In this document: one piece after another, positions 1 to 64,000 of the stretch
How the letters are laid out: the number at the start of each line of letters is the position of its first letter
Position numbering within the stretch: the first letter of the stretch is position 1
NCBI GenBank assembly: GCA_965178125.1
Contig: OZ237760.1
Location: 124,001 to 188,000, forward strand
Direction: 5' to 3'
DNA: 64,000 bases
Source of the DNA: Bilabrum cf. latius
Lineage: Eukaryota
The notes under the pieces: model-generated
The model's input: only the letters and a program-made list of their open reading frames with translations
What the model was told of the DNA's origin: nothing
The model's database searches: none
Made by a program: the position numbers and the translations under genes

Positions 1-3000
1 CCCCATTGCTCTGCATGCTAGCGCTACCATCCGATGCGAGCGCCTTGCGGCGAATCTGGTCGGCCTCCTGCCGCGCGACGTCCTGCATATGCTTGAAGAA
101 CTGCGACGAGCTTCCGTACTTGCTCGGCGCGCTCTCCAGGCTGCCGGCCGCATCCGACGCGCGGCCCGCGCCCTCCCCCCCGGCCTGTTGCTGCCCACCC
201 GCAGTAGTCCTCGCCCGCTTGCTCGGCCTCCCTCCTGCCCCCGCCACACCGGCTTCTCTGGCCATGGATGCCGCCGCGTGCGGGTTGCCCAGCCCCCCGC
301 TGGCCCTGCCTGCCGCCTCCTGCACCATGGCGTCCAGCTTCCTCTTCCTCCTCGCGACACGCTTCTTGGCGCGGCGATCCGCCTTCTTCTCCCCCGCAGA
401 CATCTCCTCCCGGGACCGAACCACACCCCGCACGGGCGCCGCCACCTCCTCCGGCGCTGCGGCACTCCCAATGGAGGCTGCCGCTGCCCCCATGCCCTTG
501 CCCTTGCGCCGAGTGCCGGCCGCCAGCCCCGCACCCCCGCCCACACCGGCCATGGCAGACGCCCCCGCGCCCACCGCCGCGGATGATCCGATCCCAGGAG
601 TGGCCTCCTCCAGCGCGACGGCCGCCACTCCTTGGGCCCTGGACCGAACGGACATCTCTGGGGCCCTTGCTCTGGGCGTGAACGCGAAGTTGGAAAGAGC
701 GTCCAGTCGGTGGAAGAGCTTCCCCATCAGCAGCCTGATCTCGTCCTCGAGCTGCCCGTGCCTGCCCCCTTTGCCCTCCCCATCGCCGTCCTCCCCTTCT
801 TCCCTCTCCTTTGCAGCCGCCCACTCGGCCTCGTACACCTCGGCCAGCCCCTGCCGCTTGCCCTCGTCCCGCCGAATCAGCTCCTCCGCCTCCGCGAGCT
901 CTTGTTCCCTGCGAGCCGCCTTGGCCGCCGCGTCCCTGGGCGCCTCATCCACGGGCACCGGATCGTCAAAGGCCCCGTCCATGATCCGCTGGCGAATGAG
1001 AGCCTCGAGCGCAGAGGTGCCGGTCCCGATCCCGTCCCTGCTCAACAGGGCTCCTTCACGCAGACCGCCTGAGCCTGACCCTGCCCCAGCTCCCTCGTCC
1101 CCATCGTCGCTGTCCTCGGCGAGACCAGCCCCAGGCGCGTCTCTGACCACCCTCTCGACGTCCACCACGGCCCCCAGCAAAGAGTCCTGGGGCCGCTGGG
1201 CTGCCCTCACCTCACCGGCGAGCTGCCACTCCCTCCCATGCCTCAGCTAGTGCGCCAGCTTGCTCTCCATCTCCTGGATCTCCTTCTGCTTTGCGCGCAT
1301 GCGCAGTTGGTGAGACGTGAGCCCATCCTCATCCTCATCCTCATCCTCGTCGTCCTCCTCCCCCCCGTCCATGCCTTCATCCCCAGCGGACATGCCCTTC
1401 TGCCGCCCACCCTCCTCATTCTCGTCATCGTCATCATCGTCGTCCGAAGAGGAAGATGCCTCGCCCAGCAGATCCACCTTGCTGCCCTCGATCCCCGCCA
1501 AACGACTTCCATGCTTACCGTCGTCCTCGCTATCGCTCTCGCTCTCACTATCGCTCTCACTATCGCTATCGCTATTACTATCACTGCCCCCCGCCCCATC
1601 GTCCTCATCGCCATCCTCGCTATCACTCCCGCTGCCCTCCTCCTCCTGCTGCTCCTGCAGGAACTCCTCATCGGGCTCGTAGTCCCCCTCGTCACCCAAC
1701 CCCTCGGCCTCCAGCTCCAGCATGCGGTCCAGAGCTGCCTCGGCCTCCTCGTCCTCTTCGTCCTCATCAACATCGGTACCGCCCTTGCTGGAGGTGGAGG
1801 ATGGCTTGCCCTGCTCACGGTCCCCAAAGAAATCGTCCTCGGCACGGGCTGCCCTCCGGATCGCCTCCAGCTTTTCCGCCGCGGTCATGGGTGCTGCCCC
1901 ACCACCCGATTGCTGCTGCTATTGTTCCTCCTCCTCTGGCTACCCGAGGGCAGCACCACCCCCATACAGCACGCGCTCCATCTCAATGTCCTCCTCGTCC
2001 TCTTCCTCATCATCCTCATCATCCTCATCATCGCCCCCCATCCCGGCATCCGACCCCCCCGCTCCAGCTCCGGGGATGCCGTCCTTCTCCTGCTCGTCCA
2101 GGAACCGCTCCATGTCCCTAAACCGGAAGTGCTCATCCTCGATGGCCCGGGCCTCCGGGATGTCCTCAGAGGCATCCGAGTCGTCGCCAGCCCCGCCCCC
2201 CATGCCCTTGTTCCCTGTCCCCTTCCCCTTCCCCTTGGCCCGCCTGCGTCTCCTCTTCCGCCCCGACTGCTGGCGCCCAGATTCACCGTCACCGTCCTCA
2301 TCCTCGTCGCTGGAATCGTCTGCCGCTTCTGCCCTGGCCAGAATCTTGGCCAGCCGGGGATCCGCGGCGGCCCTGGCCCGGAGAGCCGCATCTTCATCCT
2401 CGCTATCGTCATCGTCGTCCTCATCCTCTCTGTCCCGCCCGCGCCCGGCTGCATCGGAATCGGAACCGGAATCAGACTCGCTGTCGCTGCCGCTGTCGTC
2501 CGACATGGCGCCCTGGGCACCGCCCTCTCCTCGTGAACCGCGTGCGTTTGCCGGGGCATCGGTTCCCAGCTTGCTGATGAGGGCGTCCACCGCCTTCTCG
2601 ATGCGAGGCATGGCCGCGTCCGTGTTCATCTGCAGCTGGGCCCAGATGCCTTCCGCGTCGAAATTTTCGACTAGAAGCTCCCCAAGTGGAAGGACTGTGG
2701 CACCAATGATTCGCTGGGCCGGATCGTTCTGCGACCACGCATCGAGGCTATCCTGCCCTGCTGCGCCGTCCTTGAGCAGCACCTGCCCCTTGTCAGCAGC
2801 CAACTTGCAGGCTGCGACAACCGAAATGAAGAAATACAGCTACATTCAATGATAAAAGGACGAAATGACCGCGTTATGTACTGATGGCTGGGCTCAGCAC
2901 TTACATGAATCAAAGGCAACCTTAGTTGCAGATGCGGCTTCTTTGGCACACTCCTAGTTCGCTTCCGCAAATCTCTCCGGCGCATCTGCACACTTGCTAG

Positions 3001-3037
3001 CAAAGGAAAATAGCGCGGACAAGTCCAGCGAATCCAT
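1..3037 (-). CDS. MPP10: U3 snoRNP protein Mpp10, 3'-partial. Exons 3037-2905 and 2811-<1; in-frame TAG at 2954, 1940, 1919, 1247.
   Basis: Motifs LVENFDAEGIWAQLQ, WQLAGEVRAAQRPQDSLL, acidic tracts and C-terminal SSQFFKHMQD. The intron 2904-2812 (GTAAGT...GCAG) restores the frame. ORFs 1940-2803 and 1247-1888 are in the same frame and separated only by TAG. Confidence 0.9.
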
Positions 3038-3200
3038 GACGAGACCGGTCCGAATGAAGCTATTAAAGAAATTGCTGCAGCCAACACTGTGCACTCATCA
3101 CATGGGCAACGAAAATCGTCCAAGAGCAACTGCGACACTTCGACCGCGGTGCCTTGAGTGAGAACACCAAATATGAATTTATGCGTAGCAATAGGATGCA

Positions 3201-6200
3201 TCACACCCCAACACCCGCTCCAGACCAGGCCGCCATGGCCCTCACTGCTAGCCGCCGCACCTCTCGCCTGGGATCGTCCAGCGCCCGGCGCAGGCCCTCC
3301 TGCACCGGGGCTCGAACCTGGGACCTGCCCGCCGCCGGGAGCAGGCACATCCTGCCGAGGAGCAGCACAGCCCTCGCCCTCGCCGCGTCAGACACCGCCC
3401 CTTCCGCCGCAGCCGCGAGGGGCCCTGCCAGAGTGGTCGCAAGCTGCGCGGCGCCCGCCATGCCACCCCGGTTCCGCTCGAACACCCCGCCCCCCTCGCC
3501 CCCCTCTCCTCCCCCCGTGGCGCCCATCCTCGCGGCCAGCAGCCCCAGCGCGTGCAGCTGCAGAGCCCCCGCACCCTCCCTCGTCAGCCCGCCCAGCCCC
3601 TCTTCATCCACCTCCACCTCCACCTCCACCTCCTCGCTCCTCCCCTCGTGCCCTGCCCCATCCTCACCGACACGGCCCCGCGCGGCCTCAGCACCGGCCT
3701 GCCGCGCGCCGGGCCGTGTCCGCGGCCTCCTGCCCCGCCGGTCGCCCCTCCGTTCACTCGTCACACCGCGCCCGGTGAGCCCGGCTGCCTCGCAGGCCAG
3801 CACCAAGGCGCGCGCACCGAGCAGGAGCAGCGGGTCCTGCTGCTGGCCAGCCCTCGATTGCTTCTTGCTCTCGGCAGCGGGACCACCCGATGACTCCGAT
3901 CCGGGGGCAGCTAGCGCCGACTCCTCCACCACAACCAGCGGAACCTCCGCCGCGGCGCCGCAAACGGCCAGCATGCGCGCCCCGTCCGACCCCGCGCCCT
4001 CCCGACCCCCGCAAGCGCTGACCACCTGGGCGAACGTTCGCTGCTGCCATCCCCGGCGCACAACGCCTCCTGCAGCAGCTGACAGCAGGCCCTCGCCGCC
4101 GAACGAGGTTCCGTTAGCCGCCGCGGCGCCGCGCAATCCGACCCAATCGGCACGCGCCGGAGGCATGCTGCCGCATGCCGCGCCGGATCCAGCCGCAGAC
4201 ACGCCCCGCACCACGGCCGCGAGCGCCGCCGCCGCCTTGCACCTGAGGCCTGCACTCGTCACACCGCCAGACACGTCGTCCCCGAGGGGCCCCAGCAGCA
4301 CCGCAAGCGCCTCTCCGCTGGCCCTGGAGCCAGCCACCGCCAGCCCGCGGGCCACAGCTGCCGCCACCAGAACGGCCCTACCCGCCCTTCCGGGGTCCGC
4401 AGTCGCCGCTGGGCCGGCGAGGGCAGGCCGCACTTGTTCCTCCAAAACTCTCTTAGTGACCTCTGCACCCCCCCTGCGACCCTCACCGCCGGCTCGGTTG
4501 GCTGCGGCAGCCAGGCACCGCAGCAGGCACCCCACGGCGAGGCCCTGCCCCTGCCGCTGACCCTCCGAGTGCAGGATCCTACGCGCCAGTGCCTCCATCA
4601 CGCCGTCCATGGCGCCTTTCTCGGCCTTGCCCAGCACCGCCAGCGGAGCCACAATGGCCAGCTATGCCAGCTCATGCACCCCTCCCTCCTCCTTGCTCCC
4701 AGCACTCACCGTATCCCTGGCCCACCGCTGGAGGTCAGCTGCAGCGGCCAGCCCGCCGCACCTGGTCACAAGCACTCGCAGCACCGCAGCTGCATCCTCA
4801 GCCGCTCCCTTGCCCCCTTTGCGTTCCCCAGCAACACCAGCAGCAGCAGCGGCAGCAGCAGCAGCAGCAGTAGCAGCGCTCCGCAGCACCCCCCTTGCCC
4901 AGGCCACCGGGGAATCTGTGCTCCCCTCTAATGCCCCTGCATCAGCCCCCGCACCCGCATCAGCATCCATGCCGAGAACCCGCCCAAGTTCACCCCCTGC
5001 AGATGCCTCGTCATTCCCGGCTGCTGCCCCCGCGGCACCGATGGCAGAGCTGAGCAGCTTGCTAGCCAGCAAGCCCAGCTCATCCCCCCCAGCCCCTACC
5101 CCTGCCTCGGTGACTGCACGCACCAGTGCCCTACCAGCTGCACTCCGCACCACTGGGCTGCACCCCAGGTGAGCAAGCAAACTGGCCAGTCCCACGAGAC
5201 ACGCCGACCTCCCGCCACTCATCTGCCTCCGCGAGACTTCCACACCTTCCACACCTTGTTCCCCACCAGCGTCCTCCAGTCCCGCACCCACCCGCAGCAG
5301 CCGCACAACCTCCACCCCGGAGCTCTCGGTGGCACTCGCCAGTCGGACCACGGCCCGCAGCACCGCCGGCGCCACCGCCTCGGGCCCCGCATCCCCCTCC
5401 TCCTCACCCCCTTGCTTCCCGTCCGGTGCCGGCCGCCCCGCGGCCCCCGCCGCGCCGCACCCCGCCAGGACCCGCACCGCACTCGCCACACCGCCACTGG
5501 TGGCCGGCAGCAGACCCACGGCCAGTCGGAACGCGCTCCCCGCCGTCGGCTTGCTCACCAGAGCCTGCAGCCCCACAAGCGGGGGGCCCTCGCTGCCTGC
5601 AGCCGAGTCAGCGACGGACCCGCTCCCCGAGGCAGCGTGGGACGCAGCGGGTGTGGTCTCATCAGCCGGAACCGCTCCGTTTCCCTTGCCTGCCAGCCCC
5701 TGCGCCAGTGCAGCTAGCCGACTCGCCTGCCCCTCTGACCGCCAGCTCACCATGGCACCGGCCACCTCTCCCCACCCACGCACCAGCCGTCGAGCTGCAG
5801 CACCTGCACCTGCACCTGCACCTGCCCCCTCGGTTGCCTCCCGCCCCGCCGCAAGCACGGCAAGTCCACTGCCCTGCCTCTGCCCCGCCCGGCCAACCGC
5901 CCCGGCCAGCCGCAGCGCGGACGCCGCGTCCACGCAGCCCAGCGCGCCAGCCGCCCCCGCATCCACTGGCTGGCGACCCACCGCCGCAACGTGGGTCGCC
6001 AGCGCCGCCGCCACGTCACCGGTTGCAACTGCCGCCACGTCAGGGTCGCAGGCCAGCAGGACCTCGATGGCCGCTGCAGCCAGCCTCCCGTTTCTGCCCC
6101 TGGGATTGTCGGCCACCTCGGCCAGCGCCCAGCTGAGCACCTCTGCCACCACCTCGCGAAGCACGCGCACCATGCCCGTCCTCGGGCGAGGTCCGCTGCC

Positions 6201-8042
6201 GGACGACCCGGCGGCCGCGGCAGCACCCGCACCATCGTGCGATGCAGCCTCCGATTCCGCCCTTGCCGCCGCACCCACCGCCGCCCCCGTTTCCCCCAGC
6301 AGCAGCAGCACAGCACGGACCACCATCCCGGGCCCCACCTCCTCGGCTTTGGGTGGCACCCTCCCCGGGTCCAGCAGCCCCCCTGTTCCCTGGGTGCCCA
6401 CCAGCAGGGAGAGAGCGCCGTGCCCGCCCTCCTCGCAGAGAGCCCACCCGCCCGCACTCGCAGCCTGCGAGAGCCGCCGCTGCAGCAACCCACCGTTGCT
6501 GCCGCCGCCGCCCACGACTCGCAGAGCCTGCGCGATCGGCTGCCCCTGCTCCTCCTCCTCGTCTTCATTCCGCCAGCCGCTGGCTCCGTCAACAACCGCC
6601 GCCACGGCCAGACCAGCAGACGCAGCGGCAGCATCTCCGGCCGGCCATCCCGCGCACTGGCTCGCCAGCTTCTCAGCCCCAGGGCCCGTGCTCTGCGCCG
6701 CCGCGGCCGCCCCTTTGGCAGTCTGCTGCCCTGCCGCGGAAGCGGCAGAGGCCAGCAGCTTGCACACTGCCTCGGCCACGGAGGGCGCGTACTTTGCCAG
6801 CATCGGCCCGCGCATGCCGCGCACCACCATGGCGAGCGTCTCGGCCGCGTCCCACCTGGCGTTGTCCACGCTGGAAGTGAGCTTCTCCATGCAGAGGGGG
6901 GCCAGCAGGGAGTGCACCTGGGGCGTGTCCGAGGCCGTGAGCAGAGCCTTGAGCCGTGTGACGAGTGCGCCCCTGGTGAGGTGCTGGCTATCGGCCCCTG
7001 CCCTGCCCTTGGGCGGCGTGAATGAGATGGGGAAGTACACGCTCGTGATGTCGAAGAGGTCGCTCACGATGGGCGCCTCGTGCAGCAGGCTCGCGGTCAT
7101 GGGGGCTCCGGAGGGCGGGCCGGACCCGGAGGCATCGGCAGCAGCAGCAAGTACGGATGCAGGCGGCGAGGAGCAGAAGGAAGGATGCTCCAGCACCCTG
7201 CGCACCACCTCGAGACACACGAACAGGGCCCGGGGGTCCCTCTCGCCCTCGGCTGCCAGCACCACGCCGGCAGCAAAGGAGGCTGCCCTGCGTCGCTGCT
7301 GGGTCCTCGTGAGCTGAAAGAAGCGGTAAGGGTGCCCTGCAGGGGCAAGTGAGCCCCCGAGCGTGCTCAGAGAGTGTAGGTCGGCGCCCAGCGCGTGCTC
7401 TCTCTGCCGAGGGGAGGCGAGCACCGCCGCGAGAAAGCGGAAGGCGGCTGTCCGCAGGTGCACCGCGCAGGCCTGCACGTTCACGTGAACGAACAGGCTC
7501 TGCCAGGCGCGCACAAACGCTGGAACCTTGGCCGCGGCTCTGTCCTCCTTTGGGGACTCGCCGGCATCGTCACCGCCATCTGCAACTGCCTCGGCGTCCT
7601 GCAGCGCCGCGTCCACTCCGACGGCAGCATCGATTCCTTCCACTGGAGACACAGACACACCATTAAGTGCCTCCTCATGATGCTCTAGCAGCGCTGTGAA
7701 CGCGTCAAGGCACGCTGCAGAGGACGGCTGATCTGCAATTCGTTCGCACAAAAACAACAGGATCGCCTCTGCCGACTGGCTGTTCAAGCCGATCGATTCC
7801 GAGCTGGAAGCCCCACTGATAATTTCACAGACTAGTCGAATTGCCCTGCGCCGCCGATCGCTCGAGTCTGAAACGAGCTGCGCGCCCATGCCCCCGAGCA
7901 AGGTTGGAAGGGGTAGCGGATCAGGAATAGCGGCTCGCAGCGCTGCCAGGCCCGCCTGCGCGTCGGCGCTTGCTTTTGCATCGCTCTACTCTGCAGCTGG
8001 GTTGCAAAAAGCTGCGATATGGCTTCTTAGCTCATCATTCAT
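3201..8042 (-). CDS. MMS19: MMS19 (CIA targeting complex / Fe-S assembly HEAT-repeat scaffold), ~1613 aa; TAG at 7986 and 4662; TGA stop
   Basis: GERDPRAL, DLFDITSVYFPISFTPP, LCMEKLTSS and C-terminal ALDDPRREVRRLAVRAMAAW are MMS19 signatures. One frame runs from ATG 8042 to TGA 3201 if TAG is sense. Confidence 0.88.
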
Positions 8043-8212
8043 ACCGTCAATTATGCGACCGGAAGCGGCCACGTGCCGGCGACGTCAACTCGCGACGGCG
8101 TGATGACGAGCGCGAGGAACCTCTGGCGGTGTTGTTGTGTGCATGCATGGTGTGGTAGGCGCTTGGCATACAGTCATAATCCTTGTTTGGGGCTCAATAT
8201 GGCTCTTACACA

Positions 8213-9988
8213 TCACGCAACGATCCGCAGCGGCGTCAGCGGGTCCTCCTCGTCCTCGTCCCCACTGCCCGTGCCTACAACGCCCAGCTTGCCTGGTCTT
8301 GCTGCCGCAGTCCCCTTGCGTCTCCTTCTCGCCTGCTACCTGCCTCTGCTTCCAGCGCGCGCCCTACCAGCACCCGGGCCGTCAGCGACCAGCTCATCCC
8401 CCCGTGAAGCGCCCTCCCCTGCCCCCTACGGACTGCCACCTGCACGCTGCTTCTTCTTCTTCTTCGTGTGCTTCTTTATCTTTCCGTTGGTCCTGATTCT
8501 CAATCCATCGGTGGATCCATCTGCTCCAGCCTCTATCCTGCCATTCTCATCATCATCCTCATCATCATCATTGCCCTCCTCCTCCTCTGCATCATCCTCG
8601 TTCAAATCCTCATCCTCAGCGCCACTTTCACCATCGGATCGATCCCCATCCCCATCCTCCTCCCCTTTTCCATCCTCCACGGGCGGCATCTCCCCCGCCA
8701 GCGGCTCGCTGACAATCAGCTCCGGGCGGGCCCTGAACCTGCCCCTGTACCCCTCGTACAGCCCCTGCAGCAGGGAGCAGTAGGCCCCGTGCCACGCATC
8801 CACGTCCTCCTGCGAGGGCTCCTCCAGCCGGGGCAGAGACAGGGGAGGACCCACCACCGTGCGCAAGGGGTGCCTGTGCGGGAGCAGCCCGCAGGAGTAC
8901 TGCATCACGCCCCGGCCGTAGAAGAGAGGGGCCGTCCAACCGAGCGTGCCCCCGATGGCCTCCTGCACGGCCCGCAGGAGGGACCCCCTCGGGTTGGGCA
9001 CCTGGCGGAAGACCTCGTTCTCGCCGAAGGTTACTACCGGTACCAGCGCCGCGCCATGCCTGAGGGCGTGCTTGACGAAACCCTTCCTCCTCTTGAGGGT
9101 CAGGTCGAACCGCATGGGGTGCGCGTCCAGGGCCTCTTTGGCCCCTCCCACCACCACTCCCACGCTCAGGCCTTGCCGCAGGCACGACTGCATGCTGCGC
9201 TTGGAGGCGTCAACGAATCCAAGGCCCATGATGAAGTCTCTCAGCAACGGTAGGACGAAGTGGATCGTCACCGTGAGCACGCGCAGAGAGTCGCCCAGCC
9301 CCAGGGCCTCCCTCTGCCCGTCTGCATCCATGACGATGTTTGACAGCACGCCAACGCCGATGATGCCGTGTGGGTGGCAGGCGAGCACGTGGGGGCGGGA
9401 GGGGTCCAGCCTGCGCACCACGTGGAGCGAGGAGGGAAAGTACCGCCGAAAGTGCTTCCACACGGGCAGCCGCTGCACTGCCCTCAGCGGCCTGCCGCCC
9501 CGCAGGTGCCTGTCCCTGTCGAACAGCAGCTGCCAGGCCAAATACGCGGGGAACAAGTACTTGAGATATAAGTAGTCGGGAAGCACGCCCAAGTACAAGA
9601 AGAGCATGTACCAATAAAAAGTAAAAGCCGTGGGCATAACAAGAAGCGCGAATATCACGCCAGCAGTCTGCAGCCGCCGTTCGATCGGCGTGTCCATGGG
9701 GGCGCACCGCATGCAGCACCATCTGCACTTCTAGCTAGTATCTGCGCCAGCTCCCGCTCGAGCAGTGCGTTTCAAGAGCTCGCGGCGGTGGTGCGAGTGC
9801 GGCAGGTCTCTATCGCCGACCTGGCATTCAAACTGAGGTGCAACACCTCGATGCAGCAAGTCCAGGGTCGCCGGGTCTTGCTTTTTAATTAAAGTCTCGA
9901 ATGAAAGATCGTCCTGTTCTGTTGAATCTTGCTTCTTTTCCTTTGTCGAGGCGCTCTTCGCCCCTCCATCGGCGGTTCGTTTTGCCAT
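8213..9988 (-). CDS. Diacylglycerol/monoacylglycerol acyltransferase (DGAT2/MOGAT family), ~591 aa; TAG at 9731, 8426, 8336; TGA stop
   Basis: Motifs RRLQT, YFP, HPHG, GGAKEAL, RKGFVKHALRHGAALVPVVTFGENE and VVGPP. Read-through ends in PLRIVA-TGA, resembling the family C-terminus. The start at ATG 9988 is inferred. Confidence 0.88.
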
Positions 9989-10227
9989 AGCGGGCTTCGA
10001 TCGTCGACCCTCACTGGCCAAGCGAGCTTCTTCGGAAGCCTCAAGCACAGACTATCGCAGACCGATAGTATTAACAAATGTTCACTGCAATATTTAGGCC
10101 CGAAACCATCAATGATAGCGCTGTATGAGCCTGAAACAGTAATACAGATTCACGCATTTTGTTGCGTGTACCGACCAACGATGGCATCATTCCTGCCACG
10201 GTCGCGTAGACAATCCGTCTTGGTGCG
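9989..10227. promoter_or_regulatory. Probable bidirectional promoter region (DGAT2-like / RPN3)
   Basis: A ~240 bp lower-GC gap between divergent start codons. No specific motif identified. Confidence 0.45.
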
Positions 10228-12157
10228 ATGCCTGGCTCATCATCGGACAAGCAAGCCGCATCCGGTGCTGGAGCAAATGATGTTACTAAGGCTAATACCA
10301 AGGGAGGCAAGGCGGAGCCGAAGCTGCCCCCCCTAGGCACGACAGAACGTGAGCGATCCAGCCATTCGAAGAGCGAGCACACCTGAATTGCAATCTACCG
10401 CGCCACTCATCGAGCCATCTCACATTCTATTCACAGTATTGGAGCGTTACTTGAAGTTAGTTCATAGGTCTGTGGTCATGAGGGATAGACGACCCATGGC
10501 TAGGGCGATGCGGTACGCAGTCAGAATTCGCCGGTTTGCGCACTAGGCTGCCCTGGATTCCGCTGTAGGGGAGCATTGCGCAGGAACTGTGTTCGATACC
10601 GCTGCCCGAGCGGCCCTCGAGGATGCAAAGCCACTCATCCCAGAGGATGTGGCCGCAGCAGCCAAGCAAGCCGATAAGGAGGCGGCCGAATTGAAGGCCG
10701 AATAGGAGGCAGCCTTGAAGGCGAAGGCAAAGAGAGAGGCGGACGAAAAGAAGAAGGAAGAGCAGAAAGAGAAGGAGGAGAAGGCTCGCGCAGAGGGGAA
10801 GGGCAAGTTTGGAGCGGCCTCCGGTTCCGCCGGCCAAGCTTCCATGACGGACGACGAGGATGCCGAAGAATCCAAGGAAAGCGGCGAAGATGAGGCCAAG
10901 GAATCGAAAAAGAAGGGACCCTTCACGGATGCGTCCAAGCCAGAACGCGCCGCCTACGTGCTCTACCTGCTGGCGGCGATGTGCTCGCAGGGCGGCGAGC
11001 ACGAGGCAGCTGCTCGGCACGCCGACAGCCTGCTCGCCTCTGCCCTCGAGGCCAACCGCCGGTCGCTGGACCATTTGCAGGCGCGCGCCCTGCAGCTGCA
11101 CGCCGCCAGCACTGAGAAGAGCAGCCCGGCAGCCGCGCGCGCCCTGCGGCCCCGGCACATGCACGTGTACCGCACTGCAGCGCTCAGGCACGACAGCACG
11201 ACACAGGCCACCGCCGCCGTGCTCGTCCTGCGGTCCATGGTGCTCGGCAGGGAGCTGCAGCTGGCAGGCAGCTTCATGTCGCTGGCCACCGTGCCCGCTG
11301 ATGCCAGCAACGCACAGGCGGTCCGGTGGAACTACTTCAAGGGAAGGGTGGAGGCGGCCCGGCTGGACTACTCGGACGCTCTGCGGTCCTTCTAGCTGGC
11401 GCTGAGGAGGGCGCCCACGGGCGTGGCGGGAGGCTTCAAGCGCTCGTGCCAGCAGCACATCGCTGTGGTCACGCTGCTCACCGGCACCGTCCCCGACAGG
11501 GACACCTTCCGGAGGCTCCAGGGAACAGAGGGCAGGGACGACGCCACGGAGCAGGCCATGGGTCCCTACTTGGCCGTGGCACGAAGCGTGCGGGTGGGCG
11601 ACCTGGCCGCGTTCGGGGAGGCTCTGGACCTGCACGGGGCCCGGCTCCGGAGGGACGGGACACTCGCCCTTGTGAGGAGGCTCCGGGAGTCTGTGATCCA
11701 GACGGGGCTGCAGGCCATCGCAAAGGCGTACTCGGTGCTGAGCTTCGAGGACGTGGCGGGCAAGCTGCGGCTGCCCTCCGCCGAGGAGGCCGAGTACGTG
11801 TGCGCGCGCGCTGTGCGTGACGGCGTTGTGGAGGCGGTGCTTGACCACGAGTAGGGTGTGATGGCATCCCGGGAGAGGACGGACAGGTACTCTTCGATGG
11901 AGCCGCGTGTGGCCTTCAAGAGGCGCCTGGCCTTCTGCCTGGAGGTGCGGCGGGAGGCGCTGGAGGGTCTCGAGTATCCCGACGGTGCGTTCAAGAGGGA
12001 CGAGGGGGACGAGCAGGCGAGGAAGAGGAGGGACATGGAGGAGAGCGCGCTGGCGGCGGCGCTGGAGGAGGAGGACGATGATCCGGAGGGGGGAGAGCCG
12101 GGCATGGACGATGACCCGGACATGGACGATGACTTTGGGGGAGGCGACGGGCTGTGA
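10228..12157 (+). CDS. PSMD3: 26S proteasome lid subunit RPN3/PSMD3. Exons 10228-10348 and 10437-12157; TAG at 10544, 10703, 11393, 11852; TGA stop.
   Basis: RTAALRHD, ASNAQAVRWNYFKGRVEAARLDYSDA, PCI domain (LRESVIQTGL...YSVLSFEDVAGKL...AEYVCARAVRDGVVEA) and YSSMEPRVAFKRRLAFCL. The 88-bp GTGAGC...ACAG intron restores the frame. Confidence 0.92.
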
Positions 12158-12444
12158 TGTGACCTCTCTGGTGATGACGACTCGGTCGTCCATGAGCAGC
12201 TGCAGACTTGTGTGTGTGTGGCGGTACGAGCTCGCAATGTCCGGACATGGGTTTCGACACTTAATCTGGCACCCGCATTTATCATGCAAGCTAAGCACAG
12301 CGCGCTGCTGGCGCCGTCTGGACTCTTCACCCTTCCGGCAGGGGGTGACTTCCGGCTTGCAATGTAGTCCACACGGATCCGGCCCGCTGTAAAAGATTGA
12401 AACAGAATGCTCCATCACGTCCTCCACTACTGTTCTTTATTAAC

Positions 12445-14526
12445 ATGACAAGCAATCGTGCTATGCCAAGTAGGCCAGTCCCGTGCAGCTTCTGGGCCGC
12501 CGTCTCCATTGCATGCCTTGGCGGCATGCTATTTGGCTACGATACTGGCGTTATGTCCGGTGCTCTGGTTAGGGTAGCCGATGACCTTGAGTTGGGCACA
12601 TGGGCTCAGTCCATAGCGGTGGCGGTCGCGGTCGGCACTGCCTTGCCTGGCTCGTTGGTCGCTGGGTGGCTGGCAAACTCCAACGGTAGGCGGGCTGCGA
12701 TCGTCGCCGCTTGCATCGCCTTCATCGGTGGATCCACGCTGCAAGCTCTTGCTAGAAGTATTGGCGTCCTGATCGCAGGTCGGGCTCTGGTCGGCGTCGG
12801 TGTCGGCGCGACCGCCGCCGTCACCCCGCTCTACCTTGCAGAGATTTCTCCGCCGGCCACTCGCGGCGCGGTGGTCACGACCAACTCAATCGCAATCACA
12901 GGAGGATAGCTAATCGCGACGATTGTAGATGCTGCGCTTGCGGATGTCCCCAGCGGCTGGCGTTGGATGCTCGGTTTGGGAGCCGTTCCTGCCGCCGTGC
13001 AATTGCTCGGTCTGGCCCTGCTCGGTCTGCCCGAGTCCCCCACTTGGCTGCGGCTGCGTGGCCGCGACAAGGATGCAGATGACGCGCTTCGTTGGTTTCT
13101 TGGAGACAGCATCGATGCTGCGCCCCTTCCTCCGCCACTGCCACTGGCTGCATCGAGCACCACTGGCACTCAGGCTGGCAGTGGCAGAGGCGGCAGCTGC
13201 TTCAAGATGCAGGGACCGGCCGTGGTCGTCGCGGCCGTGTCCATGGCGCGCGTGCGGGCCAATCCGAGGGAAGGATCAAGCGGTGGTGTCGGCATGGGCC
13301 TAGACAATGGACACGAAGGATCTCTGCAGATGACAGGCCCGAGGACTGGCAGTGGCAGGGGCAGTGGCAGCCAGCCGCAGCACGAGACCCAGGTCGAATC
13401 GAGTGGGGGGGAGAGGGAGAGGGAGAGGGAGAGGCAATGGTCTGCCGCCAGCGCCGCATCAGGTGCATCGCACGGTGCTGCACCTTCCGGAGACAACAAC
13501 ACCCCTCTACTCACCGGGGCCGCCGCCCCAGATGACGATGAACAGGAACATGAACAGGACGATGACTAGGACGGCCCCGCCCGCCCTCGCCCGCGCACCC
13601 GCCTGGGGCTGGGCCAAGGCATGGGGGTGGGCGTGGGCGTCGATGGACCCAAAGGAGCCTTGGGTCGCCGCGGTGCTCTAGCGTCGCCGCGAGGCTGCGG
13701 ACAGTACTCTTCGCTTGCTCGGGTCGCTTGCGGGTGCGAGGTGGAGGATCAGTGTGACGAGCGCGACAGGGGAGCGCTGTCGCGGGAGGCGGCCGGCACC
13801 CCGCTGTCCCGCAGGGTGTGGCTTGCCGTGGGCCTGCAGGCAGTGCAGCAGCTGGCGGGCATTAACACGGTCATGTACTTCGCGGGGAAGATCTTCCAGA
13901 GGGCTGGATTCGGAGCGGGAAATGCCGTGCGGCTGACTGCGGCCGCTGGGGGCGCCAACTTTGTGGGCACTCTGCTGGGAGTGGCGCTGGTGGACAGGGT
14001 GGGCCGTCGGCCGCTGCTGATGTGTTCCCTGGGGGGAGTGACGTTGTGCTTGCTGTGCCTGGCTGGGATGCTGTGGGCCGGGGGCGGCGGTGCAAGCGGC
14101 GATGGGGGTGGGCAGAGTGGCAGCGAGGGTGGGCAAACCTGGCTGGCCCCCTCGGTGCTGGCAGCAGTGGTGGGGTACCTGCTGGCCTTTGCACCGGGGC
14201 TGGGGGCGCTCCCGTGGACCATCTAGTCAGAGATGTTCCGCGGGCGGCGCCGCGCATCCGCGGTCGCGGTTGCAACCGCGACCAACTGGGGCTGCAACTT
14301 TGTGGTGAGCATGACGTTCCTGCCGCTGGCTCGGGCGCTCGACGGCTGGGGCGCCTTCGCGATGTATGCTGCATTTGCCGGACTTGGGGGGTTGATGTTC
14401 TGGGTGTATCTCCCGGAGACTGGCGGTGCTCCTGGGAGAAAATGCTCAGATGTCTCGAGTGCTAAAAGTCAGGTGCAGGGGCAAACCTGGTCGGGAGAAG
14501 ACGAAGTGATCATTGGCATGCATTGA
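12445..14526 (+). CDS. MFS sugar porter, H+/myo-inositol transporter-like; TAG at 12907, 13567, 14224; TGA stop
   Basis: GGMLFGYDTGVMSGA, GRR, PLYLAEISP..RG, ITGG(Q), WRWMLGLGAVPA, PESP, QQLAGINTVMY, VDRVGRR, PWTI(Q)SEMF and PET motifs. The central loop is long and low-complexity. Confidence 0.92.
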
Positions 14527-14681
14527 AAATAGGATGCGATCGCATGTTTCCTTTTAACAGGGCAGCTGAAAACTGAAAGAGAGACTTGAAGCCAGGCACT
14601 CCTTGCGACCGATCCGTGCGGCCGCCTGCCTCCCTGATCTCACCTGGGTTCTGGTAAGGTGCCGTGCTGTCCTTCCTTCTG

Positions 14682-15344
14682 ATGCCCCTGTTGATCGTGC
14701 TGCTGGCCGAAGCAGCACCGCAAGGTGACATTTACGTGCTCCTGAGCAATGTGCTGCGCAAGACCGACCTTGCGGAGCAGCTTAGGCACCCAGCGGCATC
14801 GGAGCAGGTTCAAGACGATGACCTTGGGGGGCAGGCATGCGACGCTAGTCGGGCGGTGGCCGGCTGGTACTACAGGGAGGGCAAGGCTAGGCACTGGCAG
14901 TGCAAGGTGCAGGGCACTGTGCAACACGTGCGGGTTGGTCACCTGGTAAATTCTGCGCTAGATGACGAGTGATCGCAGTTGTCCAGGCCATGCACTGACA
15001 ACCAGCCACATCTCAGCGCTCACAACCCAGGACAGCACCCGGCCACAGCACCCTCCACAGCGGACACCATGATCGAGATTAATGGCACCATCGACCCATC
15101 CAGCATCGGCACCTACAATCCAGTGAGCAAGGTCCTGACGCTCAGCGACCACGTGCGGATTACGGGCGCGTACTCCTTCTCCAAGCAGGTGGACAAAATC
15201 ATCCCGGCCTCATCAACACTGGACATGCATGTTACCAACGCTACCTTGTACAACGTGGGCGACGCTTCGCATCATTGGAGGAAGATATATGCACATGGCT
15301 CAGTGACTGTATCCGGCGACGTTTTTGGCAACATGGTACTCTGA
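14682..15344 (+). CDS. Possible hypothetical protein; exon structure unresolved
   Basis: Two same-frame ORFs (14664-14972 and 14979-15344) with coding-like composition are separated by a TGA, with candidate splice sites nearby. No recognisable domain. Confidence 0.3.
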
Positions 15345-16089
15345 AGCTTCGCACCGGGAGCGGCAGACCTGTGTGCACATGGTCAAGCAGTCCTAGTGAC
15401 GCTTGCTTCCTGTTCCGGGAGCGTGTCCGATGAGATCGCCTGATGCATATAGCATGATACTGTTCATGGACGCGGCGGTCGGTGCAAGACTTTGTCGCGG
15501 TCCTTGGCAGCAACACAGCGTGCAGTTGCAGTTGGGCTCGTGGGCAAACCAAGCTCTATTCAATGGGAGCCTACTTGTATGCTGAGCGCTGTATGCTAGT
15601 TTTTGCAAGTTACATTTTTTGATTTGTACATCTACGCCACACACATTCACGAAAGTGAAGCAAGAAATGACACGCACCTGCTGGCCGAGAAGCCCATGAG
15701 AGCACTTCGATTGACCTCACTGTGCTGCTGCTAGCTAGTAGTGGCACCGGTGTACTACACCCATACCCCTTTGGCGCTCCACTGTGTATCTGTACACCAG
15801 GTGATCGTTGTTGCCAAACTCAGCTTGCATCGATTTGGCCACGATGCCAGTGAGAGCCCGGCAACGCTCCAACGCAACCGTCCTTTCCAGGCTTCAACTA
15901 GCTGCCGACCGATACTATGTATATCTCCTCCCACACCCAGGGCCCGCATCGTGCATCTCTGCAAGTGGCACACCGCAAGTGGCACACCGGGATCACATGC
16001 TTGCTGTGCAAGCTGCGACGATGAGATACGCAGCCGGCAGGCTGCCCCACACTTCCACATACCATTTCTGTACCACTTACACCGACAGA

Positions 16090-16910
16090 TCATAGGAGGC
16101 TCTCCCCGTCCCCCGCGAGTAGCTTGCCCAGCGCAGACCCCTCTCCGTCGATGGGCCTGTCCGTGCCGCCGATACACCGTTCCACCACTGACATGAGCTG
16201 GTCGTTCTCCAGCGCGGCAGCAACCCTTTCTTTATCATTCAACTGTTTGTTAATGTCTTTCTCAGACGCATGGGAACCTGGGTATATGCTGACCTTTGTC
16301 TTGAACCGCGGAGGCAAGCAGCGCAGCAACTTCACCCGAATGCAGAGACCAATCAAAGTTGCCATGCTGCAGTGCGGAATCGTCGGGGTGAACTCGATGG
16401 TAGCACGCCCCTTGTCATCATCGACGCGGATATGCTCAATCTGCGGAGCAAGACGAAGGGCAATCAGGCACGCGGCCGGGTGCATCTGGACTTGCGTGCG
16501 GCATAATCGATCGCGACAATCGCAATGCTATAGTCTCACATTGACAACGTTCAGCTATTCTAGAGTAAGGGGGTGCTCAGGGTCGTTCAGGTGTCTGATT
16601 AGTTCTGCGGTGGGAGTAGAACAGCTTGGGGAGTTGCTGCTTCTGCCTAAAGCAGGGAGCGGTTGGCATGCACGGCTACCTTCTGTGCCGAGTCTCACCA
16701 TAAACTTCGAGACCATCAATACCATCCCTGTCTTCCTTGGATTCACTCTCGTCTCGTCGTCTAGTCTGCACGATCAAGAATGAGACCACCACGCGGAAGC
16801 GCCATCAACCAGAGGAACGCGTCTCTAATGATCCGCAGTGCTGTCGTGGCAGTGCTCACCTTGGCAATAGCGTGTACAACAGGGTTAGAATTCGTGGTTG
16901 CTTCTGCCAT
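16090..16910 (-). CDS. CIAO2B: MIP18/FAM96B (CIAO2B/Cia2) cytosolic Fe-S assembly component. Exons 16910-16860, 16765-16699, 16604-16540, 16440-16090; TAG at 16555.
   Basis: IRHLNDPEHPLTLE(Q)LNVV and FTPTIPHCSMATLIGLCIRVKLLRCLPPRFK...INKQLNDKERVAAALEN. Three 94-99 bp GTGAG...GCAG introns have consistent phases. Confidence 0.93.
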
Positions 16911-17093
16911 GACGACTTTCAGGGACCACTGGTCAGATTATGGTTTCAGGCGCCCGTCACCTCGCGACGTGCTTGAACCAGGTGTGTGACGACGAGCGGC
17001 GCTGCTGGCCCAGACTGCGGGGAAACATATCAGACCATGCATTCGAATCACAAAGCCATCATCAGGAGCCCCAGCACTAACAGGAACCGATGG

Positions 17094-18712
17094 TCACCGC
17101 CCTCCCCTCCCTCTACCCCCCCCAACCGGAGACCCCAGATTGCTCGTAGACCCGTCCAAGAAATCGTCGTCCCCACTCAGCTCGAACCCGGCATCATCCT
17201 CGTCATCCTCCTCCCCGTCTCCGCCGCCCTTTCCCTTCCTCCTGGCCCCGTCCGCCCCGCCCCCCTGCTCGCCCCCTTGCCCCCCACCGGCCGCTTGCCT
17301 CTGCCTCATCATGTGCGACTGCATGATGGTGTGCGAAGCCACCCCGATCCTCACGTCGATCCCACGCATCTCGTGCCTCAGCGCCGCCAGCGCCTTCTTG
17401 ATCCTCACCAGCGGGGTCGTGTCCGTCATGCTTGTTCCCCGCTCCTCCATCCTCGCCCTCGCTTCCTCCAGCGCGTCCGACACGCTCGCCTGCGTGTTGC
17501 TGGCATCCGACAGTTCCTTCTGCAGCTGTTCCCGGAGGGACACCGAGTCGTCCACGGAGGCCTGGGCCCCCCTAAACTCATCCGACAGGTATGAAAACGC
17601 GCTGTTGATGAACTTTTCCCTGGAGCCCACCCTCTCCGTGAGGCCAGCCAGGTCCGCTTCGATCTTCTCCAGGGCTCGAGAGGTGTCCCCAATCTCCGCA
17701 TCCAGCTTGGCGGTGTTGGCCCCCGTGGTGCTCAGCTGCGCCCTCCACTCCCCCGCCCCCCCCTTGCTGCCCTCCGCCCTCAGGTGCCGAGACAGCCGCT
17801 CCACCTCGGCCCGCCACTCGAGGGCGTCCACCCCGCTCTCCGCCAGACCCAGGTCGTCCTCGCCTACCATGCCTACCGCGCCACCGCCAGCGCCAGTGCC
17901 ACCACTGCTACCGTCTGCAGTCGTCACACCGCCTTCGGTGAAGAGCGCCTCCTCACCGCCCCCTCCCGAGCCGCCCCCCCCGGGCATGCCGTTGGCCCCC
18001 GCCTCCTCCTCAATCTCGTCCTCGTCCTCCTCGCCGCCGCCCTCCTCGCCCTCACCACCGAGTCCTTCCTCCAGGGGATCGTCGCTGGGATACACCGGCT
18101 TGTACCAATTGAAGCCCCGCGCCCTCAGGGCGAGGTCGGACAGGAAATTAAGCGCCCTGCACGCGGGCTCTCCGTGGGGCTATCTCAGTCGGGTGGGTGG
18201 GAAGTCCGCCTCAAATCCAGCAGCGCTAAGCTCTCGCATTAATTTATTTGCGCTTGTAGTAGGATTATCCAGTGCGTCTACCTCGAAATCCCGCCCGGCC
18301 GCTTGCGCAAGATAGGCAGCCACGGTAATAAAGTGCTAGAACTGGACAGGAACGTTCTGTGCCTGTACCGCAAAGTAGCCAGGGGCAAATGGTTGCAAAT
18401 CGTGCTTCGCACAAAGCTCCTATTCGTAATTTAATATGGTAAGTTTGCTGAGCAAGCCATCCATTAATTCGAGGCTCTGATCCTGCGCGAAGGAAGACCG
18501 GCAGGGCGTGTACACCGTCAATTTGCATGAGGGGATATCACCGGTACATAGTTTTCAATACGCATCGTTGGCATACAGCAGTCTACAGTGCATGACAGCC
18601 TGTTCAACCAAGATTATTGACTGCGTGCTTCTGGTTTGTACGATCTCACTGATGGCGAAGCAAATGATCGCTTCGCATCGTCGCCGGCTGCTCCGCTTGC
18701 TTCAGTGGCCAT
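17094..18712 (-). CDS. IFT57: Intraflagellar transport protein 57. Exons 18712-18650 and 18482-17094; TAG at 18420, 18336, 18180; TGA stop.
   Basis: MDGLLSKLTILNYE, YFA, DFPPTRLR(Q)PHGE, EWRAEVERL, SREKFIN and MEERGTSMTDTTPLVRIKKAL...IDVRIGV. The first exon is inferred from a phase-0 GTGAGA donor. Confidence 0.9.
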
Positions 18713-19032
18713 TAAATGTACACCTGATCGAAGCACGCCTGTCTAAATCAACGAGTTTACCTTTCGGCAGCAACGGCATTGTCACTGCGGAACATACTCC
18801 GATCTATTTTGCGCGCGGCGTGAGTGCCTCATTTGAGTCGTTCGTATTTCGAACTTTCGAAGCGGAGCGCTCGGCTGCTTAGTTTCGGTGGCCAGCGCCA
18901 TTGAAAGCCCCTACGCCAGCACTGTATTGCGATAGGTGGGGCTATACGTATTGCCGCACTTGGTTCAGCTGGAATCGTCGGAGCAATACGCAGGGGGAGG
19001 CTGTTTGAGGACCGACTGCGTCTTTGCGGGGC
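18713..19032. promoter_or_regulatory. Probable bidirectional promoter region (IFT57 / LIN54-like)
   Basis: A ~320 bp lower-GC gap between divergent start codons. Confidence 0.45.
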
Positions 19033-22000
19033 ATGTCTCGGCTAGGCGATAGCCAGCGAAAACCATGCAACTGCAAGAGATCGCGCTGTCTCAAGCTATA
19101 CTGCGAATGTTTTGCATCTAAGCTAATGTGTATGGACGCCTGCCGCTGTCAAACATGCCAGAACTGTCCCGTGAGGCCCTGAACTGCAGCGGTAGCGGTT
19201 GACGTCGTGGATGGACTGTATCGAAAATGCGACATGACAGGAGTAACTCTTGGATGTCGCCATGCAATCGAATACCGACGTATTGTTCAATGCTCTCTGG
19301 TTGCTTGGCTTGGCCATGTGGCCACAGCATTTACGTGCACGCGCATTTGTAGGCCCCGGGTTCTCGTTTGGATTCCCATCGTTTTCGCAGCAACACTTGG
19401 AAGTGCGCGAGGCGGCGATCGCGCAGATTGAGTCAAAGAAACCCAATGCGTTTCGCTCAAAAATTGTCGCTGCGTGAGATTATGTTGTGTGCTAGACTAG
19501 GCGGTGGCGAGGCCTTGAGGGCTACCGGCACAGCTTATACTCGAGGCCCAAGCGCTCATTTTGGCGGACGTATTCGGGTCATTCGGGGTGCCAGCTATGC
19601 TATAAGTTGATATTCTAAGGCGTGAATGGTGTGCGCATGGCTGTTATACCTGGTCTGGCACTTGCTGCGCCTTGCGCCCGAGAGCCCATCATGGTACCGC
19701 TGTGCAATCATCGGCTTGCCCATTTCTGTTCTTCGCAGGGACGGGGAAAGGGTTCACGTAACAGGATGCAACTGTCGGCGAAGCCAGTGCCTCAAAAAGT
19801 ACTGCGAATGTTTCCACGCAGGCGTCCACTGCCAAGCGTACTGCTCTTGCATTGTGAGATTGGCCTAGGCTGGCGGGGGCCGCGCACGTGCGCCACCCAG
19901 AGCGAGCGCTCTCGGGGGGATGCGTGCTGGCCAAAGCCCCCCCCCCTCCCCCCGGACCGACTTCGTCTCACACCCGTATCCCTCCATATACCCCCCCATC
20001 CCTCCACCCCTCGCCTAGCCTCACGTCTTTCGCCAATCATTCCGCAGAGCTGCCGCAACACTCCAGAGCACGCTGGGATGCCCATGCCCAGCTCACAGGG
20101 TGGCAAGAAAGGCAAACCCGGAGCCAGAAAACGAAAGCGCGGCGCCGGCGGAACCGAGCTGGCGACGTCTCGCTCTGTGGACGGCTCGGGAAGGGGCCGG
20201 GGCAGGGGGGCCAGGGCCGGGCGAGGCAGGCGCGGCGCCGATTCGGGCCCCTCCCTGCAGCGATCCCGCACGGAGGGCGGTGCCCCTGGAAGCGAGCTGC
20301 CGGGCCGCCCTCGGCCACCGCGGCGGAATCGCGGCGGGAGGCGCGGCCGAAGCTCGCTCCGCTGGATCGAGGCGATGGAGCAGGACTAGGATGGCGAGGA
20401 TGAGGACGAAGACGAAGACGATGGTGATGGTCCTGAGGCCGCCCTGGTGAATCGGAGGAGGAGGGAGGGGCGGCGCCGCCGCGTGGTTCCGCCGCAGGTT
20501 CCGCTGACCCCGGAGGAGGCCGGACGCCGCGCGCTTGTTGTCCGCCGGTCTGCGCTGAGCCTCTCCGCCTTGCACAGGGCTGCCACGCTGGCACTTGCGG
20601 GGGACGGGGGAGACGGCAGCGGGGGCAGCGGCGAGCGGGGCAGGGGAAGGGCAGGGGCAGGGGTAGGGGCAGGTGGTAGCGTGCACCCCCGCAGGCGCGG
20701 AATCCCAGGCGCGGAGGGCCGGGCACGGCCTCTGCTGGGCCAGGGGGGTTCGCTGTCCCAGAGCTGGGTGATGGAGCAGCAGGCGGCAGCCATGGGCGTG
20801 GGGGCGGGTGCATTGCACGCAGGCGGTGGGGGCAGCGGGAGCGCGGCTCTGATGAGCCCGCTGGATCCAACGGGCCGGCACAGCGCCAGCGTGGCGGAGG
20901 CTGCCGGCGCGCTCGCCCTGGCCAAAGCCAGTAGGGGGCTGTCAGCCTCGCATTTGGAGGAGTCGCCCGAGGACAGGCTTGTCGGGGTCGGGGCCGGGGC
21001 CGGTGCGGGTGCCAGGGTGCACCAGGTGGGGGCCGAGGCCGGTGCCAGGGCCAGGACATCGAGGGCACTGGGGAGGGTGGCGGATGGGCTGGGGGGAGAG
21101 GGTGTGACGAGTGAGGACGGGACGGTCGGTCTTGTGCCGGTGGGGCAGCTGGAGGCTCGGTTTAGCGCGGTGGCTGGGGCGGGGGCGGGGCACGGGCACG
21201 GGCACGGCACAAGCGAAGCCTCAGGTGGCAACCGGTCCTTGTCCTCGTCTGGTGCCCCGGCCTTGTCGATGCGGTCATCCGCACCGACTGCACCGTCCTA
21301 GTCACAGCAGAAGCAGGGCCAGGGCCAGGGCCAGGGCCGGGGCCAGAACGAGAACGAGAACTAGAATGAGCCTGCACTCTAGCGCAGCGATACGGCGGCC
21401 ACTGACCCGATGCAGATGCAGATGCAGTCCGTGTCCCAGCCGCCCACTCCAGCGGAGGTGCAGAGCCAGGTGGCCACTCCAGTGCCGTTCCACACCGCCT
21501 CATCTTCATCTTCATCGCTGTCGTCATCACAGGCAGCTGCCGGTGTGCCAGACGGTGCCGCTACTCCCGTGCGCAAGCAGGCCTCCCCGCCTGCCTCTAT
21601 CTCAGGTGTGCTGGGGGCAGGAGCTGCTGGCCATGGCAACGGAAACGGGAACGGGGGTAACACGCAGTCGAGCGGATCATTTTTGGGCGGGGGCGGCAGC
21701 GGGGGCGGGGGTTGGATCTCTGGAGCTAAAATGCGATCCACAGCCTCCCCCGCTCGCCCCCCTGCCTCCGCCAGTGCTGCTGCTGCTGCTGTCACGGCCT
21801 CTGGCGCGGCAGTGTCTGCCGGCATGAGCGCTTTTTCGCCCTCTAGGGGTGGCGGTGGGAGCAGCAGCGGGGCGGTAGGTGCAATGCATGGTGGCGCGGC
21901 GTCCGGTGGCACGCTGCAACTTTCGAACGGCGGAGCATCGCAGTCCAGCTCGGCGGCGAGGGAGGAGCCGCGCGGGCGCAAGAGTGCATCGCACGGCAGT

Positions 22001-23473
22001 GCTGCGCAGGACAGGGAGGTGCTTCTGGCGATTGCCGGCGCGCTTGCTTGCCTTGGTGACGGCGAGGAGGAGGAGGAGAAGGAGGATGAGGGAAAGGGAG
22101 GCTCTGCACAGGGCACACGCGTCCAGGGCTCTGCTTACGGTGGACAGGGTGGCCAAACAGGGAGCAGTCAAAGCGAAGGGGGCTCCGGACCCCCTACTGG
22201 TACAGGGTCCGCCTCGCAAGCAAGCAACGGTGGCCGGGGCCCTTTCGTGGCCGTCGTGTCTGCAGCAACCGTGCGGAAGAACGCGTACCCCAGCCCGGGC
22301 ATCGCGGGCAGCGATGGTGTGACGAGTGCGACGAGCGGCGCGATGTCCGGCATGGAGGCAGCAGGGTCAGGGGCAGGGGCTGCAGCTGCAGGTGCTGGCC
22401 GGTCCCAGCCTGGGACTCCGATCCGGGCCGTGGTTGGGGGCAGCCTCGCGACCACGGGCCGCACTGTACCAGGGAACAGCAGCAGGGGGGGGATGGGCAA
22501 GGCAAGCACCGCTGTCACAGGGTCAGGCACGTCTTCAAGCGGCGCCGCGGCTGGGACCACGACAGTATCTGCTCTCGCGCCGGCCCCGGCCCCAGCCGAC
22601 CCCGTGGCCATGGCCGCCGCGGCGGCCGCGGCGGACGCCGTCTCTCGATCGGGATCTTCATCTTCAGTTATGGAGAGGTCCTCTTCGCTGCCTGGGAGCG
22701 CCGTGGCCGCCGGTGCGTCTCACCCTTCCGGCTCCGGATCGGTGTATGGTGCGGCCGCCGGACGGAGTCGAGAAGCTGGTTCTGGTTCTGGGTCTGGTTC
22801 TGGGTCTGGGTAGGTGCAAGTGGGTCAGACTAGGATCACGCCTCCGTCCCCCGGACCACTCGTCACGCCTGGGCCGCCTTCACCGGGCAAACGGCAGCTG
22901 CAGCAGCCACAAAGGTAGCAAGGATAGCAGCTGGGTGCGCAGTCAGGACAGCAGCAGGCACAGATGCAGGCACAGTCCCGCAAGAGGCCCAGACCCGATG
23001 CCTCTGGTGAGGCTGGTGGTGCGACGAGCGCCAGCACGAGTGCGCTGTCCCAGCTGGTGAGCCCGGGGACTGCCCAAGTGGCGGTTGCGCTCGCTGGCAT
23101 GGGCTTGGGCGCGGGCGCGGGGGAGCCAGAGGCGAAGCGGGCCAGAACTATGCAGGATTCCAGCGGTGGGGGCTCTCGTCAGGCTGGGGCTGGAGCTGGA
23201 GCTGGAGCTGGGGCTGGGGCTGGGGTTGGGGTGGGGGGGCGGCGCTCCCTGGCCCACTCTCCGGTCGGGAGAGGAACGGCTTTGCGGGCGAGCATGCCTG
23301 GCGGGGCAGTTGGCGGTGCGGCTGGATAGCAGGCGGAAACAGCAAGCAAGCCGATCGTCCCCGGAATCGCGTCTGGCTCGGGTGAGCTCGGTGTAAGCCC
23401 TTCCAGCCTGGAGCGCGCGTCTCAAAACGGCGCGGCGGCCCATAGCGCTGCCAGTCATGGCGCGCAATCTTGA
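19033..23473 (+). CDS. LIN54/tesmin/TSO1-like CRC (CXC-hinge-CXC) DNA-binding protein, ~1253 aa. Exons 19033-19170, 19391-19473, 19739-19853, 20048-23473; 8 TAGs; TGA stop.
   Basis: CXC1 [20 protein letters not shown]...CRCQTCQN, hinge [12 protein letters not shown]2 [21 protein letters not shown]...CSC..CRN. Three GTGAG...GCAG introns are in phase; the long tail is Gly/Ser/Ala/Gln-rich. Confidence 0.88.
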
Positions 23474-23772
23474 GCTCGTGTGTTTCAGTCAAACGCCGCA
23501 GACTGAAGCACAGCACATTTATTTCCATTAACCATTTCCATTAACCTTAACCACTGTCTTATAAATCTGCACGGATTTGACTCAACTTTCCTTTTTAGGT
23601 ATCAATCGATTAAAATCGATGCCTCGCTGGCGACCCCCTCTCATCCATCATACTCCCCGTCTTCGTCTTGACGAGAGGAAGCGCTGCAAGGCGGTAATTC
23701 CTTCAACCTCTCTGCAATTATTGCCGCCCTCACATGCGAGGACAGCTCACCGGTCGTTTCGAGCCGGCGGTC

Positions 23773-25834
23773 TCACCCGATGGTGATGCCTGCCTCGCGG
23801 TAGCACGTCTCGATCTTGCGGATGGCGTTCACGAACGCGGCCTTGCGGTAATTGCGCGTGCCAAGTTCGCGCGCCGTGGCGATCGTCTCATTGACGGCGA
23901 TGCCCATGGTATCCTCCAGCCCAGAGCGGACGATGTCCAGCTCGGAGGGCCCGGCCATGAGCTCCTTCTCCTCGTCGGCGGTGAGCGTGTAGGGCTGCCC
24001 CCCGATGCGCTTGATCTCCTTGAGCATCATGGTCTTGCTGCGCTGCTCCCACTTCCTCGTCATGCGCCCGAAGCGCACGTGCTGCAGGTTCTTCAGCCAC
24101 TCAAAGTACGACACGGTCACGCCGCCGGCGTTCATGAGCATGTCCGGGTAGACGAGCACTCCCCTCTTCTCGAGCACCTGCTCGGCAAAGGGCGTCACGG
24201 GCCCGTTGGCTCCCTCCGCGATGACCTTGGCCTTGATTTTCTCCGCGTTACCCTTGTTGATGGCCTGCTCCAGCGCGGCGGGCACCAGGATGTCGCACTC
24301 CTCCTCGAGGAAGGACACCGCCTCCTCCGCGCCCACCGTCCTCTCGGCGCCCTTGAAGCCCTCGAGAGTGCCCATCTCAGTCTGGTAGGTCTTGAGCTCC
24401 TCCACGTCCATCCCGTCCTTGTTGTAGGCCGCGCTGTTGTACTCGATCACACCCACCACCCTGCAGCCGGCACCCTCGAAGAATTTGGCGGCGTAGTATC
24501 CCACGTTGCCGAACCCCTGAATGATCACGCTGCGGTTGGCCATGCCGGGCTCGAGACCCACCCTTTCGCACTCCTCCTCGTTCGACAAAAAGTCCCTCGT
24601 GCCGAAGAACACGCCCAGCCCGGTGGCCTCGGTCCTCCCCGCGATGCCTCCCTGGCTCACCGGCTTGCCGGTCACGCACCCCGCCGCGTTGATGTCGTCC
24701 TGGGCGAAAAGGGTCGTGTACGTGTCCTTGATCCAAGACATCTCGCGGGGACCCGTCCCCACGTCGGGGGCGGGGACGTCGATTCCGGGTCCGATGAACC
24801 CGTGCTTGCGGAGCTCCATGGAGTACCTCCGCGTGATGAGCTCTAGCTCGTGGGTGGTGTACTGCCGGGGGTCCACCGTGACGCCGCCCTTGGCCCCCCC
24901 GTAGGGCACGTCCACCACGGCGCACTTGTAGGTCATGAGGGAGGCGAGGGCCTCCACCTCCTGGAGGTCCACCTCGGTGGCGAACCGGATGCCCCCCTTG
25001 GTGGGGAGGCGGTGGTGGCTGTGCTGTGCGCGGTACCCCGAGATGGTCTGCAAGGCAAGGAGGAGTGGAGGAGAAGTAAGGGGCGGTGCGGTGCCGGTGC
25101 GCGACAGGGTGTGTTTAAATGGTAGCAAAGCATACGCATCGATTAATCGTTGCTGTGTAATACCGACTACGCGCCGTGCTCCGCATGGAAGCTCGAAAAC
25201 GGCCCATTAAAGGCCCAAGAGCGGCATTGCGGAGGCAACCTGGAAAGCTACAGAATCTTCGGGCACGCCGCGCGATTGCTCACCTCGACGCTGCCGTCGT
25301 CACGGCGAAGTGGGAACTGAACGCGAAGAACTGCATTGCAGGCCTTGATCGTGTCCAGAATGTCCTTCTTCATGCCAAGCTTCATGAGCTCTTCGGCAGC
25401 CAAGTCGAAGTTGATCTTCACCATCTCCAGGAATCGAGGCCTGCGCCCAGCAATAGAGAATTATTCACAAATATTGGTGGATTTTTGTGTTTGAAATGCT
25501 TAATCGGCTATTCGGGAAGCCAGGTATCGCACACAGGTGAGAGAGGTACAAAGCTCCCCGGACGCATCGCGACGCGAGCCCAAAGCTAGGGTATCCGTCA
25601 GTGCATTCCAAAAGCCCCCCTTTCGATCCAGGTATTTGTAGCAAAATACATAAGATTGGCCACTTACTCTTGGTCGGGGTCCGTCACAGGGCCAGTGTTC
25701 GGGTGGTACTTCGCATCGTTGAGGTCCACTGCCGCAGATGCGGAAGCTACGGAGCGGCGAGCAGCACCCATCCTGTATCCTGCCGATGGGAAAATTCTCT
25801 GACATGCAAGTCGGCGACCGGCGCGGGCGAGCAT
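23773..25834 (-). CDS. Glutamate dehydrogenase, mitochondrial (GLUD-type). Exons 25834-25668, 25440-25284, 25047-23773; no in-frame TAG; TGA stop.
   Basis: GYRAQHS, KGGIRF, MTYKCA, GGAKGG, DVPAPD, TGKP, GRTEATG, QGFGNVG, EGANGP and NAGGVTVSYFEW. The Arg/Ala-rich N-terminus (MLARAGRRLA...) resembles a mitochondrial presequence. Confidence 0.95.
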
Positions 25835-26384
25835 ATCGGTTAGAAACAAGAGCGTAAAATACTGAAGTTTCCCTTACCGCTCGCGCATTTTCCCATTTGT
25901 GTGATTTTCGACATTTATACACGTTACATTCAGTCGTGGGGTAGGATCCGGAGTCTAAATGCGGTGTTGCGACCAACAGACTCCGAGAATCCAGCGACTT
26001 CGCTTCTAGGTTTATTCGACAGCCTTTCGCGACCACCGCGCGTTAGCGCGCCAGACCACAAGTTTAGCCAGTAATTATTGTCCCTGTCTACCAGTGTTGG
26101 CATTTGTCAAGCAGCGTGCCTGCAGCCAGCTGCCTCGCACTTGCTGATCACAACTGACGCGAACTGCGCTAGCTCGCCAGGGTCGACTGCAACCACCTGT
26201 AATCTTTGCCATAGACTCTGCTCAATATGAGTTTAGAATCGTATGATAGGCCTTATGACGGTAAGAAGATGCAGCTTTTTGGCGACATCCCGCGATACAC
26301 TTGCGCTGCGCAACGGCCGTACTCTACAAGAAGATTTACGCCTAGGTTTGTCACCCGATCGCAGAGCCAGGCACGCATAGTGAC
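25835..26384. promoter_or_regulatory. Probable bidirectional promoter region (GDH / giant cyclase)
   Basis: A ~550 bp lower-GC gap between divergent start codons. Confidence 0.4.
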
Positions 26385-29300
26385 ATGACAGGAAATCAAA
26401 CGACCGAGTTCTCATCCTCGGGGCGCTGGACAACTGCGACCGCGAATACCAGGTCTCGGGCAGCGTCGGTTGCACCAGAGCTGCCGCTTCGCCAGGCCGA
26501 TACGAGTTCGTTCGGCGCAGAATCCAACAACGGAGAACTAAATGCGTCCGTTCCGAAGCAGCGAGCGATTGAGCCAGTCGATCCCGTTGAGGGAGCGGAA
26601 GGGCCGCTCCCCACAATTTGGGATGAGTACATCGGTAGTTAGCGTTCTCTGCAGGCTCGCTCAGCGAGGTGCGTAATAATCTTTTCGATGCTAATTGTTG
26701 GTATATTCTTGGTTGTGCCGGCCAGAACCGGCCATCTCATAGGTCTTTGGTCCGAGGAGGTCAGGTCGCAAGCCGGCACCATACCCCTCGAAGGGGCTGG
26801 CTATCTGCCTGATTAGTCCAGTGCCCCTACCGCAGCTCACGGCGTAACATCGACAGGCAGTAGCTTGCAGGAGGCGGGAGGCTAGGCGTATCAGATAGGT
26901 GCCACTGTTTTGCTGTCTGTGCTCAGCTTGCTAGTGCTGCTGGCCACCTGCGTGCGGCCCCTCCGGTCCAGCCTCAGCTGCGTGGTGGGGTTCTGCATGG
27001 CCATCAGCGTGCTTATCCTTGTGATCGGCACCACGCTAGATGGCATACTGCCCGGTAGAGGTTCCAGGCTTGTGGAGCTCCGCGGCTCGGTGGTTCAGAT
27101 GCCCGGGGATCTCTTCGTGCGACTGCCCTCTGTGGACGCCTTGTCCATCCTGGTGCTGCTGCTGGGTATCAACGTGGCGAGGACGGCCATCAGCAACCGA
27201 ACATATTCTGTGCTCGGCACCGGCCTGGCCGTGGGTGCCTTCCTGGTCCTGGTGCTCCTCCGGCTCACGCTGGGTCCCAGCGACTGGCTCCAGGGCCCGA
27301 GGGGGACCGGCTGGGGGGATGATGCCGACAACTACACGGCGGTGCTGCTGCGGGATGGTACGGGGCTGCAGGCCGCATTCGCAGGGAACACATCTCTTCC
27401 CTCGCCGCTCACGGAGGAAGCCCTGGATCGGCTGGCTGACCTCGCGCAGGGGCTGGCCCAGGGAACAGTGACCACCCGAGAATACGAGGACGCGGCGGGG
27501 GCACTTGCAGAGGCCGTGGATGCGCGGGCCGTGGCTCTTGCTTCGAGCGACGAGTTCCTGGCCTCTAGGGGTGTGGTGCGGGGCGGGCTGTGGAGGGAGT
27601 GGTACGTTGTGCTGGTGGCGGTGCTGCTGGTGGCATCGATGCTGTCCGTGGCTCAGATTGAGTACGCCGCGTAGAGGCAGACCTGGCGCGATTTCGTGCA
27701 GAGGAAGAGGCTGCAGCTCGAGGCGATCCGGGCGGAAGAGCTGCTGACCCTGGCCATGCCCAGGCAGATCGCGCACAGGCTGATGGAAGGGGGCGACCTC
27801 ACCAAGAAATTCAACTCGGTGTCCATAGGGTTCATCTACGTGGCAGGATACAAAGAGATGACGTACCAGTACAGGAATGACCTCATCACGTTCGTTGACG
27901 CGCTGCACGCACTCTACTGCCAGCTCGACGCACTGGTGTTGTCCCACGACGGGGTGTATAAGATCGAGTCGGTGCAAAACTGTTACCTGGTTGCTGCTGG
28001 GGTGCCCACGGTAAATGAGGATCACGCGGCGCAGCTGCTGCAGTTCCTGCTGGCGGCGCAAGAGCTGGTGCGAGAGACTAGGATCATCAGCAAGCAGGAG
28101 GAGGAGATGGCTCTCGTCATGGATGGCGACTTCGAGGGCGACGGGGAAGATCAGGGGGGGCAAACGAATCAGGAAGAGGCCGGGTAGATGGGTGGTAAGA
28201 AAGTAGACAATGGAAGTAGCTTGGGCAGAGGTACCAATGAACCGAATACGGCAGATAGAAGGTAGGGCTAGCAGTCAGCAGACGGCGCCGCAGATGGTGT
28301 GATGCTGGGGCTCCCGCCTGCAGCGATCCGGATCGGGAACGAGCGCAGCAGCGGCGGATCAGGCGACGTGCCAGTCGGGATGCTGCAGCGGCCTACAGAC
28401 CAGTTCGCACCTCCGTCGCCGCAGGTGCAGTCCCAGCCAAAGTCGCAGGCCAACAGCGCCAGCCCGGCTCGCAGCCGAGCGAGCAGCAGGGGCCGCCGCA
28501 CCTCCGACTAGAGCGAATACAGCGCGATCGTGCAGGCGGTCAACACCGACGGACAGGGGAAACAACGAGCAGGTGGCGCGTCGGCAGAGAGCAGCCCGGC
28601 TCTGAGTTGGACCCAGCCTGGGGTGCTAGGGGGCGGCGGGCCATGGCCGGGACCCAATGTGCCTCCCAAGCTGCCTGTGAGCGGGTTGGGTTGGAGCAGA
28701 GCGGCGGCGAGGACCGATGCGGGGTCTGGCCGTGGCATGGTTCGAATTGGGTCCAGTGGGCGGGCCTCCACGGCCTCGAGCGCCTCCACATCGGGCAGCC
28801 GGACGGGGTTCGTCGCGCCATCGTGGCATTTCAAGATCGGCATGCACTCGGGGCCTGTGACCGCTGGCGTGGTGGGTTCGCAGCGAACCTTCTTTCGGCT
28901 TGTGGGCGACACTGTGAACGTGTCCTCCCGCATGGGCTCCACGGGCCAGACAGGCCGGATCCACATCAGCCGACAGGCCTACAGGAGACTCGGCAGGCCC
29001 CCCGTGCTCAACTCCACGGTGGGCCGCGCGAGAGCGGCGCTCGCAGAGATGAGCGACGGCGAGGACGGGCCCGGGGGAGACGGGGCCGTCAGCGACAGCA
29101 GCGAGGAGGAGGTGATGAGGCAGCGCAGCAGGGGCGCACTCGGAAAGGGCGTGTCGAAGGTGTCGCCGTACAGCAGCTCAGGAGGCCGCTCGGGCAGCAC
29201 AGGTCAGCGTTTCTTTGACGACGAGGAGGATAACGAGGACGTGCCCCCGGAGGCCCGGGGCGACTCCTCCTTTGTGTTCCTCAGCGGCGACCTCGAGGGC

Positions 29301-32300
29301 GAATTGGGGCCCGAGGCAGGCAGAGAGGACACGGAGGGCAGCGGTGGCTCGGCGACATCGTCTGCTGCCTCGAGCACATCCAGCGCCGTCGATGCCAAGA
29401 GAAGAAGGAACAGGCTCCGTCTGGTGCCCGCCCAGACGCACCCGGTCGTTGCTGCGCACAGACTCAAAACGTTCAGGCTTTGGCGGCAGCTGCGCGACCG
29501 CAGGAAGGCCGAGAAGGACAGGGTCAAGGGGATCAAGAAGCGCGCCCAGCACGCCAGGAAGGCGCTTCTGGAGTCGCACCGCATGCGCCAGGAGCACGAA
29601 ATGGAGCGCAGCATCGCGCAGATCGGGCAGCTCAACACGCAGACGTCCTACGCCACGCCCAAGTCGGACCCCGTGGCCCCCGCACTCGAGGCGTTTCGAA
29701 TGAGCCAGAGCACTGGACCGAGCGGATCCTATGGTGCGGGTGGCAGCAGCAGCGGCGGAGCGGCGAGCGGGCGCGGCAGTGCGCCAATGCCGCGGGAGCT
29801 GCCGGCGCCGATCATCAGGAAGGGCGGCGTGCCCGGCACCCCAGACTCGATCCGGGGCCGCAGGAGCGGGGGCGGGGGCGGGGTGTCTCCAGGCGCGGGT
29901 CTCGTGCTGCACACCGGCCGCACCATGACAAGGACTGGCATCGACGGTCACGCCGAGCCTGACCCCGAAGCCATCGATGCCCCTAATGTGCCAGACGGGT
30001 ATCCCGGTGACGCTCTGGACGACGCTCTCGATTCCATCAACACAATGGAGGTGCTCGGCGTTGGAGACGATGAGCCCGATGAGTTCTTCGACGAGGAGGG
30101 CTGGTACGTGCCCGACGAGGAAGAGAGGCAGATGCTGGACACCCTGCTGACTGTGTACACAGTGGAGAAGCGCGGCCGTATTCCTGTCAAAGGCAAAGGA
30201 ATGATGAAGACGTATTTCATTGACGTGCCACCTGCTCTTGCCGAGGGCCCAATGGAAGACGAGGAGGATGACAACCAGGTGAATGTAGGCAGAAACGAGC
30301 ACTCTGCGAGCGATAGCAGCGGCAACGATCTCAGCCAGGTTGGTCAGCAGGTGGCTGTGTTCTCCGAGCGCTCAGACGACATGGCCCACCGGTGGGAGGA
30401 AGCACAAGAAGCAGCTGCGGTCGCCGCGCAGCTCGGACCGTCGTCGCATTCGAGCGCCTCCAACTCCCAGCTGGAGCCGGAGCGCGTGGTTGAGGTGCAC
30501 ACGGGAAACATGAGCCAGGCGCTCATACACGGCGCCTCGGCAGCTCACAGCGCAGGTCCAGCTCTCCCCACGGAGCAGGGCTCTGCAGCGGGACACCACA
30601 GTCTTACGCAGACCGGGTCGGCGCACTCAGCGGCTATGTACGGCGCGAGCCGGGGCCAGGCACAGAGGGGAGGCCACGAGGATGAACTGCCCCATGCAGC
30701 TGCCGTGCTTCTCGAGCAGCAGCACAGCGCGACGGGGAGCAAGACCAGCCGGGCGGGGGAACCTGCGCACGGAGGTGCGCTGCCGGCCGACGCTAGCGAT
30801 GAATGCCAAGTCGTTGGTTATGACCGGATGGAGCACCCATCCGTGAATGACGCGGATTTGTCCGGTCTGCATAAAGTCATGTCGGTGAACGATTCGTTCC
30901 TGGTGAGGTATGAGCCAGGCAGCCAGGGCAAGCCAGTCGCCGTGTCCCGCCTAGTTCAGCAGCATCAGTAGCAGCAGCACGAACAAGACCAGTCTGAGGG
31001 CCACTTGTCGTCCTTCAGCGACGCGCAGGCCGTTGATGACGTGCATGGAGACGGGGACGTTGGGGTGGAGAACTACGATCAGAAGCCGGACAGCGGTCAA
31101 TTGGTCAGTCGGCCGGGACGGTCCTCCAAGGCACGCTGGGGAGCGCCGAGCCGGGGCGACGGTGGACTCGAGATGCAATGCGCGGCCAGCGGCGTGACCG
31201 AGGATTCCTTCCTTGTGCAGGGCAGCTTGGGCACGGGCCACGGGTCCATTATGGGAGAGGAGTCCGGCAGCAAGCTAGAACGAATGGGGTCGGAGCCTGG
31301 CATGATGATCGGAGGGGGCAGCGGCCGGAGCGATAGCCAGAGCCAGAGCCAGAGCCAGAGCCAGAACCCCGCCCGAGCAGGCCAGGCCTTCATTTCAACG
31401 AGGCGCGGTCGCGGGGAGGATGGTCGTACACCGGACCACCACGGTGGGCGAGCCGGCGAGGATACCCCGTCCACACCGAGGCGTAGCTCGTAGGAACCGC
31501 ACGTGACCCCAGTGCTGGGGTCAGAGCGCACACCGCCACACTCAGGGCGGAGTGGTGACGCGACGGACCGCCACGTGTCGCAGCGGACGAGCGAAACCTC
31601 CCATGCGAACCACGCAGGGATGCACCTGCCGCCGCCCGCCAGCATGTCGGAGCCCAGTGAGTCAACCGAGATGCCCAGCGGTAGTGGCAGGTCGTCTTCG
31701 GGCGCCGTTCCGGGCCCCGGCTCCACCGTGGATGGCCGCAATTCGTCGTCAATGACCGCCAGCGGTACGGGCAGCGTACATCCGAGGTCGACGGGATCCA
31801 GTGGCCAGCCATCCGGCGCTTCCATTCGAGTGAGCGGAGCTGCCCGGCAAAGCCCAGGCGGGTCCAGCGGCGGCAGGCGGGGGCGGCCCATTTCCCTAGA
31901 TGCGCAAGCAACGAGCAGTCCACGCGACACGCCAAAGTACACTAGTCCTCGCTTCCAGTTGAGCGCAGACCAGGCCGATGGGGATGATGCAAGAAGTGGA
32001 AATGCCGGTGCTGGTGGCAAGGAGCTAAATACCAAGCCAGGCAAGGATGAAGGGAGGGCAGATACAGGCCAGCAGGGCAAGGTACTGCAGCACCGGCCCA
32101 GCACAGAGTTTACTGGCATGTCTCCTGCCGGCATGTCCGCCAGACCTTTCAGCGACGCGTCCACCAACAGAGACGCCAGGTAGCAGGCGCACGAGGTACG
32201 ACCGTTCGACGCCCGGCTCATGGGCAGCGGCATGACGCACGAGACGGGGCACTCGTCACAGGTAACGCAGGGCAACGTGGCCGATCGCATCGTGCAGGAG

Positions 32301-35300
32301 GCCAAAGCCCTGCAGAAGCGCAGGGGCACGGTTGGCTCGCAAACGCTCGATGCCTCCATGGATGACAGCCCTTCGAGGAGCAGCTCCAGTCATGACCCCA
32401 GCTAGCCATCTACGGGCCACGGCGGGCATGCGCGGGCCCAGGTTCGCCTCGAATACGGCAGTAGGGGATCTTCGTCCGACATGACTGGGTCTGGCACCCA
32501 CACAACGGGCAACACCGGGTCCACCAACCACACGGGTAATACCCCAGAGCTGAAGCAAGGCGCGCAGAGCGAGTCTGGGTCGGTTTTACACTAGCAAAAT
32601 GGACAAGTGAGGAGGCAGGGAGCGGGTGCAGTACCGAGTGGCCTGCCGCCAATCCCGGGAGCGTCTCCGCTCCCCGATGGCATGCCGTCCGGCAGGCTCC
32701 ATCGCGGGCGGGAGAACTCTCCGGGGAGCAACAGCGAGATGGTGCCGGCCATTGGAAGGATGCTCAGCGACGGCGGCTTCTCATCTGCTACCGGTGAGGC
32801 GTCAAAGGAAGCGATGGCCCGGCGCGACATCACGGAGCAGCCCACGAGCTCCACCGCTGCCTCTGCCGAGGTGGAGCACGCGCACCATGGGCAGCAAAAA
32901 CAGGGAGACGGAGTAGGCGCCAGCGCTTCGAATCGGCGACAGAAGCCAGGCCGTTCCCCTAGCAGAGGCGGCAGGCCCACCATCAAGCTGCCCCCAGTAG
33001 GAGGGGCCACGACTAGTCCGGGGGGGGCCCACGACGACGGTGCCCCCATCCCAATGCCTGCAGCGGACTCCGGTCACGGCTCCCCGTCCAACATGCGGCC
33101 GGGGCCCTCCACTCGGCATGGCGTGACCATGCTCCCGGCGCAGCCCAGGTCCTTTTAGATCAGCCCAGAGCGAAACTCAGCGCAAGACGAGTCGCAGTCA
33201 TAGCAGCAGCGTGGAAGCGATGGACGCTCGAGCAGCCCTCATGACTCCCCCATCGCTGGGGAGGGCTTGTCCAGCGTCACCCGGGCAGCTGCGGAGGAGT
33301 GGAAGCGCAAGGACAGAAGGAAATCGGTGGACGTTGCGCAGGACGGCAGCAGCACCACCCAAGGACCCGGAGCCGCAATTGCACACCCTCCTAAATCTCC
33401 TGCGGTACGCAGGTCCCGGTCCAGTTTCAACCTCGGGGAGCCGGGGATGGCCCTGGAGGGAGGGTCAGGGTCCGCGAGTAGCGGGCCGGAGGTCGGACCG
33501 GTAACAGGCCAGACAGGTCATGTTTACGGGGCCTCAGCGCCTGCCACGCCTAGGAGCGCTGCGGGTGGGAGGAGATCCAGCACGGGGTCTCGCCGCAAGC
33601 ACTCCCTCACTCGTCACACCGGTGGGTCTGCCACATTTTACGGCGGCAGGCCCGGGCCCCCGCGATCTCCGCTGGGTGTCGGGTAGCAGGAGGACCAGCT
33701 GGGCGAGGCAGCAATGCAGTACGCCCAGCAGCTGCTACACATGGACAAGATGCTTCGCTCACCGGAAGACAAGCGAAGCACCGCGGAGAAGTTCAGAGCA
33801 GCCGCTAGATCCGTGGGACTCGGCGCGATCGAGGCCTAGAAGGCCCAGGCCCAAGCGCGAGACACCGACGGAGAGCCATCCTCCTCGCCAACTGCCAAGG
33901 GGCGCACTAACCACGTCGAGGCTGGGTCCAATGAATCCAATGGCAGCGCCGCCACGCCAGATGGGGCAACATCACTGCTGGCGTCTAAGTCGTTCGGAGG
34001 AGGGGGCGGGCCGCACGGCACGGGCAGGCCACGACTACCGAGACAGCCGGTGTCCCCCAAGACCGGCAGGAGGGGACTTCGGCGATCGAGCACGCATGCC
34101 GCAGGGTCTCGTGGAGTGAACATGGGTGCCTATTCCGGCAGGGTGGGCGCTGGAACCACGGGCCATGCCGGTGCTGGCGGTGGCCTTATCCGGCCCGCGT
34201 CCAAGGAATCCATGACGACAACGGGAGCGAGGGCGCCGAGGGGGATGGGCAGGGCCCGCCAGAGCTTTATCTTAAGGGCAGGACAGTCCTTTTACGGCGG
34301 TAGCAGCACCCCCGGTGCTGGTGGTCCTGGTGCTGGCAGGGGCTTGCAATCTCCGGGCCTGAATAAAGGCGGTGGGCAGTAGCCAGTGGGATTCGGCATG
34401 ACCATCCAGGCCCTAGTTCGGTCAAGCAGGCAGAAAGCGAGGGGTCGCCGGTCGAGCATGCAGGGAGGGTACTAGGGACTGGCAGGTGACCAGACCGAGT
34501 TCCTGAAGATGGTGGAGGACGCGCAAAACCGCACAGCAGCCACTCCGGCGGGCGGAGCTGTCGGCGGTTTGGGCGCCACCCGGTCATTCCGTCGGAATCC
34601 CAGCCATCCCGAAGGCCTCACTGGTGGGAAGCCGCCGTCCCCGCGCTCTGCCATGCGCGGGATGGACTTTAGTGGCACGCCGATCGCCAGCAGCACGAGG
34701 GCCAGGTCCCGCAGCACGGGCCGGGATCTGCGTGCAGCCAGCAGGGATGCCGCACGGCTGTCGCCGGGCAGTACAAGCGGAGAAGGGGGCGAGTCATCGC
34801 AGCCAAAGGGCACCAGACGAGGCAGCGTCGGTGCTGTTCCGACGAGCATTCGTCGTGTGACCAGTGGATCTCACTTCCGGGCTTCACCAGAGTCGTCACA
34901 CGACGCGTCGAACGTGTCCAGCTCCACCCCGACGAGCGGCAGGCGCCGGGGGCGGGCAGGGAGCCGAAGCCGCAGCCGAAAGCTGAGGAGCCTTCGCTCC
35001 AAGGAGATGCTGGGCGATGGAGGCAGTGGGATGGACAGCTAGATGACGACCTTTGACGGGGCCGTGTTTAGGGTGGCGGGAAACTATTAGTCGAATGAGG
35101 GCGCTCTCGGTGTTCCAAGTTTAGACCCGATGCGGCGTGCTCCAGGCAATGCCCAGCACGTGAGGCCACACCAGTCAGCTGGCCAGCGGCCGAATGGGGC
35201 TCAATGGCAGCGTCGCTCCAGCGATGGAGGCGTGGTTCACCTGATGGCGCACCTTTAGAAGGCGCACGACCGGCTAAGCCAAGAGGCGCAGCAGGCAGAG

Positions 35301-38300
35301 CTGAGGGAGAGAGCGATCTAGCTTGCCGAGCGAAGGGCAGCGGGGGCCGCAGGGGCTGTCCCTTCCGACGATGAAGGGGGTGAAATCGGACGGCGGCCGT
35401 CTTACAAGAGCAAGCGTCCGAAGCATATTCGCGCAGATCAAGGCGACATGGCTGTGGTGGCTGCTCTGAGCGGTGGTTCCGAACAGGGCGGGACCGAGTC
35501 CGCGCACAGGAGCGCTGGAGGTGCTGCCTCCCTGGCAGCAGACAGGTCACCTGCGAGGCTTCAGCTGAGACAGGGCCGGCAACCGAAGGGGGCAATCAGG
35601 AGCACGAACAGAAGCCAGACGAATTCAAACAGCTGGTCGCACGATTCATCGGCCCTGGCAGGATCCAGCGACATGGGTGCAGGGGTCGGCGGGATTCTGG
35701 CCCCGCACAACCACCCTCCGTCCATGCTCCACCCCCGCCCAGTGGTGATGCAGCCCTCTCAGGAGGTAGACGCGCACGGTCAGGTGCATGCAGATGAGGG
35801 AGCAATCATCTCAGTCGAGCCAAATTCTTTCAAGAACCCGACTCGGCAGCGAGGTGGCGGGCCGGGCGCAAGGCACCGGGGCGCGCTCTCCCGCGGAGGC
35901 ACTCACATGCACAGCGTCTACGACGAGCAGGACGCAGAGTCCGAGGCACAGCTCGACAAGAGGATCGAGCGGAGGCGGGTGGCCGCCAGCGCTGGTCCGG
36001 TCGTGCAGGACATGGGCGAGGTCGTGGAGGAAGAGACCGTGGGTAGGTTCTTCCTTGCCCAGATGCTCGCGCAAACTGCCGCGAAGCTGCTCCGCGTACC
36101 TGCCAGCGAGGCTGTGTATGAGTACAAGCAGATGAGCGACCACGTGTCGTGGAGGTGCAGCGGGCACTTCATCCGAAAGATCGAGGCCTTCTACCTGAGG
36201 AAGTACCTGCTGGCCATCGACGGCAATAGCGCCACGGACTAGAAGAGGATTACCAATGGCACCGAGACTGGGTACGAAGGTGTCTCTTGCTGGGCCGTGC
36301 CCTTCATATGCCTTGCGAGGGCTGTATCCTCCTGCTGGCGAGGCACCCGTTCGTTGCTGGGATGCGGGGCAAACAACGACGGGATGCGGGCGGTGGGGCC
36401 TGCTACACGTGCACCGTCCCCCAGGCGCTCGCCCAGGAGAAAGGCCACGCTGCCTCGTGATGGTGGCGTTCGCAGGGGGGTGAGCCGAAGGGGGATACTG
36501 GGCAAGCAATCGAGCAGCCGAAGGGGCATCGGCAGGAGCCAGAAACGCCGATCGGATCACGGATCGGGTGGCAAGCAGCCGGCGCTGGATGGACGTGGCA
36601 ATGGGCGAGAAGGCACAGCGAAGTCCGGCCAAAAAGGGGGGCTTGCAAGCCGAGGATAGAAGGAAGGGGACATGCAGCTCCTATCGCCGGGTCGCGGCAG
36701 GCAGGATCGCTCTTCACACCAGGCAGGCAGGCCTAAGGTCTCGTCCGGATGGCAGTCCCACGGCGAACATGCACGCAACAGCTCCTCGTCTTCTTCGTCA
36801 AGAGGACAGCACGATGTGCGCGATGCAGCCAAGAGTGAGTCCAGGCGCGGGAAGGCTCCCATAGACTCCAAGGAGCGCCGCCAGCGAGGCGCCGGGAATT
36901 CCTCTGATGCTGCCATCGGTTTCCGACAGCGAGTCATCAGCAGCATGGATGGCAGTGAGAGCGCAAGCGTCCAGTAGGCGCACAAGAGGGCGGGGCGGGC
37001 TGGCCCCGCCGGGCTGTCTTCTCCCACCTCCAGTGGTTCGGCGGGGCGGGCGCTGGTGCTGACTGGGCAAGGGCACAGCACCCGCACTGCGACCTCGACC
37101 GGCTCGGACCAGGACACGGGTCCCGGGCAGCCATCCGTGGATGCCACCGCGCGACGAGGCAATGCGAGGACAAACGGAACGGTCGTCACACCAGGACCGA
37201 TAGACTCCTCTATGCAGTCCGCAGGCAGCAGCGCCATGCGTGCCAACGACAACGCCGTCGCTGGCCTCTTTGCCGGCGTGCCAGGCCTCTCGCCTACGGG
37301 CTCGCCCGCACCCGCGCCGGCCCAGCCCACCGGGCAAGCGCCTGTCGTGGGATCAGGGGCCTCTGGGTCACGTCTCAGCACTCGAGACAGCCCGCCTGCG
37401 GGGCAGAGGCAACCACAAGGCCGAAAAAAGGCCGGACGACTGTCCATCGATGTGGATGGACCTATCGGTAGTACCGCGGGGCACAGCACGGTACCTGGTC
37501 TGGCAATCGGCGTGCCCACGTCGACACGATCTGAAACGGGGCTGGCGCCAAGGGCCATCGGGGCGTTGGAGGCGAAGCAGGGCCGTGCACCTTTAGCCTA
37601 GACAAAGGAGAAAGACAGCAGCGTGAGCATGCGTGACCTGAAGCAGGCCAGGTCAAGCAGGAAGGAGAGGAGGACTCGCCGCAGGACCCGGCCGGGTGAT
37701 CCAGCCAAGCGCACGGCAAGCGGCGGTATCGCCGTGGAGCCCACCATAGCGGGGTCGCGCGGGTCGCCGGAAGCCAGCGGGCCAGGCGCATCGTCAGGCA
37801 GTGCCTTGGATTCTGCAGCCAAGACGACCAGCTCCTCCGGCGGTTTATCTGCAGATGGGCATGCACCCGAAACAGTGGGTACTCTATTCTCTGCGGCGGG
37901 CTCGAAGGACGGCACGGCTAGCCGAGGGCCCGCTGGATCCACCGCGACAAAGTCCAAGGACTCTTTGATTCACGTATCAAAGGAATCGTTCCCTGCAGGC
38001 GCGGGTTCCAAGGACTCGCTGGGCACTGGGGGTACCACCCAGTCCTCAGGTGATGGATCCAAAGACTCTTTTCTGAAAGGATCCAAGGACACTCTTGGTA
38101 GCGAGGGTGGGCAGATGCAGGGCGCAGCAGCGTCGGGTGGGCGGTTTTCGCGCAGCAGGGAGCAGCACCAGTACGGCCAGAGCTCAAGCGTTGCCTCTTC
38201 ATCACAAGGGGGGGAGGCGCACTCCTCCATCGGCGGGTCGGGGCCCATCTCTGGAAGCATCATGTCCACAGTGCCACGGTCAAGCTTGCAATCCAGCTAC

Positions 38301-41300
38301 CCTGGAGCCTCTAACCGCCATCTCTTGACGGAAGGTTCTGTCGAGCCGGCCAGATTGCCTGTGTACAGCGATCAATCGGTGCCCAGCCCGCCGCCGAGGC
38401 CCGGTCGCGGCAGCGGAGCCTCTCCCCGGCGCCGCGCACCAACGCTGGGCAGGCAGTATTCGGACAACCACCTTAGGGCAAGTCAGCGGCGGCTGCAAGG
38501 CTCCCAGAGGTTTCGGCCCATGGTAGAATCGATCCCAGAGGAACCTTCCTCGGGCAAATCGTTCAAGGTTCACAGCGGATCCAAGGGTGCTGCGCATACT
38601 AGCAGGTCGCAATCGGGCAGGGTAGCAGGTAGCTCCATTGTGCCACTTGCAGGCAGCAGTGGAGGCGGGCAGCCAGTGCGTCGAGCCACGGAGGGTTCCT
38701 CGGGACGATTGGGCAGCGCCCACGACTCGCTGGAGCTCGGTCCGGACCCGGCGTCGCAGGCACACGGCAGTGGCGGTGCAAGCGGTGCGACTGGTCGATA
38801 GGCGCACCGGAAGCAGTACCGTCACGGTCGCAGGCATCAGCATCAGCGATTCGGACTCGCGGCCCCTGTCGCAGCAGCAGCCCGGGCCCAGCTGGCGGAA
38901 AAGAGGCAGCGCCTCGTTGGGGCGCTAGCCAAGGGAAGTCACAGGGGGGACCGCGGGCTGGGTGGGGGGCACTCACGGCGGCTGTCATCCGGCTCGATGC
39001 ACAAGAGCAGGTCCGGGATCATCCACAGGAGGAAGAGGGCGTCGGCTCAGGACGTTGGGTCGGCTGGGCTCGGTGGGAGCGGCTCAAAGCAGTCCGATCA
39101 GTTCGCCGGAGGCCACCGTCTGGCGACCGGTCGGCGCATGCCATTCCGTGTGACGAGTTCGACGAACGTGAAGGCGGGGTCGCACGGACGGACTCGGCTA
39201 GGCAGCGCCAACTCGGCCACACTGGCTGCGGTAGGGTCGGTGGACTCGTCCGGAGGCGCTGGCGCGCATACCTTGCACCGCCCTGCAGGAGGCAGCGGGC
39301 TCTTGACTCGTGTTCGCAGTGGCGGGAGCGGTGGTGGAGCCGGGGCCTCTGACAGGGTTGCTATCCGTGGTGCCGGTGGGCAGCAGCTGTACTTTTAGAG
39401 GAATCGCGGGGGCAGCGACGGAGACCGCCTGTCTAGATCAGGGGACGGCAAGGCAGTGCCTGTGGCTGGGCTGGAAGATGAGGACGAGTACTACGACACG
39501 GGGACGGGAGCAGGTGCTGCGAGCGCGACAGGTCGGAGGGGATCGGTTGCATTTGAGCTTCGTCGGCAGCAGCGAGAGATTCTGCAGCAGCAGCAGCAGC
39601 ACCGGGGTCAGGCAGCCGGTAATGTGCTCAACGCTCCCGCGCGGGTACGCAGCACCAGCGCCCCGGTGGACCCGAAGCCCATGCTCCGAGACAGACCAAG
39701 CGCTCAGACCCGCACCACGAGGCAGGTTGCGCCCCATGCAAGTCCCCCAAGAGGACCGCGGGGTGCGCTGCCCACCATCCCAGACACCACGGAGACGAGT
39801 CTGCCAGGCGAGCGCACCAACACGCACGCCGGCTCCAACGGGAGCTCGTCCTCTCAGGCTGCAGAGACTGTGTCCGCGGTCAAGACGGAGTCTGTCTCGC
39901 GGGCGGGCACGGCAACGGACACCACAGGCAGCTCAAGCGGGGGTCCCTCGGGGACGAGAACCACCAACAATTCATCTTCGAGAGGGCGGTCTGACGGCAT
40001 GCACACGCCTCCACCGCGCGGGAGGCAGGACCAGGCCCATGGCAAGCGCCCACGAGTGGTTGACGCGTAGGGAGGGGCGATAGAGATTAACCGTTTCACA
40101 TCTGATGGATCCCCCGAAGGATCCAACGGAGTGCACTCGGAATCCAGGGGCGGCAGCCAGGGCGACCCAACCGCTTCCACCACTGAAGTCGGTCGCAGCA
40201 AGGTACAAGAGGGCCCATTAGATCCCAGGGAACAATCAACCGCTCCCATCAGCGGCATGTCGCCTTCCATCAACTCCGAGCGACACACTAGGATGCATGA
40301 GGGCACAGCGGGCCCCGGCAGGTCGCCCCAAGACGCAAGCAGAGACTCATCGGCGCTGCTCGCAGGGCTGGATGCGGGCCATGAGGCATCCATGCTGTCG
40401 GCTGGGCACCAGGGGCACACACCCTCCCCCGCGCGTGGTCGGAGGCAGAGCCCTGGTAACCGATCGGGGACCGGATCGGGATCGGCCCACTATGCAAACT
40501 CGCAGCAGCCATCTGGCGCTAGCACGGTTGGACTTGGGATGGTGTCTGGCGGCGATAACCGTACCGGTACGCAGGTGACGAACACCACCGCCAACACAGG
40601 CACAACCAGTACCGGGAACACAAGCAAGACCAGCGGACACTCCACGATCGGCCCGCTTGTCACCATAGAAAGCGCCGCTAGGAAGTCGCCTGGGTCTCCG
40701 CAGAGAGCCTCGCCCGTGAGGGTGCATCCCGACGAGGACCCGGTGCAAGAGGGCGCCGCGCGCGGGGCCGAGTACCCGTCTGGCCTGCTTGTTCGGTAGC
40801 CTGTGTTGGAGCACGACATGCAACACCACTATGACGAGGATGTCGCGGACTTGCCCCCCCGGACCCCGTCTGTGTCACCGGTCAAGCCTCGTCAGGGAAC
40901 CGGCGCACTGCTGCAGGGGCCCACAGTGGTGCGCAAGGTCACTGGAAGCCTATGTCTCGACACCTGCACGCAGTCCTCGAGCTGTGACTACACGTGCTGT
41001 GGGTGCTTCGCGAGGTGCTGTCCGTGCTGTCTGCCGCCGGAGATTTTCGTGGAGAGTCACGACCCCGGGATGCTAGTGTCCTAGGGTAAGCTAGGCGCGC
41101 GTTGCCTACGGCGATGGCTAGTCTGCCTCGACCTCCGCATCTTCTGCAGCTGGTTCTGGATCTGTAACGACGTGTGCTCGGCTGGTATCCGGTCGGGCAC
41201 GTCCGCACCGGTAGAAAATGAGACCCCCGAGGAGCTGAAACGGAGGCAGGAGTTCGAAGACAACGTAGTGCTTGAAGAAGCAGAGACGCTGCAGACGTCT

Positions 41301-44300
41301 GCGTGGGTGCGTGCGTTGTGCTGCAGGCTGCAACTGCACTTTTCCGACGCGGATACGGAGCAGGTCTTCTAGATGGTGTGGCTGCAAGATGCATACGCTG
41401 GGTTTCAGAGGTTTGTTGGACTTCTGGTGGTGCTGCTGCTCGCCGAACTCATCGCCGCGCTCCCGGCAGCACGCCCCACCGAGGGCGTGGTCCTCGTGTC
41501 GATAGCCGTCGCGGCCATTGGGATTGCCGTGCTGGCTCGGTCGACGTTCCACCAGGATATTCTGCCCGAGACGAACGACGAAGTGGATGTCAGCCGGCTG
41601 CTGAGAGACGCGAGGAGGAAGCGCAAGGTGCAAGAGGCCAAGATCAGGAGCTAGCAGCGGCTGGTGGTGCTGGCTGAAGGCAGGTCAGCGGCTAGTGCGC
41701 GAATCATGCACGTTCCTTAGGACCCGCATGGCGTGCTGGCCTCCCGGTCCAAGCGTGCGAGCGATGGGCTTGGTTCGGGCGCTGGCATGGCCATGCAGCG
41801 CGCCGCAGAGTCCAAGCGCGAGATGGAGCAGCAGAGGAGAGCGAGGTCCGTGCAGATCGACACAGAAGCCAGGGCTGGGGCAAGGGATCTGTCGGACGGT
41901 GGGAGCGGTAGAGTGCCGCGATCGGATAGCACCGGCACAGGCAACCAGAGTCACGGGCTCGATGGCAAGTTTTCCATGTCAGGGAGCCACCACACGCTGT
42001 CTGTGGACGGCAGGACGACAGAAGTGGGCATGTCTAGGGGTGGATCTGGCTTCGATAGCAGGTCGATGTCAGGTAAGCTGATGGGAGCGAGATTGCGCGC
42101 GGGTACTAGCAGCCGAATGACGGACGACTCTGACGACCGCATGCGCATTCGAGGGCACGTAAACTCTCGAGGGCACGACTCGAGGGGCTAGAGGACCAAC
42201 ACATTCGGGTCAGGATACCCAGCGTCGGCCATGCCCCATCTGACTGAGGACGTGCGCTACACAACCATCGACTCCAACTCGCACATGGGCTCCCTTGGCG
42301 CTGCGAGCAGAGAGGTGGGGTCGCACGACGACGGTAGCAAGGGCTCGACCGAGTCGGGTGGTGGCAAGCCAGGCAAAGTCAGTGCGCCCAAGCCCGGCCT
42401 GCAGTCCAGGCGGAATAGGCACCAGCCGATGCTGGACATCCCAGTTGAGGTGACACCGTTCTCACCAAGCGTGCTTACCGTGTCAGAGCCTCAAACAACG
42501 TCCTCGTCCAGCGGGATTCCCGCGTCGGCCCGATCCCAGTCCAGGTCAAGAGACAGGTCCGGGCCTTCGAGCCACTCTTCGCGCTCGTTCGCACGCGTTG
42601 AGGTGGAGCAGCAGCAGCGGAAAGACTCTCGCGACAGCCGGGCCAGCGGGGCCGGAGGCACGCAGCCGCCCGGGCTGATCGAGGAGACCTTTGTCACGCG
42701 AGCTTCCGGAGCAGCACCCGGCCGTGGGCCCGACGGCGACGCCACCGCGCTCGAAGTGTCGCGTGCCAGCAGAGGGAGCAGGGGCAGTCGAAGGCGAGGC
42801 CGCGGCAGGGAGCGCAGCGGACCAGCAGAGGTGGGGACTCCAACGGGAGGTGCGGTGGCACTGGATGCGGTGCCGCGCGCACGGCGGTCCAACACGTCGC
42901 ACTCGCGCAGGGACGTGCGGGACGTCACCGCCTCCCCGTCCGCGCAGAACCGCGGCAGGCGTAGATCGAGCATTCGCAGTATGGGAAGGAGGATATCAGG
43001 TTCCGCGGTACCGGCCACCACGACTGGCGCGGGATACAACCCCTTTTCAGCCAACGCTGCGATGGAACAGGTGATCGAGGGCCAGCGGCAGCGACAGCGC
43101 GGGGCCTCTGAGGACGCTAGACGACTCGGTATGCTGACCACCAGGGGCAGGCAGGGTAGCTCCAAGCGGAGCTTCTTCGGGTCACGCACGCCGAGGGGCA
43201 GCACGGGCGGCATGCACAAGGGTTTCGACTTTTCGATGGGCTCCCGAGGCATGCACAGGGGCCAATCGGTCGCCGTGGATCGCTCCCACGAAGGCATGGA
43301 CTCGTCCTCCAACAAGAGCAGAGAGAGCTCCCCCGCCAAGACTCCCATGAAGCGCAGCCAGACTGCCGCCATCAAGCCGCAGAGCACCGGCGGCCGGCGG
43401 CGGTTCTCGCTGCACGTGAGGGCCGTCGTAGCCGCGGCCCGAATAAGCAAGCGCAGCAAGGCCCGGGTGGTGGAGAAGGTCAGCTCCCTGGGTCGGGAGC
43501 TAGGGGCCACCTCGGTGGGGACAGAGGGCGACTCTTCGGGTCCTGGCACGCGCGGCGAAAGCTCGCTCATGGACGCATCGCGGGCCTCCCGCAGGTCGGG
43601 CTCGCGTCGCGAGGGAAGCAGCGGCGGACGGGGCAGGAAGCATCGCCCCAGCCTGCGACTGGACATCAAGGGCATGCAGGGCAAGTCTCCGTACAGAGGC
43701 CGGAGACGGTCGGTGGCTGGTGTTCCAGGGGCCGTGGCGAGCCTCACGAGTGCGTCTCAGGGAAGCGGTTCGTTGCCAAGCTCGTTCATCACCAACAGCA
43801 CTACGTCTGGCGGGGCCGGTGGGCAGGCGCAGAGCAACACCCCTTTCTCTTTACCAATGCGCAGCGTCTCTGGGCATCACTCCAGCGCGCACCTGGCCGG
43901 GAGCAGTCACGGGCGGCAGGGAACAGTGGCCAGCATGATGGTGTCCGAGGCGTCCTCGAGGAGCATGGTCACGCCTAAAGGGGGGCAAGCAGTGCCCGCA
44001 GTGCCTTCCCTTGCGTCGCCACATGCGGAAGAGGCTGCTTTCCACAGGAATCCCTACGAGAACGCCATGAGCAGCACGCCGCTGCCAAAGGCATCCATGG
44101 CCTCGATCGTCGAAGAGAGTGAGCCCAGCCCGCGGCACGCCCGCGGTAGGAGCCAGAGCAGGGACAGGGACCTGTCGGGGAGCCAAGAAGACCGCGCCTC
44201 GAAGGCTACTTCTGGTGCTAACGTACCCATGACTCTGTCATCTGCGGGACATAGCAGGGGCGGCAGTATTGCAGACGGCACCCGGATTCCCCTTGCTGGC

Positions 44301-47300
44301 CACGAGAGGGGTCCGAGCGGGTCGCAGCCGTCCATCGTGGCCAGCAAGCACGAGCACTGCGGCAAGGCAGGCGGCAAAAGAGGCAAGCCTATGGGCCGCC
44401 TCAGGATACAGACGGGCAGGCGAGGCCGCCGGCACTCGCTGGGAGTCTCTGCTCCACAGTTGGTGGACATCCGCCACGCACTTCATGACAACGGCGCTGT
44501 GCGGCGCGCGCCCAAGCTCAGCATCGATGTGTCTACAGTGGCCTCGTCCGGCAAGCCAACGGTGGGTGCCATGCGAGGCAGAGGGCCGTCCGCTGAAGAC
44601 GACAACAGCACGAATGTCGGCGACCCCAGCCTCGTGTCACCGGGCCTCGATATGCCGATGCTCACGTCCGGCCTGGATGCCTCGGCTGCGTCCGCCCTGC
44701 AGAGCGGGTCACCATCATCCCCCTTGGTGGGCCAAATGGAAGTCGCATCTTCGTCCCAAAACAGCAGCCGCGTGGGCCATAGCGGACCAGTGGCATCACC
44801 AGGAACGCCGGTCCCGCTGCAAGGACAAGGTCAAGGATCCGGGCTATTCTCATTGGAGAGCTAGAAGGCGTCCCCAGAACGGATCTCCGGCGATGATTTG
44901 AGGCGAGGTAGAAGCGGCGAGGCAAGCGGGGTGCGGAGAGGATAGGGAAGCCGCGACAAGCGTCGGCCTGGCGTCCCCTCCCCCCCGCCCCGCCAGAGCG
45001 CGGCCAAACCGAGGCGGCCTGCGGGTGCCGGGCCCTCCGATGCGTCTGCCTCCGATCCAGTCGGGGCGTCTGCAGGCGGCCTCACCGACGATGGTGGTGG
45101 CGTGCAGGTGTTGCTGCGGGGCGCCTCGATCGACGATTCAGATACGGCGTCAGCAAGCAGCAGTGTTGACCCAATGCAGCGCGAGTCTAAGCACGCCCAA
45201 ATCCACCCCGCTTCGGCCCCGCTCGGGAGAGAACCAGAGGCGGACAGCAGCAGCGGCAGCGCGGATAGCGATGGGGTGCACGGCGGTACGTGGGGCGAGT
45301 CGATGCGTCACGAGCAAGCAGCAGCTCGGCCTGGCTCGCTGGTCGGTGGCAGTGGCCTCCCGCCTGCGCACAGCCATCCGAATCGACCCGCTGGTCTACC
45401 CGCCCTCTAGACTGACTTGCCGGACCATCGGCATGCGGCTGCCGGGAGTTTAGCATCGCAGGAGATCGAGCCCCGCAGGAAGCACTCGCGCCCAACGGAT
45501 ACCTGGGAAGAAATGGGGAGCTTTTTCTGGTGGGTCCTCGAGTCTGCCGTGAACGCCACTCCGTTGTGTCTCCGCACCTTCTAGGCGGCATGGGCGGTTA
45601 CCATGCTGCTACTAGTGGCACACACGGTGCTCGCTGGAATTCTTATAGCGCGCCGGATGGCTGGAGGAGCGGGTCCGCTGACCGTGGGCATGGCTGAGCG
45701 AGAGGCCGGTTCCATCTACTACGACCAGGAAGCCACGCCCGTATAGCAGGAGATGTGCTACATCCCCGCAGTGCCCCTCTTGGTGATGCTGCCGGCCTTT
45801 TCGATCTTTAGCGTGGGACTAGTGCCGCAGCTGGTGCTTCAGCTTGGAGCAGTGGGCATGTACCTGGTGGTCATGGCTGCTTCGGGGTGGCTGGACCAGG
45901 ACGTCTGCCCAACCAAGGGGGTCGCATTCGCGGTTGCCACGCTCTTGCATCCCGCCCTGCTGGTGGTGGCGTTTGCTGCAGGTCGGGAGGCCACGGCTCG
46001 CAGGGCGCTGCTGCTGCAGCTGGCCAGTCGAAGAGCCCGCAAGCAGGCCGACGGCGTGCTAGCGAAGCTGCTTCCGAAGAGTGTGAACGACCGGCTTATC
46101 CGCGGGGAGGCCGTGCCGTTCGAGTACCACGACTACAGCATGGTCATTCTTTGGGCAGATCTGGTTGGTTTCACGGCGGTCAGCAGCACCATTTCCTCGG
46201 AGAGAGCCATGGTTCTGTTGAACGAGCTGTACAGCCGCTTCGACCAGTACATCGACGAGGAGCCCACCCTCTTCAAGCTGGACACGATCGGAGATGCCTA
46301 TGTGATTGTGTCCTGGGTGGACGACGAGTCCACTCCAGAGGGGGAGGGCCAGGGTCAGGCCAAGCATGGGAGCGCCGGCGGGCCGGGAAAGAGCAAGCGA
46401 CAGTCCGTTGCGACTCCATCCGGCACGGGTGCCACAGCGCGAAGCATGTCGCAGCATGGCAATGACGCGGACAACAGCCAGCAGCAGAGGGGTTTCGGCA
46501 ATGGCGTTGCTGCAGGCCAGGGATCAGCGCGTCACGCCTCGAACGCCACAACTGCAGAGGAGGAGCAGGAGAAAGAAGAGGCGGAGCGCGCCAAGGCAGA
46601 GGCCCGGAGGAAGCGCATGGAGGAGCAGGCCCCCGTGTCGCTGGAGAGGATCCTCAGGGTGGCCTGCCGCATGCAGGAAGCCGTCGAGTTCATCTCCGCA
46701 AAGTACGACAAGAAGATCGGCATTCGGATCGGGGTGCACGCCGGTCCTGTGGCCACTGCCATCATCGGTACCCTGCGCCCGCGCCTGATGGTGTTTGGCC
46801 CCACAGTGCTGGAGAGCGAGGCGATGGAGAGCGAAGGCAGAGAGGGGCGCATTCAGGTGTCCGAGGCGGCATACAAGCTCTATCTCAGGAGGGCATTCCG
46901 CTTCAGGCAGAGGAGCACGCTGCCTGAGCCGGTGGTGCCGTTCAGCACGGAACCGGCTCCCATGTTGAAGCGAAGGCTCAAGGAGATAGTGAGAGACCAA
47001 TCGTAGGGAGTGGTAGGCCAGGAAGGTGGCGATGGCAATCCGCCCACGCCTGCCAGCACTAGCAAGCGAGGGCAGCTCAAGTGGAGCACATGGCTGCCTG
47101 AGGCATCAACCGAGGAGGAGGAGGAAGATGAGGAGAATTTTGTCCTGAAGGGACCGCGGGGTGGGGTGCCTTTCAACTTGTTCGGAGGAACAGGAGAGTA
47201 TCCAAGCATGATGGGAAGCGGAAGCGTGCTGATGTCAACCATGCGGCCGCCACCCGAGGCCACCCCAGTCACTGGTACACCCGGCTCTATCCAGCCCGAG

Positions 47301-48287
47301 TACGGCGCCCCGCCTCGCTCCATGCAGGCAACGCAGGCCTTTGCCAGCATGCACGGGACCGGCATGGCGGGGGGCTACTTGGGCGTGGCCGCAGGGGCGA
47401 CGCTGCCACCGCGGCGCGACGGCCTCGGCGCCCTCAGGTCGTACTGGCTCGACAGCGCCAGCGTGAGGCGTTCGCTGCAGATGCAGCCCGCGACAAGGCA
47501 TCGAGGGCGGACCGGCAGGAGCCGCGGCAAGAGGTAGAGCAAGAGGGGCAGGCGATCAAGCGCCGCGGGGAGTCGTCTCGACGCTGAGATGGGCAGGGTG
47601 ATGCAGAACGGCGAGGGGGCCGGCAACAACGGCACGGGGCGGTCCAACCGCATGCCCCGCCCCTCGAGCGGGGGCGAAAGTTCGGCCTCAAAGAACACGT
47701 CTGTGACAGGAATGACGAGTGCAGTCGGCGGGGCGGAGTATCATGGCTCCCTGGACGAGAGCGGGGACGTGTTTGGCCTCGGTCTCGGCGGGGTGCATCC
47801 CAGCAGCAGCAGCAGGCGTGGGGCGGGCCCCTCTGGCGAGAGTGCAGGTGCAGGTGCAGGTGCAGGCAGGGACCAAGGCGGCCCCAATGTGCTCAGTTGG
47901 GCGGATAGCGGGTCTGCGAGTCGGTCCGGGAGCGTGGTGTCGCACACGATGCAACTGGAAACCACGATCGGGCAGGGGAGAGGGGGCAGCAGCGGCAGCA
48001 GCACAGGCATGGGAATTGCGGGGTCGGGTGGTTAGCCTCGACGGAGAGTGTCCGACAACGGTGCGGTGGGTGCGGGAATGACGTACGGACGCGCAGCGCT
48101 GGCGGAGGCCGAGGCGGCGGAGAGATCAGCGGGTGGCGGGCGGCCCAGAGTACTTTAGAGCAGCAGCGGGTCCGGTCGCAGCAACAACTCTCGAGGAGGC
48201 GGTGGATCCGCCAAAGAGCTGCTGCAGCCGTACGGCCCCAGCGCGTTCGGGATGAAGCGAGGCATTTCCGTGATGCACGAAATGTGA
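26385..48287 (+). CDS. Giant membrane-bound class III nucleotidyl cyclase (M1-C1-M2-C2 pseudo-heterodimer, probably guanylyl cyclase), ~7300 aa in one frame with ~45 TAGs; TGA stop
   Basis: A chain of + strand ORFs from 26385 to 48035 shares one frame and each ends in TAG; the gaps read by hand contain no TAA/TGA. TM block ~26660-27660. C1: YKIESVQNCY (~27957), IGMHSGPVTAGVVG...GDTVNVSSRM (~28830-28935), RGRIPVKGKGMMKTYF (~30170). C2: ILWADLVGFT (~46146), DTIGDAY (~46281), IRIGVHAGP (~46722). Confidence 0.85.
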
Positions 48288-48483
48288 GTGCCCCGATCCG
48301 TTGATCAATCCATGGAATGAATCATTCTAAACGAGTCGTGTTTGGTAATGCTGGCCAATCGAGCCACCCCCGTGGATCCGGTTCCGAATCACGCTTTCCA
48401 CGTGAACAAGCACATACGTAGAGAATCCCACGCAAACTATCCAGGCAAGGAATTTTTATTTAGTTTCTTACTCCAGAAGCGAC

Positions 48484-51400
48484 ATGCTTATATTTGCCTC
48501 AATGATGCTCTTTGGAGTTCATTGGCAAGTTGCAGCAACCTTTGTTAGCTTCTAGGAGGCCACCGAAAAGCAAGCACACGCAACGCTGTTTGCTGGGACA
48601 ACAGCTACTGTGGGAAACTTACCAAATTTATTTGTATCGTCCAGTCCAAGCCTACTGTTTGCCCCGGGCCCAAACACAGACCGGAATGTCGCGAGCATGG
48701 CTGGCTGCAAGACAGTCGGCGAGACCGTAGCTTGCAATGTGTCGCTTTCAGAGCAACCAGGGGACTATGTGTTTGGTGTTGCATCGGTGCAGCCGGGATC
48801 GACTGTCCTTGTTCGAGCTCTCAGCCGGCAGGCAGACTTGGACCACCCGGTGGGGATTTCAGATTCGTTCGCCCCTGGCATCCCAGGTAGCCCGCTCGAG
48901 AACGACACTAGGCAAAGCGATAAGTTGTATAAGGCCTACAATGTTGTAGATATGGGAAATTCGACGGTTTCCAGAACGAAATCCCTCGGCTTACAGCTGG
49001 AAGGCGCACCCCCCACCACATCAGCTGGAGGACCCCGTATTTCGGCAGGAATCTCGACAGCAAGTCCTTTTGCAGCTCTGTATGCTGCTCCTATAAACGT
49101 GAGCGTGGTACTAGCGCCATTGGACCCTAGCCTGCAGCAAGGCCCAGCAGTGGCATCGGTGGGTCTCTTGGCAGGCGGCTGCGATCTTGCGCCTGCAGCG
49201 CGGGAGTATTCTGGGTCTGAGGGGGTCCGTACCGTGAGTAATCAATCCTGCTCCCACGCACTGTGGTTAGAAGTGGACTGGAGCAACTAGAGCGCCACCG
49301 CCCGCTCCGCATCGGCGGCAGGTGACATTGACCTCTGGGGCCCAGTGAGCCTGCAGGGCCTCTGCCCTTCCTCTGGATAGCACGCTGGCCCAGATTCGTT
49401 CCGTCTGTAGGCAAGATTCACCTGGGAGGTGATGGTCCTTGCTATTGAATGTGCCGACTCCAGTGCCGGCAAGCCGATCAGGGTCGTGCTCCAGCACGGG
49501 GTGCAGGTGGGCCAGTTCGGGGACGGGCGCGGGGACGCTTCCCTCTTCCTCGGGGCCCGATGTCCCGAGCACTCGTCAGGGCTATCATCTGTGCATGGCA
49601 ACTCAAAGTGCGTAGCATACTTTAGGGACCTGGTGGTGGTGCAGGACCTGGCTCCCCGGCTCACGCCGGCGGTGATGGGCCCTGTCATGGAGGGCACCTT
49701 TATGCGCAGCCAGCCCCTCGGCCTGGAACACGAGGCCGATGCACGGCTCGGCATCCTGGACGTCACAAAAGGGCCGTTCTTCGTACAGGCCAACGATAGT
49801 ACTGTGTCAGGGGCAGAAGCCGCGTCGATTGCGAGCTGGAACGCGTTCGCCATGCAGCAAGCTGTCCACTATGCCGTGTCGAGAAACCTCCAGCTGTACC
49901 TGCCGTCGGGCCGATACCCCGTGGACAAGCCCATCATCGCGCAGTAGAAAGGGCCCCTCCCCGTCAAATATCCACCGTCGGTTGGATGGAATGACACGCT
50001 CATGGGCGGGGATTCGCGCGTCGGTGCGCTGGCAATGAGGGGACAGCTGAGGGCCTGGGGCCATCCAGGGGCGTGCTGCGAGGCAGCGTGCCGCCCATAG
50101 GATCGCATCATGGTGCATCGGACTGCTGTGCGAGGTATTCAGGGCTACTCGATCCCATTGTACTCTGAAACAGGTAGCAGCAGCCTCGTTGACGCGCGGT
50201 GCTACACCACGGATCGCTCTTCTGACGCGCCGAGGCAGGTCTCCATTGGATCGCCAACTGCCCGCGCCAGCATTGTCTTGCCAGCCAGAACGCCCGGCTT
50301 CACCGATCCTCACAACGTCACGGCCGTCCTTCAAATGGTCCGCTTCAATGCGCGCACCCCCCCTCACACGCTGCGCGAGGACAAGAGCAACGATCTCTTT
50401 AACACGGTGGTCGCCAGCCTCGACGTGCAGGTGCAAGAGGGCAACTTTGGAGCTGCGGGAATCCGCGCGCGAGGCGCGCAGGGCACTGACGTGGAGGACG
50501 TGATAATTAACCTGGGGCCAGATGGGGCAGTGGGACTGTCTGGCGTATCTGGATCGGGAGGCATGCACGCCGGCATCACGGTGATTGGCGGGCGATGGGC
50601 CGCAGATCTTCGGTACGCCCAGCCTGCCGGCACGTTTGCCATGTGGTCCATGCTGAACCAGTCCTGCGGCGCGTTCGTGTTTACGTCCCAGGGCGGGGGC
50701 ACGCTGGTGGGCGCCAACATAACAAGGACGAGCGCTTGGGAAAGGGCCGGCAGGCTTGCTGCCATGGTCCAGGGCTCATCGGGAGGAGCATGGCCAGGTG
50801 GTGCGGGCGCAGCGCGTGAGACTGTGCTGCAACAGGTGCTTGACATGCCGGTGATGGCGTCTGGCGGGGCGTAGGCTCTCCCGAACGTGACTGAAGAGCA
50901 CCCCTGCTACCTGCCTCCCAGCTGGTTCACCTCGGATCACGTCTCGGACAGGGACGGCTCCTTCGGAACTCTGTCCGTGGTAGACTCCGTGGTGCACGTC
51001 TATTCGGACGGAGATCTGGGAGGGAACGCTTCTTCTTCTTCTTCTTCTTCCAATTCCCCAGCCACTGTCATTCTCAAAGCGCAGGAACCGGCCATTTTCT
51101 AGCAGGTGCACGTGCTGGGTCTGCGTGAAGGTGACTTCCTCATCCAGCAGATCCCGTGGAATGCAACTGAGAACGGCGCAGCCCCCGTTGCAGCAGTGCA
51201 GGTGCCACAACCAGCTTTCCCATCACAGAGTCGGAAGCAGGCTGGGAGTGGCAACGCGGCAACGAGCTGGGTCATGGCAGATATTGCTCTCGTATCTCAC
51301 ACGGGGGCACCCCACTCGTACAAGAAGGACCAGCCGTTCACATTTGGCAAGCAGGCTCAGATTGGCGGGCGTGACGTCGTTTTGAACAACTATACCCGTG

Positions 51401-52884
51401 GGCTGCGCACGGGCCCGGGGGCGTCACCTCCACCGACGCTGCTGAGCAAGCACGGGTGGGGCTACACGCCCGCCTTCCCATCCTTCGAGACGCCAGGGGC
51501 ACTCAACGTACAGGGCCCGCCGTACAACGCATCTGGGTCGGGCATGGAAGACGCGTGGCCCGGCATACAGCGCGCCATCGAGGACGCGTGTCCCCCTGTC
51601 GGCTCCAAACAGGACCAGCGCAACGACGCCCCACCGAGTAGGGTTGTTGTGCTGCCCAGAGGCACGTACTAGGTGTCCCGCTCTGTCGAAGTGCCGCATG
51701 GCTGTTCCCTGGTCGGGCTAGACTTCGTGCGGACCTACGTGTTCTTCAATGAGAGCGCACCGGTGCCGCCCAGTGGGTTCGTGGTGGACATGATACCAGC
51801 AGCACAGACGAATAGCATCGGTGCAGCTGCTGGCCTCCTCCGAGGCCGTGGCGAGAAAGCCGGCAGCCCGGTCTAGGCCCCTGCCCAGGGTGGCACCTCG
51901 GGTCTGTGGCAGCCCTTGCGAGCGCTGTTCGGGATGCAGGTGATTGTGCCAGTCACCAAGGAGGACGTGCTGGGGGGCGTGCGATGGACCCTCAGCCCAT
52001 CTGCTGCCTCTGTTTCCGCCGAGCATTCGCTGTCGCTGTCGCAGCTGTCGCTTCCCTTGCCCCTGGGCCCCGAGGTGTTCCGACAAGTCCACTCCAAGTG
52101 GCTGCCCACCTGCACGCAACATGGTTCTGCTGCAGTGCAGTGCGGCGGCACTCCCACCACTGCCACAGTTCCCTTGTTTCTGGTTCGAGGCACAGGGAGT
52201 ACTAGTAGTCAGTCAGTTGCAAGCACCGCTTCAACCAACACCAGCAGCAGCAATGTTGGCTTTCCAGATGCTGCATGTGCCTCATCAGAACCAGACTGCC
52301 TGCACGTCCACACGCTCAACGTGGACATGCTTCCCAGCACGATGAATAGAGATTTCCGCATGCTCCTCGTGGCCAACCTTTCGTGCCCCAGCAGGTTCTA
52401 CCACCTCAACACAGAGCACGCCGAGAGCGACGCGAATGCAGAGGTGAGGGACAGCCGAAACGTGACGGTGTACTCGATCAAGAGCGAGGGAAGGTTCGCA
52501 GTGATGTGGCTCAGGCGCACGCAAGGGGTTGGCATCACCTCGTATGGAGGAAACGCGTGTCCATTCAACCTGGGCGGCGGCTACCCGAGCCCGCCAGTCG
52601 GGCAGCCTACGTACGCAAACTACACGCCGTCCATCTTTCGGCTAGAGCAGGCCCAGAGCACAAGGATCTCTGCCATGCAGCCGTGGGCCATGGATGGTAC
52701 CCTCTCAGCAGCAGCGGGTGGGTCCGGCTCCCTTTCGGGTGGGATGCACGGTGCGTATGGGATGGGACCGATCCCGTGCCCGCCGCCGACACAGTTCACG
52801 GCCCTGACGAGGGCAGACGGTGGGCCTGACGGTGTTTAGCAGCATCTGGACCCGCTGAAGCTGCCAGTGATGTTTGAATCGTGA
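48484..52884 (+). CDS. Secreted beta-helix carbohydrate-active protein (Pectate_lyase_3/GH55-like), ~1466 aa; 11 TAGs; TGA stop
   Basis: Signal-peptide-like MLIFASMMLFGVHWQVAA. Two beta-helix N-cap motifs: LDVTKGPF...AMQQAV...LYLPSGRY and LNVQGPPYNASGSGMEDAWPGIQRAI...VVLPRGTY. Many N-x-S/T sequons. Confidence 0.72.
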
Positions 52885-52992
52885 TGCAGCTTGCCACCAA
52901 TAAATGCCTCACACAGCCGTGACGGAAACGATCGGAGCCACTGGCTCCGCGAAGATCCTTCCTCAAAAGCAACAGCATATAGCAGTGCAACA

Positions 52993-55900
52993 ATGTCGAA
53001 ACAGCCAACGGTCACGATCAATGTTTAGATTGTTCCGACAAGTGATATTGTGTCGTGTGAAGTAGCCGAGTCGTCCAAAATGATAGAGGTGCTTGATTCG
53101 ATCCGCAAGTGAGTTTGGGATGGGATGGAAACGTACGTGCGCGCAAGCCTGACCATGCACGAGCTTGAACTGATGTTCCAGCATGTTTGTGTATGCCGAC
53201 ATCTTGCAGACAGTACAAAGAGCGCCCGGGTTTCAAGGCGCTAGGCCTGTCGCAGGCGGTGGCCGAATCTGTAAAAATTCGAGGACTCTTCACTTCACGG
53301 GGTCAAAGCGTTTCGGTCGAGAAGTCGATCAAGGAAACGTTTCCAGATGGAAAGTATGAACTGAAGTGCATCCTCAGTGGAATCGAGAGCGGTGAATCCG
53401 AGGGTGGGAACGCCGGGAAAGCTTCTGAAGGCTCGGGAACGGGGACCGGGGAAAAAGGTCTTGTTCGGCTCCCAGGTGCAATGCGCTTGGAAGAGCCCGT
53501 CGACATAAGCCCTGAAAGTCTGGAGGAAATTCCTGGCTTTGCGGCCGGGAGCCACACGGTAGCCTACATCATGCAGCCTTCAATGCGCGCCATTCGACTC
53601 GCTGTGAATCCATTTCGAACGACTTTGCGGGGTCTGAAGCGGGCGATTGCCTCTGTTGAGTCTATTGATGCTGCTGACTTGTCTGATCCGCTCCATGTCG
53701 TCAAGAGGGATGCACGCCGCTCGCAGTCGTTCGAAGGGCAGCTGCTGCCAGAGGGCTCGCACGCCGCGCCGCCCACTGCCTCGACGTCTAACGCTCCAGT
53801 GGTACCACTTGAAGAAGACGAAGAAGAAGAAGAAGAAGTCGTAGACGGAGAAGAAGAAGGGGATCCTACCAAAGCCCCAAAGAAGAAAACCGACGCGAAG
53901 GCCCCTTTGCCGGCGGACGAGGCTCTCGTCACGATCGAGCTGGCGGGGCGCTGGGCCCCCCTCCTCCCCTCTGGTGACGCGACCGGTGGCGGACGAGGTG
54001 GAGACGGGCCCAACCAGACGGGCGACTCAGACCCAGGCACGGCCGGTGGAGAGGAGGACCCGGGATCGGAAGGCGCCCAGGACGCCGGCTCGCGCCCCCA
54101 TCCACTGCACGCCGAAGACCTCACCCTGGACCGCTGGGGGTTCCTCGACCCGGGGGCACTGCTGGACCCGCCGGTTGCGACCTCTCAGCACAGGGCCACC
54201 ACGGTGGAAAGCGAAGGACCCGCCACGGGGGCGGGCGGGCCGGACCTGGAGTCGCTCGGCGACGGGAGCGCACGCTCCAGCACGCTGCACGTCACACTGT
54301 GCGCCCATTCCGGCGGCGTGTCCAGCCTGGCGGGAGGAGCCGACCACATGGATAACCTGAAGGTCAGCGCGGCGTGGCAGCCGGCCATCGGTGGGGCCCT
54401 CGTGGATCCGCCCAAGGGCTGGCCCAGGCTCTCCCGGATTCCCGCCCCTGTCTGCCTTGGAGACGCTGCTGCCGCTAGCGAGGCCAGTGGGGCGGCTGCC
54501 GCCGGCGAGCCCGCCATGTACCACGCCCGGCCGTTCCTTGAGCAGCCCGTGGAGTCTGCGTGCGATTTGATCAGGACGCAGTCGCAGAAAGGCCTCTCCG
54601 AGCTCCTGTCCTGCCTCTACGTCGCATCGCACTGCATCACGTCGACCACAACCAAGCGCAGCATGGTGGCGCAGGTCAGACGGCTCAGCGGCTCCCCCCA
54701 CGCAGCCCACGCGCTGCGGCTGCTTTTGGCAAAGCGAGCCATGGCTCCCGCGGATAAAGCGGCCCTGAGCACTGCACTGTACTGCATGCTCCGGTCTGCG
54801 CTGCCGCAGTCGATCAAGCCAGACGAGGTGTTCCAGAACGCCCGGCTGGCCATGGGCATGCTTCTGCTGCGAGGAGGAATGATGCGAGTCCCGGCCCCGT
54901 TCGAAGGACAGGCGGCCTGGCTGCAGATGGACCCTCTAGTCGTGAGCTACCTGCCCACCGACTGCACCGACGGAGCAGGGGCGTACAAGAACGTGAGTCT
55001 CCAGTGCGACCTGTCCGCTGCTCGCCTCAAGGACCCTGTGCTTGTGGGGCATGCCTTGCATGAGGACGAGGACGAAGAGGGGGCGGAAGGTCCAGTAGGG
55101 CTGGCAGCAGCAGCAGCAGCACCAGAATCACCGGCCACCCGCAGCGAAGGGGAACAGCCAGCCGGCTCCCTCTCACCAGAGGTGCTGGCCGTGCACAAGA
55201 ACAAGGTCTACTCGCGTAAGGCGGCCCTGGCACGCATCCCAAAGACTCTGGGCGGTACCCTGGAAGACGCCGACAAGGTCACTGCAGGCTGGCAGGGAGT
55301 CACTGCAGCGAACCTTCTGACAGACCACCGCAGGCTGGTGCTGCTGCGGGCCTGTCCGCACGGTACCGCTGCTCCAGTGTGGGCGCCCGTCCCGCTGGTC
55401 TCGGCCAGTCCGGAGATGGCAGCTAAGGTACAGCTCGGAGCAGATGACCGGACGGACGGCGTCGGTCTGCACGGTGATGCGACGGAGGCTACTCCTGCTC
55501 CTGGGGGCGAAGACCGACCATCTGACGCAGACGCAACCGCGGCCGGTGCCAGCGACGATCCCATGCCCAGCGAGCACAAGGTTGTGGGGGAGGCGACGAG
55601 GGACAGGTACCGGCCCTCCCTCGTGGGCACAGCCCGGGGACCTGCCCCGCTGTACCTTGCGATCTCCAGGGGTGGCTCCATCAAGAGGCTGGCTCAGCAG
55701 CTGGGTGATCTGCCTCGTAAGGCACCTGGCATGGCCATCGTGCATCCCAGCGCCCTGGGCTCGGTGCACGACGCGCAGCTGACTCTGGACGAGAGCGGGA
55801 GGGTGGTGGTGTTCACCCGACGGGCCAAATCCGCTACCGCTTCCACCATGCTGTACGATCCAGTGCTGGGGGATGAGCGAGCCGTGGACAAGGACACCGT

Positions 55901-58900
55901 AGCAGAAAAGCTGCAGGAGATGGGCATCGACGGCGCCAGCACGCTGGACAATCTTGACGTCCAGGACAGGGAGCCCGAGGAAGCCGTGGTCTTGTGCGTG
56001 GACACGAGCTAGTCCATGTGGAGGTACTGCTTTCCAGACCCGGGCGAGTTCGACCAGGACCGGTTCAGGCAGGACCTAAAGGCTGTGTACGTGCGGGCGC
56101 TGTCGAGACCGGATGCTACGGGCGCCGTGGCCCGCCAATTCGCGCTGGATCGAGTCGAGCACTATTACCCCGGGGCTGAGCTGGACGAGGGAGACACGCA
56201 GCGGCTTGTTGGCCGGCTGTCCATGACTGCCATCCTTCCGCTGCTTCGGCGCATCTACGCCGGGGGACTCTCGGGCCCGGCCATGCGGGAGACGTAGCGA
56301 CTTTTCGTGGTGGAAGAGCTCGCTGAAATACTGATGGACGCCAAGGAGTGTTCTGCGCAGGTCATCAGCCGCGCGAGGAGGAGGCTCCAGCTGCAGTGCG
56401 CTGCAAGCGCCGCGCAGCTGGTGGACGTGCTGGAGGCCGGCCCAAGCGAAGAGGACGACGAAGAGGAGGCGGGCGCTGCAGGTGCCGGCAGCGCGGCCGC
56501 AGGGGAGCCCGTGTCAGGCGTGCCGCCCGGGCCGCCTTCGGCTGCGAGCCGCGCAAGAGCCGACCCCAACGGGTGGATGCTCACAGATCCGGGAACCGTA
56601 GGAGAGGGAGCCCCCGAGGAACTGCGGTGCCCGCTGACGGGGAGGCTGTTCCGAGACCCCGTGCGGGTCCACTCTGGCCAGGTGTTTGAGCGACAGGCTC
56701 TCCGGAAGTTCCTTGCTCGCGACGACCGCTCTTTCTGCAGCGCTCCGCAGTGCCTCCTTGACATGGTAGAGAAGGGGTATGGCCTGACCGAAGAAGAGCT
56801 CAAGCTCTCTGCAGACGCCGAGAAGCTGCGAGCAGTGCGGAGATGGCTGCAGGAGCACCCCTCGGGCATCGTCAGTGAGAACGACGCGGAGAGGGCGACC
56901 GGGGCGGGTGGTGGCGACTCCATTTCGAGGGCTCCATTTAGGAGAACGCGAGGGCACTGGTTCGTCTCAAGGGTGCTTGAAGACCGCCGGAGCCAGATCG
57001 CCCATGTCAACACGGTTCCGGTGATGCTGCACAGCAATATGACTGAGCGAGCTGCCTGTCTATCCATCTGGCAGCAGAGGGGGTATTAGGAAGACTTTCG
57101 GCCAACCGTGTCCTCTCTGTGGCACAACAAGAGACGCACCGGCGATGGTTTTTCCACGGGATCTACCCTTGGAGGGGGTGATTCTTCATCGCTCCGCCAC
57201 ATGCTGCAGAGTATTGGGATCGCTTATACAACACCGCGCTGGCATCATGGCCCGCAGCGGTGGCCTAGCGCGTTCGAGGATGAGGAGCTGCGCCTGACAC
57301 CGCGATTCTTTGGATTACCCAACCCCATCACAAGTTAGGGCCTGTCGGAGGAGGAGATAGAGGAGAGGGCCGGGCAGGGGGTGGTTCTGCCACCAGCCAT
57401 CCTGGAGCCCCTGCCTCGGTTCGTGGACCAATCCAAGAACCCGGATCGCATGTCTCGCATCCTCACAGTCAAACAGCTCTTTGGGGCGTACCTCGACCGC
57501 ACGCGAGCCTTTGATCTGCCGCAGGAGATCGGCCTGGTGACGTTCAGCGACAGCCCCAAGATGCAGTGCGCCATCACGCCGGCCTTCGAGCGGTTCCGCA
57601 GCGAGCTGGAGGAGATGGAGCAGGACGGTGAGACAGCCATGGTGGACGCGATCGACCTCTCGCGAAAGACTTTGATGTCGTGGCGAGACCGCGTGCTTCG
57701 GAGAAGGCTGGACAAAGGCGTGGTGGGGTTGCGCCCGCCTCGACTGCGGATCGTGTGCCTTTCCGACGGCGTGGACACGTCCTCCTCGAGCGAGCCGCAA
57801 GAGGTGGCCACCGCTCTTCGGGCCGAAGGCATCGTGCTGGACGGCGTAGTGGTGGGTGAAAACACGAACGAAAACCTGCATCAGATGGCCAAGTTCACCG
57901 AGGGCTACTCCTTCCACCCCTCTACCATCTTCGATGCGCTGCAGCTGTGCGAGCTGGAGACTTTCCTCTCCTGCGGAAATCGGCCCAAGCCCCCGCCCCC
58001 GGACCGCGCCATGTCAGGCAGGCGCGATCTCACCCGCCTCGATGCCTACAACTCGGCGCAGTGTCCCCTGGATGTGTGCGCGGGAGGACGAGTGCCAGAG
58101 GCCAGAGCGGATCCCAGGGCCAGCGCGTAGGCTCATAGCCTGGAAGTGGCCATCAAGGCGCTGGAGCAGAAGGAGGAAGAGGCAAAGAGCAGCGGGGGCA
58201 AGCCCGATGGAGCTGCTGAGGATGCCTCGCCTGCCCAGGGGGAGACGGACCCGGCCGCTTCAACGCCCACGGCGGAGGAGGAGCTGGCAGCCATGGAACA
58301 AGCTGGTGCAGTGGGCAGCACAAGCTCGAGCCCCGCCAAACCCTCTGCCGCGGCCTCCAGCGAGGACGCCGCACCTGCTGCTCGGGCCCGTCGAGACCCA
58401 GCGAGCATCGCTGAGATTATCAAGCAGCTCAGGGTGCTGCACCGGTCCCCGCATCCCGCCTTCAAGGTGTATCCCAACGCGGACGACGTCACCTACTGGC
58501 GCGCCACGATGCGAGGACCAGACGACACGCCGTACCAGGGCGGAGTGTGGGTGCTGCAGGTGGACTTCCCGCCGGGGTACCCAGACGCCGCACCAAAGGT
58601 GCGGTTTCTGACGCCCATGCGACACATCAACGTGTCAATCTAGGGCAGGGTGTGCCACGCCATCCTGGACCGTGCGTGGTCTCCAGAGGTACAGATGCGC
58701 GACGTGTTTGACCAGATCTACGGTCTGATGATGACCCCCGAGCTTGACGATCCCTTGGACTCGAACCTAGCCAGCATGCTGCAGAACTCCGACGGGCGCG
58801 GCGTGTATGACGTCACCGTGCGGAACTTCGTGGAGGCGCATGCCATGCGGCGGACTGAGGAAGAGTGGGGAGAGAGACTGACGAGGGAGAGGCCAGCGAG

Positions 58901-59888
58901 CGGCGGGCGGGCGCACTGGGACGATGACGGCGATGAGGACGATGAGGACGATGGGGCGGCAGCTGGAGGGGGTGATGGCGATGGCGGTGGCGATGGGTTT
59001 GCCACCGTAGCCGTTCTGGCGGGCACTGGAGATCTGCTGGACCAGCGGGCGCAGCGCGTTGCACTCGACGACCCAGCTCTTGCGGACCGGGTGCAGGCAT
59101 CCACGCTTATGGGGGATGCCGGCCGAAGCGCCCGCCAGGCCCTTGTGGTTGCACATGCAGCTGATCGCATGCGGGATGAGAGCGCTGAAGTATTCCACAG
59201 CGACGAACCCAGCCCTGCCATGGCCGAGGCCATGAAGCTGACAGGGGAAGGTGAAGTGCTCGAGCGACGCGCCATGGCAGCATTCATGCGCGCGTCCGTC
59301 GAAATCAACATGCTGGCTGCATCTATGGGGGATAACCCCGCCATGCGCTCGCGGCTGCAGCGGCTCAAGGTGGAGATCGTGCTGAAACAGGCCATCCGGC
59401 ACCACCAGGAAGAATCAGAGGAAGCGGGAGAGGGAGAGGGCGATGGCAGCGATGGCAGTGACAACGATAGCCAAGCTAGCGAAGAGCCCGGTGCCAGTGG
59501 CGAGAACCAGGACGATGACCAGGACGAGTCTGCTGGTGGTGGTGATGGCAGCAGCGGAGCCGAGCGCCCGCCGGACTATCCAACCGCAGCCGAACTCGCA
59601 GGGACTGGGGATCTGCTTCACAGGCGGGTCGAGGCGATCACAGCAGTGGACCCTGAAGCCCGCCGCGTGCTTGCATTGCAGTAGATCCTCGGGTCACCGG
59701 AGAGCGTGGAGCTATTGATGCAGCGGATCGTGCTCGTCACTGCGATCAGGCAGATAGAGGAAGGCGATGGGGGAGCAAGTGGCGGCAGAGGAGGGAATGA
59801 TGGTGGCGGTGGCGGGGATACTGGTGGAGGCAACAACTCGGAGGGCAACGGCGACGATGACGGAGAGGTGCCCTGCAGGCCCTCGTAA
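52993..59888 (+). CDS. Multidomain ubiquitin-system protein: putative N-terminal Ubl, vWA, U-box and UBC (E2) domains, ~2264 aa. Exons 52993-53108 and 53210-59888; 8 TAGs; TAA stop.
   Basis: vWA MIDAS VVLCVDTS(Q)SM (~55986), with the rest of the vWA (IGLVTFS, GETAMVDAI, RIVCLSDGVDTSS) at ~57450-57950. U-box PEELRCPLTGRLFRDPV..SGQVFERQAL (~56610). UBC W...GPDDTPYQGG...FPPGYP...RHINVSI(Q)GRVCHAILDRAWSP (~58420-58850). The 101-bp GTGAGT...GCAG intron is in phase. Confidence 0.85.
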
Positions 59889-60098
59889 TGTGGATCCGGA
59901 TATGGCGTGGTTGACTGCAAGCGGCTGGGCGGGCTGCAGGACGCTTCCTGTTTAGTATCAGGCCCGCACGTCGGTATCCATTCTTGGGTACAGGAACCGC
60001 TTTAGCCACCCAAGTTGTTCCGGTTTACTGTTCTATATTTTGCGTGTGCGTTCGGTACGAAGCAAAACAAATAAAAACTCGAAAGGAACACATACGGG

Positions 60099-60779
60099 AT
60101 GGTGCTTACATGGACAGCACGTATAGTTGTCGTCGGACTTGCCGGGTTTTCGCCGATGGGAGTACTCCATCACTCCATCTTGCTGCTCGAGAACAGCGGT
60201 TCTGCTGATCGCATTGCGATCGAGTACCATGCCTAGACGTACGAGCCAGTGAAGAATTACTACGCCGAAGAGTTGAATAATGACGTTTTTGTCTACCACG
60301 TCAAGCCGGGTACCGATTTGAGGTAGGTGGCGGGCACTACCAAAGCGTACCCGGTGCCGATTGCTGCTGTGACTCGGGCCGCAGCTCATTTGTCGGCAAG
60401 TGGGACGTTCACCAGTGAATCGTACGATGTCAGTGGTATGCGCTCGTGGAAAGTTACCAATTGCCAGCGTTTTATTGTGACGCTCTGTCGCGCTGTTCCA
60501 GAACTAGCCGACTTACTTGCAGACTACAATGAAGGCTTCAAGACATACACAGGAGATTTTGGCGATCTCGAACAGATAAAGTAGTACCTACCTAAGCGGT
60601 GGCTCGACCTCATCAAGCGCATTGCTGCAACCCGTCCCAAGATCCTAGCCGAGGCGGAAATCGATGCCCTTGAAAGGGAGGGTGAATCTCTTGCAGAACA
60701 GGGACATGGAACATATCAAACCATGGAGATCTTGTACAATAGGCACAGCGGTCGCTTCAATATGCCTGGCAGCGCCTGA
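60099..60779 (+). CDS. Small protein with a permuted papain-fold (PPPDE/LRAT/NlpC-like) signature, ~226 aa; TAG at 60234, 60324, 60582; TGA stop
   Basis: Open frame from ATG 60099 to TGA 60777 when TAG is read through. An early HHSILL...AIEY is followed by SYDV...NCQRF. Confidence 0.55.
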
Positions 60780-60921
60780 ACGATGGAAATACAGGCGTAT
60801 TGGGCCGCAAGTTGGTATGCAAAATCAAGCTCGCCCAGCTTCCGATGCATCGAAGCTTGGTTTTGGTTCCACGACTTGTATATACCGATAAACTTACTTG
60901 CTAGCTCATTCGATTCTGCAA

Positions 60922-63900
60922 TCACAAGTGCTCGCTGCTGACGGCCGGCTGCCCCTCGCTACCTCCGGATGCTGCCCCCACGCCAGCCCTCCCTCTCGAC
61001 TCAACGGCAGCGTACAGCGCATCGCCCAGCGCGGCTCGAGCCGCTGCCCCTGTCTCGGGCCCGCTCAGCGCCCGCAGAACAGCCATCCTGGCCTCGGCCA
61101 GAGCCAGACTGGGCAGGGGCACCGGTGCAAGGAGGGCTTCCACGAGCCCTGGGGCTCCAGAGGCGATGGCCAGCTGGCCCCATCCGGTCGCTCTCGGGTC
61201 GGGTTCCCCAGGCGACGATACCGTCGATTGCTCGTTGCTGTCTGTTTGTGCCGGCTGCGCTGCAAGCGCCAGCAACAGGTCGTAGCCGGCCAGCTTGTGG
61301 GCCTCCTCTGGATGCGGCAGCAAGACGTTGTGCGCGAGCGCGGGCAGCGTGGACGTCTGGCCAGCCCTACGGGTCCCATGGTTATCGTGCACCCAGGCCG
61401 TGTACTCCTCCGCTAGCGTCTCAGCCAATGACCGAGGCGGTGCCCCCCTCGGAGCGGTGGATCGCCACTCTTTGCGAGCCTCAGGGGACAGGTCGTCCTC
61501 CCCTCGCTTCCGGCCCGAGGGGAGTCGGCCCCCGCGCCAGCCGCAGTGGATGCCCCAGAACGCACCAGCGAGCATCATGCGGCCGACCAGCTGCGCGCTC
61601 GGCATAATGACCGCGCCGGATGCTCCGGTAGACCTCGCCGAGAGCACGATGATGGCATCGCATGCCGCGCTCTCCTCCGAGCTGCAGGCGAACCCCTGCA
61701 GCTCGAGGAGACTTGCCACCGCCTAGCTAGACGGAGCCAGAGGTGATGATGATGATTGCGCTGCCCCCGCGCTTGTTCTATCCCCTTCTCCCCCCTCCAC
61801 TGCTTCGTCACCGTCACCGTCACCGTCACCGTCACCGTCACCGTCACCGTCACCGTCACCATCATCCATCGCCTTGCTCTCGGTGGCACCTGCCCCAGTG
61901 GCGGCTGCGCGGCCCGAGCTGGCAGCGACCGTCGCACCAGTGGCACGGGCAGCCTCTTCATCGCGGGAGCTGGACACCAGCGCATCCCTCTCTGCCAGCA
62001 GCGCCGTCTGCCTCGTGCTGAGCCCCGCCTCTGCGTCCCCCTTCCTGACACCAGTCAGCGCCACGGACGATGGCGCGGGTGCCGCATCGGTGTCCTGCGG
62101 CGCGTCGGACGTCCCATGGTCCAGCGCCCCCGCACCGGCCTGCAGCACCGCAGCTAGTTGCATCCCAGCCGATTTGGCCAGGACAAGGCCGCGCGATTGT
62201 GCCGCTGCTGCGCCCGCCACATCGCCCCCCTCGCGCAGCAGCTTGGAGCTGGCGGCCATTGCCAGCACAGCATCGGCGCCGGCACGCGCGGGCGGTTCCG
62301 GTACCGCCGATGCTCTTAGCACCCGCGCCAGGCAGCGCGCTGCCGTCTGCCTGAGGTCCGGCTCGGTTCCCGTGGCTGCCTCTGCCACCGCCCCGAGGAG
62401 CCTGGGGAACTTGCGGAGGGCCACTTGGAGGCACCCCGGGTCCTGAGCCATCAGGGAGCAGGCGGCGCCCACCAGCTGTGAGGTGTCCTCTGATGACATC
62501 GAGGCGGATGAGGCGGCGAGGGAGGCCGTGGCTCGAAGCAGAACGGGGACGGCCACTGCTCGCCTGGATAGGGTCACCATATGGGCGGCCTGCGCTATAT
62601 GCGAGTCGCCGCCTGCTGGCGACACTGACTCGCTGCCGGAGGCCCTGACGAGTGCTTCCTCCCCTGCTAGGTGCAGCAGCGACTGCACAACCGTGCAGTG
62701 CACCTTAGAAAGCACCGCAGCGCACTGCACCCCGAGGAACCCGTCGGGATCGCCGAGCCCACCCGCCAGGCCGGGCGTGTCACCGTCTAACTGCCTCATC
62801 TGCTCAACAGATACATGCAGCGCGCCCCGCACGGCGGTTCTCTGCCCTGCACCCAGCTGCCGCAGCATGGACCACTCGGGCAGTGGACCCTCTCCCTCCC
62901 GATTAGCGGGCACAGTGCCGGTCACCGGCCCGAGCGCCATCCCGGCGGCACCCGCCACAGCCCTCAGGCACTTGAGTCCACCCTACCCCTACCCCCCCTC
63001 TTCTCCTTCTCCTTCTACCTTTCCAGTGCTCACTTCGCTCCCCTCCTCCGAGAACAGCACCCGCGCCCCCTCCACAGAGGAAGCGAGAGCGGGCAGGCAG
63101 CCCAGCGCGTTCATTGCCAGGAGCGGGTCACCAAGGGAGCTGTGGCAGAGGGTGAGGAGGGCCCCCGTGGCACCGCTGGCCCGCGCCAGGGAACAAGCCA
63201 GGGGGCACCCTGCCAGGAGGGTTGCGACCAAGTGCGCCCCTCGGACCTGCAGCGAGGACGGGTCATCACCGTCCCCGTCCTCCATCGGAGTGCTGCTGCC
63301 TTGCGCATCATTGCCGGCTGCGCCAGAGCCTGTGCCCGATGGGCCCGAGCCCGGTCCAAATGAGCCGCGAGTCGATATCCCGCAGGCTTGCATGATGGCA
63401 GCGAGAAGGCCACATGCTGCCTTGCTCGCCTTGCTGCCCGCTCGAGCACTTGCTCCGTGCACCAGGAGAGCGAGCGAGAGCGATTCGGCCAAGGCAGCCT
63501 CTACCAGATCCTACCCCGCGAGCGACCGACATAAAGAAGACTGCAGAACGGCAAAGACTGCCTGGAATTCCGATGCATGGGGCTTTGCAGGACCTGCTGC
63601 CAAATTTCCGGCGGGCGCGCTCGTGCTGTCGCTTCCACCCCACAGCGCAGCTGCAGCCGCAGCCGACGCGACGAGCCCAAACCCGGACTCTTTGGAACGC
63701 TGCGCCACGCAGACCTGACGGGCACGCCGAATGATCACGGCGGCTTGGGGCTTGCCGGAATTCGAATCGGCTGCACCGGCACACGAAGCAGCGTAGGCCT
63801 CTCGGTCGTCGCGCCTGCTGGGAGCAAGACACGGCAGGGGACATGTCGGCGGCGCAAGCAAGCGGATCAGTGCCCTCATTGAGGCCATTCTGACCTCGCG

Positions 63901-64000
63901 TTCTATGCTCGCGACACCCGATCTGACTGTGCTCGTTGCGAGCTCGGCTGCGTGGCTTGCGCTTGGATCGACTGCTCCTGCCGCTGAGGCAGCGCTATCG
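60922..64000 (-). CDS. Large Ala/Leu-rich helical (ARM/HEAT-like) hypothetical protein, 5'-partial; TAG at 63511, 62989, 62983, 61723; TGA stop
   Basis: ORFs 63511-63888, 62989-63492, 61723-62958 and 60922-61719 share one frame, are joined by TAG and stay open to the window edge. Amphipathic helical segments are present but no family is recognised. Confidence 0.7.
61807..61860. repeat. (GTCACC)9 hexanucleotide microsatellite encoding a (Gly-Asp)n tract on the minus strand
   Basis: Perfect tandem repeat read directly; in frame within the 60922-64000 CDS. Confidence 0.95.

Follow-up and report, generated by a model that had tools for sequence, protein, structure and literature searches.

The window, by which we mean the whole 64-kb stretch of DNA that was analysed, has a GC content of 58–71 % and carries 13 genes. 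At its start lies a minus-strand MPP10 frame (positions 2..2845; Pfam Mpp10, E value 5e-54), which runs off the window start. Its TAG codons begin, on the minus strand, at 1942, 1921 and 1249, with the one at 1921 lying within an E/Q run, and a further TAG at 2842 adjoins the first ATG. Two more minus-strand frames follow, both ending at TGA: MMS19, with 1,627 codons (3201..8084; Pfam MMS19_N, E value 1e-29; TAGs at 7988 and 4664), and a DGAT2-type acyltransferase (8213..10081; Pfam DAGAT, E value 1e-75; TAGs at 9733, 8428 and 8338, with another at 10054 preceding the first ATG).

On the plus strand, the RPN3/PSMD3 gene (10219..12157) matches the Pfam families TPR_PSMD3_N, PCI and Rpn3_C as well as PSMD3 in the PDB (E value 4e-70), and ends at TGA. 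It contains a GT..AG intron (10349–10436), the splice joint of which is present in contig records 13, 21 and 26, and its TAGs at 10544, 10703, 11393 and 11852 are all covered by spliced contig sequence with no differences. It is followed by a sugar porter resembling the proton myo-inositol cotransporters (12445..14526, plus strand; Pfam Sugar_tr, E value 2e-87), which also ends at TGA and has TAGs at 12907 (ITGG-x), 13567 and 14224 (PWTI-x-SE). The MIP18/CIAO2B gene (15638..17000, minus strand), recognised from its spliced translation and its PDB homologue galla-2, ends at TGA and has three introns (16441–16539, 16605–16698 and 16766–16859) and a single TAG at 16557–16555. On the same strand, an IFT57 frame ending at TGA (17094..18554; TAGs at 18422, 18338 and 18182) matches the full length of the Pfam IFT57 profile (E value 2e-79) and Chlamydomonas IFT57 in the PDB.

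The remainder of the window is dominated by long frames. A low-complexity plus-strand frame of 1,284 codons (19619..23473, ending at TGA) matches no Pfam family and has eight TAGs, with those at 22916 and 22925 sitting in a Gln-rich run. The glutamate dehydrogenase (GDH) gene (23773..25206, minus strand; Pfam ELFV_dehydrog), which served as the query for finding relatives, ends at TGA and has no TAG. Head-to-head with it lies a single plus-strand frame of 7,340 codons (26265..48287, ending at TGA) with 46 TAGs and two class III cyclase domains, one close to either end. Two more plus-strand frames follow: the first (48406..52884; 1,492 codons, 11 TAGs, ending at TGA) includes a pectate-lyase-like stretch, and the second (53169..59888; 2,239 codons, seven TAGs), the sole frame with a TAA terminator, combines U-box, VWA and E2 (UQ_con) domains. 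Finally, a minus-strand frame of 1,025 codons (60922..63999; four TAGs) ends at TGA and is open at the window end. The individual sites cited in the preliminary description as TAGs in conserved motifs (12907, 18182 in IFT57 and 16557–16555 in MIP18) or in Gln runs (1921, 22916/22925 and 30969) were all located as reported.

Open frames, stop codons and transcripts

With TAG read as sense, the longest open frame grew to 7,340 codons, compared with 1,107 in the standard code; reading TAA as sense left it at 1,107, and reading TGA as sense gave 1,420. The 12 long stop-to-stop frames obtained with TAG as sense comprise 19,019 codons, with 97 in-frame TAGs and no internal TAA or TGA; since frames were cut at TGA and TAA only, the lack of the latter two follows from the procedure itself, yet the frames span whole homologous genes. 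With the spliced MIP18 gene the total is 98 TAGs in 12 of the 13 genes (GDH has none). About three of the 97 lie outside coding sequence (10054, 10334 and codon 27 of the 26265 frame), either before the likely start codon or in the frame of another exon, leaving roughly 94–95 in coding sequence proper. Counted as glutamine codons, TAG (97) makes up about 11 % alongside CAG (619) and CAA (134).

Of the 12 frames, ten terminate at TGA and one at TAA; the remaining one is cut off by the window edge. Including MIP18, the terminator is TGA in 11 of 12 genes, TAA in one and TAG in none, the cuts having been made at TGA and TAA only. TAG is about as frequent in the two alternative frames of these stretches (104 and 117 occurrences) as in the reading frame (97), whereas TAA (34 and 58 off-frame) and TGA (259 and 301) are absent from the reading frame. 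GC at the first, second and third codon positions was 0.66/0.57/0.68 over the 50 codons preceding a TAG (92 sites) and 0.67/0.55/0.71 after it (95 sites), and dropped to 0.55/0.49/0.53 past the 11 TGA/TAA ends. Frames that TAG would break carry the Pfam domains of MPP10, MMS19, DGAT2, RPN3, the sugar transporter, IFT57, the cyclase and E2/U-box/VWA.

Contigs of three sequencing runs (X5, X6 and X7), which come from two other studies and bear other organism labels, skip the RPN3 intron and all three MIP18 introns, while the splice joints are absent from a DNA run (X4); the RNA nature of X5–X7 was deduced solely from these spliced contigs. Over the four RPN3 TAGs and the MIP18 TAG the spliced contigs contained no other letter; as contigs drop rare variants, they could hide a minor edited fraction. 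The X4 DNA, at a depth of about 80–150, likewise showed no differences from the window. The unchanged TAGs in the spliced contigs of three runs argue against editing or assembly error.

Residue decoded at UAG

One comparison was with L001, a syntenic metagenome contig whose GDH gene is 82.5 % identical to that of the window at the nucleotide level. It has the same head-to-head arrangement of GDH and cyclase frame and seven in-frame TAGs of its own. At sites of conserved context with TAG in only one partner, the opposite codon was CAG three times and CAA once (4/4), and at a fifth such site TAG stood opposite TAG; four TAG pairs in poorly aligned low-complexity stretches stood opposite R, V, G and G. 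Because the change is present in this diverged relative, it predates their split: the code change is common to at least one diverged relative and older than the divergence of the two. Similarly, the nearest transporter fragments, P0127 (88 % identical) and P0137 (76 % identical), carry Q at each of the two conserved TAG positions, and P0127 terminates precisely at the third transporter TAG of the window. Combining L001 and the transporter fragments, close relatives had Q at 6/6 TAG sites of conserved context.

More distant homologues gave a mixed picture. The ITGG-x column of the transporter held Q in 103 of 132 homologues (I in 22, E in 2), and a second transporter column N in 67 and Q in 13 of 121. 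At three TAG columns, Chlamydomonas IFT57 has A, F and V; PDB homologues have E and E at the MIP18 column, and solved homologues N or L at the E2 domain column and T and K at the RPN3 columns. Accordingly, the claim that TAG falls where Gln is expected holds for the transporter motif but not for IFT57 or MIP18, and tabulation of TAG columns across orthologues returned Gln in the close relatives and mostly other residues in distant solved homologues. These distant columns are variable, comprise few sequences and, taken alone, would not point to Gln; the probable Gln assignment rests mainly on alignment with the close relatives. Word-index searches recovered two homologues for IFT57 and one for RPN3, too few for column counts, a poor yield attributable to alanine-rich low-complexity words that swamped the candidates. 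A classifier based on neighbouring composition ranked Q first of 20 residues, with a small lead over M (4.0 log units) and E outside the top eight. Copies of tandem repeats showed no CAG/TAG variation.

The presence of in-frame TAGs in this GC-rich eukaryotic nuclear region is thus confirmed. That UAG is read as Gln throughout the window, without frameshifts, is supported by the frame statistics, the unchanged TAGs in spliced transcripts and the exchange of TAG with CAG and CAA in close relatives, lending weight to the central proposal of the preliminary description. Very probably, then, UAG encodes Gln and both UAA and UGA still act as stops, a set of assignments that matches NCBI table 15. 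Decoding would fall to a dedicated tRNA-Gln whose CUA anticodon recognises UAG but not UAA, and eRF1 would have lost its recognition of UAG or have it weakened, a change expected in the GTS, NIKS and YxCxxxF region of domain 1; the eRF1 gene does not lie in the window. ARAGORN returned no tRNA match in the window or in L001 or L003, and Rfam none in the 64-kb window. Recoding of the pyrrolysine type, in which UAG is scarce and limited to a few genes, does not fit the 5.1 TAGs per 1,000 codons, their occurrence in nearly all genes and the exchange of TAG with CAG and CAA.

Alternative readings of UAG

Context-dependent codes are known from Condylostoma and karyorelict ciliates, and UAG could likewise be a sense codon within genes yet stop translation close to the 3′ end of some mRNAs. 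With TGA and TAA as the only cut points, the frame analysis would have missed a gene that truly ends at TAG, and the DGAT2 frame does extend about 170 codons beyond its Pfam domain, with the TAGs at 8428 and 8338 in the tail. However, none of the 12 terminators is TAG, the coding signature persists after TAG on average, and the RPN3 contig terminates about 100 nt beyond the TGA of that gene, where UGA acts as the stop; we regard a dual meaning as unlikely. A further scheme would make both UAG and UAA Gln codons, with UAA merely too rare to be seen in a GC-rich genome. TAA is the scarcest of the three trinucleotides in the whole window (142, vs 365 TAG and 614 TGA), and the sample is only 64 kb. 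Yet in-frame TAA occurs zero times in this 64 kb, against about 21 expected if TAA:CAA equalled TAG:CAG, and treating TAA as sense lengthens none of the longest frames. TAA also ends the 53169..59888 frame, composition falls past the stop as an average over the 11 TGA/TAA ends, and the GDH gene of L001 terminates with TAA at the position where that of the window has TGA. UAA as a second Gln codon is thus very improbable.

It is just as hard to sustain that UAG is sense for a different residue such as Glu, Lys or Leu, a type of code that occurs in some ciliates and in one rhizarian. The E at the MIP18 column and the K, T, N, A, F and V elsewhere in distant homologues would suit this reading, which nevertheless conflicts with the consistent Q of the close relatives, the preponderance of Q over E at ITGG-x, the TAGs embedded in Gln runs and the classifier ranking, and we consider it highly unlikely. 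Least credible is that the TAGs are not translated as such, being assembly errors, pseudogenes or codons edited to CAG in mRNA. No supporting evidence for this was found, a minor edited fraction being compatible with data from contigs only, and three observations oppose it: the window is matched without differences both by a DNA run and by the three runs that contain spliced contigs; the 98 TAGs, with no other stop, are spread over 13 genes that include essential ones; and the diverged relative has in-frame TAGs of its own, partly at other sites. We judge it extremely improbable, and UAG as Gln beside two retained stops remains the preferred reading.

Known code variants and lineage

In the available descriptions, nuclear UAG-only Gln codes are those of Iotanema, Protocruzia tuzeti and two phyllopharyngean ciliates. 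Iotanema spirale (Fornicata), an anaerobic, endobiotic fornicate, is described by Panek et al. (2017, PMC5304391) as using UAG for Gln and UAA and UGA as stops, with UAA primary; its eRF1 carries T32G in the GTS motif. The window shares its three assignments and the same predicted route (tRNA-Gln(CUA) and an altered eRF1) but differs from that description in that UGA ends 11 of 12 genes and GC reaches 58–71 %; in addition, its GDH lies, within a polytomy, near those of aerobic flagellates such as Cafeteria. Among the ciliates, Hartmannula sinica, Trochilia petrani and Protocruzia tuzeti are given by McGowan et al. (2024, PMC11687900) as reassigning UAG alone to Gln, with in-frame UAG in most genes, as here. 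UAA is stated to be their preferred stop, phyllopharyngeans included, whereas the window has UGA as its main stop, long GC-rich genes and GT..AG introns of 88–99 bp, a gene architecture that in our judgement is unlike a ciliate's.

Codes in which both UAA and UAG are Gln (NCBI table 6 type), attributed to many ciliates, Hexamita, oxymonads, ulvophyte algae and Amoeboaphelidium protococcarum, share a stop-to-Gln change with TAG used beside CAG and CAA, but in the window TAA is never in frame and terminates one gene, as it does the GDH gene of L001. UAG is likewise uncoupled from UAA in the rhizarian exLh and TARA ciliate MAGs (UAG alone as Leu), in Scotinosphaera (UAG alone as Ser) and in the ciliate PL0344 (UAG as Glu, UAA as Lys), although the residue here is Gln. 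Phage code 15, described for crAss-like and Lak phages, also reads TAG as Gln, recoded relative to a standard-code host, whereas the window belongs to a spliced eukaryotic nuclear genome.

Few changes of the nuclear code exist, and fewer still give UAG and UAA different meanings; a further lineage with another base composition and preferred stop would test how UAG escapes its coupling to UAA. In practice, gene callers that apply the standard code truncate the proteins of this lineage, and would break the 7,340-codon cyclase gene into dozens of pieces. In public collections, transporters of the relatives appear as fragments such as P0127 and P0137, the former stopping at a TAG site of the window.

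Placement of the lineage relied on GDH. In the GDH tree, the window and L001 grouped together (100/100), adjoining environmental sequences, and this group formed a polytomy with a Cafeteria clade, a TSA/L003 clade and a cryptophyte-containing clade. Kinship with Cafeteria, hinted at by FastTree (support 87), was not upheld in the later GDH tree, and the names of transporter matches (Trichinella, Malassezia and Penaeus) carried no lineage signal. Aphelids, which we took to be a UAG=Gln lineage, were also considered. Aphelid placement was rejected: in the aphelid papers both stop codons, TAG and TAA, encode Gln, and the window's GDH falls apart from those of opisthokonts. Overall, the lineage resembles neither a ciliate nor Iotanema nor an aphelid. 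The base composition, UGA as main stop and the position of GDH apart from opisthokonts all fit the earlier view that it lies outside the known UAG-only lineages.

Full-text literature searches returned no report of this lineage, and supplementary tables of the code papers may list further lineages. The earlier suggestion that the code may be undescribed is consistent with this search, which is the sole source of the word 'undescribed'. It is possible, if slightly on the doubtful side of even, that the window represents an independent, unreported origin of a UAG-only Gln nuclear code. The clade concerned would consist of aerobic, GC-rich flagellates that are neither ciliates nor fornicates, and would include two or more diverged members (64 % and 55 % GC). 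If so, it would be the first UAG-only Gln case with UGA, not UAA, as the retained preferred stop, and would be relevant to the proposal that UAG is free to drift once UAA is fixed as a stop.

In more distant GDH relatives TAG appears to have remained a stop codon, and the switch would thereby be bracketed.

TAG as a sense codon

Read with the standard code, the longest stop-to-stop frame in the window is 1,107 codons. This is unaltered when TAA is read as sense and rises to 1,420 codons with TGA as sense; with TAG as sense, the longest frame is 7,340 codons, followed by frames of 2,239, 1,627, 1,492 and 1,284 codons. The 12 long frames obtained in this way (19,019 codons in total) contain 97 in-frame TAGs, a frequency similar to that in either off-frame of these stretches (104 and 117), and both TAA (34 and 58) and TGA (259 and 301) are abundant in those off-frames, indicating that TAG alone acts as a sense codon in frame. 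Approximately 3 of the 97 TAGs lie upstream of a likely start codon or in the frame of another exon, and the spliced MIP18 gene adds one further TAG and terminates at TGA.

The window has a GC content of 58–71 % per 4 kb, and its two strands together encode at least 13 genes. Pfam identified MPP10, MMS19, a DGAT2-type acyltransferase, RPN3/PSMD3, IFT57, glutamate dehydrogenase (GDH; 23773–25206, − strand), a giant protein containing a pair of class III cyclase domains (26265–48287, + strand) and a U-box/VWA/E2 protein (53169–59888, + strand); Pfam and the names of matches together identified a proton myo-inositol cotransporter-like sugar porter (12445–14526). MIP18/CIAO2B, a pectate-lyase-like protein and two low-complexity frames were also present. 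The cyclase gene is an unbroken 22-kb frame of 7,340 codons, with one class III cyclase domain near either end and, between them, a low-complexity, S/G/R/A-rich span of ~5,000 residues. The 2,239-codon frame at 53169–59888, in which a U-box, VWA domain(s) and a ubiquitin-conjugating E2 core occur together in a single protein, is the sole frame in the window to terminate at TAA and carries TAG at codon 948 as the second x of a MIDAS-like D-x-S-x-S motif. GDH contains no TAG in 477 codons and has a GC3 of 0.88, exceeded among the stretches measured only by that of the DGAT2 domain (0.89). Avoidance of TAG in highly expressed genes would fit this pattern, but with just 2.4 TAGs expected at the window rate the absence is not significant.

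Termination, artefact and editing

Ten of the long frames end at TGA and one at TAA, with one open at the window edge; counting MIP18, the terminator is TGA in 11 of 12 genes and TAA in 1 of 12. No in-frame TAA was seen, against ~21 expected (134 CAA, scaled by the TAG:CAG ratio of 97:619), and the GDH of L001, a contig from a close relative, terminates at TAA in the same place as the TGA of the window GDH. GC by codon position is unchanged across the TAGs (0.66/0.57/0.68 before, 0.67/0.55/0.71 after) and drops to 0.55/0.49/0.53 past the TGA/TAA ends. No TAG terminators were found in the window, the frames having been cut at TGA and TAA only, so that TAG ends would be read through; UAG could thus also terminate some genes besides its sense use, and the DGAT2 frame, with a long acidic tail holding two TAGs, is the only place able to conceal such a stop.

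The in-frame TAGs themselves are neither artefact nor the result of editing. The large DNA run X4 (depth ~80–150) showed no listed differences from the first 20 kb of the window and no intron-skipping joints. Contigs from three runs of two other studies, filed under other organism labels (X5–X7), skip four introns of 88–99 bp with GT..AG ends (one in RPN3 and three in MIP18). These spliced contigs, which we take to derive from RNA, carry no other letter at the four RPN3 TAGs (10544, 10703, 11393 and 11852) or the MIP18 TAG, and nine more TAGs in MPP10, DGAT2, the transporter and IFT57 are unchanged in unspliced contigs of the same runs; a minor edited fraction would escape contigs. Summed contig depth in X4 reached ~7,900 at 1335–2001 and ~570 at 8005–8671, against ~90–150 elsewhere. 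Both spikes sit on acidic, GAG/GAC-rich low-complexity coding stretches and most likely reflect cross-mapping among similar repeats that occur in many genes, with no change in copy number.

The residue at TAG

The strongest evidence that TAG probably encodes Gln comes from sequence comparison with close relatives. L001 is a metagenome contig (5,254 bp, GC 55 %) whose GDH has 82.5 % nucleotide identity to that of the window and whose cyclase gene, head-to-head with GDH as in the window, contains seven in-frame TAGs of its own. Across 602 aligned cyclase positions (375 identical), all four well-aligned sites with TAG in one partner only have a Gln codon in the other (window TAG/L001 CAG, one site; window CAG/L001 TAG, two; window CAA/L001 TAG, one), and one site is TAG in both. 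In poorly aligned low-complexity stretches, TAG faces R, V, G and G, and there is a second TAG/TAG pair. Given the exchange with CAG/CAA in both directions and the presence of some shared TAGs, TAG acts as a synonymous codon for Gln, and the code change is older than the split between the two lineages. The head-to-head order of GDH and the giant cyclase is kept between window positions 23773–28200 (GC ~64 %) and L001 1–5254 although base composition differs greatly; the N-terminal part of the cyclase (transmembrane-like stretches and first cyclase domain) is conserved in L001, where TAG per codon in the shared part is higher (7 in 659).

For the transporter, 150 representatives from a full HMMER scan were aligned, and sequences with at least four identities in the 12 positions flanking the ITGG-x column were counted (n=132). 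Residues in this column were Q (103), I (22), E (2), M (2) and A, L and H (1 each); in the PWTI-x-SE column (n=121), N (67) exceeded Q (13), with 41 others. The nearest matches, fragments with 88 and 76 % identity, have Q in both columns in identical contexts. The 88 % fragment (P0127) terminates exactly at the window transporter's third TAG, the expected product of a standard-code gene caller if TAG is present at that position in the relative as well; in public protein collections the relative's transporter is split into separate fragments (P0127 and P0137), and the P0127 fragment is a sign of systematic protein truncation in this lineage by standard-code gene calling. When a neighbour-composition classifier was trained on the proteins encoded by the window itself and applied to the 96 TAG sites, it ranked Q first, with a small lead over M (4.0 log units), and E fell outside the top eight. 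Beside TAG, Q shows a 1.69-fold enrichment, close to the value of 1.78 for Gln beside Gln.

All TAG coordinates cited in the preliminary description were located in the window; its proposal that TAG falls where Gln is expected holds for the transporter ITGG-x column, but not for its other two examples, IFT57 (A, F and V in Chlamydomonas) and MIP18 (E in both fly galla-2 and human FAM96A). In distant solved homologues, most of the columns holding TAG vary and carry residues other than Gln, including those of the E2 domain (N, N, L, N and L in the five alignments shown) and RPN3 (T and K in mammalian PSMD3). Such columns are no contradiction of Gln, nor would they establish it.

Lineage and mechanism

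The best named GDH match was Cafeteria roenbergensis (68 %). In a GDH tree, the window and L001 (100/100) are sister to three environmental sequences (99/93); this group forms a polytomy with a Cafeteria clade, a clade that unites L003 with a transcriptome entry, and a clade containing a cryptophyte, with opisthokont and amoebozoan GDHs outside. The presence of IFT57 implies a flagellate. On the contig of a more distant relative, L003 (66 % GDH identity), three genes totalling 1,527 codons are free of in-frame TAG (~8 expected at the window rate), and the TauE-like frame of this contig (2559–4589, − strand) terminates at TAG ahead of a cysteine-rich, non-coding-looking tail, which suggests, from a small sample, a standard code in L003 and a code change not reaching that lineage.

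By analogy with published cases (the relevant parts of Panek et al. 2017, PMC5304391, and McGowan et al. 2024, PMC11687900), UAG would most likely be read by a tRNA-Gln(CUA) unable to read UAA, with an eRF1 that has probably lost efficiency for UAG recognition. No tRNA genes or Rfam families were found within the 64-kb window.

A UAG-only Gln code is itself already known (NCBI table 15 assignments); what is new is the lineage, if unreported. Full-text searches of open PMC papers and bioRxiv, which take in few subscription journals, turned up no account of this code from any GC-rich or stramenopile-like lineage; the sequencing runs date from 2025, so a published or forthcoming description may exist. 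Amoeboaphelidium is described, including in the part of McGowan et al. 2024 (PMC11687900) concerned, with both TAG and TAA as Gln. The earlier view that the window is unlike known UAG-only Gln lineages is borne out against the portions of these sources that describe them: Iotanema, an anaerobic fornicate, uses UAA as its primary stop (Panek et al. 2017, PMC5304391) and the others are ciliates preferring UAA (McGowan et al. 2024, PMC11687900), whereas the window, whose features match none of them, has UGA as its dominant terminator, the trait that distinguishes it from the cases as published there.

Follow-up and report, generated by a model that had tools for sequence, protein, structure and literature searches.

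The longest open reading frame of the 64-kb window (the whole stretch of DNA that was analysed) lies on the plus strand and encodes a predicted nucleotidyl cyclase. With TAG read as sense, it runs from stop to stop over 26265..48287, or 7,340 codons; the runner-up reaches 2,239 aa. Its first ATG is at 26385 and its terminal TGA at 48285-48287, and the 7,300 codons between them span 21.9 kb and predict a product of 7,300 aa with a mass of 759 kDa and a pI of 10.1. Residues are numbered here along the whole frame (P0001), so that residue 1 corresponds to window position 26265 and the Met is residue 41. The gene upstream, on the minus strand, encodes GDH. An earlier, sequence-only reading of this DNA had claimed a single frame of about 7,300 codons with about 45 TAGs and neither TAA nor TGA, and our codon counts agree: the coding frame from ATG to TGA (26385..48287, +) has 7,300 codons with 45 in-frame TAGs (46 in the stop-to-stop frame), no TAA and no TGA besides the terminal one, and thus no such codon had been overlooked in manual reading. 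Across this span, 75 TAA and 423 TGA occur in the five other frames (498 in 36,701 codons, or 1.36% per codon), evenly distributed at 0-10 per 200-codon window. At this rate about 100 would be expected in the cyclase frame, and the probability of finding none is about 1e-43. TAG is not depleted there (46 versus 29-54 in the other frames). A codon log-likelihood score trained on the conserved parts of the neighbouring genes gave frame 0 the top rank in 34 of 36 windows. The possibility of genes on the opposite strand was considered and rejected, as none of the 12 overlapping alternative-frame ORFs contained a Pfam family.

Under the standard code, the frame falls into 47 pieces, only six of which reach at least 250 aa (the longest has 890 aa), in line with the dozens of fragments that had been foreseen. 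Annotated with the standard code, the locus would yield no more than a 419-aa "C2-only cyclase" and the enzyme would stay hidden, which makes the gene a good test of code-aware annotation. The claim that the frame is visible only under TAG = Gln needs to be widened slightly: a non-standard TAG is indeed needed, but any sense reading of TAG keeps the frame open.

Pfam matches PF00211 twice in this one chain (E 1.4e-27 and 4.7e-27) and finds no further family in the frame; each domain is matched as two stretches because of insertions. Hydropathy reveals 6 + (2+4) hydrophobic segments, that is, two six-helix sets, each followed by a catalytic domain, so that the proposal of a membrane nucleotidyl cyclase with two catalytic domains is confirmed. 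TM1-8 are defined by the Kyte-Doolittle scan alone, TM9-12 also by helices in an AlphaFold model. The first set, M1 (26661..27659, +, as are all features below), comprises six segments at aa 133-151, 211-229, 237-255, 284-302, 316-334 and 447-465, with a TM5-TM6 loop of 110 aa and only 92 aa upstream of TM1. It leads into a helical transducer segment and the first half of C1 (27660..28082; PF00211 and a Cya/Rv1625c-type alignment, with 52% identity to the homologue P0002). Homologue comparison places a low-complexity insertion of 247 aa inside C1 (28083..28823), where P0002 has 8 aa and P0011 has 28 aa. The second part of C1, with Arg878, Asn885 and Arg889, was located by alignment to solved cyclases (28824..29012), and a further insertion of 367 aa, again from homologue comparison (29013..30113), precedes the last C1 strands with their ...PVKGKGMMKTYFID motif (30114..30230; a BLASTP block against P0002).

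C1 is followed by linker A, 1,934 aa rich in Gly, Ser, Ala, Arg and Pro (30231..36032), a conserved patch of 59 aa recognised by its homologue matches (36033..36209) and linker B, 1,699 aa defined by composition (36210..41306); neither linker contains a Pfam family. A juxtamembrane stretch of linker B, aa 4890-4975 (window 40932-41189), is rich in Cys. The patch is present in P0002 (E 5e-13), in P0011 (E 1e-6) and at the start of P0005, whose homologous patch gave no usable match in the ESM Atlas. Hydropathy and BLASTP against P0002 then identify a pre-TM7 motif (F.D..TE..F-TAG) and the TM7-TM8 hairpin (41307..41549; TM7 at aa 5050-5068, TM8 at aa 5073-5091). The TM8-TM9 loop, delimited by hydropathy, has 1,328 aa (41550..45533; 590 aa at the equivalent place in P0002) and, by tmAC topology, should be cytosolic. 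TM9-TM12 (45534..45977) are seen both in hydropathy and as AlphaFold helices (18-50, 76-98, 103-123 and 134-186 in model numbering). Pfam, alignment and AlphaFold all place the helical transducer segment and the first half of C2, including Asp6632 and Asp6677, at 45978..46334. C2 is interrupted by a 99-aa insertion (46335..46631; homologue comparison, with model residues 277-338 at pLDDT <50) and resumes at 46632..46937, where alignment shows the transition-state positions to be degenerate (Leu6849, Ala6853). A low-complexity tail of 449 aa, defined by composition and homologue comparison, completes the protein (46938..48284).

The arrangement is more complex than the plain M1-C1-M2-C2 given in the sequence-only reading: the loop of about 1,330 aa divides M2 into TM7-8 and TM9-12, and C1 and C2 are each interrupted. 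The P4-ATPase module that it had failed to see is indeed absent, as Pfam detected no P-type ATPase family in any of the three segments searched. In the AlphaFold model of TM9-C2 (mean pLDDT 76.4), the last of four helices extends as a long helix and is followed by a cyclase fold. With this model, Foldseek returned 161 matches in the PDB at E <= 1e-3, among them sGC, Rv1625c/Cya and AC9.

Catalytic positions were assigned via alignment to solved cyclases. The metal positions of C1 are Tyr525 and Asn572, leaving it without both metal ligands; its base-contacting pair is Glu568 and Arg878, the latter at the second base position, and its transition-state residues are Asn885 and Arg889. Both metal-binding aspartates, Asp6632 and Asp6677, are held by C2. 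Thus, one complete set of two metal Asp and a transition-state Asn/Arg is distributed over the two domains, and these residues identify C1 and C2 as complementary halves of a single predicted active site. The best match of C2 is C1 of AC9, and the second half of C1 matches C2 of AC9. This is not the mammalian-type layout, in which C1 carries the metal Asp and C2 the Lys/Asp pair and Asn/Arg, but the inverted layout of protist guanylyl cyclases, whose first domain carries the base and transition-state residues and whose second domain carries both metal Asp. Because of the inverted roles and the Glu base residue, the nearest known kind is the protist guanylyl-cyclase type and not the mammalian tmAC. 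The product of the predicted enzyme would be a cyclic nucleotide, probably cGMP given the Glu at the base position. Its partner in a GTP-type pair would be Cys, Ser or Ala, and the Arg found there is atypical. Since Glu/Arg matches neither the adenylyl cyclase pair (Lys/Asp) nor the usual guanylyl cyclase pair, the product is uncertain; the pair marks an uncharacterised clade whose product could be cGMP, cAMP or both.

Homologues also bear on the gene structure. P0002 has 4,254 aa, is uninterrupted under the standard code and contains all seven conserved blocks in collinear order (E <= 2e-6). None of its 4,254 codons is TAG, which in its organism is therefore probably a stop codon. P0005 continues from the linker patch via TM7/8, the loop and TM9-12 to C2, and P0007, P0011 and P0013 (about 1,130-1,190 aa) have the same core and the same C1 signature Y,E,N | R,N,R, the R,N,R part of which occurs in 15 of the 29 top matches. 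Blocks, order and C1 signature are thus shared between our cyclase and P0002, P0007, P0011 and P0013, whereas the insertions of these homologues are far shorter. Together, the collinear blocks of P0002 and the same core in relatives of about 1,150 aa argue for one gene inflated by insertions, and a comparison of the homologues of 1,150, 4,254 and 7,300 aa shows at which positions a twelve-helix cyclase tolerates them. The exceptional size that had been claimed holds in that 7,300 aa is extreme, but the protein has company in P0002.

Alternatively, the frame could comprise two or more genes, for example M1-C1 and M2-C2 half-enzymes, separated by non-coding sequence. C1 and TM7 lie about 3,700 aa apart, and the database contains C-terminal-only models of the relatives P0003, P0004 and P0005. 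However, at 1.36% per codon the roughly 6,200 non-conserved codons should include about 84 TAA or TGA but have none, and the first gene would have no stop codon. Moreover, P0002 is a single ORF of 4,254 aa with an identical block order, and each half would be incomplete alone, C1 being without metal ligands and C2 without the Asn/Arg. We regard separate genes as very improbable.

A single gene could still have a shorter mRNA, if short in-frame introns that happen to be free of TAA and TGA were spliced from the linkers. The earlier statement that no intron is required is correct for the frame, but the genome does contain spliceosomal introns, such as the canonical 233-nt GT-AG intron of the adjoining GDH gene, and small in-frame introns inside the ORF could therefore occur. 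In favour of such splicing, many linker windows have a coding score close to zero, and in 2 of 36 windows an antisense frame comes out slightly ahead. On the other hand, all seven conserved blocks lie in one frame, and of the 11 stretches lowest in GC, 9 coincide at least in part with conserved coding blocks or M1. One low-GC patch, at 28155-28304, contains three TAGs; the best donor-acceptor pair there (28196-28323), the only pair examined, would remove 128 nt, which is not a multiple of three and would break the frame, and an intron at this place was rejected. Overall, a spliced and shorter coding sequence appears unlikely.

The meaning of TAG was assessed across the window, where 95 in-frame TAGs occur in 11 ORFs, and the 10 ORFs ending inside it use TGA (nine) or TAA (one). 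This corresponds to the pattern of NCBI table 15, in which TAG is sense and TAA and TGA still terminate. If Gln were also encoded by TAA, at the CAA:CAG proportion, about 10.5 TAA would be predicted; the 7,340 codons of the cyclase frame contain none. Under the standard code, the TAGs would have to be true stops within introns or in a decayed pseudogene. The presence of introns in the genome and the cluster of three TAGs in the low-GC patch would fit this explanation, but in introns or decayed sequence TGA and TAA should be no rarer than TAG, and neither is present. Furthermore, 7 of the 45 TAGs fall within conserved blocks, at a density similar to that elsewhere (7 per 1,091 aa versus 38 per 6,209 aa), the 95 in-frame sites include conserved helices of a sugar transporter, and no ORF ending in the window uses TAG. 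A standard-code explanation is therefore exceedingly improbable.

Several indirect observations point to Gln as the residue inserted. In a context test over +/-5 positions, calibrated such that the true residue was recovered in 162-197 of 200 trials, Q ranked first (+12; next +2), against L at -8 and S and Y at -18 each. Local hydrophobicity at TAG sites is that of Gln sites and differs from that of Leu (p 0.003), Tyr and Phe sites, and TAG is found within poly-Gln runs. At the ITGG-TAG-L site of the sugar transporter, all seven eukaryote-type homologues have Q, and the TAG at aa 5036 of the cyclase is Q in both P0002 and P0005. TAG may instead encode Ser, Leu or Tyr, which would leave the ORF unaffected. 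Nuclear codes with UAG=Ser and with UAG=Leu are described in PMC11687900, IFT57 site 73 is Phe in 3 of 3 homologues, unlike Gln, and the same transporter site is Ile in 113 bacterial-type transporters. A narrower +/-2 neighbour likelihood placed Ser first and Gln eighth; it was not discriminating and was replaced by the calibrated test. Set against the context test, the hydrophobicity and the poly-Gln runs, another residue seems quite unlikely, and TAG = Gln is most likely the correct, and in any case the best-supported, reading. In PDB alignments of Rpn3, IFT57, an E2 domain and the sugar transporter, the residues aligned with TAG are T, K, A, F, V, N/L and I, all in single variable columns that carry little weight. 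A homologue search for the TAG columns of IFT57 returned only two matches, as the prefilter was swamped by low-complexity words. No tRNA gene was found within the 64-kb window, and the eRF1 gene lies outside it. PMC11687900 lists Iotanema, Protocruzia and two phyllopharyngean ciliates as cases of UAG-only reassignment to Gln, and our literature search found no GC-rich, non-ciliate eukaryote with such a code.

The conserved core accounts for 1,091 of the 7,300 aa (15%), the small fraction that had been predicted, and the remainder is Gly/Ser/Ala/Arg-rich, much as the Ser/Gly/Arg-rich low-complexity sequence described earlier. It is non-repetitive: only three small tandem arrays occur in the linkers, and an origin from repeat arrays was rejected. 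The many RRxS-type motifs noted before are confirmed as a modest enrichment judged against shuffles only (20 observed versus 9.6+/-3.0 in local shuffles, z ~3.5), and the reversed motif SxRR occurs 13 times versus 10.0+/-3.0. P0002 has 18 RRxS motifs versus 3.9+/-1.9 in shuffles. Since the linkers of the two homologues cannot be aligned, the enrichment in each is independent and leads to a testable feedback hypothesis, in which basophilic kinases such as PKA or PKG would phosphorylate the chain at multiple sites.

Taken together, the locus likely holds one gene of a GC-rich eukaryote in which TAG is sense, most likely Gln, and TGA and TAA terminate, and which would encode a 12-helix, two-domain class III nucleotidyl cyclase. 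As predicted from its sequence, the protein is an ordinary enzyme core enlarged about six-fold by disordered inserts, with some 6,200 extra residues at seven sites, none of them at the TM6-helix-C1 or TM12-helix-C2 junctions. TM6 and TM12 would extend into helices whose pairing keeps C1 joined to C2, a feature known from solved membrane cyclases. C2 would supply the two metal aspartates, and C1 would supply Glu568/Arg878 and Asn885/Arg889. Any stop or frameshift ahead of C2 would cost the enzyme its metal ligands, which alone would explain why the frame has stayed open. The RRxS sites may be phosphorylated by PKA, PKG or similar kinases, and the inserted chain could have the "signalling scaffold" role suggested earlier. 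Doubtful, by comparison, is a fuller picture of a 759-kDa enzyme and platform, in which a guanylyl-type core would carry a disordered, RRxS-studded cytosolic chain of >6,000 residues phosphorylated by product-activated kinases, in a GC-rich non-ciliate host with an undescribed UAG-only-to-Gln code.

Our literature search on giant disordered cyclases found no paper. In the account given in PMC6592433, the Toxoplasma enzyme TgATPaseP-GC, with 4,367 aa and 477 kDa, is already termed bulky; the present gene extends nucleotidyl cyclase size to 759 kDa. Like the alveolate P4-ATPase-guanylyl cyclases described there (TgATPaseP-GC, Plasmodium GC-alpha and GC-beta, and ciliate GCs), our cyclase has an inverted catalytic order, a Glu at the base position, an insertion in the first catalytic domain and a very large polypeptide. 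In contrast to them, it has Arg instead of Ala or Ser as the second base residue and no P4-ATPase domain, and its upstream neighbour is GDH on the other strand; P4-ATPase-cyclase fusions appeared only among the more distant matches (P0021, P0049, P0050, P0092 and P0148). With the mammalian membrane adenylyl cyclases (AC9, 6r3q and 7pd4; AC5; AC8), it shares 2 x 6 helices, a helical transducer and the C1/C2 pseudo-heterodimer fold, but C1 and C2 have exchanged roles, the base pair is Glu/Arg and not Lys/Asp, and the protein is about six times longer. The Dictyostelium GCA-type guanylyl cyclase, mentioned in PMC6592433, also combines the mammalian adenylyl cyclase topology of twelve helices and two catalytic domains per chain with the absence of a P4-ATPase module. 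In a comparison drawn from its description, the present protein differs from it in its 7,300 aa, its M2 split by a loop of about 1,330 aa and its Glu/Arg pair. The cyclase is thus a new, extreme member of an already known enzyme type.

Reading TAG as a residue gives an uninterrupted frame of 7,340 codons at 26265..48287 (+), the longest ORF of the window (runner-up 2,239 aa). From the first ATG at 26385 to the stop TGA at 48285-48287 it comprises 7,300 codons (759 kDa, pI 10.1). The uninterrupted 21.9 kb frame described in the sequence-only reading is borne out: the 7,340 codons contain 46 TAGs (45 past the ATG), no TAA and no TGA other than the terminal one, so that no in-frame stop had been missed. 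In the five other frames of this span, stops are evenly distributed and amount to 75 TAA and 423 TGA among 36,701 codons; about 100 would therefore be expected in the cyclase frame, and the probability of finding none is ~1e-43. TAG itself is not depleted (46 vs 29-54 in the other frames). Of 36 windows, each 200 codons long, 34 favour frame 0 by a codon log-likelihood for which 2,547 codons in conserved regions of nearby genes served as training set; an antisense frame scores slightly higher in the remaining two. None of 12 overlapping alternative-frame ORFs carries a Pfam family. Translation with the standard code splits the frame into 47 pieces, of which six reach 250 aa or more, the longest measuring 890 aa; this is the break-up that had been foreseen for standard-code annotation.

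The window DNA is eukaryotic nuclear, with a G+C content of 64%. In-frame TAGs number 95 over 11 ORFs, located at 2-2845, 3201-8084, 8213-10081, 17094-18554 and 60922-63999 on the minus strand and at 9926-12157, 12349-14526, 19619-23473, 26265-48287, 48406-52884 and 53169-59888 on the plus strand. The ten ORFs ending within the window stop at TGA (nine) or TAA (one). Were TAA also a Gln codon, used at the observed CAA:CAG ratio of 61:266, the giant frame should contain about 10.5 TAAs, and none is seen; reassignment in the window genes is thus limited to TAG. For TAG, Gln as proposed has the best support, though some evidence points elsewhere. Gln came top with +12 in a ±5 neighbour-composition test (runner-up +2, Leu -8, Ser and Tyr each -18); in calibration on Gln, Ser, Leu, Glu, Lys and Tyr this test picked the correct residue in 162-197 out of 200 trials. 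Local hydrophobicity at TAG sites resembles that of Gln sites, unlike Leu (p 0.003), Tyr or Phe sites. Poly-Gln runs contain TAG, and the transporter motif ITGG-TAG-L has Gln in all seven eukaryote-type homologues and Ile in 113 bacterial-type ones. The TAG at cyclase aa 5036 (counted from window position 26265) aligns with Gln in both giant relatives; the alignment there has 17 rows, many of which are weak, and 6 show Gln. Against Gln, a narrower ±2 neighbour model ranks Ser first, and in the IFT57 ORF at 17094-18554 (-) the TAG at residue 73 aligns with Phe in three of three homologues (QFF.F motif), making this the one site that fits Gln poorly. Other PDB-aligned TAG sites fall in variable columns, nor was any tRNA gene found within the 64-kb window. 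PMC11687900 describes UAG-only reassignment to Gln in Iotanema, Protocruzia tuzeti and two phyllopharyngean ciliates, to Ser in Scotinosphaera and to Leu in a rhizarian. Our literature search, of partial coverage, returned no UAG-only-to-Gln case in a GC-rich, non-ciliate genome; the genome at hand, at 64% G+C, looks non-ciliate.

The cyclase frame is continuous, as expected from the claim that no intron is required, but the genome is not intron-free, since the adjoining animal-type glutamate dehydrogenase gene (23773-25206 (-), exon 1 ~25281-25430 (-); E 1e-136 to GLUD1; 477 codons, none of them TAG) is split by a 233-nt intron with canonical GT-AG ends (25048-25280, GC 0.57). Its exon 1 as read lacks a first Met, so an additional upstream exon is likely. 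Within the cyclase ORF, 9 of 11 low-GC stretches overlap conserved blocks or the membrane domain M1. The stretch at 28155-28304 (GC 0.52), in an insertion of the catalytic domain C1, holds three TAGs inside 30 codons; its best splice-like donor-acceptor pair, the one examined, spans 128 nt and would shift the frame.

Other genes in the window encode Mpp10, MMS19, DGAT, Rpn3, a sugar transporter, IFT57, a pectate-lyase-like protein and a U-box/VWA/E2 protein. The pectate-lyase-like ORF, with a hydrophobic N-terminus, follows the cyclase on the same strand, its first ATG separated from the cyclase stop by an unusually short spacer of ~196 nt (48288-48483). The 2,239-aa ORF at 53169-59888 (+), ending in TAA, unusually joins E3-like (U-box, with VWA) and E2 (UQ_con) domains in one chain. 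A 1,284-aa Ala/Gly/Ser/Gln-rich ORF with eight TAGs lies at 19619-23473 (+); Pfam gave no family for it or for the antisense ORF 19792-22134. The ORFs of MMS19 (3201-8084 (-)), Mpp10 (2-2845 (-)), DGAT (8213-10081 (-)) and the sugar transporter (12349-14526 (+)) far exceed their matched Pfam domains and contain low-complexity acidic or Ala/Gly/Ser-rich stretches. Inflation of ORFs by insertion may be a genome-wide habit, of which the cyclase looks like the extreme case.

Pfam detects PF00211 twice in the cyclase, near the N-terminus (E 1.4e-27) and near the C-terminus (4.7e-27), and no other family, leaving the middle 2,500 aa matchless; no P-type ATPase appears, in agreement with the reported absence of a P4-ATPase module. 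In a hydropathy scan M1 has six segments within aa 133-465; a hairpin follows at aa 5050-5091, and another four segments lie at aa 6434-6571. The proposed M1-C1-M2-C2 core therefore holds in its two PF00211 domains and twelve helices, but M2 is divided by a loop of ~1,330 aa. The AlphaFold model of TM9-C2, from an alignment of 16 rows (mean pLDDT 76.4), has four helices, the last extending into a long helix, and then a cyclase fold, with pLDDT below 50 at model residues 277-338 inside a C2 insertion. At E <= 1e-3 Foldseek gave this model 161 matches in the PDB, with soluble GC, Rv1625c/Cya, GC-A and AC9 at the top.

Searching for proteins of similar length turned up a single giant relative, P0002 (4,254 aa; 'class 3 adenylate cyclase' in the naming of its source), in which all seven conserved blocks of the cyclase recur in order (E <= 2e-6). 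Successive gaps between blocks measure 247, 367, 1,934, 1,699, 1,328 and 99 aa in the cyclase vs 8, 77, 1,209, 935, 590 and 23 aa in P0002, and the C-terminal tails 449 vs 317 aa. In the ordinary-sized P0011 the first three gaps are 28, 17 and 72 aa, that between blocks 6 and 7 is 7 aa and the tail 39 aa. The block comparison found no insertion at the TM6-C1 and TM12-C2 junctions. The conserved core is indeed small, non-core sequence making up 6,209 aa (85%), and the remainder is Ser/Gly/Arg-rich as described (Gly 14%, Ser 14%, Ala 10%, Arg 10%), with 16.6% hydrophobic residues vs 39.8% in the core. A repeat scan rejected a repeat-array origin. The many RRxS motifs likewise withstood counting, with 20 vs 9.6±3.0 in local shuffles (reversed motif 13 vs 10.0±3.0) and 18 vs 3.9±1.9 in P0002. 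Immediately before TM7, aa 4890-4975 (window 40932-41189) are Cys-rich, including CC.C and CC.CC clusters, and P0002 has CC pairs at the matching place; these are possible palmitoylation sites.

An exhaustive TM9-C2 search gave 17,703 matches at E <= 1e-3, the best being P0003, P0004, P0002 and P0005; farther ones include P4-ATPase fusions and receptor GCs. P0005 (1,944 aa) has its N-terminus exactly at the 59-aa linker patch (block 4), which is followed by the TM7/8 motif, a long loop, TM9-12 and C2. In alignments with solved cyclases, Tyr525 and Asn572 occupy the C1 metal positions, Glu568 that of the adenylyl cyclase Lys and Arg878 that of Asp in adenylyl and Cys in guanylyl cyclases; C1 retains Asn885 and Arg889. 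C2 retains both aspartates (6632, 6677), with Leu and Ala at its Asn and Arg positions. Cyclase C2 is closest to AC9 C1, and the second half of cyclase C1 matches AC9 C2. The C1 signature Y,E,N | R,N,R is present in the ordinary-sized P0007, P0011 and P0013 (1,129-1,187 aa), and R,N,R in 15 of the best 29 matches. By these residues the enzyme is an inverted cyclase, probably of guanylyl type. Overall, the frame is real and its first interpretation largely correct: the protein is an extreme new example among class III cyclases of the known twelve-helix type, in a TAG-sense genome. Its inverted arrangement is that of the Toxoplasma P4-ATPase-GC, for which PMC6592433 takes a Glu/Ala pair as GTP specificity and remarks that Dictyostelium has a similar protein lacking the ATPase.

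Follow-up and report, generated by a model that had tools for sequence, protein, structure and literature searches.

The stretch of DNA analysed here (the window, 64 kb in length) has a GC content of 58–71%, with 64% GC also given as its composition. Under the standard stops (table 11) its longest open reading frame (ORF) is 1107 aa, and when TAG is treated as a sense codon, 13 long ORFs separated by short spacers open on both strands. The ORFs contain eukaryotic Pfam families (Mpp10, MMS19, DGAT2, the proteasomal Rpn3, IFT57, MIP18, GDH, inositol/sugar transporter and UBC). Also encoded are an adenylate/guanylate cyclase with two catalytic domains, a protein with a pectate-lyase fold and one that combines U-box, VWA and UBC domains. 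The DNA is nuclear and comes from a flagellated eukaryote that is GC-rich, gene-dense and intron-poor. No tRNA genes were found in the 64 kb with ARAGORN, no Rfam family had a match there, and eRF1 is not among the encoded proteins. Introns are few: one is visible in RNA-like contigs (53109–53209), and two were read from the sequence of the GDH gene, in which the upstream exons lie at approximately 25668–25833 and 25282–25439 (region 25207–25830, minus strand), with the donors GA/GTAAGT and GAG/GTGAGC. The N-terminus of the GDH protein is rich in Arg and Ala, similar to a mitochondrial presequence.

Four public sequencing runs (X1, X5, X6 and X7), for which the kind of nucleic acid, DNA or RNA, is not on record, were compared with positions 44001–64000 of the window. 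X1 behaves as DNA, as its contigs run across introns and spacers. X5, X6 and X7, which come from two studies, were treated as RNA on the strength of a GT..AG joint that is absent from X1 and of contigs that are the size of single genes; the label that the comparison tool gave to X5, 'RNA? (probably DNA)', was weighed against this reading. The features in and upstream of the part of the window covered by these runs that are needed for the argument are as follows.

26265..48287, plus strand: giant ORF for an adenylate/guanylate cyclase; 7340 codons, among them 46 TAG, no TAA and no internal TGA; ends at TGA 48285; RNA-like contig end at 48370
48406..52884, plus strand: pectate-lyase-fold gene with 11 TAG; ends at TGA 52882; covered by a single RNA-like contig (X5) spanning 48427–52899
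52993..53108, plus strand: exon 1 of gene 11; RNA-like contigs begin at 52976 in X5 and 52973 in X7; reading frame worked out from the sequence
53109..53209, plus strand: intron of gene 11, 101 nt, GTGAGT...CAG; joint 53108->53210 in X5, X6 and X7 (one contig each) and in none of the X1 contigs
53210..59885, plus strand: principal coding exon of gene 11; seven TAGs in frame; Pfam UQ_con (UBC/E2; 1.3e-31), U-box and VWA
59886..59888, plus strand: TAA stop of gene 11 (U-box/VWA/UBC); ends the ORF 53169–59888; no other gene end in the window is TAA
59889..60057, plus strand: putative 3′ UTR of gene 11; X5 rec10 ends at 60057 and X7 rec28 at 60021, and DNA contig X1 rec4 continues
60099..60779, plus strand: gene 12, 226 aa, with 3 in-frame TAG; ends at TGA; in the same frame as gene 11, with TAA 59886 and TAA 60072 between them
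60922..63999, minus strand: gene 13, with its 5′ end beyond the window and 4 TAG; ends at TGA 60922

The giant cyclase ORF is intron-less and encodes a membrane adenylate/guanylate cyclase, in which several thousand low-complexity residues rich in Ser, Gly and Arg lie between the two catalytic domains. Its 3′ part is covered by a 17-kb RNA-like contig. There is one cyclase domain in each half of the ORF, and the second is located downstream of most of the 46 TAGs. Conserved domains downstream of TAGs are also found in gene 11, in which the UBC domain follows five TAGs and itself contains a sixth. Gene 12 has no Pfam match, and the sole match for it in the PDB has an E value of 0.54.

Codon usage was counted in 14 ORFs (the 13 with ends and the 5′-open gene), from the first ATG to the stop and, in the case of GDH, from codon 40, which gave 19,119 codons. 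In frame, they contain 100 TAG, no TAA and no TGA. In the two shifted frames (+1 and +2, respectively), the counts are 103 and 115 for TAG, 33 and 57 for TAA, and 270 and 307 for TGA. TAG is as frequent in frame as off frame, i.e. it is not avoided, and TAA and TGA are wholly excluded from the coding frame. The same ORFs use CAA 133 times and CAG 620 times. If TAA and TAG were used in the CAA:CAG ratio, 21.5 in-frame TAA codons would be expected, and the probability of observing none is ∼5e-10; across four pairs of A/G-ending codons (CAA/CAG, GAA/GAG, AAA/AAG and TTA/TTG) the expectation ranges from 17.6 to 30.7. The observation in a preliminary description of this DNA that no reconstructed coding sequence contains an in-frame TAA, despite the use of CAA for glutamine, was thus borne out. 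Chance comes nowhere near explaining the lack of TAA in frame, and that TAA is not a sense codon is statistically solid within the window. The zero count is not circular in any important way, because a TAA inside a real gene would appear as two adjacent ORFs in the same frame, and the window contains just one such pair, gene 11 and gene 12 (60099–60779). The sample comprises ∼19,000 codons and 13 gene ends, and rare context-dependent use of TAA as sense, or of TAG as a stop, may occur.

All 13 gene ends proposed earlier were found at their positions. Twelve are TGA (3201, 8213, 12155, 14524, 16090, 17094, 23471, 23773, 48285, 52882, 60777 and 60922) and one is TAA; none of the 13 ORFs ends at TAG, but the ORFs were defined with TAG as sense. 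With 12 of the 13 ends and no in-frame occurrence, UGA is a terminator and not a sense codon. The dominance of TGA, which the preliminary description had put forward as a feature of this code, is real as a count, but requires no explanation beyond base composition. Off frame, TAA makes up 90 of the 667 TAA and TGA triplets (13.5%), which corresponds to ∼1.8 TAA ends in 13. The 12:1 ratio of TGA to TAA is not beyond chance, because off-frame composition predicts this small number of TAA ends; at 64% GC, TGA is favoured over TAA by composition.

The one TAA gene end, that of gene 11, is the place where termination at this codon can be followed directly. Its letters show no differences in the DNA contig X1 rec4 or in the RNA-like contigs X5 rec10 and X7 rec28. 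The X5 contig of gene 11 comprises 52976–53108 joined to 53210–60057, and the X7 contig spans 58922–60021. Both cross CTCGTAATGTGG, which contains the GTAATG site, with neither a joint nor differing letters, and end about 135–171 nt further on; the X6 contig ends before the TAA, at 59805. Gene 12 is represented by RNA-like contigs of its own (60073–60908 in X5, 60078–60836 in X7 and 60101–60885 in X6), and in X5 the depths of the gene 11 and gene 12 contigs differ (88.7 versus 41.1). The DNA contig of X1 (59679–61265) is continuous across the gap between the gene 11 and gene 12 contigs. Coincident ends of RNA contigs are rated by the tool as a weak hint, and a poly(A) site is not proved by contigs. 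The 183 nt that follow TAA 59886 have a codon-usage log-odds score of −0.035 and a GC content of 53%, with scores of 0.31 before the TAA and 0.29 in the next gene, and judged by this composition the stretch between the TAA and gene 12 looks non-coding.

It had been cautioned in the preliminary description that the TAA, in its GTAATG context, could be part of a splice donor. In that case the coding sequence of gene 11 would continue in a downstream exon and the window would provide no evidence for TAA as a stop. The hazard is a real one in this genome, as the first donor of the GDH gene (exon 1, ...GA/GTAAGT) places a TAA in frame. A related metagenome contig of 2.7 kb, L001, presents a similar case: its sole TAA-ended ORF, that of a transporter, stops at TAA 1226–1228 in the donor-like context CCGTAAGTG, inside GTAAGT. 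For gene 11, however, no joint at 59885 was reported in any of the four runs, and X5 rec10 and X7 rec28 continue unspliced for 171 and 135 nt, respectively, even though X5 and X7 do show the 53108->53210 splice. In addition, GTAATG lacks the G at position +5 of the donor that is present in all three introns seen (GTGAGT, GTAAGT and GTGAGC). With unspliced contigs across the site and gene 12 in separate contigs, the caution is answered, and a splice donor at 59885 is very unlikely.

Termination of gene 11 at TAA 59886 is reasonably supported, for one gene and from RNA-like contigs. The statement in the preliminary description that TAA remains a stop is upheld by the absence of this codon in frame and by the end of gene 11, where RNA-like contigs run unspliced through GTAATG. 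The accompanying reservation that there is a single TAA end also stands (n = 1 in the window), so that support for TAA as a terminator is moderate. A metagenome scan for relatives of the C-terminus of gene 11 yielded none among 470 pattern matches.

Several further observations concern the same region. Gene 11 has in-frame AUGs at 52993 and 53080, and the frame from 52993 crosses a TAG at 53026; the protein may start 29 codons earlier, at AUG 52993, in which case one of its first 12 codons would be a TAG. The TAA of the L001 transporter lies within CCGTAAGTGTAG, a near-perfect donor (GTAAGT), and the next in-frame TGA is 14 codons downstream, so this site is either a stop or part of an intron. 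The X1 assembly contains a bubble at 59707–61235, in which the segment is present in a 1587-nt contig (depth 22.8) and skipped by a 58-nt contig (depth 12) that links 59706 to 61236. The depth of the flanks is ∼37–39, neither junction has a repeat, and the RNA-like runs contain the long form only. The bubble looks like a heterozygous or polymorphic indel of 1,529 bp. The short form, which is the minor one in X1, would lack gene 12 entirely, the final 60 codons of gene 11 together with its TAA, and the 3′ part of gene 13. In this form the frame of gene 11 would extend for 403 codons, antisense to gene 13, until it meets a TGA.

An alternative in which UAA and UAG both encode glutamine (UAR = Gln, table 6) would require that TAA is too rare in a GC-rich genome to be met in frame and that TAA 59886 is read through. 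Joint reassignment of the two codons is the usual case (PMC5304391 and PMC11687900), and TAA is indeed less frequent in the window DNA than either TAG or TGA. Rarity of this degree does not account for the counts given above, with 0 in-frame TAA against 100 in-frame TAG, an expectation of 17.6–30.7 and off-frame occurrences of 33 and 57. If TAA were sense, the mRNA of gene 11 would also be without a stop before the end of the RNA-like contigs, as the next in-frame TAA, at 60072, lies beyond it, and the sequence that would be translated scores as non-coding. Reading of both codons as glutamine is thus extremely improbable, and UAA as a stop is preferred.

Another class of codes to be weighed is the context-dependent one, of the type found in Condylostoma, karyorelictids and Blastocrithidia, in which TAG, and perhaps TAA, would be sense inside genes and a stop near the 3′ ends of mRNAs. 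The absence of TAG ends could then be artefactual, as TAG was counted as sense when the ORFs were defined. Such codes exist (PMC4967479; 10.1101/2022.04.12.488043), several genes in the window have a TAG within 15–70 codons of their TGA or TAA, and ORF calling is blind to the codon used. However, RNA-like contigs end soon after a TGA or TAA in every gene: the distance is 4–169 nt for the five gene ends that are covered. Dedicated stops would also be needless in an ambiguous code. In the window, the coding frame is strictly free of both TGA and TAA. The context-dependent code is rated as very improbable. Editing is not the cause of the in-frame TAGs either, because the letters of TAG and TAA stand unchanged in the RNA-like contigs. 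A TAG that is sense throughout the genes, with TGA and TAA as the stops, remains the preferred reading.

The amino acid inserted at TAG was examined in alignments with relatives of the sugar transporter and of the MIP18-like protein. Two transporter fragments, P0005 and P0017, were obtained from a full HMMER search. P0017 is encoded by L001, which is syntenic with the window, with a transporter gene followed by a convergent MIP18 gene. Four TAGs of the window could be aligned with close relatives.

12907..12909, plus strand: TAG in the sugar transporter, ITGG-x-L site; Q in P0005 (89% identical) and in 111 of 149 homologs
14224..14226, plus strand: TAG in the sugar transporter, PWTI-x-SEMF site; CAG in the L001 ortholog; among 145 homologs, N in 76 and Q in 15
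16555..16557, minus strand: TAG in the MIP18/CIA2-like gene, PLTLE-x-LNVV; CAA in the L001 ortholog
16528..16530, minus strand: second TAG in the MIP18-like gene, NVRL-x; CAG in the L001 ortholog

All four face CAG, CAA or Q in relatives that are 72–89% identical. P0005 has Q at the window TAG in ITGG-x-LIAT, and its predicted ORF ends exactly before the next window TAG; P0017 (76% identical) has Q at the window TAG in PWTI-x-SEMF. The residue counts are taken from the best 150 homologs of the transporter, of which 149 are aligned at the first site and 145 at the second. The reciprocal comparison is in agreement: of the five TAGs in the transporter ORF of L001, one lies within a conserved block, and it faces CAG in the window. 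Judged from these alignments, UAG is glutamine in the window. As L001 also contains in-frame TAG, the code is common to a small clade. When the window is translated with table 15, all 13 genes are opened and Q is obtained where the relatives have Q.

Assignment of TAG to another amino acid, such as Glu, Leu or Tyr, for which other UAG reassignments offer precedents, could draw on columns in distant homologs that do not contain Q (IFT57 of Chlamydomonas and human Rpn3) and on transporter site 594, where N is the commonest residue. At the TAG columns, Chlamydomonas IFT57 has E/A, F and V, and human Rpn3 has T and K; these are variable columns, and on alignment grounds the residues of the distant homologs speak neither for nor against Gln. 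The homologs of the transporter, IFT57 and Rpn3 in the PDB, once aligned, proved too distant to name the residue at TAG, and word searches for homologs of IFT57 and Rpn3 returned only 2 and 5 matches, respectively, swamped by low-complexity candidates and useless for decoding TAG. Against these columns stand the agreement of the close relatives, including the reverse case, and the Q of most homologs at the best-conserved site, so a residue other than glutamine is the least probable of the alternatives considered.

The comparison with L001 also bears on gene structure in this part of the window. The MIP18-like ORF (16090–16773, minus strand) apparently crosses a short intron after ...NVRL-TAG, and L001 has separate ORF pieces there; as read from the sequence, the true protein is probably shorter than this ORF. 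The spacer between the transporter and MIP18 genes measures 1.56 kb in the window, in contrast to 254 bp in the syntenic L001, and contains a small ORF (15069–15344, plus strand) of 91 codons, which has a coding-like codon score of 0.33 and ends at TGA.

Together, these results support, at a probability of roughly 0.85, a single-codon change in which UAG encodes glutamine and UGA and UAA still terminate, which matches NCBI table 15. The molecular requirements for such a code are described in a study of UAG-only codes (PMC5304391). Only the anticodon CUA reads UAG and yet ignores UAA, and tRNA-Gln(CUG) is converted to CUA by one mutation. Recognition of UAG by eRF1 must be lost through changes in the N-domain (the GTS, NIKS and YxCxxxF motifs and position 69), as illustrated by the T32G change in the Iotanema GTS motif and, in the rhizarian exLh, by an alanine in place of Leu69. 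By analogy, the simplest mechanism for the window organism would be the same as that inferred for the known UAG-only codes in that study. A tRNA-Gln with the CUA anticodon, one base away from the ordinary CUG, would read UAG and would be unable to pair with UAA, and eRF1, the single eukaryotic release factor, would have lost recognition of UAG and kept that of UAA and UGA.

Decoupling of UAG from UAA is thus of an already known kind, and the code of the window is that of table 15, which assigns TAG to Q and keeps TAA and TGA as stops, but is descriptive only and silent on lineage and mechanism. Among the UAG-only codes in print with UAA as a stop, those of the rhizarian exLh (UAG = Leu) and the fornicate Iotanema spirale (UAG = Gln) are described by Panek et al. 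2017 (PMC5304391), and those of Protocruzia tuzeti and two phyllopharyngean ciliate lineages (UAG = Gln) and of another phyllopharyngean (UAG = Leu) by McGowan et al. 2024 (PMC11687900). Scotinosphaera (UAG = Ser) is a further case. Iotanema spirale resembles the window most directly, with UAG alone reassigned to Gln, UAA as a stop and a proposed combination of tRNA-Gln(CUA) and altered eRF1. However, UAA is the dominant stop in that species according to the same source, whereas TGA is dominant in the window (12 of 13), and the lineages appear to be unrelated, as the GDH of the window has a mitochondrial-type N-terminus and groups near Cafeteria. The phyllopharyngeans and Protocruzia tuzeti, in which UAG-only reassignment to Gln with UAA as a stop is independent, are ciliates, whereas the window is gene-dense with 58–71% GC and conventional spliceosomal introns, and nothing in it is ciliate-like. 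Rhizaria sp. exLh and Scotinosphaera share the decoupling and the UAA stop, and differ from the window in the amino acid.

The codes of table 6 (many ciliates, Hexamita, Streblomastix, ulvophytes and Amoeboaphelidium, the last of which is listed as UAR = Gln in PMC5304391 and PMC11687900) likewise convert a stop to Gln, but UAA is also Gln there, in contrast to 0 in-frame TAA in the 19,119 codons of the window. In Condylostoma, Parduczia and Blastocrithidia, with ambiguous stops or no dedicated stop, several stop codons including UGA are sense in frame, whereas neither TGA nor TAA is found in frame in the window. What sets the present case apart is the genome, which is very GC-rich and relies mainly on TGA for termination and not on UAA, and probably also the lineage.

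The lineage was approached through GDH, the best named match of which is that of Cafeteria roenbergensis (68% identity), compared with 56–61% for fungi, dictyostelids and an ichthyosporean; the Protein Atlas provided no usable taxonomy for GDH. In a quick maximum-likelihood (ML) tree of this one gene, which provides only a lead, the query and its environmental relatives are sister to the Cafeteria clade, with an SH-aLRT value of 89, which is not strong, and both lie inside a starred clade that also contains a bicosoecid and MMETSP sequences. This placement hints that the window organism is a Cafeteria-like stramenopile, and after it Amoeboaphelidium, with its UAR = Gln code, was rejected as a possible source. 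No report of nuclear UAG reassignment in a stramenopile or a bicosoecid was found in a search of the literature outside subscription journals and very recent work. It can be proposed tentatively, at slightly less than even odds, that the combination of UAG = Gln and UAA = stop has an independent and so far unreported origin in GC-rich, Cafeteria-like (bicosoecid-related) heterotrophic stramenopiles, common to the window organism and at least one environmental relative, L001 (∼72–76% identical). If so, no nuclear reassignment of a stop codon would have been known in stramenopiles before, and the code would have arisen in a strongly GC-biased genome with TGA, not TAA, as the working stop.

The window thus represents a probable new lineage for a rare, already described code variant. 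UAA and UAG are nearly always reassigned jointly, and each lineage in which they are split is a natural experiment that shows how eRF1 separates UAA from UAG and how a tRNA with the CUA anticodon takes over. With the present case, the independent examples would come to include a compact and very GC-rich genome, in which codon capture cannot be argued from AT pressure and almost all genes terminate at TGA. The annotation of these organisms is affected in practice as well. Gene callers that use the standard code cut genes at every TAG, and the fragments of relatives in databases end or begin at TAG sites. Because fragments predicted with the standard code break at these sites, the lineage must be annotated with table 15.
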